A DNA stretch of 64,000 bases. It comes from Macrostomum lignano. Taxonomy: Eukaryota. The stretch spans positions 124,001 to 188,000 of the forward strand of contig NIVC01001253.1 in NCBI GenBank assembly GCA_002269645.1, read 5' to 3'. Shown here piece by piece: positions 1 through 64,000 of this stretch (positions are counted from its first letter, which is position 1; each line of letters begins with the position of its first letter). The position numbers were made by a program, and so were the translations under genes. A model generated the notes under the pieces. It worked only from the letters and a program-made list of their open reading frames with translations. It did no database searches and was not told the DNA's origin.

Positions 1-908
1 CTGAGGATCTGGGAGGCTGGCTCAGAGACTGAGGATCTGGGAGGCTGGCTCAGCAACTGAGGATCTGGGAGGCTGGCTCAGAGACTGAGGATCTGGGAGG
101 CTGGCCAAGCAACTGAGGATCTGGGAGGCTGGCCAAGCAACTGAGGATCTGGGAGGCTGGCCCAAAGACTGAGGATTTGGGAGGCTGGCCCAGCAAATGA
201 GGATCTGGGAGACTGGCCCAAAGATTGAGGATCTGGGAGGCTGGCCCAAAGACTGAGGATTTGGGGGGCTGGCCTAGCAACTGAGGATCTGGGAGGCTGG
301 CCCAACAAATGAGGATCTGGGAGGCTGGCCCAGAGACTGAGGATCTGGGAGGCTGGCCCAGAGACTGAGGATCTGGGAGGCTGGCCCAGAGACTGAGGAT
401 CTGGGAGGCCCAGCAACTGAGGATCTGGGAGGCTGGCCCAGCAACTGAGGATCTGAGAGGCTCGTGGCCCAGCAACTGAGGATCTGGGAGGCTGGCTCAG
501 CAACTGAGGATCTGGGAGGCTGGCCCAGCAACTGAGGATCTGGGAGGCTGGCCCAGAGACTGAAGATCTGGGAGGCTGGCCCAGCAACTGAGGATCTGGG
601 GGGCTGGCGCAGAGACTGAGGATCTGGGAGTCTGGCCCAGCAACTGAGGATCTGGGGGGCTGGCCCAGAGACTGAGGATCTGGGAGGCTGGCCCAGCAAC
701 TGAGGATCTTGGAGGCTGGCTCAGCAACTGAGGATCTGGGGGGCTGGCCCAGAGACTGAGGATCTGAGAGGCTGGCTCAGCAACTGAGGATCTGGGAGGC
801 TGGCTCAGCAACTGAGGATCTGGGAGGCTGGCCCAGCAACTGAGGATCTGGGAGGCTGACTCAGCAACTGAGGATCTGGGAGGCTGGCCAGAGACTGAGG
901 ATCTGAGA
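1..908. repeat. 28-bp minisatellite (CTGAGGATCTGGGAGGCTGGCCCAGCAA-like), open at window start
   Basis: Period 28 (positions 1 and 29); the source of the overlapping repetitive minus-strand ORFs at 22-973. Confidence 0.95.
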
Positions 909-1914
909 GGCAAAGACCAATTTTCGTCTTGTTCCGTGAAATGTCCAATGCAGCCAAGCCGCTCAATTTTCAATTAAATCACCGCAACTTTAAAGAAAAT
1001 GACGTGGTTAGCCACAGAAACTCAGAAAGCAAAGTGGCAACCATTCTCATAACCAGCATTCAGTTTTAATGCAGATCAAACATTGTGGGAAAAAATCTAC
1101 TCGCATAAGCTGGGGGACACAGTTCTGGGTTCTTAGTTCCCCAGCTTTGCTTTGCAGAGTGAAAGCAAAGAGAGAAAGAGACGACTGGCAAGATCGTGAC
1201 TTTTGATCGATTAGAAGAAGATTCCATTTTCAATAGAGGGTTTATAAAAAAACTAAAGAATTGTAAGGATTAAAGCATATTGAACATTAACTATAAGCGG
1301 CTTTTAAAGAGGCCCCCCATACGCCACGTTCGCTTCTAATAAACGAATTACTTTGTTTAAACCGGGCTTCCGTCACGTTCCCACTCCCAGTCAATTGTTG
1401 TTGCAGCTGATGCGTTGGGGCTTGGGGGTGGCTGGGGATCTGGGAGCGTTCTGATCCCCCTTGGCAGTCGCTTATTTGCCTTGGTCTGTCTTGACAAACC
1501 GAGGGGAAACCAAGATTTGACGCTTCCTATAGCATTAGTGGAACCTACCCAACCTACGCATTTAGTGAATTATATCAGACGAGAGACATCAGAATTGCAT
1601 TGGTGAGGGGGGTGGATTTGCAGTTTTCGAATATAGCTATTTTTTCAAAAGAGAACGTGACTGAAGTTCGAGTTTTTTTCGCTAGGAAGCGTGGCGTTGG
1701 TTATCGGAGATTGAATATTTGACTTGCAAACACATGCTAGGAAATCTTAATGGTGCTATTAAATAGCGGCGATTTTAACTTTCAATTCCTCTTAACTATA
1801 TAGTTACTATAAATTTGTTGTAGAGAGAATACAAACTCTGGGAGACACCCAGACCGGTTAAATAGAGTGAACTATTCTGGGAGCGGTAAATGGAGGCGGA
1901 AATGTTTGAGAGAG

Positions 1915-2420
1915 GAGCGGAAATTAGGGGGCGAGAAAGTGGGGGCGGAAACGGATGAGAGTGGAGAGGAAAATGGGGGCGGAAACGGATGAGAGTGGAG
2001 AGGAAAATGGGGGCGGAAACGGATGAGAGTGGAGCGGAAAATGGGGGCGGAAACGGATGAGAGTAGAAAGGAAAATGGGGGCGGAAATGGATGAGAGTAG
2101 AGGGGAAAATGGGGGCGGAAACGGATGAGAGTGGAGAGGAAAATGGGGGCGGAAATGGATGAGAGTAGAGAGGAAAATGAGGGCGGAAACGGATGAGAGT
2201 GGAGCGGAAAATGAGGGCGGAAACGGATGAGAGTGGAGCGGAAAATGAGGGCGGAAACGGATGAGAGTGGAGAGGAAAATGGGGGCGGAAACGGATGAGA
2301 GTAGAGAGGAAATTGGGGCGGAAACAAATGAGAGTAGAGAGGAAATTGGGGCGGAAACAAATGAGAGTAGAGAGGAAATTGGAGCGGAAACAAATGAGAG
2401 GGAGTAGAAAGCAGGGGTGA
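1915..2420. repeat. 33/34-bp purine-rich minisatellite (GAGGAAAATGGGGGCGGAAACGGATGAGAGTGGA) in protocadherin intron
   Basis: GGAAACGGAT recurs at 1981 and 2015; lies 3' of the predicted splice donor at 2560. Confidence 0.9.
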
Positions 2421-2560
2421 ATTTGTTACAGCGGAAACTAGAAGAAAATTCTTAAAAAGTGCAAGCGCGGATTTAAGGGCGGAAAAAATTGAAGCAAGCA
2501 CGAGGACGAATATCAAATTGGAAAGCAGCAGAAATACTCGACTGTCAACCATCGACTTAC

Positions 2561-5252
2561 CCGACGCTCTCAGACTCGAACCCGCGACCGTCCCCGCAGC
2601 GGCCATGCCGGCTCGCCGCCTGAGCAGGCAGACGGCAAATACGAGCACCACAATGAGCACCCCAGTGGCGATCATCAGGCCGACAATAGCAGTCAAGCTG
2701 GTGGCCTCCGAGTCCAAGTCCGGGTGGCCGCCGCGGCCGCCTTTGGCTCCATTGACGCCGCTTCTGCGACCGCCGCGGCCGCCGCTTGCAGTTCGGCCGC
2801 CGCCGCCGCCTCCTCCGCCTCTGCTGCCTCCTCGGCTGATTCCAACATCTGGCGGCCCGTCCGACACCGACACCAGCAGCACCCGCATGGAGCTCCGAGG
2901 CGGGCTGCCGGCATCGCTGGCTGTCACTTTCAAAGCCAGGCTGCTCTGCCGGCACTCCAGCGACCTGACGAGCAGCAGGTGGCCCTGGCGGGGGTCCAGG
3001 CCGAAGCCCGCCTGCCAGCCGTCCTGGGTCATGTTGTAGCTCACGCTGCCGTTCTCCGCCTCGTCCGGGTCGGTGGCGCTCAGCGTTGCCACGACGGTGT
3101 TGGCAGCCTCGCGGCAGGAGACATTGATGCGGTTGTTGACGCCGCTGGGGAAAGCGAAGCTCGGCGAATTGTCGTTGACGTCGAGCAGGCGGACCTGCAG
3201 CAGCTCCCAGCGCGACTGGCGCCGCGGCCGGCCGTAGTCGTGCGCGGTGACGTTGATCTCGAGCACGGGAGTGAGTTCCCGATCCAGCCGGCTGGTCCGG
3301 GTGAACACGCCGCCGTCTGGCCGGATTTCGAAGTGCAGGCTGGGCGGCAGGATGGCGTAGCCGACTCGACCGTTGTCGCCAATGTCGGCATCGGTGGCTG
3401 TCAGCCGGCCGACGAAGGTGCCAGCCGGTGAGTTCTCCGTCACGCTTAGGTCATGCCGGCCGGTCCACTCCGGCCAGTGGTCGTTGGTGTCTCGGATGAC
3501 GAGTTCCACGCTGGCGTTGGCCCAGTGGGCGCCGTCGGTGACTCGCACCTGGAACCGGTAGCGGTCTTTGCTCTCGCGGTCGAACCGCTGCCGGGACCGG
3601 ATGAGCCCGCTGGACTCGTCAATGCTGACCAGCCGGTCGCCCTCGGGGTCCAGCGAGTATTTCAGCTGGCCAGCCTCGTCGGGGTCGCGAGCGGTTACGC
3701 GGCCGATGTGACTGCCGGGCTCCTGCTCCTCCTCAAGCTCCATGCCGTAGGCCGGCTGCTCAAACACTGGCGGGCTGTCGTTCTCGTCCAGCAGCGTCAC
3801 CCGCAGCTGCTGGCTGGCGGTGCGCGAGGGCCGGCCAGCGTCCGAACAGATCACCGTGTCCGTCACTTGTCGGTCCCGCTCTCTGTCCAGCTCCGACTTG
3901 GTAACCAGCCGGTAGACAGAGAGGCTGTCCTGGCTCTGCTCCAGGTTCAAGGCCAGCTGGGAGGCCTGGGCCAGGCGGCAGGTGACGCGGCTGTTCTCGC
4001 CAGAGTCCCGGTCGGTGGCCATCACATAGCCGACCAGCTCACCGGCGCGACGATTCTCCGAGACGGTCAGCGGCGGGTTTCTCGACGAGGAGACGCCGCC
4101 AGCAGCCGAGGCGATGCCGTTCGCCCGGATGCTGGGAGTTTCGTCATTCTCATCCAGCAGTCGGACGGTGACCAGAGCCTCGGCCTGCTTGGCCGGGAAG
4201 CCCTGGTCTCGAGCAATGACAGGCAGGCGGAAGACGCGTTGCCGCTCAAAGTCCAGGCGGGCAGCTCGGCCGACTCTCAGCTGGCCAGTCACGGCATCCA
4301 GATCGAAGCTCTGCAATGCGAGGCTGTCCGTCTGGGCCTCGTTGAAGCGGTAGACGATGCGCCCGTTTTGACCCGCGTCGGCATCCTTGGCGTGCAGCTG
4401 GGTGACTAAGTAGCCAGCCGGGGCGGCCTCAGAGATGTTGAACTCCAGCTCAGAGCTGGTCCACTCCGGTTGGTTATCGTTCTCGTCTCGAACGGTGACA
4501 GTGAAGGTCAGGGTGCCGGTCTTAGGCGGTTCGCCAGCGTCCGTTGCGACCAGGACGAGTCGGTAGGCGGCGCGAGTCTCCCGATCGAGCGGCCTCCGCA
4601 GAAGCAGACTGACCCGCACCGGCTCAGCGACGTCCTTAGCCGTTAGCCGACGCGGTTCAACGTCGAACACGCTGACAGCGTCGTCGTCAGAGGCGGCATC
4701 GGCTGGCAAGGCGAGGCGAAACTTCCGCAGGCCAAACCTTGGCGAGTCGCGGTCCAGCACAAGGAACGGCAGGCTGACGCTGGTCCGGTTGACCTCAGCC
4801 AACTCGCTGACTTCCACCTGACGATTGACCACGCGAAACTCCGGCTGGTGATTGTTCTGCGCCTGCAGCTCCAGGCGGAGGGTGAGCAGCTGGGCCGGGC
4901 GGCCGCGCCACTGAGCGTGCACCATGACTGACAGCTCGCACTGTGACTCGCACGGCCGTCCGATGGCCCGAGCGATGATGTCGCGGTCAATCTGGCGTCG
5001 AGTTTTCACCACCCCGGAGCTCGAATCCAGGCTGAGCAGTTGCCCGTCTGTCTGTTCGTTGAGCATGAAAAATCGCTCGATGTCGCCTGGTTGAGCTTTC
5101 AGTCGGTTGGCCAAATTGACCACCTGGGTGCCGGGCGGGGAGCCTTCAGGTAGAGTCACCGTCACGTCTGGAGATGGCGCTGAGGCGCTGAGCATCAGAG
5201 GCAGCAGCAGTAGCAGCATCAGACTCGACAGGTGCGATATTCTGGCGACCAT
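2561..5252 (-). CDS. Protocadherin (delta-1-like architecture): signal peptide, 7 cadherin repeats, Gly-rich linker, TM; first coding exon, later exons not located
   Basis: Hydrophobic signal peptide MVARISHLSSLMLLLLLPLML. Repeated Ca-binding motifs (LDRE/LDFE, AxDxG, DENDNQP, DENDETP, DENDSPP, DTNDHWP, DVNDNSP). TM LTAIVGLMIATGVLIVVLVFAVCLL followed by RRR. Minus-strand donor G|GTAAGT at 2561/2560 and acceptor CTACAG| just upstream of the ATG (exon starts 5261). Confidence 0.93.
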
Positions 5253-6324
5253 CTTGTCACACTGTAGACAGAGAGAAAGATGAGGAAAGCTGAGCTGTTG
5301 TGGTGTCTTAAATAAGGCGATGCGTGGCGCCTCTCTCTCCCCTCCTGCAGTATTTTATTCTGCCTGTCAGTCACTTGGCAGCTGGCACGCAGCTCTGCAT
5401 TACCCAGCTCACTAACTTTCTCAAGCTGCCAATCTAATCCTGAGCAGCGTCTCACATTTTGATTTCCAATTTCTCTCAGCGATCTGAGCTAAGCAGGAAA
5501 AAACCTTGTCCATCTCACAGAGTATAGGAATAGAAAATTTTCATCAGAGAAATTGTTGCGGTAAGGAGTCTGTAATATCGGAGCTCCAGCTTCAACTGAC
5601 AGCCAATATTTCCTAACTGACTGACTTTATCGCGTCAAAGTTTTTTTCTATTTATTGATTTTCATATCGTAGCTACTAATACAGTAAAGACTTGCATGTA
5701 ATCTGACTTTATGCCTCATCATTATATAACATCGTCATCTAGCTGTGGGAATTTCTCCAATTACGTTATGGCCGATTCATTCGGGGCAGTATGTGTGCTC
5801 ACAAGCTGTATCCATTCCCCGTAACCACCCCGTTGATTACGCAAGCGATATGCAGCTATAGTAGGAGAAAAAACCTGCATGAGGTTTCCTTGAGACGCAA
5901 GAAAAAAATCTGAAGAAGACGACCCAGGCCTTAAGCTGTAGGGTCAGCCGCCCAGCTCGTGTCTGTCTTCTTAGCGATTTTGAAAACTGACCCACGCCAG
6001 GCTCCCGAGGGCCTGTGATGAATAATTAACGGATGAAGCTTCTGACGCCGAGCTTCACTCAGTTTGATTGCTGCTCAGCGAATCCGCGAGGGAGAGAGAG
6101 AGAGAGAGTTCAATCTGTTAGCTGGTTTTCGGTTGTGTGTCTCCAGCCCGACACTCCTTTGGGAAATTTTGTCTTTTTATTTACTTATATATAAACCGTC
6201 TTAATATTATAGTGGAGATTTTGTATTGATACGAGTATGATAATATGCTGCTGGTGGGGTTCAAAACTGTATGACCATGTTGAACAAAGACTGCTTGTTC
6301 TAACTGATTTCCAACCTGTTTGAA

Positions 6325-8000
6325 TCCTGTGCTGATTTTGAAATTGGATTTGGCGCCACCTCTGATTCCTGTATTGGATTTGGCGCCACCTCTGATTCCT
6401 GTATTGGATTTGGCGCCACCTCTGATTCCTGTATTTGATTTGGCGCCACCTCTGATTCCTGTATTTGATTTGGCGCCACCTCTGATTCCTGTATTTGATT
6501 TGGCGCCACCTCTGATTCTCGTATTGGATTTGGCGCCTTCACCATCTGATTCTCATATTGGATTTGGCGCCTTCACCATCTGATTCTCGTATTGGATTTG
6601 GCGCCTTCACCAACTGATTCTCGTATTGGATTTGGCACCTTCACCAACTGATTCTCATATTGGATTTGGCGCCTTCACCAACTGATTCTCATATTGGATT
6701 TGGCGTCTTCACCAACTGATTCTCATATTGGATTTAGCGCCTTCACCAACTGATTCTCATATTGGATTTGGCGCCTTCACCATCTGATTCTCATATTGGA
6801 TTTGGCGCCTTCACCATCTGATTCTCATATTGGATTTGGCGCCTTCACCATCTGATTCTCATATTGGATTTGGCGCCTTCACCATCTAATTCTCATATTG
6901 GATTTAGCGCTTACACCATCTGATTCTTATATTGGATTTGGCGCCTACACCATCTGATTCTCATATTGCATTTGGCGCCTCCACCATCTGATTCTCGTAT
7001 TGGATTTGGCGCCTTCACCATCTGATTCTCATATTGGATTTGGCGCCTTCACCATCTGATTCTCGTATTGGATTTGGCGCCTTCACCAACTGATTCTCAT
7101 ATTGGATTTGGCGCCTTCACCAACTGATTCTCATATTGGATTTGGCGCCTTCACCAACTGATTCTCATATTGGATTTAGCGCCTTCACCAACTGATTCTC
7201 ATATTGGATTTGGCGCCTTCACCATCTGATTCTCATATTGGATTTGGGGCCTTCACCATCTGATTCTCATATTGGATTTGGGGCCTTCACCATCTGATTC
7301 TCATATTGGATTTGGCGCCTTCACCATCTAATTCTCATATTGGATTTAGCGCTTACACCATCTGATTCTCATATTGGATTTGGCGCCTACACCATCTGAT
7401 TCTCATATTGCATTTGGCGCCTCCACCATCTGATTCTCGTATTGGATTTGGCGCCTCCACCATCTGATTCTCATATTGGATTTGGCGCCTTTGCCATCTG
7501 ATTCTCATATTGGATTTGGCGCCTTTACCGTCTGATTCTCATATTGGATTTGGCGCCTTCACCAACTGATTCTCATATTGGATTTAGCGCCTTCACCAAC
7601 TGATTCTCATATTGGATTTAGCGCCTTCACCAACTGATTCTCATATTGGATTTAGCGCCTTCACCAACTGATTCTCATATTGGATTTAGCGCCTTCACCA
7701 ACTGATTCTCATATTGGATTTAGCGCCTTCACCAACTGATTCTCATAATGGATTTAGCGCCTTCACCAACTGATTCTCATAATGGATTTAGCGCCTTAAC
7801 CAACTGATTCTCATATTGGATTTGGCGCCTTCACCAACTGATTCTCATATTGGATTTGGCGCCTTCACCATCTGATTCTCATATTGGATTTGGCGTCTTC
7901 ACCATCTGATTCTCATATTGGATTTAGCGCCTTTGCCATCTGATTCTCATATTGGATTTGGCGTCTTCACCATCTGATTCTCATATTGGATTTGGCGCCC
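6325..8000. repeat. 30-bp to 34-bp minisatellite (TTGGATTTGGCGCCTTCACCATCTGATTCTCATA)
   Basis: About 6 units of 30 bp to ~6530, then period 34 (ACCATC at 6541 and 6575). Confidence 0.95.
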
Positions 8001-8699
8001 TTCTTTATCTGTCAAAATATTTTCATTTAAGTCTTCATTTTAATACCGGTATTTATGCAGCAATTTATGATAAAAATTTTAAGAATAAAAATGAATTATA
8101 AGATTAGACTGACTTACCTTATGCTCTGAATAATTTTAACCAAACTCGTTTTGTTAATCAGCCCAGCGGTCCATATGATTCAAAATTCTGCAATATTATT
8201 GCGTTTAGTTAGATTACAAGGTTCGAGTCAGTTCTCTTGATTTTCTAGTGAAAAGCCTCTTTAAACTTGACAGGTTTGCAGTCTGTGGAGTTGCCCTGTT
8301 GCTCGAACTGCCACCAACCAATGGGAGTAAAGTGTTCGACTGGTCAGTCTCTCATTGGCTGTTGCTGGCCTCCCAAATGAACTGACGCAGTTTCCTTTCT
8401 ATAGGGACTTCTATAGTCAAGATTAACCAAATTATCAAGACAGAACTCGCGGGTTGTAACTCGATAAGTTTGACTTAATTAGTCAGATGCCTAATTAAAA
8501 ATGCAAATTCTTGTTTTCATTCCGACAGACCGAACAGACAAGAGATCTGGACACATCGTTTGTGCGACTTTGTATGGAGAGGGTAGATCAGAGAGTAGAT
8601 GCTATTCAGTTCAAATCTGATACTCGTAGTGCAGAGGCTTGCGATCGAATTCAGCGACTTGTTAGATAGATGATTGGAGGGGTGTTAAAGAGGAGATTG

Positions 8700-8945
8700 G
8701 AGATTGGGTAGAGGGCATGCAGACGATAGATGCGAGAGGGGGAAGAGGAGAGGGAAGAGAGGATAGGGAGAGAGGAGAGGGGAGAGAGAAGAGGGAAGAG
8801 AGAGAGAGGGGAGAGAAGAGAGAGGAGAGGGGAGAGAAGAGAGAGGAGATGAGGGGAGAGAGGAAAGGGGAGAGAGGAGAGAAGAGAGAGGAGATAGGAG
8901 AGAAGAGAAGGGAGAGAGGAGAGTGGGAAGGGTGGAAGGAAAAGC
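8700..8945. repeat. GA-rich low-complexity purine tract
   Basis: Almost exclusively G/A; yields spurious LSP/ER-type ORFs. Confidence 0.85.
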
Positions 8946-11179
8946 AGGTGATACGAAAGCAATACATTTATGGCAACCTAAGTCACGTATATGACGATAA
9001 TTCAAACCCAGCTAATATAGGAATTCCTAGAAATACCCCGTTGGTAAAATGCCAGCTATACAGTGTAGAGACGAAATTGCTGTTAAAAACGTAGGTCCCC
9101 ATGCGGAATTCGGTGACATTTCGCGGCTATAAGATTGGGAAACCATGCACTGTTTGATCGACTCTCTGTTGAGGGGAATAAAAACCTGCTGGAGGCTTAG
9201 CCTAGGGAAGGGGGAGAAAGCGAACAAGGGGGATTCCTCGTATATAAACTGACTGATTACCAACTTTCCCTACCAAAGCACCAAACGCCATCCTGCACAC
9301 CCGGCCGGCAGCAGGGCCCTACTAATACTGCAGCTCTCGATTTCAATGCCATAAACATGTCAGAAATGTCACAGATAACCAACATAGCAATTGCGGAGGA
9401 CAAGCTGCGCATCGGGGGGCTAAAAGTGCAGCACCTAATTCAGAAAAATAAATGAAGAAGAACCGCATGCAGACTTTCAGCGGAAATGTTTCTGTGAAAA
9501 ATAGATGCAGCCTCTGAAATTTGTCGCATTCACAGCGATTAATTCGTGGTTTGTTGATTGTTTGCTGCCGCTGTCGCTGAATTTTCGCTGGCTGTGTTTT
9601 GTACCGAATTTGGATACAAATACATTTGACTCCACTTACACACACGGGGTATACTAAGGCAATGTAATAGATGATTCATTGCGCCATGTAGCTGCTTTGG
9701 GGCTTTCTCCGGTTTCTGGCTCGTGCCAATACTGTCGAATGTAGCAATGATAGGGGCTTGTAATATTACTGAAAGAGTTATAATCAACAAATTATGGATA
9801 GAACTGACTATTAAGGAATCAAACAAGGTGCATAAGCAGGTGTCATTACTGATGCCACCCGGAAGTTTATGGATAAATTCTGGTGCAAAAATGCACTCAT
9901 GAAAAATTGCTTCTTAGCCAATACTTTCAAATAAAGAAAAGTATTCCCCGAAGCTCAGATCACATTCCGTACGTTTTTCTGAAAGACAGGCTCGGATAAA
10001 TATTTTCATAAAAAGCGTATATGTTCGTATTTTGGTAAATGCGAATCTATGCATGCCCATGAGGGAGAAAATTACCAAAATGTATACAGAAACCGGTATT
10101 TTAATCCACCTTTAAAATTCGAAATTAGGTTTTCTAAATATTTAGAATTTAAATTATTAGTAGTTTATTAAAGTAGTACCAATCTGACAGTTAGCTATTT
10201 TTTGTTATTCGACACCGTAGCTAAGTAACTTTTAGGCGTACTATTTTAGTTTCTGCTAAAAAATCTGATTTTGAGTTTATTACAAACGTCCAGTACTGTT
10301 TACTTCCTTACCACGTTTTGATAATGTATGCCAATCAAGAGTATTATTTTTATAGCATCCTACCTTTTAATAACTATTTATTTTATAGCATAGAATACAT
10401 AGCAAGGAAGGCGAAAGGCTTTGAGTAAAATTAAAATGCCATAATACACAGATATTGTACTTGTACTATTCGTGCAGTGATTACTTGATGCACGGAAGTA
10501 GTTTACCATTATAGCTTCGTTTTTACCATCCATTAAATTCAGAACTAGATAAAATAGGCTACCAAGATTTGATTAGATTTTTTGGACTGAGTATATTTTC
10601 ATATTAATGTTGTTATTGTTTCCTTTTATGTCGGGCATTTCATTTGACTTAGCTCGAATTTTATTGACATAAAATTCAAGTAGATGAGGATAGTAATATT
10701 ACTTTTAGTCTAAACTATCTTCAAAAAATAATTTATTTTGTATATTACAGGATTTTTTATGGTTTTTAAGTTATTATAGTTTAGAGAATTTGCATAGATG
10801 ACAATTATCATTACTTACTATGACATTTTGTACCAGTTTGGCATGATGTCCATTGTTTTAAGAATATGCATAATATAGTTTAAAAAAGTTTGTGAAATTG
10901 TTTAAATTACCAATAGTAACTAAGCAAACAGAATACTCATAATTTATAATGATTATGATAATAATTTGAAGTAGATTTATAAAAACGAAAAAAATTGTCA
11001 ATAAAATTGAATACTTTCATAAAATGAGCAAGTTTTATATTTGATTACATATAAAATAGGTTATAAAAAGACTAATTCATACAATAAATTTTCTTGATAA
11101 ACTTTCTAATACAGAGTGACTTGAGTAATATTAAAATAATTCAGCATTTAGCAAAATTATTTTTTTCCAGCCTGAAAAC

Positions 11180-26146
<14,967 letters not shown>

Positions 26147-26649
26147 AGCAGCACTGCAGGACGTTCAATGAGACATTGCGTTAGCGACCTTTCAAATACC
26201 AATAATTGGAGCAAGCTTGGATCTTTGTTTTATCTGTACTTTTTCCTTTTTCACGACATTGTGATGGAGAGATCTTCAACTGAGGCGTTACCTGTATCAC
26301 CTGTGCCTTAATCAACTCTGGCAGATTGTACCTGTAAAGTTGAAACTGCATGCTTTTTTCTGTTTTTTCTGCTTTTTCACTGCATGAAACTTTTCCTACC
26401 AGTAAACGAAATGTTCAATTTATTGTTTCAACTATTTTGAATCGTTTACGAGTAATTTCACTGCTGATGAGGACACGGAACTGAAGGACAAACGAAATTT
26501 ATTATTGTTTTTTATTTTGTAGCTCAAGTATAAAGATATATGCTCGTACCATGTGAGTGAACCTCCAACAGACCCATCCAAGGGCCTTAAGTATCGTTAA
26601 TATCAAAGTAGTTCTTGAACCAATTCTGAGATCTGAGACTTACACACCA

Positions 26650-27325
26650 AGTGACTATTGATGAGTCCAAGAGTGACCATTGATGAGTTCAATTAGAGTG
26701 ACCATTGATGAGCTCAAGAGTGACCATTGATGAGTTCAAGAGTGACCATTGATGAGTTCAGGAGTGACCATTGATGGGTTCAAGAGTGACCATTGATGAG
26801 CTCAAGAGTGACCATTGATGAGTTCAAGAGTGACCATTGATGGGTTCAAGAGTGACCATTGATGAGTTCAATTAGAGTGACCATTGATGAGCTCAAGAGT
26901 GACCATTGATGAGTTCAAGAGTGACCATTGATGAGTTCAAGAGTGACCATTGATGAGTCCAAGAGTGACCATTGATGAGCTCAAGAGTGACCATTGATGA
27001 GTTCAAGAGTGACCATTGATGAGTCCAAGAGTGACCATTGATGAGCTCAAGAGTGACCATTGATGAGTTCAAGAGTGACCATTGATGGGTTCAAGAGTGA
27101 CCATTGATGAGTTCAATTAGAGTGACCATTGATGAGCTCAAGAGTGACCATTGATGAGTTCAAGAGTGACCATTGATGAGTTCAAGAGTGACCATTGATG
27201 AGTCCAAGAGTGACCATTGATGAGCTCAAGAGTGACCATTGATGAGTTCAAGAGTGACCATTGATGAGTCCAAGAGTGACCATTGATGCGTTCAAGAGTG
27301 ATTATTGATGAATTCAAGAGTGACC
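26650..27325. repeat. 22-bp minisatellite (GAGTGACCATTGATGAGTTCAA)
   Basis: Period 22 (26701 and 26723). Confidence 0.95.
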
Positions 27326-27399
27326 TGAGCCCTGGTGAAAAACCGGTCTTCAATGGACTTTGAGAAGATGACTCACTCGATCCGACTGAGCATAAGCAT

Positions 27400-28405
27400 G
27401 ACCTGAGCACTAGCTGTGATCTGTCACTCTGGGCTGGGACCTGAGCACTGTGATCTGTCACTCTGGACTGGGACCTGAGCACTGTGATCTGTCACTCTGG
27501 GCTGGGACCTGAGCACTGTGATCTGTCACTCTGGGCTGGGACCTGAGCACTGTGATCTGTCACTCTGGACTGGGACCTGAGCACTGTGATCTGTCACTCT
27601 GGGCTCGGACCTGAGCACTGTGATCTGTCACTCTGGGACTGGGACCTGAGCACTGTGATCTGTCACTCTAGGCTAGGACCTGAGCACTGTGATCTGTCAC
27701 TCTGGGCTGGGACCTGAGCACTGTGATCTGTCACTCTGGGCTCGGACCTGAGCACTGTGATCTGTCACTCTGGGACTGGGACCTGAGCACTGTGATCTGT
27801 CACTCTAGGCTAGGACCTGAGCACTGTGATCTGTCACTCTGGGCTGGGACCTGAGCACTGTGATCTGTCACTCTGGGCTGGGACCTGAGCACTGTGATCT
27901 GTCACTCTGGGCTGGGACCTGAGCACTGTGATCTGTCACTCTGGGCTGGGACCTGAGCACTGTGATCTGTCACTCTGGGACTGGGACCTGAGCACTGTGA
28001 TCTGTCACTCTGGGCTGGGACCTGAGCACTGTGATCTGTCACTCTGGGTTGGGACCTGAGCACTGTGATCTGTCACTCTGGGACTGGGACCTGAGCACTG
28101 TGATCTGTCACTCTGGGCTGGGACCTGAGCACTGTGATCTGTCACTCTGGGCTCGGACCTGAGCACTGTGATCTTCACTCTGGGACTGGGACCTGAGCAC
28201 TGTGATCTGTCACTCTAGGCTAGGACCTGAGCACTGTGATCTGTCACTCTGGGCTGGGACCTGAGCACTGTGATCTGTCACTCTAGGCTAGGACCTGAGC
28301 ACTGTGATCTGTCACTTTTGTCTGGGACCTGAGCACTGTGATCTGTCACTCTGGACTGGGACCTGAGCACTGTGATCTGTCACTCTGGGCTGGGACCTGA
28401 GCACT
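27400..28405. repeat. 34/35-bp minisatellite (GGGACCTGAGCACTGTGATCTGTCACTCTGGGCT)
   Basis: Period 34 (27481 and 27515). Confidence 0.95.
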
Positions 28406-29107
28406 TGGGTGTCGGGCGAAGACGAACGTCACAGGTCCTGGACACCACCAGACGCCATTACACTGTCGGGTGCCATCTTAACGGCATCAACGTGAAGGCC
28501 CCTACAGCGCACCTGAGCCCTTTCTCTCAATTCGCACTGGAAGGAGTGGCGGGTCGGCAGTGACGGTGAGACAGAGAGAGAGGGGCAGAGAGCCGAGCTG
28601 CTTGCCAACCAACTGGCTGAAGCTGCGGCAGTTGAGATGCCGTGCAGCGGCAGAGTGGGAGAGAAAAACTCACCAAGGCGGTTTAACAAGGCACTTTCCT
28701 GTGCACCCGAGCCGCCTCACCCAACTGATGCGATTTCAAGCCATTCATTGTTTTGCTTTGAACAGACCAAAACACACTGAGTACAGGTGAGGGACTGAGC
28801 AGCATTTCAAACCGCTCAGTGGGCCATTAAATGCATTCAAATATCTCAGACTGCACTGAGGCACAATGGGTCAGCTCAGCCTCATCAAGTACAGCTTGGG
28901 GTGGCCGCTGCAGCCGCAGCCTCTCCGTTGCCATGCTGGGTGCACAGAAGCAAAAGCGGTGAACTCAGCGCTCATGCTCGGGAGAGAAGTTTCGGTTGCT
29001 AAGGCCGGGGTGGTCGGCCTCGCCAGAGGCTGCAAAAGGGCGGGCAGTTGAGAGATGAGGCGGTAAAGGCTTTCTGGCAACCGGCTGCACAAACCTTTGA
29101 AACACCT

Positions 29108-29625
29108 GCCGCTCTGACAGCAGCCGTGACTGACATCTGCCACTCTGACAGCAACCGTGACTGACATCTGCCACTCTGACAGCAGCCGTGACTGACATCT
29201 GCCACTCTGACAGCAACCGTGACTGACATCTGCCACTCTGACAGCAGCCGTGACTGACATCTGCCACTCTGACAGCAGCCGTAGCTGACATCTGCCACTC
29301 TGACAGCAGCCGTGACTGACATCTGCCACTCTGACAGCAGCCGTAACTGACATCTGCCACTCTGACAGCAGCCGTGACTGACATCTGCCACTCTGACAGC
29401 AGCCGTAACTGACATCTGCCACTCTGACAGCAACCGTGACTGACATCTGCCACTCTGACAGCAACCGTGACTGACATCTGCCACTCTGACAGCAGCCGTG
29501 ACTGACATCTGCCACTCTGACAGCAGCCGTAACTGACATCTGCCACTCTGACAGCAGCCGTGACTGACATCTGCCACTCTGACAGCAGCCGTGACTGACA
29601 TCTGCCAGTGTGACAGTTACTCTGA
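29108..29625. repeat. 31-bp minisatellite (GTGACTGACATCTGCCACTCTGACAGCAGCC) upstream of ANK-cGLR copy 1
   Basis: Period 31 (29161 and 29192). Confidence 0.95.
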
Positions 29626-29798
29626 CAGCAGCCAAGAATCACAGGTATGATTCACCAGCTTTACACCCATCTAACTCCATCGCCTCCCTACTCTATACTC
29701 TCCCTACTCTCCCTACTCCCTACTCCGCCTCATTATTCTCCTTCCTCTATTCCTATTCCTACTCTTTCCCCTCACAGCTAACTGTCAACAGTCACACA

Positions 29799-32700
29799 AT
29801 GGGCCAAAACCTCAGCTTCGGCTCTTTTGTCCAAACCCATCGAGCTGTCACCAGCGGCAACATCACAGCAGTGAAAGCTCAATTGTGGCTTCGCCTAGTA
29901 CAAACATGGAAGACCGACTTTTGCATTGAAAACACTGGACTAGCTGCAGAGCATGGTCAGTTGGGAGTCATCAAGCTTCTCCTACCAAATATCGCTGACG
30001 AGACAAAACGAGATGATTGCTGCATCAAAGCTGCAGAATCTGCTGCAAGAAATGGTTACTCTGAGATCGTAAGTTTTCTCGTTCCGAAAGTTGCAGACCA
30101 AACAAAAAGAGATGATTGCTGCATCAAAGCTGCAGAATGTGCTGCAAGAAATGGTCACTTTAAAATCGTAAACTTACTTTTTTCGACAGTGGTTGACCAA
30201 ACAAAAATAGATGATTGGTGCATCGACGCTGCTATATATGCTTCAAGAAATAATGAGTGGGAAGTCGTCAAGTTTCTCGTGCACAGAATTGCGGTTGAAA
30301 TATCTCTTCCGATAAATGGTGAGTTACAAGTCATCAAGATTCTGGTGGCGACAGTCCCTGACCAAACAAAAATAGATGATTGGTGCATCGACGCTGCTAT
30401 AAATGCTGCAAGGTATAATCAGTGGGAAGACGTAAAGTTTCTCGTGCCGAAAGTCGCTGACCAAACAAAAAGAGTTGATTGCTGCATCGATGCTGCAGAA
30501 TCTGCTGCAAGGATTGGGCACCTAGAAATCGTCAAGTTTCTTGTCGAGACAGTCGATGACCAAATTAAAAAAGATGATTTATGCATCCAAGCTGCCCAAT
30601 CTGCTGCAATCTATGGTCAATGGGAAGTCGTCAAGTTTCTTCTCCAGACAGTCGATGACCAAACTAAAAAAGATGATTCCTGCATCCAAGCTGCCCCATC
30701 TGCTGCTAGAAATGGTCAATGGGAAGTCGTCAAGTTTCTTGTCCAGACAGTCGCTAACCAAACTAAAAAAGATGATTTATGCATCCAAGCTGCCCAATCT
30801 GCTGCAATCTATGGTCAATGGGAAGTCGTCAAGTTTCTTCTCCAGACAGTCGATGACCAAACTAAAAAAGATGATTCTTGCATCCAAGCTGCCCCATCTG
30901 CTGCTAGAAATGGTCAATGGGAAGTCGTCAAGTTTCTTGTCCAGACAGTCGCTGACCAAACTAAAAAAGATGATTTATGCATCCGAGCTGCCGATTCTGC
31001 TGCAAGATTTGGTCGCCTAGAGGTCGTTAAAGTTTCTTGTCCAGAAAGTTGCTGACCAAATTAAAAAAGATGATTCTTGCCTCAAAGCTGCCAAATCTGC
31101 TGCAAGAAATGGTCACCTAGAAGTCGTCAAGTTTCTTGTCGAGACAGTCGATGACCAAACTAAAACGGATGATTTCTGCATCCAAGCTGCCCAATCTGCT
31201 GCAATCTATGGTCAATGGGAAGTCGTCAAGTTTCTTCTCCAGACAGTCGATGACCAAACAAAAATAGATGATTGGTGCATCGACGCTGCTATATATGCTG
31301 CAAGGTATAATCAGTGGGAAGACGTAAAGTTTCTCGTGCCGAAAGTCGCTGACCAAACAAAAAGAGTTGATTGCTGCATCGATGCTGCAGAATCTGCTGC
31401 AAGGATTGGGCACCTAGAAATCGTCAAGTTTCTTGTCGAGACAGTCGATGACCAAATTAAAAAAGATGATTTATGCATCCAAGCTGCCCAATTTGCTGCA
31501 ATCTATGGTCAATGGGAAGTCGTCAAGTTTCTTCTCCAGACAGTCGATGACCAAACTAAAAAAGATGATTCTTGCATCCAAGCTGCCCAATCTGCTGCAA
31601 GAAGTGGTCACCTAAAAGTCGTCAAGTTTCTTGTCCAGGCAGTCGATGACCAAACTAAAAAAGATGATTCCTGCATCCAAGCTGCCGATTCCGCTGCAAT
31701 GGGGGGTCACCTAGAAGTCGTCAAGATCCTTGTCCAGACAGTTGCTGATCGAACTAAAAAAGATGATTCCTGCATCCGAGCTGCCCATTCTGCTGCAATC
31801 TTTGGTCAATGGGAAGTCGTCAAGTTTCTTGTCCAGACAGTCGCTGACCAAACTAAAAAAGATGATTCTTGCATCCAAGCTGCCCCATCTGCTGCTAGAA
31901 ATGGTCAATGGGAAGTCGTCAAGTTTCTTGTCCAGACAGTCGCTAACCAAACTAAAAAAGATGATTTATGCATCCAAGCTGCCCCATCTGCTGCTAGAAA
32001 TGGTCAATGGGAAGTCGTCAAGTTTCTTGTCCAGACAGTCGCTAACCAAACTAAAAAAGATGATTTATGCATCCGAGCTGCCGATTCTGCTGCAAGATTT
32101 GGTCGCCTAGAGGTCGTCAAGTTTCTTGTCCAGACAGTCGCTAACCAAACTAAAAAAGATGATTTATGCATCCGAGCTGCCCATTCTGCTGCAATCTTTG
32201 GTCAATGGGAAGTCGTCAAGTTTCTTCTCCAGACAGTCGATGACCAAACAAAAATAGATGATTGTTGCATCGACGCTGCTATATATGCTGCAAGGTATAA
32301 TCAGTGGGAAGACGTAAAGTTTCTCGTGCCGAAAGTCGCTGACCAAACAAAAAGAGTTGATTGCTGCATCGATGCTGCAGAATCTGCTGCAAGGATTGGA
32401 CACCTAGAAATCGTCAAGTTTCTTGTCGAGACAGTCGATGACCAAATTAAAAAAGATGATTTATGCATCCAAGCTGCCCAATTTGCTGCAATCTATGGTC
32501 AATGGGAAGTCGTCAAGTTTCTTCTCCAGACAGTCGATGACCAAACAAAAATAGATGATTGTTGCATCGACGCTGCTATATATGCTGCAAGGTATAATCA
32601 GTGGGAAGACGTAAAGTTTCTCGTGCCGAAAGTTGCTGACCAAACTAAAAAAGATGATTCTTGCATCCAAGCTGCCCAATCTGCTGCAATCTATGGTCAA

Positions 32701-34115
32701 TGGGAAGTCGTCAAGTTTCTTGTCCAGACAGTCGCTGACCAAACTAAAACGGATGATTTCTGCATCCAAGCTGCCCAATCTGCTGCAATAAAAGGTCACC
32801 TAGAAGTCGTCAAGTTTCTTGTCCAGGCAGTCGATGACCAAACTAAAAAAGATGATTCCTGCATCCAAGCTGCCGATTCCGCTGCAATGGGGGGTCACCT
32901 AGAAGTCGTCAAGATCCTTGTCCAGACAGTTGCTGATCGAACTAAAAAAGATGATTCCTGCATCCGAGCTGCCCATTCTGCTGCAATCTTTGGTCAATGG
33001 GAAGTCGTCAAGTTTCTTGTCCAGACAGTCGCTGACCAAACTAAAAAAGATGATTCTTGCATCCAAGCTGCCCCATCTGCTGCTAGAAATGGTCAATGGG
33101 AAGTCGTCAAGTTTCTTGTCCAGACAGTCGCTAACCAAACTAAAAAAGATGATTTATGCATCCGAGCTGCCGATTCTGCTGCAAGATTTGGTCGCCTAGA
33201 GGTCGTCAAGTTTCTTGTCCAGAAAGTTGCTGACCAAACTAAAAAAGATGATTCTTGCATCCAAGCTGCCCAATCTGCTGCAAGAAGTGGTCACCTAGAA
33301 GTCGTCAAGTTTCTGCAGACAGTCGCTGATCCAACTAAAAAAGATGATTTATGCCTCAAAGCTGCCAAATCTGCTGCAAGAAGTGGTCACCTAGAAGTCG
33401 TCAAGTTTCTTCTAGAGACAATTGCTGAGAAAACTAAAAAAGATTATTTATGCATCCAAGCTGCCGAATCTGCTGCTAAAAATGGTCAATTAGAAGTCGT
33501 CAAATTTCTTATCGCGTGCCTCTCGAGTCCATATCAGAGAGCGAATCTCCGTTTCCGATGCGTAGTCGCGGCTTGCTCCTATCTTCAGGAAAACTTCGTT
33601 GTCTTCCTCGGCCTCGAGCCCGACTGGTTCTTCAAATCCAGCTCCATCCTCAGCTTCACTGCAGCAATGGCCATCGAAGGCAGGAACTCTGTTCTCACCG
33701 ACACCCTCTCTCGAATGCAGCCAGCTCACATCACACAGCTTCTCCGTCTCTCCATCTCTCAAAGACACGTCGCTCTTACTGTCACACTGATCAATAAAAA
33801 GCGAGTCAGCACACAGTATGTCGATCTGCCAGACAGCACTGGAGCCACTGCTCTCATGCTGGCAGCTGATGCAGGTCATCACGAGCTCATTGAGAAACTC
33901 ATCGATCTCGGTGCGTCAGTGCGTGCTGAAGACAGTCAGGGTCGGACTGCTCTGTCACGAGCGTGCGAAGCCGGTCACGCGCGAGCAGCCAAGTCTCTGA
34001 TGGATAGAGGAGCGGATGAGAGTCATCGAGACGGTCGGGGTCAGACGTGTGCGCAGGTGGCACAGCGATTTGAGCAGCGGCAGGTGCTGCGGCTTCTAGA
34101 TCCCACCGGTGCAGG
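29799..34115 (+). pseudogene. ANK-cGLR copy 1, coding exon 1: MGQNLS start, ~37 ankyrin-like 33-aa repeats, then canonical ankyrins; one +1 frameshift at ~31028-31031
   Basis: Acceptor CTCACAG| at 29777, ATG at 29799. The 99-bp units encode AAxxGxxEVVKFLxQTVxDQTKKDDxCIxAAxS. C-terminal canonical ANKs (DSTGATALMLAA, DSQGRTALSRAC). GAG GTC GTT AAA G has one extra base versus GAG GTC GTC AAG in sister units; the frame after it is open to the phase-2 donor GG|GTGAG at 34115/34116. May be functional if the indel is an assembly error. Confidence 0.8.
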
Positions 34116-34780
34116 GTGAGTTTTTTAGTGCGGCTAACGAAGGGGCCTGAGAGCAATCTGGAGCTGGCTAAGAAGTTCGATAAAGTGGACTGCAGGGGTT
34201 CTCATTAGAATTATAGAGCTTCTAACCGGAGTGCACGCGGGAGGGGAGATAAAACAGAAGGGGGGGTAGGAAAATGGGACTTAAGTAGCCACCAAAGACA
34301 AAAACAACAGGGTCGATCGCGACTCGAGTCTGTGCAGCCAATCACGCGTGAGACGGGTGTAACACCAACACAAACAGAAATGAAATTAGAAATCAAGCCT
34401 CAGCCAACCAGGCCCTAAAAGGCTGGGCTGTGGTGCCCCCACTCTGGCCGGCGAAGAGTGAAAATAAAGGGATGACAACCGCCAGTGCAATGAATCAGGG
34501 CTGGCTTAGGCGCGGCGCATTCACCACACAACTGGCAATGCATTTCTACTTTTCTCATTGAGTATATTGCGAAATTCAGTGTGCAGTGTGTCAAATTTAT
34601 TTGCTCCTCGAACTCAATTACTTGGCTCAGTTTCTCTCCCGTGAAAAGCCTGTATGGCTCTCATTCCCGCATTGCAGAAGCCCAGAGGCCCGGCAGGCAG
34701 CCGCTAACCGTTTGGATTCGGGCCTCCATCGGTGAGTCTGGCCGGTTCCGCTTTCACTGCCGCATTGCGCCTTCCAGCTC

Positions 34781-35544
34781 TGTTGTGTCCCGAGACGGAC
34801 CAGCCAGCTTCGTCTCGCGCTCTGTACGAGCAGGGAGACTCAGCCCAGTCCTGCTGCTTGCCAACCCACTGTCGCACAAACGCGCAGGCAGAAGGCCGGC
34901 AACCAGGGTCGCAGCAAACGCACAGGCCCTGGTGACGATGACCTAATGGAGCTAGAGCCCAAATAACAAAAGCAGAACGATACTTACTACGGCTTAGGTT
35001 GCTCACTCGGTGCTCAAAGCGTCTATGTTTGAATACGATTGCTAGCACAATTTTATATTGTTTTTATTGGTTTTGGTCGGAGCGCCGAAGGAGCCAGAGG
35101 AGAAACGATCAAAGGGTCAGCGAGGGGGAGGGGACAGGAGCGCACACCAATAAATATGTCAGTACAACATGGGGTGGGGCAAAAGCTGCAGGGTAAGAGA
35201 AAAGGCGGGGTGGGCAGAGAGAGCGAGCGGGGATTGGCTGCAGCCACACAGAACGCGACTGGGGGTAGAAAACAAGAATTGCAGATAACAGTGACAGCCA
35301 ATGAGAGGGCACGGAGGGGAGGGATAATAATAATCAGGGGTGAGAAAATCGCAGACAAAGGCTAAACAACTACAATAATAATTCATCAATTGATTAGGTC
35401 TAGTGCAGTGGCACCAAAATTAAGTAAGTACTTTATGAAAATAGCTCACAACAAGTTGCTAGCATGGAAGGGGTGGGGAGGGTTGGCAGAGGGAGAGAGA
35501 GAGCTACCGTATGGGCAAGTACATTGAGTTACAAATTCACAACA
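34781..35544. mobile_element. 764-bp solo-LTR-like insertion in copy 1 intron
   Basis: TGTTGTG...CACAACA terminal inverted repeat; absent from the paralogous intron (53175-53190); CAGC at 34775-34778 and 35545-35548 (2 nt offset on the left, so the TSD is imperfect). Confidence 0.55.
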
Positions 35545-35676
35545 CAGCAGGCAGACAGCTTGAGGCAGAAATTGCAGCCGGGTTGAGATTGGGTTAGTAG
35601 GAGCTGAATGCTGCTGCACTCTCAGCTCTCCTGCTTAAGATTCCGGTCTGAGTGCTGCAGCAGCTGCAACTCTCAG

Positions 35677-36113
35677 CTCTCCTGCTTGTTCTGTCCATCC
35701 AACTCTGAGCAATTCACCCACACGCATCTCGGATCATTCCAGGCTCTCAGACGACTCCCAGCAAGACAGGCGCCTGAGCGAGGAGCTGCATCGACTGCTC
35801 AGCGAGGCGGGATTCACCGAGCAGAGAGCAAAGTGTCAGCAAAGACTGGCTGACTGGCTGGAAGGAGCCGCTCGAGTCCTCACACAGGATGACAGGCGGA
35901 TGACGGGCAGCTACGCAGAGGGCTGGGCCAACAGTCTGGTGCAAGTGAACGGCAGGACAGCTGCAGACTCGGATATTGACTGGACTGTGCTGGTTGCTGG
36001 GCAAAAGTTTCATCTGGAAGGTGGCTGCAAACAAAATAGTAGCCAGGACTTTTGCAGATACGACACTTGTCTGAAGATCAAGGAGGGCCACGCACAGGTG
36101 TCAGTGGGAGCTG
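35677..36113 (+). CDS. ANK-cGLR copy 1, exon 2: nucleotidyltransferase core (cGAS/Mab-21 family N-lobe)
   Basis: GSYAEG at 35906 and DSDID (DxD 35972-35980). Phase-2 acceptor at 35677 or 35743 (ambiguous); phase-1 donor G|GTGAG at 36113/36114. Confidence 0.85.
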
Positions 36114-36475
36114 GTGAGTGAGGCTGGGTTTATCATCAAAGTATTTGAAATTCACAAGGCATTCAGAGCTGCCTCATACCTTTAAAGTGTGACAAAATAA
36201 GCCGAAGCCGCCCTTCCCTTTGACTGCCTGATTGGTGCCTTGCTGCTGGGCACTGAGTCCTGATGATGCTTGAGCTGAAAACTGAGAAAGCCTGTCCTGT
36301 CCTATTGCTATGCAATCAAATCAAGAATTAAAAAATAAAAAGCTTTAAAAAGTTGTAAAATCCGGTAAATCGCATCAACTCCGATGAGTTCATGGGTTTT
36401 GAAAAACTAAAAAAGCAGTTTCAAACAAAGCCATATTTTCACTCGCCACAATCTGACTCTCAATGCGCTCTGCAG

Positions 36476-38250
36476 GCAGCCAACCTGCAGTGACAGCCAC
36501 GACGTGCGGTGTGCGGCCTGCACAGGACACGTGCCATGCGATCCGGTGCTGCAGCAGTTTTTGTAAGGATAGAATTGCAAAACTGCTTGGAGAAAGTCCT
36601 AATAATGTTCACCTCGTTCGGGCGACCAGACCGAGCTCGACCAACGAGCTCAGAGTGAGCTTCAGCTTCCAAGAGAAACGGATCATGAGACGGCTGAGCA
36701 CAGTCCAGGGCCAGCTGTTCACACTCATCAAGTTCATCTTCAAGACACACTTGCCGCTCACTCTGGACACGCCTGGACTCAAGACATACCATGCAAAGAC
36801 TCTGCTATTCACAATGCTGGAGAAGCATGGCACAGATCCTGAAACTGAGGCTTGGAAGCCCCACAATCTGATCGCTCTGCTCAAGGAGTCTCTCGACATG
36901 ATGCTGAGCTTCATCGACTCGAGCAGCTCGCCCGACGAGTGCATGCCGCACTTCTTCATGCCCGACGCTCCGCTCTACTTCAAGAACGCTGGAATCGGCG
37001 GCGACTTCGACAACACGAAGGCGAGGGTTCGAGACCGACTTTGCGAGTTGAGAAGCGACATCAGCGGAGTGGTGGAGCAGCTGATGAGACTCGTGAGACC
37101 TCTGCAGTCAGAGAAGTTCTACTTTCACCCGTTTACTCTGCTTCCTCTGACAGCGCCGCCTGCTGTCACAGAGATCTCGGAAGGAATTTATTCAAAGTTC
37201 GCACACGTGTACAGTGTGGTGCACCAGTGTGTGAGCGAGCTGCAGTCGGAATCGAGCGACAGAGACACCCTGATGAGGCACCTCAGTCTTCTGCATGAGC
37301 TTAAGTGGTGCAAGTGCGCCGCCCTGTGCATGACCGCCATGGCGCATTTGAAGTTCGGAGAATCTGAGGAGGCTGAGAGACTCGCGATGGAGCTGCAGAG
37401 ACATCAGGTTGAGTCAGGGTTGAGGCCACAGGATATTCGAGACGAGAGTAGCATGTACGGGATCAAGATAAAACTGTCAGCAGACTCAGACTGGGCGTGG
37501 AGGTTCTGCCTCCCCTGCGACTCTCCGCCTCGCTTCCCATTCCTTCCCGAGTTCACGCAGACTCTGTTTACAGCCAGACTTTCGCAGCCTCTCTCCTCCC
37601 ATCTGTACGTGAACTTCCGCTGCCTGAGCTGGAGTCTCCAAGCTGAGCTGCTCCGCAATCGCGCACCTGCAATCGCATTCGATCATTGGATTGAACAGCT
37701 GCTTGGAGACCCGGAGTTGGAAGAGCTGCAGAGATATCGGCGCTTGGAGGAGCTGCGGAGATACCCGCTCTTGCAGGTGCGGAGATACCCGGACTTGAAG
37801 GTGCTGCATGGAGACCCGGACTTGGAGGAGCTGCTCACTCTGGCTCACTACAGTGACTGCCGCGAGCACGTGGAGCTCAGCCTGCAGCAGATGGAGACGA
37901 TCGAGGAAGAGAGACGCGTCGCCATGGAGACGCAGGACGAGGAGAAGATCGGCTGGGTCAGACAGAAGCGGTGGCGAGTTTCGAACCGGAGCGGCAGCGA
38001 CAGCGGCGCTCACCGCAGCAGGGAAGATGAGGAGCGGAGGCTGTGGACGTGGGCGAGGCTGGGGCGAGACGGGGCCGACTTGGGTCGCCTTGTTGCCATG
38101 GAAACTGCAGCGGAGCAGAGAGACAGCTGGACTCACGCCAAGCTCAGTCGAATGAGACTGATGAGGTTCGACAGACTTGATGCAGCAGCCGGAGTCCTCA
38201 AAGTCGAGTCACAACGTCGAGGCCGGAAAAGGAAGGCTGAGTCAGACTGA
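36476..38250 (+). CDS. ANK-cGLR copy 1, exon 3: Mab-21 domain plus helical C-terminal extension
   Basis: Phase-1 acceptor TCTGCAG| at 36475. Third Asp in QDTCHAI (36526-36528). Mab-21 hallmarks RVSFSFQEK, LKTYHAKTLLF, W...L..LL...L, CMPHFFMP. Stop at 38250. Confidence 0.88.
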
Positions 38251-38387
38251 CTGCCCGCTGCGGTGTTGCATGCTGACACAATTTTCATCTACTTTTTGTT
38301 TGTACTTTGGGTAGTCAGACTTTGCTGCTCAGATAACTGTGTTCTGAGTTCTCCTTATTTATTTCTGTATTGTCGTCTTAGTTCATC

Positions 38388-38517
38388 GAGGCTGTGGACG
38401 AGGACGAAGCTGCGGCGAGACGGGGCCGACTTGGGGCGCCTGGTTGCCATGGAAACTGCAGCGGAGCAGAGAGACAGCTGGACTCACGCCAAGCTCAGTC
38501 GGATGAGACTGCAGTGA
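38388..38517 (+). pseudogene. Tandem duplicate of the terminal ~40 codons of cGLR exon 3
   Basis: RLWTRTKLRRDGADLGRLVAMETAAEQRDSWTHAKLSRMRLQ* repeats 38035-38160 and matches the copy 2 ending. Confidence 0.85.
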
Positions 38518-40439
38518 CCTGAGGACGTAGCTCAGATTTACAAGTTTCGCTGGACTAGAATTTTAGACAAAAACTGTGCTTTACGACGTACCGTCTGGTT
38601 TTCTTTTTTTCTGTTGAAATTGGTTGAGTCGGTAAGTTTTTAAATTTTATGTGGATATTTTTTAATTCCAAAATATGCTTTGACAGTGAATAATCTTAGC
38701 TTATTGTGTACTGATTTTTGTTGTTGACTTAGTTGCTTTATCAGGAAATGAGCTCATCGAGAGCCATCAAGTGCGGGTAGTTTGTCGTAGTTTGAACGAA
38801 GCTGTCGGCAGAGTTTATTCAAGCACAGGAAATTATAACATAAGTGAGAGGCTGAGAACGAAAGCTTAAGAACGTATAGCTGGTTGCTACCATAGACATA
38901 AAAAGAATATGATTGGGTAAAGTGCAACAACGCTAGCTCTAGCTAGCAGTCACTACCACATAGTTCTCCTGCTATGAACTGCAGTTTTGCAAATTTGTGC
39001 TGCAATTCAATTCGCACTGCATGCTGAATTGCTTTTTCCGTTCAAACTGCGTGTCTGCTTTGATGCGGGCTTTTCTCTGCGATTTTTTTCTGCGGACTTC
39101 AATATCCAATTGCCAATGCTTTAAATGAACATATTCAAGCCAAGTGCACAGGTAGTAGTTACCTGCATGAACCTGGAAAATTCACAGGTCGGCTGGGAGA
39201 AGCTCAAGAGACTTGATGCAGCAGCTTGAGTTGAACTCGTAATTTTATTTTAATTTATCTGAACATATTTTAGATAATTTTAATGTACTTTCATTGCTTA
39301 AAATTTTGATGCTCCTGTTTTCCTGTAGTATTTAAGCACCTGCTCTCACAATCAGCTCAATCAGTCTGTAAATAAATGTACTTTTATCGTGTGTTCATGT
39401 ACTCTGCAGTGACTGACAGCCTGACAGCTCCCTCATGAACATCAGCTAGAATGCCACTATCATATCTATTGCTGTCCCAGTGATCATATTGGTAAATTGA
39501 ATGCTTTAAGCTGTACTCTGCTTTTTTAAATAATTTGCTTGCTTGCGACAATTTACTAATAAATTCTAAAATAATTGAAACTCTGTGCATCAATGTTGTG
39601 CGCTCATTACTTCTTTTTTTGTTTCAATGCTGCCTCAAGCTAAAACAAGCCCCAAATTCGCAGTTGCTATGGAAATCATCAAGATAATCAGGTTGCTAAG
39701 GAAACCGTATTTTTATAGCAACGCTGCTTGAATCGACAGCTCAGAATGCTTTTCAAAACTGTTTGAGTTTGTGTTTTTTATGCTCTGCAAGTCCACACCA
39801 CCACTCGTCACGGATGATGTGGCCTGCCAGCTGGAGTCGCCGATGGCGCAGCAGGTCGCTGGGACGGGACAGGCCAGTGCGGCGATGGAGTGCCGCTGTT
39901 GTTGTTGTCTTAGAGCCAAATGTGGAACTGTCTCTTCTTTGTCGTTAGTAGAACTTGATTGATCGTTTGATATTCCCTGGTTTTAGCTGCAAATGACATT
40001 GCTATTACTATTTTTGAACATGCAGCAGTCATTTGCCATGCGGGAATAATCAATAAATTGTTTGCCTATTAGCTGTCGCTTCCTTACCTTTTGCTTGCAA
40101 ATGTGGCTTGGCTTGTCAATTTGTTTAGACTGAAAATTCCCAAACAGTTTTCAAGCCCCAACCATTCTGCGCCCATCTTCATTCCTCTGCATCACTTGCA
40201 AACAGAAACTCGAACCAATAAAGTACATGCCTTATTCGAATGCATGTCTCATATCTTTTACCCGGAGCTCAAAGACAAACAGCTTCCGATGCTCAGCCAC
40301 TGAGCGTCACAGCGAGAGCCGCCTGAGCAATGCATGCCGCCTGCCCTGTGGCGGCTGCTGCAGCTGACATGCAGGCTGCTTTGCACCTTCTTGACGGAAT
40401 TGACCGCCTGTTGCCGAGCTGGAGATCAGAGCTGATGAC

Positions 40440-41115
40440 TCTGCCGCCTCTCCCTCTCCCGCCTCTACCTCTCCCGCCTCTACCTCTCCCACCTCTCCCT
40501 CTCCCACCTCTCCCTCTCCCACCTCTCCCTCTCCCGCCTCTACCTCTCCCGCCTCTCCCTCTCCCACCTCTCCCTCTCCCACCTCTCCCTCTCCCGCCTC
40601 TCCCTCTCCCGCCTCTCCCTCTCCCGCCTCTCCCTCTCCCGCCTCTCCCTCTCCCGCCTCTCCCTCCCACCTTTCCCTCTCTTGTCTCTCCCTCTCCCGC
40701 CTCTCCCTCTCCCGCCTCTCCCTCTCCCGCCTCTCCCTCTCCCGCCTCTCCCGCCTCTCCCTCTGCCGCCTCCCCCTCTCCCGCCTCTCCCTCTCCCACC
40801 TCTCCCTCTCTTGTCTCTCCCTCTCCCGCCTCTCCCTCTCCCGCCTCTCCCTCTCCCGCCTCTCCCTCTCCCGCCTCTCCCTCTCCCGCCTCTCCCTCTC
40901 CCACCTCTCCCTCTCCCACCTCTCCCTCTCCCGCCTCTCCCCCTCCCGCCTCTCCCTCTCTTGTCTCTCCCTCTCCCGCCTCTCCCTCTCCCACCTCTCC
41001 CTCTCCCGCCTCTCCCTCTCCCGCCTCTCCCTCTCCCGCCTCTCCCTATTCCGCCTCTCCCTCTCCCGCCTCTCCCTCTCCCGCCTCTCCCCCTCCCGCC
41101 TCTCCCTCTCCCGCC
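40440..41115. repeat. 15-bp polypyrimidine minisatellite (CTCCCGCCTCTCCCT)
   Basis: Direct reading; source of the RGG/ER/LPP/SPA ORFs. Confidence 0.95.
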
Positions 41116-41939
41116 ACTCTGTAAGCACTGGCTCAGTAAGTCGAGGCTCAGCCAGCATGTCCGGAGACAGCGCATGGCTGAGGTGTTAAAAACAAATCAA
41201 CGATCCGAAAAAACCCATCGACGAGTTGAAGCTCTCGAAGTCATTCGAGACCGGCGAAGTGCGGCATTCCCAGAGCGAAACGGCTCTCAGCAGTGCCGAC
41301 TTTGCGGTGTCTGCTGGGGCACCAGGGAGGCCGTCAACTCGCGCATCCGCCGCCTGCACAAGGAGCTACTGAGAGCTAGAAGCAAAGGATGCACCTGTGC
41401 TGTGCGACTGTCTCAGGGACTTCGACGGCGGCCTGCTAGATGAAGTTGCTGCCAAGATCAGGAACTTGCTCACCTGGCAAAACTGATGACCGCGGGGGCT
41501 TCAGTTCGCCGATTTCGAAACTCTCAGCTTGGAGTGCAACAGGCGTCCGATCGGTCGATGCCTGAAGGACCTGAAGTGCTGCGCTCTGAAGCAAAGCAGC
41601 TTCGGCTTTGGAGAAGGTCGGCCGATTTCTAAGCAAGCTTTAACGTCAGTCGCTCACTGAAGCCGAGCTGGAAAGCCATTTGGACTAGAAGACTAGAAAG
41701 ACTGGAAGAATTCGTCCATAAAATGAAAGGCGGGTATTTTATGGCAGACTGGTAGATCTGCAGGAGGCCAAGCTGGCGACATCCCAACAAATTTGTGCCG
41801 TCTTCGAAATGCACGATAAGTTCTTAGAGCAAGCCAAGATGGACACAAATGTCGGATCAAGCTAGGAGAAATTTACTTTAAATGTTTTTGCTTACATCAC
41901 CTTAGTCATTCAGCTGTTGGTCATTTTCTAGAGTCCGCG

Positions 41940-42185
41940 GGTCATTGAACTTTTGGTCATTGATTTTTTGGTCATTGATCTTTTGGTCATTGAGCTGTTG
42001 GTCATTGAGCTGTTGGTCATTGAGCTGTTGGTCATTGAGCTGTTGGTCATTGATCTTTTGGTCATTGAGCTGTTGGTCATTGAGCTGTTGGTCATTGAGC
42101 TGTTGGTCATTGAGCTGTTGGTCATTGAGCTGTTGGTCATTCAGCTGTTGGTCATTGAGCTGTTGGTCATTGAGCTGTTGGTCAG
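41940..42185. repeat. 15-bp minisatellite (GGTCATTGAGCTGTT)
   Basis: Direct reading; a shorter copy lies at 61825-61925. Confidence 0.95.
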
Positions 42186-42868
42186 TAAGTCAGGAAGAAG
42201 CTGGAGAGACTTGATGCAGCAGCCTGAGTTGAACTAGTAATTTTGTAAGCTTCTCTGGCTTTTTCGCAAGCTGTTTGAGAAATTTGCTTATATGTTTAGA
42301 TGTTCTTTTATCGCTTCAAATATGCTACTTGTTTATTTAAGCACTTGCTTTCAGAATCAGCTCAATCAGTCTGCACATAGATTTCATCATGTACCCTGCA
42401 GCGATTGACAGCATGTGGACGTCAGCGATTGACGTTATGAACATTCAGTGACTGACAGCCTGACAGCATCACCTGCAAGATTCCTCAAGTTTGAGCTGCC
42501 ATTGGAGGCCTTGAGACACCTGTCCGAAACCCGCAGTCTGCTTGGAATGGATCAAACTGGCTCATCCGACAACACAAGTTCGTACTCTGGACTTCGCTGT
42601 TCTTGCCCGAAGCTCTGCAGACTGCAAGGAACTTTAAGCTGGATTGGTCAGAGCATTTTTGGGAAAGAAGTTTTTTTAAAATTCTAAGAAATTTCCCTGG
42701 CAGAAGCACAGCAGTTCAATCCCTTTGTGTCTTTTGGAGCATCTCTGTATTCTGGTCGATGATACAAATAAATCTCGTAGTTCAGGATATTTTGGCTGAG
42801 CAGCTTTCTAAGAATAAGGAGTTTTAGGAAATATAGAATCTTTAGGCATCTTGACGCACGATCAGGTT

Positions 42869-43050
42869 CCACTGACTCATCTGTATTGGCGCCACTGACT
42901 CATCTGTATTGGTGCCACTGACTCATCTGTATTGGCGCCACTGACTCACCTGTATTGGCGCCACTGACTCATCTGTATTGGCGCCACTGACTCATCTGTA
43001 TTGGCGCCACTGACTCATCTGTATGGCGCCACTGACTCATCTGTGTTGGC
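42869..43050. repeat. 23-bp minisatellite (CCACTGACTCATCTGTATTGGCG)
   Basis: Period 23 (42961 and 42984); same unit at 60004-60491. Confidence 0.95.
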
Positions 43051-44879
43051 GTTGCCTGCCTGCATCTGATCAGGTATAATCTAAGCAACATCCTTTGAGC
43101 GTTCGACTCATTCATAACTCTGATGCCTCTTCACTTTGACGGATTCGAGACTGCACCTGAACTGGAGTGGAAAAGTGCGGTTACTAAAAACCATGTATCC
43201 TATTTTGTTGAGAGCCTCATCAACTCCAGCTTCACTTGAGAACCCACAGCTTAGGCCTTAAATTTTATGAGGCTGGTTAAGTCTATGGCCGCGCCAATGC
43301 AGCAGCAGCTATTTCAATGTGTTAAACATGCCTTTATGTCGTAAACCGGTGCCTTTATGAACTGTGTATATTTACTTGCATTAGAAAAAATATTTATGTA
43401 AAAAGAGTTCGCAAAAAGACAAGGCATTGTCATAAAACATATAAGGTGACATAAAGGGCTATTTGTAAGGGGTGAATAGTGAATACTGAACAGAAAAATA
43501 AAGACTTAGAACAAAGCGGACGTGAGCACTGAACAAAAGTTAAAAAATATTCAACAGATTTAAGCACTGGATAGTCGGAAATACTCAGTAGATGTGAACT
43601 TGTCTGGTCCTTCTGATCTGTCAATCACGCACTTATTGTAGTTATAGTGGCCACCTTGGATGATTTCCGGACATTTAAAAATGAATGTGTTTGTTGCTCT
43701 CCGTGTCACACCTCGAACGTCGAATTCAATTCCATAAAAGAAATACTCAGCCATTGTTGTAAATGGCGTCCGCACTCTCGCTGCACAAACCGGTGAGAGG
43801 GCAGTGAAGCACGCAGGTTTAGAAGTGCAAACAGCCACTTTGGGTGCCGTAGCTTCCCTCGCGATAGCAACTGGGTAAATTCACCGGCTTCCTTCTTGTG
43901 CGCTGTCCGCGGATTCTCTGTCGACGCCTTCAGTTTTCTCCTTGACAACAGGTGTAGCCTGAGAAAGATCCATTTGGTGTCACCGCTACTTTAGTACACC
44001 AATAAGTACATACATGCGCAACAGTCGGCCGAGTCGGCCGATCTGGCCAACCGATTTGGTGGCCAACCAGTGTAAGTCGCAAAAATGCCCACCCGAATAA
44101 ATACCCAAGTATGACCCAAGGTGACGAGGCATTTTGCCTTAATAAGACAGTTATAGTTATTCCTGCCGTTTACCCAAAGTTGCGTTGATTTTGCTTTAGG
44201 GTTTCTTTTACATGTAAGTCACATTTTTTTGGCCAAGAACTACGTCGCATTTTTGTTAAAACTAAGTCACACGGCCGACCGAATTTTGGAGGTTGCACAT
44301 GTATGAATAAGTACAATTATTCGGAGACTATGCTAATTAGATGAAGCAAGAAAAGAAGGCGATGAAATAATGGGAAGCCTTTTCCGAGAGAGCGATGCCA
44401 TCAGTATTTGATGCGCAGTGGTCTGACGCCGTCAGCTCCTCGTCAGAAAGTTCCGCGGTACAACATGGACTCCTATTATGGCGATAGTTGTGCAATTCAA
44501 GACTTGCGAAGATTTTCATTCGTCTTAGTTCTACAATCAGTAGGACTTGCTGGACAGATGTAAAATAATTGCCGCCGCTCACCTGCCGATAGACTCCAAA
44601 CTCTCATAGAGATCCACCTTTGGTGCCAGAAACACAAGCAGAAATATCGGTCTGCCAGAAATTGCAGTAGAAATTTCTCCGGTCCGGTTTCACTTTTGCC
44701 AAAGTAACTCAACTCAAGAAGTTTCCCAACCCTGTTAATTTAAACTAAACCAGATACCCAGTTTTATTTTTAGTTTTTCTTAGTTGTGCAACAGACTGCT
44801 GGGCATGGTGGCGCGGGTGACAGATTTACATTCCGGGTGGCTGCTTGCGTTTTTTATCTATGGGTAATCTCGGGATCTC

Positions 44880-45362
44880 TAAGGGGTCCTCTCTATCTAA
44901 GAGATATCTATGGCTAATCTAGGGGTATCCCTGGGCAATCTAACGGATATCTATGGCTAATCTAAGGTATCTATAGCTACTGTAAAGGGATATCTATGGG
45001 TAATTTAACGGATATCTATGGCTAATCTATGGGATATTTATGGCTAATCTAGGAGATATCTTATGGCTAATCTAGGGATATCTATAGCTACTGTAAGGGA
45101 TATCTATGGCTAATCTAGGGATATCTATAGCTACTGTAAGGGATATCTATGGCTAATCTAGGGATATCTATAGCTACTGTAAGGGATATCTATGGGTAAT
45201 TTACCGGATATTTATGGCTAATCTAGGGGATATCTATGGCTAATCTAGGGAATATCTATGGCTAATCTAGGGGATATCTATGGCTAATCTAGGGAATATC
45301 TATGGCTAATCTACCGGATATCTATAGCTACTCTAAGGGATATCTATGGGCAATCTAAGGGA
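44880..45362. repeat. ~21-bp degenerate minisatellite (GGGATATCTATGGCTAATCTA)
   Basis: Direct reading. Confidence 0.9.
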
Positions 45363-45924
45363 TGTCTGTCTGTCATTCTGTCTGTCTACGAAAATACCCC
45401 AGCCAATGAAAATGTGAAAATGAAAACGAGAAAAATAAAATGAAGAATGGCAGCTTCAGACGGAGGGGGGGCAGACCAGAATAAGCCAGCGGCAGGGAGA
45501 TAAGAGACGGAGGGCGCAGGGGTCGGGACAAGGACATTGTGAGGTGCAGCGCACAAAACCGCAGCAGCCTCAGTAGTGCCAATCTGCAGTGCCCCAAGCC
45601 TCTCTCACCAAATTTGCACCAAGCCGCAGGCGGTCCCACTACAGCCAAAGCCCCAAAACTTTTTGGCAACCCGAGCTGATAAAGTTCTCAGCGGCTGTGC
45701 GCCGTCCGCCTTTCTGCTTCCAGGGTCTCTTTGGTCTCCAAGCCTCTGCTGATTTCGATAAGACAGCAGCTGAGCCAACGTCAAAGTGAAATATCGCTGT
45801 GCGAACAGGTGCCGAGTGAGGCACAGATAAGCATTGCTGGGGCAGGCGGTAAGCAAACGCGCTGAACATTCAGCATGAAACTGATATTTAGACGCTTGAC
45901 CGTGAGGAACTCGCTACCCAGCAC

Positions 45925-46110
45925 CGGCGGTTGACAGCTGCTACTCTGACAGCAGACAGGAGAACCACCGGTGACTGACAGCTGCTGCTCTGACAGCAGA
46001 CAGGAGAAGCACCAGTGACTGACGGCTGCTACTCTGACAGCAGACAGGAGAACCACAGGTGACTGACAGCTGCTACTCTGACAGCAGACAGGAGAAGCAC
46101 CGGTGACTAC
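45925..46110. repeat. 44-bp repeat (about 4 units) upstream of ANK-cGLR copy 2
   Basis: Period 44 (45946 and 45990); shares the core GTGACTGACA.CTGC.ACTCTGACAGCAG with the 31-mer at 29108. Confidence 0.85.
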
Positions 46111-46425
46111 AAAATTGTCGAAAACATTATCTAAGGTAGGCGATGTTTTCACTTTAAATAAACATCTCAGCTCTACCTCTCCCTCCGTTTTCTTTGACAC
46201 ATCCGGTCTTACACTACCTCCCGCTCCCTCCTTTTCGCTATGAGTTCAGCTGCAGTGATGGCACCTAAAATTATCCTTCTCCTCCTTTTCCCTCCCCTCT
46301 CTCCCCTTCTTCACTCCTTCCCCTCTTTCTCATTCCCTCCTTATTCCTTCTTTATTCTCTTCTCTGTTCCTTTATTCTCTAACCACGATTTCCACAGATC
46401 ACAGACCGGACCACTTCAACTACGA

Positions 46426-48581
46426 ATGGGCCAATACCTCAGCTCCCATCAAGCTGTTACCACCGGCAACATCACCGCACTCAGAGCTCATCTGCTGCTT
46501 CGACCACGACAAACAGCCAAGACCCGCTTCTGCACAAAAAATGTTCAACTGGCTGCACGGTATGGTCACCTAGAAGTCGTGACATTTCTACTTCAGAGAA
46601 TTGCTGACCAGACAATAAAAGATGATTTCTGCATCCAAGCTGCACAATCTGCTGCAATTGAAGGTCAACTAGAAGTCGTCAAGTTTCTTGTCTAGACAGT
46701 CGCTGACCAAACAAAAAAAGATCGCTGCTGCATCCAAGCTGCAAAATCTGCTGCAATAAATAAGCAATGGAAAGTCGTCAAGTTTCTTGTCCAGACAGTC
46801 GCTGACCAAACTAAAAAAGATGATTTCTGCATCCAAGCTGCCACATATGCTGCAATCTTTGGTCACCTAGAAGTCGTCAAGTTTCTTGTCCAGACAGTCG
46901 CTGACCAAACTAAAAAAGATGATTTCTGCATCCAAGCTGCCGAATCTGCTGCAATCTTTGGTCATTGGGAAGTCGTCAAGTTTCTTGTCCAGACAGTCGC
47001 TGACCAAACAAAAAAAGATCGCTGCTGCATCCAAGCTGCAAAATCTGCTGCAATAAATAAGCAATGGAAAGTCGTCAAGTTTCTTGTTCAGACAGTCGCT
47101 GACCAAACTAAAAAAGATGATTTCTGCATCAAAGCTGCCGAATCTGCTGCAAGAAATGGTCACCTAGAAGTCCTCAAGTTTCTTGTCCAGACAGTCGCTG
47201 ACCAAACTAAAAAAGATGATTTCTGCATCAAAGCTGCCGAATCTGCTGCAAGAAATGGTCACCTAGAAGTCCTCAAGTTTCTTGTCCAAACAGTCGCTGA
47301 TCAAACAAAAAAAGATGATTTCTGCATCCAAGCTGCCACATCTGCTGCAATCTTTGGTCAATGGGAAGTCGTCAAGTTTCTTATCCAGACAGTCGCTGAC
47401 CAAACTAAAAAAGATGATTTATGCATCAAAGCTGCCGAATCTGCTGCAAGAAATGGTCACCTAGAAGTCGTCAAGTTTCTTGTCCAGACAGTCGCTGACC
47501 AAACAAAAAAAGATGATTTCTGCATCCAAGCTGCCGAATCTGCTGCAAGAAATGGTCACCTAGAAGTCGTCAAGTTTCTTGTCCAGACAGTCGCTGACCA
47601 AACAAAAAAAGATGATTTCTGCATCCAAGCTGCCACATCTGCTGCAATCTTTGGTCACCTAGAAGTCGTCAAGTTTCTTGTCCAGACAGTCCCTGACCAA
47701 ACTAAAAAACATGATTTATGCATCCAAGCTGCCGAATCTGCTGCAAGAAAAAGTCACCTAGAAGTCGTCAAGTTTCTTGTCCAGACAGTTGCTGACCAAA
47801 CTAAAAAACATGATTTATGCATCCAAGCTGCCGAATCTGCTGCAAGAAAAAGTCACCTAGAAGTCGTCAAGTTTCTTGTCCAGACAGTCGCTGACCAAAC
47901 TAAAAAAGATGATTTATGCATCAAAGCTGCCGAATCTGCTGCAATGAAGGGTCAATTGGAAGTCGTCAAGTTCCTCATCTCGTGCTTCTCGAGTTCGGAT
48001 CAGAGAGCGTATTTCTGTTTCCAATGCGCAGTCAAGGCTTGCTCTCGTCTTCACGAAGATGTCGTTTCCTTCCTCGGCCTCGAGCCCGACTGGCTCTTCC
48101 AATCCAGCGCCATCCTCAGCTTCACTGCAGCAATGGCCATCGAAGGCAGGAACTCTGTTCTCACCGACACCCTCTCTCGAATGCAGCCAGCTCACATCAC
48201 ACAGCTGCTCCGTCTCTCCATCTCTCAAAGACACGTTGCTCTTGCTGTCACACTGATCAATGATGAGCGAGTCAGCACAGGGCATGTCGATCTGCCAGAC
48301 AGCACTGGAGCCACTGCTCTCATGCTGGCAGCTGATGCAGGTTATCACGAGCTCATTGAGAAACTCATCGATCTCGGTGCGTCAGTGCGTGCTGAAGACA
48401 GTCAGGGTCGGACCGCTCTGTCACGAGCGTGCGAAGCCGGTCACGCGCGAGCAGCCAAGGCTCTGCTGGACAGAGGAGCGGATGCGAGTCATCGAGACGG
48501 TCGGGGTCAGACGTGTGAGCAGGTGGCACAGCGATTTGAGCAGCGGCAGGTGCTGCGGCTGCTGGATCCCACCGGAGCGGG
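46426..48581 (+). pseudogene. ANK-cGLR copy 2, coding exon 1: MGQYLS start, 15 ankyrin-like 33-aa repeats, canonical ankyrins; in-frame TAG at codon 90
   Basis: Acceptor TTCCACAG| at 46397, ATG at 46426. GTC TAG at 46690-46695 where sister units have GTC CAG. Otherwise one open frame (47944 is in frame) to the phase-2 donor GG|GTGAG at 48581/48582. Confidence 0.82.
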
Positions 48582-49599
48582 GTGAGTTCGTAGTGCGGTT
48601 TAGTTTTCTTATAACTGTCGCGTTTATGGAAGAATCCCAGCGAAATTCACCTCTAACTCGGGCTCCAATGTGGACCCTAATGCTGCGGTCACCCTAATCT
48701 ACTCGCAAACGACGCTGAGTCAGCTGGGACCAAACTCCCCGAGTAATTCCCGAATGTCTGACAAGCGTATCACTTGTAGCAGTTAAGGTGAGATGCGCGT
48801 ACGACGCTTCAAATCCCATGAAGAGTTTAAAAGCGGGGATTAGTCACTCGAAAACTCCCAATTCCAGACTACAAGCCTGGGAACGGATTTCTGTGATCAC
48901 TTACTGATTCGGGCTCCTCTTCTTTGTCGGGCGGGTCCGTAGAGCTCGTCTCCTCTGTTCGGTCTTCCTCCTGAGTAGTCTTCTTGAATTCTAGAATCGG
49001 TCGAATATGAGAGCTTAATATGTTAGTCCGTCGACGTCAATATATTCCTCTGGTGCAGAAAGCAATATATTCCTTGAGTGCAGAGATGCGCCCTAATAAC
49101 AAAGTCAACTCTATAACAATAACGAGGTCCACCAGAAAAGGCGTCTTCTAAAATAACGGAATCGGAGTCGTGTGCTCCTATCGGTTACTCTAGGGTACCA
49201 AAATCAATTGATCGATAATCGACTAAGAGTGTCGGAATCGGTTCGCAGATCCTATCCAATCCTTTAGGAATAGGGAGGCCTCAAATTCAATAGATCAGTA
49301 GAATTCGACTGATCAGTAACGGCCGGCAATGACACAGCTCTCAATAATCAATTAAATCAATTAACAGACTCAAATAACAAAGACTCTAACAAATGCTTAC
49401 CAATTAGTGTTTGTGTCTCTCAGAGATATTAGCCTTGCTTGGTAGCTCTGGCTAAGCGTTAGATCTCCTAAGGCTGCTCCGAGTCTGAGGTTTCAGCTCG
49501 GATTTTTCGCTTGTGTTTAAGTAATTGTTTTATTCCTCGCCTCATTGGCAGAATTCTTGAACTGCAGGTATCGTATTGTCAAATATTTTGCTGAATAAT

Positions 49600-52500
49600 T
49601 GTAGCTTGTAATGTACGTTCACTCTCAGTATGTACATTGTTGACTCGCATAAAAAAGCCATCACTGCCCCAAGGGGTCTTTGTTGATTTTTCTACACTGC
49701 CAAATACCGCGTGTTACAAGTGGTAGCAGAGCTCAGAATGGCAGAGGGCAGCCACCGCGCAATTCCGAGAACTTTTAGCTCTGGCAACTTTAGTGAGTGG
49801 CTGCAGTGGTTTGAGCTGTGTGCGACAGCCAACAACTGGACAAACGAGAAACACTTGCATCTGCCAACGTTTCTTGATGTCGAGGCTCTGGTGGTCTTCA
49901 TTGAGCTCGGCGACAAGGACAAGAGCGACTACAGTCAGGTGACCAAAGCATTAACAGAGGCCTTCCACCCAGACAGCCAGCACTTCTCAGCACTGGAGGC
50001 ATTCGAGAGCCGGAAGCTGCTGCCTGGTGAACCTCCTCGGCTGTTCCTCTACCACCTGAAGCAGCTGCTCAAGGACGCTGGCATCTGCAACAAGGATGCC
50101 ACGGACACCATGCTGACCCATCACTTCATCCGCGGACTGCCGGCGGATGTCAGCAGGCAGATCAGAGCCGATGCGACAGTCAAGACGGCGAGTGACGCTC
50201 TTGCGCGCGCACAACTGCTGCTGGAGCTGCCTTCTGCCACCACGGATGGAAGCCGGCAGCCTCTCGCGGCGGCAGCCGGAACTGCTTGCGGCAGCGCCGA
50301 AACGGCAGATCTAAGGGCTGCGGTCAGCTCGCTGCAGTCGACGGTCCAAGATCTCTGGCGGCGAAGCTGGGCTCAGAGGCTTCAGAATCCTGCGCGGTTT
50401 GCAGTGCGAGGAGACGGTGCGAGGTGACCTGCTGGAACTGCAACCGCCGCGGCCACATCGCCAGGAACTGCAAGCAGCCGTCGGGAAACGACACAGGCCG
50501 GGGCGGAGCCCCCTAAGACAACATTTGTCTGGACTTCAGCGACCGCGCAGAGGCACCACCAAGGAGCTCGTGCGCGATGGATGGCGTGAGCCACCTCGAC
50601 GCTGACAGCCAGCTGGAGGACCTCGAAGAGAAGCTGGTGCCGGATTTCAGCACGGAAGAGGTCGACCTGCCCGTCGTAAAGGACCCAGACATCCGAGCCC
50701 TGGTGCACGAGTTCAGCGAAATCTTCTCAAGGCGGCCGGGACTGACAGATTGCCACGAGCACAGCATCCCCCTGATCGACGATGTCCTGGTGCGGATCCC
50801 TACAAGGAAGCTGCTGGTGCACTGGGAGCCCGAGGTGAACAAGCTGATCCAGGAGCTGCTCGACAATGACTTCATCGATGAGTCGGACAGTCCGTACGTG
50901 GCGCCCCCGGTGTATGTGCGGAAGACGAACGGAGACCTGCGGCTGACGATCGACTACCGCGAGCTGAACAAGAAGACGGTGCGGTCGGCGCAGGGCATCC
51001 CGCAGATGGACTCTTCGTCAAGGACAAGCTGGCTGGCAACGAGATCTTTTCGGTGATCGACCTGAACGGCGGCTACTTTCAAATCCCGATCAAGCCAGAA
51101 GACAGGCAGAAGACGGCCTTCAGCGCTGGGCCCGGCATGCCGCTGTAACAGTTCAAGAGGATGCCACAGGGCGTCTGCGGCGGCCCAAGCTCGTTCACCA
51201 TCCTGATGAACCGCGTGTTCAAAGGCGCCGAACAAACATTCACCTACATGGATGACACGCTGTGCTTCTCCAAGTCGAAGGCCGAGCATCTCCAGCACAT
51301 GCGAGAAGTGTTTGAGAAGATCAGAGGCGCCGGGCTCACAGTCAGGGGCAGCAAGTGCCAGCTGGGCCTGTCGGAGGTCACGTTCCTCGGCACCGTGTTC
51401 TCGGCCAAGGGTGCCACGGTGAGTCCTGAGAAGGTGCGTGCCATTTAGGAGTGGCCGGAGCCGCAGTCCCCAACACAGGTGCGGCAGTTCCTGGGCCTCT
51501 GCAACCAGTACAGGAAGTACGTGCCAAGCTTCTCCGACATCGCCGGGCCGCTGCACAGACTGACCAGCAAGACGGAGAAGTTCGAGTGTACCGGCGAGTG
51601 CAGCACGGCATTTTGACGGCTCAAAGAGGCCCTGCAGCAGCCGCCGATCATCGGCCACTTGGATTTCTCCAAGGAGTTCCAGCTCTACACGGACGCCAGC
51701 AACACCGGAGTCGGGATCGTGCTCAAGCAAGGTGACCAGGTGATCGAGTACTGCAGCAGAGAAGGGCTACTCCGCTGATCCGAAGCTCAAGCTTGTCATC
51801 GATGCACTGGAGAACGACAGCACGACCCCGCCAAGATGATCCGACAGCAAACTGTGACACCTCAGCCGCATCTGGCGGAAGTTGCGGATTCAAGACGGCC
51901 TTCTCTGTCGCGCCTTCAACGACGCGTGATTCAGGTGCCCGTGATTCCGGAGTCGCTGCGGCGCCAGTTCCTCACTGACTTTTACGAGGGCATCGGCGGC
52001 CACTTTGGACCGGAGAAAATGGACCACACGCTGAAGCAGACCGTGTACTGGCCTGGGCTGCAGAGCGACGCGGTGAGTTTCTGCCAGGAGTGCCAGACCT
52101 GCCAGCTGAAAAAGGCGCAGCTCCGGCCCGCAGCGCCACTCGGTGAGATGCCGATCGGCAAGCCCTGGTAGGCGGTGGAGATCGATGTGCTGAAGGTGCC
52201 GACATCCGAGCGAGGCAACAGCTACCTGCTGGTGATGCACGACCAGTTCTCCAAGTTCCTGACCGCCGTGCCGATGCCAGATCAGACCGCCAAGACCATC
52301 GCGGACGCTGCAGTGAAAGTCTTCTCCCTGCTCGGAGTCTCGTCCGTCCTCCACTCGGACCAGGGCGCGAACTTCGGGAGCGAGCTGTTCCAGGAGACGC
52401 TGCGAGCACTGGGCATCAAGAAGACGCGCACCACGCCGTACCATCCGCAGGGAAATGGACTGGTGGAGCGCGGCAACAAGTCGCTGCTGCAGCTGCTGCG

Positions 52501-52787
52501 GCTGTTCACCGAGACCGAGTCCAGCTGGGAGGAGCAGCTGCCGCTGGTGGTCCTGTCCTATAACTCCAGGGTCCACAGCTCAACCAAGGTGGCGCCGCTG
52601 ATGGTGATGACCGGCCGCGACCCGCAGCTCCCGCCGCATTTCAGAGCAGCGAGCGGCACTTCGATATCGGCACCTACTCGGCACAGCTGGAGCGTCGGCT
52701 GGCCCGAATCCGCGAGTTCGTCGAGGAGAACCTGGTAGCCGCCGGGCAGCAGCAGAAGGCGGCTCACGACAAGAAAGCGACGCAGCC
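49600..52787 (+). mobile_element. Decayed Ty3/Gypsy LTR retrotransposon in copy 2 intron (left boundary uncertain)
   Basis: LTR-like end ..GTGTTACA at 49718, 2-nt spacer, PBS TGGTAGCAGAG (49721-49731, complementary to the initiator tRNA-Met 3' end). gag from ATG 49738 with a CX2CX4HX4C knuckle (50430-50471). RT (LRLTIDYRELN, YMDD at 51245-51256), RNase H start (FQLYTDAS), integrase HHCC and D,D(35)E (EIDVL, HSDQG, NGLVER) in RT-RH-IN order. Several stops and frameshifts; no 3' LTR seen. Confidence 0.92.
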
Positions 52788-53220
52788 GCAGCCAACCAGG
52801 CGCAAAATGCTGGGCTGGGGTGCCCCGCACTCTGGTCCGGCGAAGAGCGAAAATAAAGGGATGACAACAGCCAGTGCAATTAAGCAGGGCTGGATTAGGC
52901 GCGGCGCATTCACCACACAACTGCCAATGCATTTCTGCTTTTCTCATTGAGTAAATTGAGAAATTCGGCTTGAAACTCTATGAAGTCATCATGCAGTTTC
53001 ACAATTATTTGTAATTCAAACAATTAATTACTTTGCTCAATTTCCCTTCTGTTAAAGCCGGATCTCTTGCCTGCATTGCAGAAGCCCAGAGGCCCTGCAA
53101 GCAGCCGCTCACCGCTTCGATTCGGGCCTCCATCGGTGAGTCTGGCCGGTTCGGCTTTCACTGCCGCATTGCGCCTTCCAACAGGCAGACAGCTTGGAGC
53201 AGAAATTGCAGCACTCTCAG

Positions 53221-53675
53221 CTCTCCTGCTTGTTCTGTCTATCAAAATCAGAAAATCAGCACACGCATCTTGGATCATTCCAGGCTCTCAGACGACTCCC
53301 ACCAAGATGCCGTGCTCTCACGACTCCCACGCTCTTCGCGCCTGAGCGAGGAGCTGCATCGACTGCTCAGCGATGCGGGATTCACCGAGCAGAGAGCAAA
53401 GTGTCAGCAAAGACTGGCTGACTGGCTGGAAGGAGTCGCTCGAATCCTCACACAGGATGACAGGCAGATGACGGGCAGCTACGCAGAGGGCTGGGCAAAC
53501 AGTCTGGTGCAAGTGAACGGCAGGACAGCTGCAGACTCGGACATTGATTGGACTGTGCTGGTTGCTGGGCAAGAGTTCCATCTGGAAGGTGGCTGCGGAG
53601 GAAGCTACGGTTCCTGCAATAAAGCCGCTCGGCTGCAGGTCAAGGAGGGCCACGCACAAGTGCCAGTGGGAGCAG
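53221..53675 (+). CDS. ANK-cGLR copy 2, exon 2: nucleotidyltransferase core
   Basis: GSYAEG at 53474 and DSDID (DxD 53540-53548). Phase-2 acceptors possible at 53185, 53221 or 53284; phase-1 donor at 53675/53676. Confidence 0.85.
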
Positions 53676-54129
53676 GTGAGTGAGGCTGGGTTCATCATCA
53701 AAGTTCCCAGATCTTCCTGCAACTTAAAGCCAAATGCAAAATTTTCAAGAATTCAAGTAGCCGTGTTTGAAATTTACAAGGCATTCAGAGCTGCCTCATA
53801 CCCTGTAAAGTGTGAAAAAATGAGCCGAAACCAACCTTGACTGCCTGATTGGTGCCTTGCTGCGGGGCACTGAGTCCTGATGATGCTTGAGCTGAAAACT
53901 GAGAAAGCCTGTCCTGTCCAGTCGCTATGCGATCAAATAAAGAGTTATAAAAATTAAAACCTTTCAAATTAGTATTTGAAAAACTAAAAAAGCAGTTTCA
54001 AAAAAACCCATCTTGTTTTAACCTGCGTATCGATCTAATAAACGCCAAGAGGCTTCGTCAACTCTCAGTTGTATCTCTCTGCCTTAGTCTACACCCTCCC
54101 CAAAAAGTGACTCTCAATGCGCTCTGCAG

Positions 54130-55730
54130 GAAGCCAACCTGCAGTGACAGCCACGGCCTGCGGCGTGCGGCCTGCACAGGACACCTGCCATGCGATCGAC
54201 TGCTGCAGCAGTTTCTGTAAGGACAGAATAAAAGAACTGCTTGGATACAGTGTTCCTGTTCACCTCGTTCGGGCGACCAGACCGAATGAGACCAACGAGC
54301 TCAGAGTGAGCTTTAGCTTCCAAGAGAAACACACCATGAGACGGCTGAGCAAAGTCCAGGGCCAGCTGTTCACACTCATCAAGTTCATCTTCAAGAGACA
54401 CTTGCCGCTCACTCTGGACACGCCTGGACTCAAGACCTACCATGCAAAGACTCTGCTATTCTTCATGCTGGAGAAGCATGGCACAGATCCTGAAACTGAG
54501 GCTTGGCAGCCCCACAATCTGATCGCTCTGCTCAAGGAGTCTCTCGACATGATGCTGAGCTTCATCGACTCAAGAAGCAGCTCGCCCGATGAGTGCATGC
54601 CGCACTTCTTCATGCCCGACGCTCCGCTCTACTTCAAGAACGCTGGAATCGGCGGCGACTTCGACAACACGAAGGCGAGGGTTCGAGACCGACTTTGTGA
54701 GTTGAGAAGCGACATCGGCGGAGTGGTCGAGCAGCTGAGGAGACTCGTGAGACCTCTGCAGTCAGAGAAGTTCTACCTTCACCCGTTCACTCTGCTGCCT
54801 CTGACAGCGCCGCCTGCTGTCACAAAGATCAGAAAAGGAAGTTATGTCAGTGAGATTTACGCAGATGTTTACAGTGTAGTGCACCAGTGTGTGAGCGAGC
54901 TGCAGTCGGAATCGAGCGACAGAGACACCCTGATGAGGCAGCTCAGTGTCCTGCATGAGCTGCAGTGGTGCAAGTGCGCCGCTCTGTGCATGACCGCCAT
55001 GGCGCATTTGAAGTTCGGAGAATCTGAGGAGGCTGAGAGACTCGCGATGGAGCTGCAGAGACATCAGGTTGAGTCAGGGTTGAAGCCACAGGATATTCGA
55101 GAAGAAGAGTTTGATGATGTATACGTTATGTACCCGATAAAACTGCCAGAAGACGCAGACTGGGCGTGCAGGTTCTGCCTTTCCTGCGACTCTCCGCCTC
55201 GCTTCCCATTCGTTCCCGAGTTCATGCAGACTCTGTTCACAGCCAGACTGTCGCAGCCTCTCTCCTCCCACCTGTACGTGAACTTCCGCTGCCTGAGCTG
55301 GAGTCTCCAAGCTGAGCTGCTCCGCAATCGCGCACCTGCAATCGCATTCGATCATTGGATTAAACAGCTGCTTGGAGACCCGGACTTGGAGGAGCTGCTC
55401 ACTCTGGCTCACTACAGCGACTGCCGCGAGCACGTGGAGCTCAGCCTGCAGCAGATGGAGATGATCGAGACAGAGAGACGCGTCGCCATGGAGACGCAGG
55501 ACGAGGAGAAGATCGGCTGGGTCAGGCAGAAGCGGTGGCGAGTTTCGAACCGCAGCGGCAGCGACAGCGGCGCTCACCGCAGCAGGGAAGATGAGGAGCG
55601 GAGGCTGTGGGCGAGGGCGAGGCTGCGGCGAGACGGGGCCGACTTGAGGCGCCTGGTCGCCATGGAAACTGCAGCGGAGCAGAGAGACAGCTGGACTCAC
55701 GCCAAGCTCAGTCGGATGAGACTGCAGTGA
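54130..55730 (+). CDS. ANK-cGLR copy 2, exon 3: Mab-21 domain plus helical C-terminal extension
   Basis: Phase-1 acceptor at 54129; third Asp in QDTCHAI (54180-54182); RVSFSFQEK, LKTYHAKTLLF, CMPHFFMP; stop at 55730. Confidence 0.88.
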
Positions 55731-56779
55731 CCTGAGGACTTCGCTGCTCAGATTTACAAGTTCTGCTGGATTAAAATTTCGGACCCAATATAAGTGTGTA
55801 CTTTTACCGTTGAGTTTCCTTGATTTTCTTGTGTTAAGTTCGGTTGAGTTCGTGCTTTATAATTTGTGTATTTTGTCATATGATTATCCATTGTCGCTCA
55901 CTTAGTAGCTATTTAAGAATGAGCACATCGAGAGACACTGAGTTGGATCAGCCCTCCTGCTATGAACTGCAGTTTTGTACATTTGTGCTGCAAACCAAAA
56001 TTATCACTGCATGCTGAATTGCTTTTTCCGTTCAAACTGCGTGTCTGCTTTGATGCGGGCTTTTCTCTGCTATTTTTTTGTGCGGAATTCAATACCCAAT
56101 TGCCAATGCTGTTTAATGAAATATTCAAGCCAAATGCACAGGTAGCAGTTATCTGCATGAACTGGAAGATCCGAAGGTCGGCTGGGTCAGGGAGAAGCTG
56201 GAGAGATTTGGTGCCGCAGCCTGAGTTGAATTCGGAATTTTGTAAGCTTCTCTGGCTTTTTCGCGAGCTGTTTGAGAAATTTTACTGCACATATTTCTGA
56301 TAAATATGTTTGGATGTTCTTATAATATCGCTTCAAATATTGTGTGTACATGCTCTTCGAGTATTTAAGCACCTGCTCTCAGAATCCGCTGAATCAGACT
56401 GCAAATTGATTTCATCATGTTCTCATGAACATTCAGTGACTGACAGCCTAATCAACATCTGTTACAATTCTGTTTTCATCTTAATTCTGTCAATGTGATC
56501 ATATTGTAAAAAACCAAAAGAAAAATGATAAAATAGTTTGATCTGATATGAAAAGTTGTTTTGTTAAAATTTTTAGAATCTTTATCCAGCTAAAATTTAA
56601 ATTAATGAAAAATGCGTGCATGAATTTTTAATAACATTATTTTGCTCATAGTAACGCAAGTCTCAAACATTTTTTGATGTTTTAGTCCTGCAAAACAAGT
56701 TTTGTTAATTTATTTCTTGACTGTACAACGCGAAATTTTCATGTAAAACAGGGATACAAGACAACATTTTTAAAGCCAT

Positions 56780-57733
56780 TCACCTGCGAGATCCCTAAAG
56801 TTAATCACCTGCAAGATCCCTAAAGTTAATCACCTGCAAGATCCCTAAAATTAATCACCTGCGAGATCCCTAAAGTTAATCACCTGCGAGATCCCTAAAG
56901 TTAATCACCTGCAAGATTCCTAAAGTTAATCACCTGCAAGATCCCTAAAGTTAATCACCTGCAAGATCCCTAAAGTTAATCACCTGCAAGATTCCTAAAG
57001 TTAATCACCTGCAAGATTCCTAAAGTTAATCACCTGCAAGATTCCTAAAGTTAATCACCTGCAAGATCCCTAAAGTTAATCACCTGCGAGATCCCTAAAG
57101 TTAATCACCTGCAAGATCCCTAAAGTTAATCACCTGCGAGATCCCTAAAGTTAATCACCTGCGAGATCCCTAAAGTTAATCGCCTGCAAGATCCCTAAAG
57201 TTAATCACCTGCGAGATCCCTAAAGTTAATCACCTGCGAGATCCCTAAAGTTAATCACCTGCGAGATCCCTAAAGTTAATCACCTGCAAGATCCCTAAAG
57301 TTAATCACCTGCGAGATCCCTAAAGTTAATCACCTGCGAGATCCCTAAAGTTAATCACCTGCAAGATCCCTAAAGTTAATCACCTGCAAGATTCCTAAAG
57401 TTAATCACCTGCAAGATCCCTAAAGTTAATCACCTGCAAGATCCCTAAAGTTAATCACCTGCAAGATCCCTAAAGTTAATCACCTGCAAGATTCCTAAAG
57501 TTAATCACCTGCAAGATTCCTAAAGTTAATCACCTGCAAGATCCCTAAAGTTAATCACCTGCAAGATCCCTAAAGTTAATCACCTGCAAGATTCCTAAAG
57601 TTAATCACCTGCGAGATCCCTAAAGTTAATCACCTGCGAGATCCCTAAAGTTAATCACCTGCAAGATCCCTAAAGTTAATCACCTGCAAGATTCCTAAAA
57701 TTAATCACCTGCAAGATCCCTAAAGTTAATCAC
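56780..57733. repeat. 25-bp minisatellite (TTAATCACCTGCAAGATCCCTAAAG)
   Basis: Period 25 (56801 and 56826). Confidence 0.95.
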
Positions 57734-57741
57734 TATATATA

Positions 57742-59962
57742 TGATGTAACCGCCCTTGTCGCCTGTCCGCTCCGTAGAGAGACGAACGCATGACTAGAGG
57801 GGGCAATGATCGTAGGCTGCCTATGACCGGGCAATGACCTGACGGACCTCCAGCACCAGACTGTCCCGCCCACATGATTGATAGCTTTGGTAGCGCTTCG
57901 TGACCAGAGGGCCAAGGACCCACATGGACCCCACCTGTAGCCAAGGTGCAATAGTTGGTCACTCGGTCATAGTATGACCGAGTGGCTGCCACCACTCTAT
58001 GTGACCTGGCGCACCTGGATCTTTCTACCAGACCTCTCGAGGCTAGAGCCCCGCCTGGGATGGTTACCAGGAGATTTAGGCTAACAGGGGAGACACATGC
58101 AGCCGAGTACAGGGACTCTGCTTGGGGCATGATCGGGAACTCTGGGCTCAATCTGGAGGATTTCTCAGCAGGGGATCCTTTGTGGCTGTGAGCGAGGCTA
58201 ACTTGCGACTTTGATTACTAAGAGTAGTATGAGGCGAACATGCACTAGCTATATAGTTTAGATTGCTCAGGGCGAAGGGACGCGTAAGCAGGGTGTTGCA
58301 ATCTTCCTGCTGCCATTCTGTGCCATGAACCGCTAATCCCCTCTACAGCACGCAGACACGGACCCGCAGCACGCACTCACAGGCGAGCTTTGCACGGGGA
58401 GAGGCCATTAGCTTACCCAAACTTCCTTATGCTTCGCCACCCCGGGAAAAAGGCTTAGCAAGCCATGGGTGAAATGATGGTGAAAGAGTAAATAATGATG
58501 AGGTTAGTTAATAGGTAATAATTAGGCCCTTAGGCAAATAGTCAGGCAATTAGGCAGCTTCACTATTGAGTGAAATACAGCAAAGGTTACGGTATCACAA
58601 TTGACTCAGCTCTCTAATTAAGCAATGGCAAATAGGAAAACCCCGGATAAGCAAAGGCGATTAAAGAGCACAAATTAGTAACAGGAACTTACCGGCAGCT
58701 GCACAGAGAGAGAGAGAGAGGCGGAGTGACCGGTGGCGGCTGTAGGCTGCAGTCAGGCAGACAGTGAAGCTGCGATGCGCTGAAGCGACGAGGCGCTGAT
58801 GTAGATCAGGCGATGCTGATGATGCTGGGCGGTATCAGACCGCTGGCCGATAGGCGAGCTCGCTTGGGGAGCTGAAGATAACTTGGCGGTAACAGACGGA
58901 CCGGCAGGGGTTCGTCTGATAGACGGGAAGGTCAGAGCAATGTCTGACCGCAAGTCCAAAGAAGGACGAGGAGAGGAACAGAGATAAACTCAGTTGAGGA
59001 TTCTCATGCCGAAATCGCTTCCTTTTATAGCCTTCACAGCCGCCTCTCCAAGGTCGTTTCCATGACTCCCTCTCTCTGATTGGCTGCCGGCAGAATGACG
59101 TCAGAAATAGTCATAATGAGAAACATAAGACCGGCATAGCAACATGAGAAATGGGAGAATTGCGCAATCCGGAGGTGGGGTGGGGGGATAATTGGCGCAG
59201 CGGGTGGTCGCGAAAGTGTTGCGCAAGCAAACATTGAGAACAATGGGGCTGGGATCGAGAACAAAGGAATCGGAAATCGGGAATAATTGGGGAGAATCGA
59301 GAACAATAGAAAAGCAAACATTGGGGAAAAGGTAATAATTAGGTGCGAAAACGAGAACAATGGAAAGAGGAAATCGGAGAAAATGTGATAATTGGTGGGG
59401 GTAAAGAGTACAAAAGAATCAAAAACGAGAACAATAGAAGCGGAGGTGGGGTGGGTGTCGCATGAGAAATTTGGGGAGGAGAACAATGGCATGAGATAAG
59501 GTTGCGCAAGAGAGGGGGTGAGTCAACGATGAGTCATCGAGGGGAAGAAGGGGTCACACGACTTGCGTCACCGTTTGGGAGTTTGAGAAGGGATGGGGAG
59601 ACGGTGAGCACACAAAATACTGTAAGTAGACACAGGGAAAGAGGGGACAGCGCAGGAAAAGAGTGCAGAGAGAAACAAAAAGAGAGGGGACAGGAAGAGT
59701 ACAAGAAGAATAGGGTAGAGCGCAGGGGAGATAGGGTGGAGGGGGGAGGTACAGAGAGGGACAGGGAGCTCCGGAAAGGCAAGTGTGGCGGCAGGGAAGA
59801 CGGAGCCAAGGCAGCAGGGGGGTGCAGCAGAGCGGGAGTCTCCAGGCCTGGCCGGAGACCTGGCCGAGTCTCGACAGCTCTGTGCAGGCGGGTGCACGAG
59901 ATAGGAGGCACTTTCGAAAAAGTTCCCATGCCCTATCCCGCGACCAGAGCGTGGTTACATCA
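57742..59962 (-). mobile_element. 2.2-kb solo-LTR-like element with TG..CA ends and TATA target duplication
   Basis: TGATGTAACC...GGTTACATCA perfect terminal inverted repeat, TATA on both flanks (57738-57741, 59963-59966), no convincing coding capacity. Confidence 0.65.
59023..59103 (-). promoter_or_regulatory. Pol II promoter-like motif set inside the LTR-like element
   Basis: In minus-strand order: CRE TGACGTCA (59096-59103), CCAAT (59079-59083), TATAAAA (59023-59029). Motif match only. Confidence 0.45.
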
Positions 59963-60003
59963 TATATCCCTATAAGCTGTGATGGCGGCTCGGTGCGAAT
60001 GAC

Positions 60004-60491
60004 CATCTGTATTGGCGCCACTGACTCATCTGTATTGGCGCCACTGACTCATCTGTATTGGCGCCACTGACTCATCTGTATTGGCGCCACTGACTCATCT
60101 ATATTGGCGCCACTGACTCATCTGTATTGACGCCACTGACTCATCTGTATTGGCGCCACTGACTCATCTGTATTGGCGCCACTGACTCATCTGTATTGGC
60201 GCCACTGACTCATCTGTATTGGCGCCACTAGCTCATCTGTATTGGCGCCACTGACTCATCTGTATTGGCGCCACTGACTCATCTGTATTGGCGCCACTGA
60301 CTCATCTGTATTGGCGCCACTGACTCATCTGTATTGGCGCCACTGACTCATCTGTATTGGCGCCACTGACTCATCTGTATTGGCGCCACTGACTCATCTG
60401 TATTGGCGCCACTGACTCATCTGTATTGGCGCCACTGACTCATCTGTATTGGCGCCACTGATTCATCTGTATTGGCGCCACTGACTCATCC
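60004..60491. repeat. 23-bp minisatellite (same family as 42869-43050), about 21 units
   Basis: Direct reading. Confidence 0.95.
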
Positions 60492-60787
60492 GCACTGCCG
60501 CAGTCAGTTACCAATGCACACCAAGTTCATTCCGAACATGCAGACCCCAGATGGCTGGCAATATCCAGTCAGGTAAAATATTCTCAGCCACTTGAGCAAA
60601 CAGCATGGCGTGTCCTGAGTGGCAGTGTTAATGAGGCCAAATCCATAAATCCATAGTTTCCCCATAATCCACGGCTCACATGCACAAAACTTGTGAAATA
60701 CGTGCGCTGTGACTGCAGCTGCTCAGACATTCACCAACCGGCATTCTTTGAGTGCTCGACTCATTTTGATCTCTTCGAATTTTGAAT

Positions 60788-61670
60788 CTCCCTCTCCCTA
60801 TTCCGCCTCTCCCTCTCCCGCCTCTCCCTCTCCCGCCTCTCCCTCTCCCGCCTCTCCCTCTCCCGCCTCTCCCTCTCCCGCCTCTCCCTCTCCCGCCTCT
60901 CCCTCTCCCGCCTCTCCCTCTCCCGCCTCTCCCTCTCCCGCCTCTCCCTCTCCCGCCTCTCCCTCTCCCGCCTCTCCCTCTCCCGCCTCTCCCTCTCCCG
61001 CCTCTCCCTCTCCCGCCTCTCCCTCTCCCGCCTCTCCCTCTCCCGCCTCTCCCTCTCCCTCTCCCGCCTCTCCCTCTCCCGCCTCTCCCTCTCCCTCTCC
61101 CGCCTCTCCCTCTCCCGCCTCTCCCTCTCCCTCTCCCGCCTCTCCCTCTCCCTCTCCCGCCTCTCCCTCTCCCTCTCCCGCCTCTCCGTCTCCCGCCTCT
61201 CCCTCTCTTGTTTCTCCCTCTCCCGCCTCTCCCTCTCCCGCCTCTCCCTCTCTTGTCTCTCCCTCTCCCGCCTCTCCCTCTCCCGCCTCTCCCTCTCCCG
61301 CCTCTCCCTCTCCCGCCTCTCCCTCTCCCGCCTCTCCCTCTCCCGCCTCTCCGTCTCCCGCCTCTCCCTCTCTTGTTTCTCCCTCTCTTGTCTCTCCCTC
61401 TCCCGCCTCTCCCTCTCCCGCCTCTCCCTCTCCCGCCTCTCCCTCTCTTGTCTCTCCCTCTCCCGCCTCTCCCTCTCTTGTTTCTCCCTCTCCCGCCTCT
61501 CCCTCTCCCGCCTCTCCCTCTCCCGCCTCTCCCTCTCCCGCCTCTCCCTCTCCCGCCTCTCCCTCTCCCGCCTCTCCCTCTCCCGCCTCTCCCTCTCCCG
61601 CCTCTCCCTCTCCCGCCTCTCCCTCTCCCGCCTCTCCCTCTCCCGCCTCTCCCTCTCCCGCCTCTCCGTC
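60788..61670. repeat. 15-bp polypyrimidine minisatellite (same family as 40440-41115)
   Basis: Direct reading. Confidence 0.95.
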
Positions 61671-61926
61671 TCGCGTCGAAGTCGGCCGCTTTCTGAAGGA
61701 CCTGAAGCGCTGCGCTCTGAAGCAAAACAGCTCGGCTTTGAGGAGAGCCACAGCTGGAAAGTCATTCGGACAGCACGAAAGACTGGCCGAAATCGTCACT
61801 GAAGCGAAATTACAACACCTTTTTCATTGAGCTATTGACCATTGTCTAGAGGCTGGGTCATTGAGTTGTTGGTCATTTAGTTGTTGGTCATTGAGTTGTT
61901 GGGTCATTGAGCTGTCCGTCATTGAG

Positions 61927-62640
61927 CTGTGGGCGAGGGCGAGGCTGCGGCGAGACGGGGCCGACTTGGGTCGCCTGGTTGCCATGGAAACTGCAGCGGA
62001 GCAGAGAGACGGCTGGGCTCACGCCAAGCGCAGTCGGATGAGACTGCAGTGACCTGAGGACTTCGTTGCTCAGATTTACAAGTTTCGCTGGACTAGACTT
62101 CCAGACATGAAAACTGTGTGCTTTACCGTTGGGTTTTCTTGTTTTTTCTAGTACGAGCTACATGCTCTTGGAATATTTTCCGTAGATTTTCCCTTGTTGC
62201 TGACTCATTTCCCCTTTTTGCTCTTTTTGGGTAGTGTGCACATCGGGACCCATCGAATGGGAGCAGCCCTCTTGCTATGAACTGCAGTTTCGCACATTTG
62301 CGCTGCAATTCAATTCACACTGCATGCTGAATTGCTTTTTCCATTCAAACTGCGTGTCTGCTTTGATGCGGGTTTTTTTCTGCGATTTTGTTCTGCGGAC
62401 TTCAATACCCAATTGCCTGTTTGAGAAATCTGTTTGAGAAAGTTTACGGGCACATATTTCTGACAATATTTTAGATGTACTTTTACGGCTTAAAGCATTG
62501 AGTGTACATGCTCCTGGATTATTTAGACACCTGGTCTCAGAATAAGCTCAATCAGCATGCAAATAAATATCATCATGTACTTTCATTGCGTATTAATGTA
62601 CTCTGCAGTGACTGACAGCCTGACAACTCCCTCATGAACA
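61927..62640 (+). pseudogene. Orphan 3' end of a cGLR gene (last ~40 codons plus trailer)
   Basis: LWARARLRRDGADLGRLVAMETAAEQRDGWAHAKRSRMRLQ* (stop 62052), followed by a trailer similar to 38520-39450 and 55730-56450. Confidence 0.85.
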
Positions 62641-63019
62641 TTTACAGACTTGACAGAAATTTTCTATTTGATCTAATTGCTATGCTTACTGCTGATAGTA
62701 CGTAGTAAATAGCTAAAAATTTTAATTTTTAATTTCGATGTTCAGATTGAATTCTGCACACACTACATGTACGTAACCTTACGTAACCTTACATGTACAT
62801 ACATGTCAATATTTGTTAATATGCAGAAATAAATTTTTAAAAAATCACGGTGTTTCAATACCCGGAAAAAGTAAAAAGCCGTTAAATATATTCTCCTTAC
62901 AATATTAAATATTCTGTCAACTGAACTACTAGTTGTTCAAATCTATTTGTTATATTTCTCTGCATGCTGCACATGTACAGCAGCTACAGCTTGAAACTCC
63001 TTGATCAGGTGCTTTGCGC

Positions 63020-64000
63020 TCCCAAGATGGTCTTTGCACTTCCAAGATGTGCTTGGCACTCCCAAGATGTGCTTGGCACTCCCAAGATGTGCTTGGCACT
63101 CCCAAGATGTGCTTGGCACTCCCAAGATGTGCTTGGCACTCCCAAGCTGCCATATAGTCAGATGTGCTTGGCACTCCCAAGATGTGCTTGGCACTCCCAA
63201 GCTGCCATATAGTCAGATGTGCTTGGCACTTCCAAGATGTGCTTGGCACTCCCAAGCTGCCATATAGTCAGATGTGCTTGGCACTCCCAAGATGTGCTTG
63301 GCACTCCCAAGCTGCCATATAGTCAGATGTGCTTGGCACTTCCAAGATGTGCTTGGCACTCCCAAGATGTGCTTGGCACTCCCAAGATGTGCTTGGCACT
63401 TCCAAGATGTGCTTGGCACTCCCAAGATGTGCTTGGCACTCCCAAGATGTGCTTGGCACTCCCAAGCTGCCATATAGTCAGATGTGCTTGGCACTTCCAA
63501 GATGTGCTTGGCACTCCCAAGATGTGCTTGGCACTCCCAAGATGTGCTTGGCACTTCCAAGATGTGCTTGGCACTCCCAAGATTCCATATATTCAGATGT
63601 GCTTGGCACTCCGAAGATTCCATAGTCAGATGTGCTTGGCACTCCCAAGATTCCATAGTCAGATGTGCTTGGCACTCCCAAGATTCCATAGTCAGATGTG
63701 CTTGGCACTGCCAAGCTGCCATATAGTCAGATGTGCTTGGCACTCCCAAGATTCCATATAGTCAGATGTGCTTGGCACTCCCAAGATTCCATATATTCAG
63801 ATGTGCTTGGCACTGCCAAGCTGCCATATAGTCAGATGTGCTTGGCACTCCCAAGATTCCATAGTCAGATGTGCTTGGCACTCCCAAGATTCTATATAGT
63901 CAGATGTGCTTGGCACTCCCAAGATTCCATAGTCAGATGTGCTTGGCACTCCCAACATTCCATAGTCAGATGTGCTTGGCACTCCCAAGATTCCATAGTC
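63020..64000. repeat. 20-bp minisatellite (GATGTGCTTGGCACTCCCAA) with 13-15 bp intercalated units, open at window end
   Basis: Direct reading; the inserts are themselves repeated (GCTGCCATATAGTCA, GATTCCATAGTCA). Confidence 0.95.

Follow-up and report, generated by a model that had tools for sequence, protein, structure and literature searches.

In the text of a preprint by Li et al. (10.1101/2023.02.22.529553), 87% of animal cGAS-like receptors (cGLRs) carry no extra domain. The same text reports ANK or death domains on 3 of 42 cGLRs of Stylophora pistillata, radiations of more than 200 cGLRs in some bivalves and no cGLR beyond Mab21 in most Platyhelminthes; the word 'Macrostomum' has no match in its main text. 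According to another study, cGAS and STING were not found in Schmidtea (PMC13563047). In fungal NLRs, each ANK repeat has about five selected positions on its binding face, and the repeats are highly conserved internally (85% by T-REKS), as given in the text of Dyrka et al. 2014 (PMC4986451). TAL effectors, as described in PMC11417379, consist of tandem two-helix units of 33–34 residues with variable positions. On these sources, ankyrin–cGLR fusions, big cGLR radiations and shuffled, selected fungal ANK arrays are already known. Behind the present work lies the question of what triggers the many cGLRs that do not respond to DNA or RNA, and of what their fused repeat domains contribute.

Here we describe a locus of Macrostomum lignano in a window of 64,000 nucleotides (all positions given are those of this whole stretch), in which a 99-bp repeat array precedes a predicted cGAS-like domain. 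With a probability that we put at roughly 0.6, the array is the part of an intracellular immune receptor that recognises the ligand, and the predicted cGAS-like domain of this receptor would respond by producing a nucleotide second messenger. No description of a large ankyrin–cGLR repertoire in a flatworm was found in the open literature searched; tables S1, S2 and S5 of the preprint may list such genes.

The repeat array

The features of the locus are collected in Table 1. Many minisatellites occur in the 64-kb window.

Table 1. Positions of the gene, its parts and its tandem paralogue in the window
Feature	Position	Strand	Details or basis
Large coding exon	29778..34115	+	N-cap, variable array, conserved ankyrin module; phase-2 GT donor at end
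Array of 35 hairpin-less ankyrin-like units (predicted), 33 aa each	30012..33510	+	22 different variable types of 9 residues
One extra base in unit 10, frameshift	31028..31029	+	Frame analysis; contigs of 4 runs
Conserved helical linker and 2–3 canonical ankyrin repeats (conserved ankyrin module)	33511..34115	+	GATALM, GRTALS, GQTCAQ
Linker exon, 54 nt, phase 2-2	34678..34731	+	RNA-like joints 34105>34677, 34730>35742
Exon, NTase N-terminal half with MTGS..EG and DSDID	35743..36113	+	Sequence, RNA-like joints
Last exon: third Asp (QDTCHAI), RxSFS, KxYHxKT, Mab-21_C helical bundle, further C-terminal domain	36476..38250	+	
Tandem paralogue, same exon plan	46426..55730	+	Array of ~14 units; TAG at 46693
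Downstream exons of tandem paralogue	53082-53135, ~53284-53675, 54130-55730	+	

The 99-bp repetition that had been predicted from the letters of this DNA was recovered by Tandem Repeats Finder with a period of 99 (30003-30251, 2.5 copies; 30328-33510, 32.2 copies, score 3740), and the starts of 35 units were located from 30012 to 33442. Conservation was computed from the 31 regular units, excluding units 3, 10 and 33, which are irregular in length, and the terminal unit 35; positions are numbered after the ankyrin consensus (G13). Mean pairwise identity of the units is 81.9% in DNA (range 66–100%) and 70% in amino acids, the latter being a pairwise value and another metric than the T-REKS figure for fungal NLRs. 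Nine of the 33 positions are invariant, a Cys among them, while variability exceeds 1 bit at 13 of 33, led by positions 7, 12, 1 and 4.

These identity and entropy values show that the predicted pattern of an invariant scaffold with variable residues is real, but that two of its terms, 'near-identical' units and 'a few' variable residues, were overstated. Variable positions 1, 4, 23 and 31 sit outside the short segment to which the variation had been assigned. All nine alleles quoted in that prediction are present, one to five times each, and the unit is non-canonical as claimed, with GxTPLH absent from the array and the Cys invariant. The order of units, which had been supposed to define ligand specificity, is in this array the product of block duplications: units 4–6 appear again at 13–15 and 23–25, and units 16–19 at 28–31. 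The conserved ankyrin module that follows the array has ~90–92% DNA identity among the 40 best copies and is weakly constrained (pN/pS 0.52).

Gene structure and splicing

The coding frame opens at ATG 29799 (MGQNLS), downstream of an acceptor at 29776-29777 that was read from the sequence alone. This start looks N-myristoylation-like by motif; an MG start is found in only 9 of 38 paralogues. Four exons with GT-AG ends fuse in frame to one terminal stop, and the predicted product has ~2,170 amino acids if the extra base of unit 10 is removed. The apparent stop at 34117 (TGA) falls inside the donor GG/GTGAGT. A stand-alone ankyrin gene ending at 34119 was considered and ruled out, since its stop falls inside a donor that is kept in 35 of 38 fetched copies.

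RNA-like contigs from four runs of four studies have exon depths in the hundreds and depths of 0–3 at intron 34184-34525; no run is on record as RNA, and the RNA label of these runs (X1, X15, X17 and X20) is a guess, based only on this contrast and on the joints. Joints lead from the ankyrin exon to 34677 (X1, X15, X17) and to 35742/35744 (X1, X15), among the latter 34108>35744. The letters at the joints of the ankyrin exon match paralogues, so splicing is established for the family and we infer it for this copy. Judged by its sequence, the 99-bp array is the variable front of a gene with a predicted cGAS-like enzyme at its back. The original prediction had not included this enzyme domain, which gives the main clue to function.

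A predicted cGAS-like domain

At this locus MTGS is followed by 20 residues and then DIDW, which fits the cGLR motif h[QT]GS X8-20 [DE]h[DE]h. The preprint places one more acidic residue, in the context h[DE]h, at a distance of X50-90 (10.1101/2023.02.22.529553). A third Asp lies 61 residues past the second, in a predicted strand, with Q and T as its flanks instead of hydrophobic residues. Of the 40 homologues that were aligned (from 50 matches), 35 keep this Asp and the catalytic triad as a whole, and few parts of the protein vary as little as the active site.

Pfam Mab-21_C matches the last exon over its cut-off, while the Pfam model of the Mab-21 NTase (PF03281) does not match these genes, which are therefore easily missed. 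The best PDB sequence match of P0052, a relative annotated without ankyrins, is cGLR1 (8gjy), a weak one (E=0.011). An AlphaFold2 model of the paralogue P0001, whose last exon is 87% identical to that of this locus, reached a pLDDT of 84 and a pTM of 0.86. It aligns with the cGAS of human and of mouse over 360–400 columns (TM by target 0.50–0.57, E about 3e-6). The Atlas neighbours of the domain are mollusc and cnidarian Mab-21/cGLR clusters (0.94–0.95). Taken together, these models and motifs indicate a predicted cGAS fold, and by the three criteria of the preprint the domain would qualify as a cGLR, with atypical flanks at the third Asp. A search of PDB with profile A3 was swamped by ankyrins and its result discarded. 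The STING models PF15009 and PF23417 had no match in the genome, in an intron-blind search run with no positive control.

The cGLR domain might itself sense nucleic acid, like cGAS; the array would then serve to target, tether or multimerise it, for instance on a capsid or a host scaffold, and array variation would track pathogen antagonists and not define the trigger. With a pI of 8.3 the core of the cGLR is slightly basic, a higher pI being linked to nucleic-acid sensing in cGLRs in the preprint text (10.1101/2023.02.22.529553), and some relatives are annotated without ankyrins (P0052) or have very few units. Yet the net charge of the core is just +3, and an enzyme that is near-uniform across paralogues, joined to arrays that are largely private (see below), fits specificity in the array better. 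We consider direct sensing by the cGLR domain unlikely.

A multigene family

A conserved 20-mer of the ankyrin module occurs 85 times in the assembly, and a degenerate active-site pattern 105 times, with no occurrence of either in controls; the degenerate pattern was used because an earlier NTase pattern was allele-specific (3 matches). Among the 80 module sites on contigs with a complete NTase listing, 60 are followed by the NTase motif within 12 kb on the same strand; the motif lies upstream of 4, and on the other strand at none. The count of 105 may be inflated up to threefold by polyploidy: a Mab21L-like gene is present three times in the assembly and, according to an abstract, Macrostomum lignano has three subgenomes, which could bring the number of haploid copies closer to 35.

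The family is dispersed over at least 55 contigs. Among the best 38 other copies, fetched from 155 candidates, the arrays range from 0 to 46 detected units; 26 of the 38 are open from Met to donor, and 12 fail an automatic intact-exon test. Six-residue unit types number 193 among 437 units, and 138 of the 193 are private to one array. Two copies (L063 and L064) share an identical 3' block and carry 27 and 46 units, respectively, and one (L031) is a chimera that joins the upstream flank and first units of this gene to the 3' end of its neighbour at 100% identity.

All 50 homologues among the matches listed are hypothetical or automatic entries of Macrostomum lignano; ankyrin families are listed for 48 of them and a GS..[ED]G motif is found in 49. 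No homologue outside M. lignano is named among the matches listed in these word-limited searches, which include one metagenome protein, P0056.

Such diversity could also serve allorecognition between worms, in the germ line or in mating, with the same mechanics acting on conspecific ligands as in fungal HET-E/D. Fungal arrays of the same evolutionary type include allorecognition genes, as listed in abstracts; copies with identical 3' ends differ in array length here, and no second copy of the array above 91% was seen among the 39 of 124 candidates that were scored. However, there is no evident signal peptide or membrane segment, a cGLR output points to cell-internal danger signalling, and dispersal over so many contigs is unlike a tightly linked recognition locus, which makes self-recognition of this kind quite improbable.

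Predicted fold of the unit

A seven-unit model reached a pLDDT of 95.7, and four of five models exceeded 94. The model is a two-helix solenoid with no strands, in which a helix of 17–18 residues (position 28 to 12) alternates with one of 10 residues (15 to 24). The GxTPLH and beta-hairpin of the canonical ankyrin are absent, the longer helix taking their place in the model, while a 33-residue helix-turn-helix period and a Pfam Ank match are canonical traits. Closest in fold are ankyrins, DARPins and FEM1, with TM values up to 0.69, and giant-virus ankyrins, with values up to 0.75; TALE, PPR and PUF are absent among the fold-neighbour rows listed. The unit is thus predicted to be a hairpin-less ankyrin.

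The closest predicted folds, the ankyrin-like repeats of giant viruses (Mimiviridae and kin; TM 0.71–0.75 and 23–38% identity in the best rows, Atlas 0.96–0.97), differ from the array in their low identity, and no cGLR fusion was seen in them. This likeness is one of shared repeat type and not evidence of gene transfer.

Family-wide, variability along the long helix has a period of 97 degrees and points 170 degrees away from the hydrophobic moment (permutation p=0.002), so that variable positions 4, 7, 8, 11 and 12 are predicted to form one exposed helical stripe. The original prediction had placed the variable positions on one binding face. Opposition of the variable and hydrophobic faces upholds the single face for the family, whereas the pattern is weaker in this array alone (p=0.11).

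TAL effector variation is confined to a two-residue, small-alphabet code. A comparable code, in which one unit would read one base of DNA or RNA and yield a sequence-specific cGLR, is suggested by the two-helix units of 33 residues, the long arrays, the discrete recurring alleles and the nucleic-acid sensing known from relatives of the partner domain; the original prediction had named TAL effectors as a parallel. The variation here does not take that form, and the parallel finds no support: the 320 distinct units show 64 different residue pairs at positions 11-12 and 44 at positions 7-8, an open alphabet. With a pI of 5.3 and a net charge of -0.7 per unit the array is slightly acidic, and the six positions used in the selection tests below carry +0.5 per unit. 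Homopolymer-like runs of one unit occur in two arrays (L034 and L040), and the fold neighbours listed are those given above. Compared with TAL effectors as described in PMC11417379, the array therefore has other fold neighbours, many variable positions, an open alphabet and no basic surface; a base-reading code is very improbable. Instead, the array looks like a protein-binding surface, by analogy with the ANK arrays of fungal NLRs.

Selection on variable positions

Over the whole array, pN/pS is 0.169/0.248 (0.68). Six test positions (11, 12, 7, 4, 8 and 14) were chosen in 26 other arrays, of which one (L031) has units common to this array. At these positions pN is 0.425, against a pS of 0.251 overall and 0.258 in the same codons, and pN elsewhere is 0.127. 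The reciprocal test holds in 19 of the 26 arrays and fails in 7. Under a fixed-site codon model, omega is 1.68 at the six positions versus 0.44 (p=0.029); for the long-helix (helix-A) block alone it is 1.83 (p=0.067). Seven other arrays gave values of 1.27–3.89, one of them non-significant (L042, p=0.32), and split halves of the family gave 2.34 (n=158) and 1.39 (n=146). On the stripe, dN/dS is 1.4–2.3, compared with 0.4–0.7 elsewhere. An omega of 1.68 was reached in 1 of 30, 0 of 59 and 1 of 53 neutral simulations, and under heavy gene conversion the likelihood test was falsely positive in as many as 9% of the neutral runs. All of these selection and repeat-number data compare copies within one assembly and not a population.

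A codon test in which the six sites were left out of tree building (omega 2.2, p=0.0008) was dropped, since neutral simulations with conversion inflate it to a mean of 1.25–1.41. A four-gamete test for distance-dependent recombination within units was flat (18% versus 17%) and uninformative.

Support for diversifying selection on the stripe is moderate and consistent across these sequence comparisons, and the expected dN/dS above 1 at the variable positions was borne out. Variable positions buried or scattered around the solenoid, or dN/dS at or below 1, had been named in advance as signs of drift in a dead gene; the predicted one-face pattern and the omega values point the other way.

State of this copy

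A single contig carries the frameshifted form of unit 10; it belongs to run X3, possibly the source of the assembly. Runs X1, X2 and X4 have only the in-frame form over the 31028 site, a form that could also stem from unit 32, and these runs have the unit 10/11 junction without differences, including the RNA-like run X1; contigs of this kind prove presence, never absence. We read the sequenced haplotype as a frameshifted, broken allele of a live gene that is in frame in other samples. Both copies in the window are broken in this assembly, the neighbour by its TAG.

These lesions, in a window rich in minisatellites, would suit a relaxed birth-and-death process in which coding minisatellites drift within a polyploid genome full of repeats. 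This copy would then be a pseudogene, and the stripe no more than an unconstrained surface; a scaffold omega of 0.9–1.4 in some arrays and the array-wide pN/pS are also in its favour. Against drift stand the omega above 1 at sites chosen elsewhere, which neutral simulations rarely reached, the copies that are open from Met to donor, and the in-frame form in three of four runs together with the intact junction in X1. Drift alone is an improbable account of the array.

Discussion

The Macrostomum genes resemble the ankyrin-cGLRs of Stylophora pistillata and other animal cGLRs, as far as the preprint text describes them, in their active-site motif, their NTase plus helix-bundle, the ankyrin fusion and the large radiation. 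They differ in that fusion is the rule and in their long, internally repeated, shuffled arrays, which appear positively selected. The analogy to fungal NLRs with ANK, TPR or WD repeats, made in the original prediction, holds: repeat-number polymorphism, concerted evolution and selected positions on one face are common to both (PMC4986451). By contrast, the Macrostomum array is N-terminal and its output would be that of a nucleotidyltransferase, and neither the large exons nor P0052 gave a Pfam match to NACHT or NB-ARC; moreover, in the text of PMC4986451 the beta-hairpin carries some of the selected sites of fungal NLRs, and the Macrostomum unit has no hairpin in the model.

The ligand, the catalysis and the immune role of the fusion protein, as we infer them for an immune receptor with the array as its sensor, would be as follows. 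The array would bind a foreign or altered protein, probably in a multivalent manner, the target coming from a pathogen or being one of the host's own proteins in modified form. Binding would cluster or de-repress the enzyme through the conserved ankyrin module, and the predicted cGAS-like domain would then synthesise a nucleotide second messenger. New specificities would arise by point selection at positions 4, 7, 8, 11 and 12, and the shuffling of units by unequal crossing-over would add further ones.

More tentatively, and at present rather a possibility than an expectation, Macrostomum may possess an NLR/VLR-like repertoire on a cGAS scaffold: dozens of cGLRs triggered through recombining hairpin-less ankyrin units, sensing proteins instead of nucleic acid and signalling through some receptor that is not STING, within a phylum whose cGLRs have reportedly been lost for the most part.

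In this laboratory flatworm, an enzyme that hardly varies is combined with dozens of different arrays, which offers a direct test of what activates such cGLRs and what fused repeat domains do in them. The family also puts a limit on the idea that cGLR immunity was lost in flatworms. Should the trigger be set by the array, NLR-style repeat diversification would be linked to second-messenger immunity, and the repertoire, if it is what we propose, would be a natural, reprogrammable converter of binding into a second messenger.

Copy number and a chimeric copy

A Mab21L-like gene occurs three times in the M. lignano assembly (contigs C401, C402 and C835). As three subgenomes have been reported for this species (PMC10733133), this match means that the family counts need a corresponding discount. 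A second, more distant cGLR radiation is also present in M. lignano (P0049 and P0063-P0088), many of its members carrying canonical ankyrin repeats; the total number of cGLRs in the species therefore exceeds the subfamily with shuffled arrays.

One gene copy, L031, joins parts of both window genes. Its upstream flank and first units are those of the first gene and its 3' end is identical to the second, while the array between these shared parts is its own. The broken retroelement in the window lies in the first intron downstream of the array in the second paralogue.

Location of the chimeric copy and of other elements in the window
Feature	Location	Strand	Description
L031	G000:C143:311600-321590		chimera of both window genes
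Ty3/gypsy-like retroelement	window 49687-52738		broken; integrase by Pfam rve, gag-like and RT-like frames by eye
Pieces of last cGLR exon	window 38389-38511 and 61927-62046		duplicated, from the 3' tail
Protocadherin-like gene	window 1872-5354	-	7 cadherin domains

Variable loops and additional effectors

The enzyme and the C-terminal domain of the paralogue P0001 are conserved apart from four variable loops (residues 261-280, 321-340, 521-540 and 621-640), which may form a second diversifying surface.

Three relatives (P0035, P0036 and P0003) bear extra effectors, in the annotated orders ANK-cGLR-ANK-caspase and ANK-cGLR-kinase, although these architectures may be annotation fusions. The caspase-bearing relatives have a degenerate catalytic motif (DCDMN), and in P0036 the third Asp is substituted as well. 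Such extra effectors suggest that the cGLR domain can serve as a switch with exchanged outputs, by analogy with NOD domains.

What the first reader, a model, noticed from the sequence alone, without database searches (positions are those of the whole stretch)
29799..55730. Tandem ankyrin-array / cGAS-like (cGLR) fusion genes: a candidate variable-sensor cyclic-dinucleotide immune receptor family
Seen: in both paralogues the ankyrin ORF appears to stop at a TGA that is part of a GG|GTGAG donor (phase 2). Downstream phase-2 acceptors lead in frame into GS..DxD, then phase 1 into a Mab-21 exon with the third Asp. The predicted proteins are about 2150-2175 aa and 1380-1415 aa once the single lesion in each is repaired. 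The NTase exon has no Met until just before the GS motif, so it is unlikely to start independently. Established: cGAS/Mab-21-family cGLRs make cyclic dinucleotides using this acidic triad, and some invertebrate cGLRs carry accessory repeat domains. Inference: a very large repeat-based recognition module gates a signalling enzyme, an NLR-like architecture with a cGLR as effector.
Basis: partly seen in the sequence, partly recalled or inferred. Interest (0 to 1): 0.88.

Follow-up and report, generated by a model that had tools for sequence, protein, structure and literature searches.

The report
Two ankyrin-array cGAS-like genes, flatworm
The window holds two neighbouring, not fully annotated copies of a Macrostomum lignano gene family that fuses a long ankyrin-repeat array to a cGAS-like nucleotidyltransferase; the architecture is real, but it is already catalogued for this species, and each copy has one reading-frame lesion.

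Summary
The window is Macrostomum lignano Mlig_3_7 contig NIVC01001253.1, bases 124001-188000. It carries two tandem paralogues on the + strand. Each has a 33-aa ankyrin array ending at GG|GTGAG, followed in frame by an exon with GS and SDID, then an exon with the third Asp, the Mab-21 C-lobe and a helical tail.

It encodes a disordered linker. An RNA-seq-derived gene model of a close paralogue uses the same four exons with matching junction sequences.

An AlphaFold model (pLDDT 82) matches only cGAS, MAB21L1 and MB21D2 in the PDB. A family profile hits a solved cGLR at E 7e-7.

This is not a new kind of gene. Li et al. 2023 list ANK-cGLR fusions, include M. lignano proteins with Ank domains, and cloned five M. 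lignano cores.

Enzyme activity, ligand, STING partner and immune role were not tested here. Whether the lesions are assembly errors or recent pseudogenisation is open.

Verdict: new members of a known kind, notable for very long arrays. Interest is modest.

The parts
29799..34115 (+). Paralogue 1, exon 1. N-terminal cap, about 38 degenerate 33-aa ankyrin units, and about 5 more canonical ankyrin repeats. Ends at the GG|GTGAG donor in phase 2.
   Evidence: Translations. Pfam Ank_2 at E 7e-52 and 5e-90. TRF finds period 99, 32 copies. The first 253 codons, 29799-30557, are a called partial gene in the public record.
31029..31031 (+). Paralogue 1 lesion. An AAA run where other repeat units have AA, giving a +1 frameshift inside the array.
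   Evidence: Sequence. Frame 0 closes at 31052 and frame 1 is open from 31021 to 34116.
34678..34731 (+). Paralogue 1 mini-exon, 54 nt, phase 2 in and phase 2 out. Encodes SPEARQAAANRLDSGLHR, a disordered linker.
   Evidence: CATTGCAG| acceptor and |GTGAGTC donor. The homologous peptide is present in P0001 and P0016. pLDDT is below 50 for model residues 1-25.
35743..36113 (+). Paralogue 1 NTase exon. Encodes the spine helix, GS (35906-35911) and SDID (35969-35980). Leaves in phase 1.
   Evidence: tblastn of P0016 and P0002 is colinear with this exon.
36476..38250 (+). Paralogue 1 last long exon. Encodes the third Asp in RPAQD (36517-36528), SFSFQEK, YHAKT, the Mab-21_C lobe and a helical extension of about 250 aa. 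The last 70-90 codons after 'WVRQK' may be alternatively spliced.
   Evidence: Pfam PF20266 at 26.2 bits. Model and fold search. Bases 36694-37437 are a called 248-aa partial gene, P0315. C-terminal comparison with homologues.
46426..48581 (+). Paralogue 2, exon 1. N-terminal cap and about 21 ankyrin repeats, ending at the GG|GTGAG donor.
   Evidence: TRF finds period 99, 14.3 copies. Pfam Ank hits on the tail.
46693..46695 (+). Paralogue 2 lesion. An in-frame TAG where the repeat consensus has CAG (KFLV*TV).
   Evidence: frame 0 is open over 46426-46692 and 46696-48582. Searches agree.
53082..53135 (+). Paralogue 2 mini-exon, 54 nt, the linker.
53284..53675 (+). Paralogue 2 NTase exon, with GS at 53474-53479 and SDID at 53537-53548.
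54130..55730 (+). Paralogue 2 last long exon, with RPAQD at 54171-54182, the Mab-21_C lobe and the helical extension.
   Evidence: Pfam PF20266 at 29.2 bits. This is the sequence that was modelled.
49711..52738 (+). Degraded LTR-retroelement pieces inside intron 1 of paralogue 2: a gag-like ORF, an integrase H2C2 finger and an rve core. They account for much of the size of this intron: intron 1 (48582-53081) spans 4.5 kb, against 0.56 kb in paralogue 1.
   Evidence: Pfam Integrase_H2C2 at E 1e-17 (51836-52171) and rve at E 1e-16 (52175-52738). Intron comparison.

Best explanation
These are two tandemly duplicated members of the large, apparently Macrostomum-specific ANK-cGLR family, and neither is fully annotated.

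Each gene has at least four coding exons:
1. A very long array of degenerate 33-aa ankyrin repeats, about 43 in one copy and 21 in the other.
2. A 54-nt exon encoding a flexible linker.
3. An exon with the NTase spine helix, GS and D-x-D.
4. A long exon with the third Asp, the Mab-21 helical lobe and a family-specific helical extension.

Shown here: the gene structure, the cGAS-like fold, the conserved active-site residues, family membership, and the lesions.

Inferred: the protein is, or recently was, a nucleotidyltransferase that makes a nucleotide second messenger. The ankyrin array would act as the ligand- or partner-binding module controlling it. The arrays grow and diversify by unequal crossing-over. 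The variable residues sit at repeat positions that form the binding groove in canonical ankyrin proteins.

Each copy has one ORF-breaking lesion in the array. This is either an error of the PacBio/Pilon assembly in a repeat or a very recent inactivation.
For: Origin.
- The cadherin ORF is 100% identical to BOX15_Mlig008928g3.
- The 20.7-kb locus L002 fetched from NIVC01001253.1 (record 150694-171437) is base-for-base identical to the window from 26694, which places the window start at record position 124001.

Gene structure.
- The spliced frames are open.
- tblastn of annotated paralogues is colinear with the exons.
- BOX15_Mlig009595g1 has the same four exons and near-identical junction sequences.
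- That annotation derives only from RNA-seq and transcriptome assemblies (PMC5730564).
- Two partial gene calls lie inside P1, and one starts at the ATG at 29799.

Fold.
- The AF2 model has pLDDT 82.1 and pTM 0.85.
- The 50 Foldseek PDB hits listed are all cGAS, MAB21L1 or MB21D2. The best has E 5e-7 and target TM-scores reach 0.59.
- The family profile hits cGLR1 (8gjy) at E 7e-7 and cGAS at about 2e-6 to 9e-6.
- Pfam Mab-21_C scores above its cut-off.

Active site.
- GS is invariant and S-D-x-D is nearly invariant.
- The D of RPAQD is kept in 10-11 of 12 diverse members. It lies in a D-x-x-x-A-[ILF] strand like 'DITLAL' of cGAS and 'DLIPAF' of PAA86972.

Array.
- Sequence entropy peaks at canonical ankyrin positions 3, 6, 9, 13 and 14.
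- The array contains internal blocks that are 97-98% identical at offsets of 892, 990 and 1188 nt.

Family.
- At least 27 clusters at 50% identity span the Mab-21 part, and all 10 sampled are M. lignano.
- Li et al. catalogue M. lignano ANK-cGLRs.
Against: - Both copies have an ORF-breaking lesion, and neither full gene is in the public annotation.
- dN/dS between the copies is only moderately constrained, 0.5 for the core and 0.9 for the ankyrin tail. However, 0.5-0.6 is also seen against an expressed paralogue.
- Pfam's NTase-core model PF03281 gives no hit.
- hhalign against human cGAS aligns only the C-lobe. The N-lobe and the catalytic assignment therefore rest on the predicted fold and on motif reading, not on a residue-level superposition.
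- Pooled dN/dS at the variable repeat codons is 0.75, so diversifying selection is not demonstrated.
- No activity data exist for this subfamily. The main text of Li et al. never mentions M. lignano, including where it describes the active enzymes.
- The presence of STING in M. lignano was not tested.
Confidence: 0.6

Rival explanations
1. Both copies are young pseudogenes, decaying duplicates of an expanding family with no present function.
For: - There is one frameshift at 31029-31031 and one nonsense codon at 46693-46695.
- The locus is annotated only as two short partial pieces of P1, and no gene is called over the first 1 kb of P2.
- An LTR-retroelement remnant lies in P2 intron 1.
- dN/dS is 0.5-0.9.
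- Other family models are also truncated by frameshifts, for example P0016, which ends '...LRSASAEWSSS'.
Against: - After each lesion, 1032 and 629 codons of array remain open, and every downstream exon, splice site and catalytic residue is intact.
- The frameshift is a single extra base in a homopolymer inside a 99-nt tandem array. The assembly is PacBio polished with short reads, and such places are where errors survive.
- GenBank models that overlap repeat annotation were removed by design, which explains the missing annotation.
- In-frame Met codons downstream of the lesions could still give ANK-cGLR proteins of about 900 aa, the size of the annotated paralogues.
Confidence: 0.3
2. The Mab-21 domain here is a non-catalytic scaffold, as proposed for MAB21L1 or MID49/51. 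The proteins would then be ankyrin adaptors, for example in cell-death complexes, and not second-messenger synthases.
For: - Only the helical lobe is detectable by sequence.
- More distant M. lignano paralogues carry ANK plus a caspase domain after the Mab-21 region (P0108, P0190, P0130). This suggests direct protein-level signalling.
- The main text of Li et al. never mentions M. lignano, including where it describes the active enzymes.
Against: GS, D-x-D and the third Asp are conserved across paralogues that are only about 30% identical. That would not be expected of an inactive scaffold. [quoted passage not shown]
Confidence: 0.2
3. The ankyrin ORF and the Mab-21 exons are separate genes, and the in-frame continuity is coincidental.
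For: - The ankyrin ORF ends in a genuine TGA.
- M. lignano uses SL trans-splicing widely and has polycistronic precursors.
- One paralogue, P0004, lacks ankyrin repeats.
Against: - Many transcript-derived models join ANK to Mab-21 across the same junctions.
- The NTase exon has no Met before the residue preceding GS. An independent protein would therefore lack the spine helix.
- Phase compatibility is kept across three introns in both paralogues.
Confidence: 0.04

Closest known systems
M. lignano ANK-Mab-21 proteins in GenBank and UniProt, for example BOX15_Mlig009595g1 (P0016, 836 aa), BOX15_Mlig000394g2 (P0001) and BOX15_Mlig004297g3 (P0008)
   Same: They share the domain order, the exon structure and the junction sequences. 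Protein identity over the Mab-21 region is 77-90%. They have the same N-terminal cap, the same degenerate 33-aa repeat type, the same linker exon and the same C-terminal extension.
   Different: The annotated models carry at most about a dozen ankyrin repeats, where the window copies have about 43 and 21. The window copies are not annotated as whole genes, and each has one lesion.
ANK- and TPR-fused cGLRs catalogued by Li et al. 2023 (PMC9980059), including Stylophora pistillata ANK-cGLRs and M. lignano PAA accessions in their Tables S2 and S3
   Same: A cGAS-like NTase core with a predicted functional active site is fused to ankyrin repeats. M. lignano relatives of this superfamily are in their catalogue and were in their cloning set.
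   Different: The sequences from their screen that I could read (PAA86972, PAA45980) are only about 33% identical to the window proteins. Array lengths of about 1400 aa are not discussed there, and no activity, ligand or role for the repeats is reported for M. lignano proteins.
cGAS and characterised cGLRs (human and mouse cGAS; cGLR1, PDB 8gjy)
   Same: The predicted bilobal fold, the GS / D-x-D / D active-site pattern, and the 'LRVSFSxxEK' and 'YHxKT' motifs are shared.
   Different: There is no zinc-ribbon insertion at the cGAS position. Sequence identity is only 12-16%. These proteins add an N-terminal ankyrin array and a C-terminal helical extension of about 250 aa. Their ligand and product are unknown.
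MAB21L1 and MB21D2
   Same: They have the same fold and the same Mab-21_C lobe.
   Different: [quoted passage not shown] The window proteins keep all three acidic residues. I did not check the MB21D2 active site.
NLR / STAND-type repeat receptors
   Same: A large repeat module is joined to a signalling module, in a lineage-specific, tandemly duplicated family.
   Different: There is no NACHT or NB-ARC ATPase. The repeats are N-terminal ankyrin repeats, not C-terminal LRRs. This is a resemblance in logic only.

Membership tests
cGAS/Mab-21 nucleotidyltransferase superfamily | Mab-21 C-terminal helical lobe (Pfam PF20266) scoring above the gathering cut-off | tested here: met
   26.2 and 29.2 bits against a cut-off of 24.1. 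hhalign against human cGAS aligns HLV...LRVSFSFQEK...YHAKT...PHFF with the cGAS C-lobe, probability 84%, E 7e-6.
cGAS/Mab-21 nucleotidyltransferase superfamily | N-terminal NTase core recognised by Pfam PF03281 (Mab-21) | tested here: not met
   No PF03281 hit even at E up to 1 for either spliced protein or for P0022 and P0023. The N-lobe is recognised only at the level of fold.
cGAS/Mab-21 nucleotidyltransferase superfamily | Bilobal cGAS-like fold | tested here: met
   AF2 model with pLDDT 82 and pTM 0.85. The 50 listed Foldseek hits are all cGAS, MAB21L1 or MB21D2 at probability 1.00, aligning 200-426 columns (about 360-400 for the cGAS chains), with target TM-scores of about 0.5-0.59 for the full-length matches. 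This rests on a prediction, not an experimental structure.
cGAS/Mab-21 nucleotidyltransferase superfamily | Profile-level sequence homology to solved members | tested here: met
   Profile A2 against PDB sequences gives cGLR1 (8gjy) at E 7e-7, cGAS at about 2e-6 to 9e-6, MB21D2 at 0.02 and MAB21L1 at 0.023 (two unnamed chains at 0.012 lie between cGAS and MB21D2). The only named non-family chain, an RNA polymerase subunit, is last at E 0.57.
cGLR (catalytically competent cGAS-like receptor, as defined by Li et al. 2023) | G-S motif and [DE]-h-[DE] on the first two strands | tested here: met
   GSYAEGW and SDID are present in both copies. G and S are invariant, and S-D-x-D is at least 90% conserved across 12-20 family members.
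cGLR (catalytically competent cGAS-like receptor, as defined by Li et al. 2023) | Third catalytic acidic residue on the neighbouring strand | tested here: met
   The D of RPAQD|TCHAI is present in both copies and in 10-11 of 12 diverse members. It lies at the start of strand 164-174 of the model and follows 'GSQPAVTA', which resembles 'GSPAVTL...SVDITLAL' of cGAS. The assignment is by motif and secondary structure. I could not run a residue-level superposition.
cGLR (catalytically competent cGAS-like receptor, as defined by Li et al. 2023) | Synthesis of a cyclic di- or oligonucleotide, activated by a ligand | not testable with these tools
   This needs recombinant protein and radiolabelled NTP TLC or LC-MS.
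cGLR (catalytically competent cGAS-like receptor, as defined by Li et al. 2023) | A STING-type receptor for the product in the same genome | not tested
   No suitable search was available. The word-indexed protein search would not reliably find a divergent flatworm STING, and no whole-genome M. lignano search tool was on hand.
cGLR (catalytically competent cGAS-like receptor, as defined by Li et al. 2023) | Relatives included in the published cGLR catalogue | tested here: met
   Table S3 lists five M. lignano proteins (PAA86972, PAA45980, PAA57558 and others). Table S2 lists M. lignano PAA accessions with Ank_2. PAA86972 and PAA45980 align with the window proteins at 33% identity.
Ankyrin-repeat proteins | Tandem 33-residue helix-turn-helix repeats matching the Ank HMMs | tested here: met
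   Ank_2 at E 7e-52, 5e-90 and 3e-27. The DNA period is 99 nt. The units lack the canonical TPLH motif, which is replaced by 'xAAx'.
NLR / STAND receptors | Central NACHT or NB-ARC P-loop ATPase | tested here: not met
   No such domain appeared in any Pfam scan of the exons or the spliced proteins.

The most novel reading that the evidence does not exclude
The M. lignano ANK-cGLR family could be a lineage-specific, repeat-variable receptor repertoire. In this reading, ankyrin arrays that expand, contract and diversify by unequal crossing-over recognise non-nucleic-acid ligands or pathogen proteins. They would switch on a cGAS-like enzyme in a phylum otherwise reported to have largely lost cGLR signalling. 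The output might be STING-independent, as the Mab-21-ANK-caspase paralogues hint.
Probability: 0.15. Interest if true: 0.75.

Novelty: new member of a known kind. Interest (0 to 1): 0.35.

Why it matters
Most characterised cGLRs are single-domain enzymes that sense nucleic acids. What the appended repeat modules of the minority do is unknown.

M. lignano is a transgenic, RNAi-amenable flatworm with dozens of ANK-cGLR genes. These two copies show how far the arrays can grow, and that the variation sits at the positions that form the binding groove in canonical ankyrin repeats. That makes the family a practical place to ask whether a repeat array can act as the ligand sensor of a cGLR.

On the annotation side, the locus shows that short-read transcript annotation with repeat filtering has split or dropped the largest members of the family.

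As it stands, though, the finding adds members to a catalogued architecture. It does not reveal a new kind of system.

Tried and rejected
- Alignment A1 still contained the ankyrin parts of the homologues. As a result, the PDB profile search and the single all-library HMMER job were dominated by ankyrin proteins. I rebuilt a Mab-21-only alignment, A2, for the PDB search. From the contaminated list I could use only the entries whose match spans the Mab-21 part.
- Pfam PF03281 gave no hit. phmmer of a single sequence against the PDB gave only a marginal MAB21L1 hit at E 0.11.
It could not confirm the catalytic residues.
- I first took 'AI[D]CC' as the third Asp. I rejected this because the residue is D, R, Q, E, H or W across paralogues.
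- The test for diversifying selection in the repeats was not conclusive. Pooled dN/dS is 0.75, and only three codons exceed 4. The unit pairs are not independent.
- A search for LTRs or TIRs around the insert in P2 intron 1 found none. Pfam later showed integrase remnants there.
- An assembly artefact from collapsed identical repeats is unlikely, because the internal duplicate blocks are 97-98% identical and not 100%.
- A second protein search with A2 found only Macrostomum proteins, one JGI and one ENA sequence, and a fragment of P1 itself. The placement of the family relative to other phyla therefore stays unresolved.
- I did not attempt a STING search, because a negative result would have been uninformative.


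Full report
**Where the window comes from.** The 1126-codon ORF at 1872-5252 on the minus strand is a cadherin. It is 100% identical to M. lignano BOX15_Mlig008928g3. A 20.7-kb public locus around a 248-aa gene call is base-for-base identical to window 26694-47437. This places the window at GCA_002269645.1 contig NIVC01001253.1, bases 124001-188000, in the Mlig_3_7 assembly.

**Checking the observation.** Two paralogues lie on the + strand.

Paralogue 1 (P1) starts at the ATG at 29799.
- It runs through 33-aa ankyrin-like units to a TGA at 34117-34119 that overlaps a GG|GTGAG donor.
- The frame is broken once, by an extra A in the run 31029-31031.

Paralogue 2 (P2) starts at the ATG at 46426.
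- It is open to the equivalent donor after 48581.
- The one break is a TAG at 46693-46695, where the repeat has CAG.

The downstream exons join in frame:
- 35743-36113 and 36476-38250 in P1.
- 53284-53675 and 54130-55730 in P2.

The first of these exons carries GSYAEGW and SDID, and has no Met before the residue preceding GS.

Annotated M. lignano proteins contain a peptide, 'SPEARQAAAHRLDxGLHR', between the ankyrin part and 'LSDDSQQ'. Both window genes encode it in a 54-nt exon with good splice sites, at 34678-34731 and 53082-53135. The exon enters and leaves in phase 2, so skipping it also stays in frame. In the structure model this stretch is disordered (pLDDT 32-35), so it is a flexible linker.

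**Evidence that the ankyrin array and the enzyme are one gene.**
- The protein search returned 29 relatives. Of these, 28 are M. lignano proteins and one is an unnamed JGI sequence. Most M. lignano hits combine Ank domains with Mab-21_C.
- For BOX15_Mlig009595g1 I fetched the genomic locus and mapped the protein back. It has four exons with the same junction sequences as both window genes: GG|GTGAG, CATTGCAG|AAGCCC, CCATCG|GTGAGTC, CATTCCAG|GCTCTC and CAG|GTGAGTGAGG, with a CAG| acceptor before GCAGCC.
- The GenBank annotation of this assembly was built only from RNA-seq and transcriptome assemblies.
- That filtering explains why P1 appears in the record only as two partial calls, 29799-30557 and 36694-37437. 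It also explains why nothing is called over the first 1 kb of P2.
- This is indirect support. I could not look at reads for these two loci.

**The enzyme domain.**
- Pfam recognises only the Mab-21 C-terminal lobe, just above its cut-off, and not the NTase core model.
- An AlphaFold2 model of the P2 region, using 20 family sequences, has pLDDT 82 and pTM 0.85.
- Its 50 listed PDB matches are all cGAS, MAB21L1 or MB21D2. The best has E 5e-7, the cGAS matches align about 360-400 columns, and target TM-scores reach 0.59.
- A profile of the Mab-21 part alone finds a solved cGAS-like receptor at E 7e-7, followed by cGAS chains.
- hhalign against human cGAS aligns the C-lobe motifs: HLV...LRVSFSFQEK to FYLVPK...WRLSFSHIEK, and YHAKT to YHVKT.
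- GS and S-D-x-D are invariant or nearly so across paralogues down to about 30% identity.
- The residue in 'CHAI[R/D]CC' varies freely and is R in P1, so it is not catalytic. The D of 'RPAQD' is kept in 10-11 of 12 diverse members. It starts a strand with the pattern D-x-x-x-A-[ILF], as in cGAS 'DITLAL' and the relative PAA86972 'DLIPAF'. I take this as the third Asp. It is present in both copies, at 36526-36528 and 54180-54182.
- After the Mab-21 fold comes a helical extension of about 250 residues. It is conserved in the family and has no Pfam match.

**The arrays.**
- TRF reports 99-nt periods, with 32 copies at 82% matches in P1 and 14 copies at 88% in P2.
- I aligned forty in-register units. 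Framework positions are fixed: K4, L6, V10, K15, C20, I21 and the A pairs.
- Entropy peaks at unit positions 19, 22, 25, 29, 30, 32 and 33. These map to canonical ankyrin positions 3, 6, 9, 13, 14, 16 and 17, the beta-turn and first-helix face. From my own knowledge, that face is the binding groove, and positions 3, 13 and 14 are among those randomised in designed ankyrin binders.
- A crude Nei-Gojobori count gives dN/dS of 0.75 for the variable codons pooled. Three single codons exceed 4. This is suggestive only.
- The P1 array contains blocks of 330-430 bp that are 97-98% identical at offsets of 892, 990 and 1188 nt. This fits growth by unequal crossing-over and does not look like a collapsed-repeat artefact.

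**Are the genes alive?**
- Between P1 and P2, dN/dS is 0.5 for the core, 0.57 for the extension and 0.91 for the ankyrin tail.
- Against the expressed paralogue, the core gives 0.49-0.59. The window copies therefore evolve like the rest of the family.
- The P1 lesion is a one-base homopolymer change inside a tandem array. The assembly is PacBio polished with short reads, so an assembly error is plausible.
- The P2 lesion is a substitution, which is less typical of such errors.
- I put about 0.3 on real pseudogenisation of one or both copies.

**Comparison with what is known.**
- Li et al. 2023 (PMC9980059) describe about 3000 cGLRs. Of these, 87% are single-domain and 'some' are fused to ankyrin or TPR modules, including in the coral S. 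pistillata.
- Their Table S2 lists M. lignano PAA accessions with Ank_2 domains. Their Table S3 lists five M. lignano cores cloned for the 140-protein screen. The main text does not mention M. lignano at all, including where it describes the active enzymes.
- The all-library search was contaminated by ankyrin hits through my own error. It still shows at least 27 clusters at 50% identity whose match spans the Mab-21 part, and all ten I looked up are M. lignano.
- The architecture and its presence in this species are therefore already on record. What is new is two members that are not fully annotated, with arrays three to four times longer than any annotated model I saw.

**Mechanism.**
- Shown: the gene structure, the fold, the conserved active-site residues, and the pattern of repeat variation.
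- Inferred: a nucleotidyltransferase that makes a nucleotide signal, held on a flexible linker behind a long ankyrin solenoid that binds a ligand or partner and controls the enzyme.
- Rivals: pseudogenes; a non-catalytic Mab-21 scaffold, hinted at by the caspase-bearing paralogues; and separate genes, which is unlikely.
- Nothing here tests activity, ligand, STING or an immune role.

**Verdict.** The family assignment is supported, the functional story is plausible but untested, and the novelty is limited.

Noticed in passing
related proteins P0108, P0190, P0130 (M. lignano BOX15_Mlig012150g1, Mlig018330g1, Mlig026614g1): More distant members of the same Mab-21 family continue into further ankyrin repeats and a C-terminal caspase (Peptidase_C14) domain, E about 2e-25. 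A cGAS-like domain joined to a caspase in one model hints at a direct link to cell death. Fused gene models are not excluded.
   Followed up: partly
window 49711-52738 (+), inside intron 1 of paralogue 2: Remnants of an LTR retroelement in the same orientation as the gene: a gag-like ORF at 49711-50427, an integrase H2C2 finger at 51836-52171 and an rve core at 52175-52738. No flanking LTRs were found. Intron 1 (48582-53081) spans 4.5 kb, against 0.56 kb in paralogue 1.
   Followed up: partly
window 29102-29616 and 45932-46108: Each paralogue has a minisatellite 180-320 bp upstream of its ATG. One has a 31-nt unit in 16.6 copies and the other a 44-nt unit in 4 copies. Both share the motif CTCTGACAGCAG. 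They might be promoter or 5'-UTR elements copied with the gene.
   Followed up: no
window 1872-5252 (-): A large exon of a cadherin gene with six or more cadherin domains. It is 100% identical to M. lignano BOX15_Mlig008928g3, whose cluster is recorded on a different, 721-kb contig. This fits the known large-scale duplication in this assembly.
   Followed up: partly
window 56160-56223 (also about 38966-39246 for paralogue 1): Downstream of the paralogue 2 stop lies a short duplicate of the gene's tail. It encodes '...GWVREKLERFGAAA*' and resembles the C-termini of several annotated paralogues ('WVRQKLERL...'). This suggests an alternative terminal exon. If so, the last 70-90 codons of the long ORFs would be a retained-intron form.
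   Followed up: partly
window 40439-41119, 41940-42184, 42869-43051, 44895-45367, 28000-28405, 56780-57000: The intergenic DNA around and between the paralogues is packed with minisatellites, with units of 15-34 nt in 8-46 copies. One is a CTCTCCCGCCTCTCC array that produces spurious long ORFs in several frames at 40293-41443.
   Followed up: no
window 12453-13535 (+) and overlapping ORFs on both strands at 11284-13844: There are long ORFs on both strands with weak repeat-type Pfam hits (Hexapep, LbH, LED repeat). This looks like a low-complexity or repeat-coding region and not a bacterial-type transferase.
   Followed up: no
locus L001 (NIVC01000323.1), gene BOX15_Mlig009595g1: The annotated paralogue used as the reference ends prematurely ('...LCELRSASAEWSSS'), while the homologous DNA continues to align with the window genes in another frame. 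Frameshifts, whether real or from the assembly, therefore seem common in this family.
   Followed up: partly
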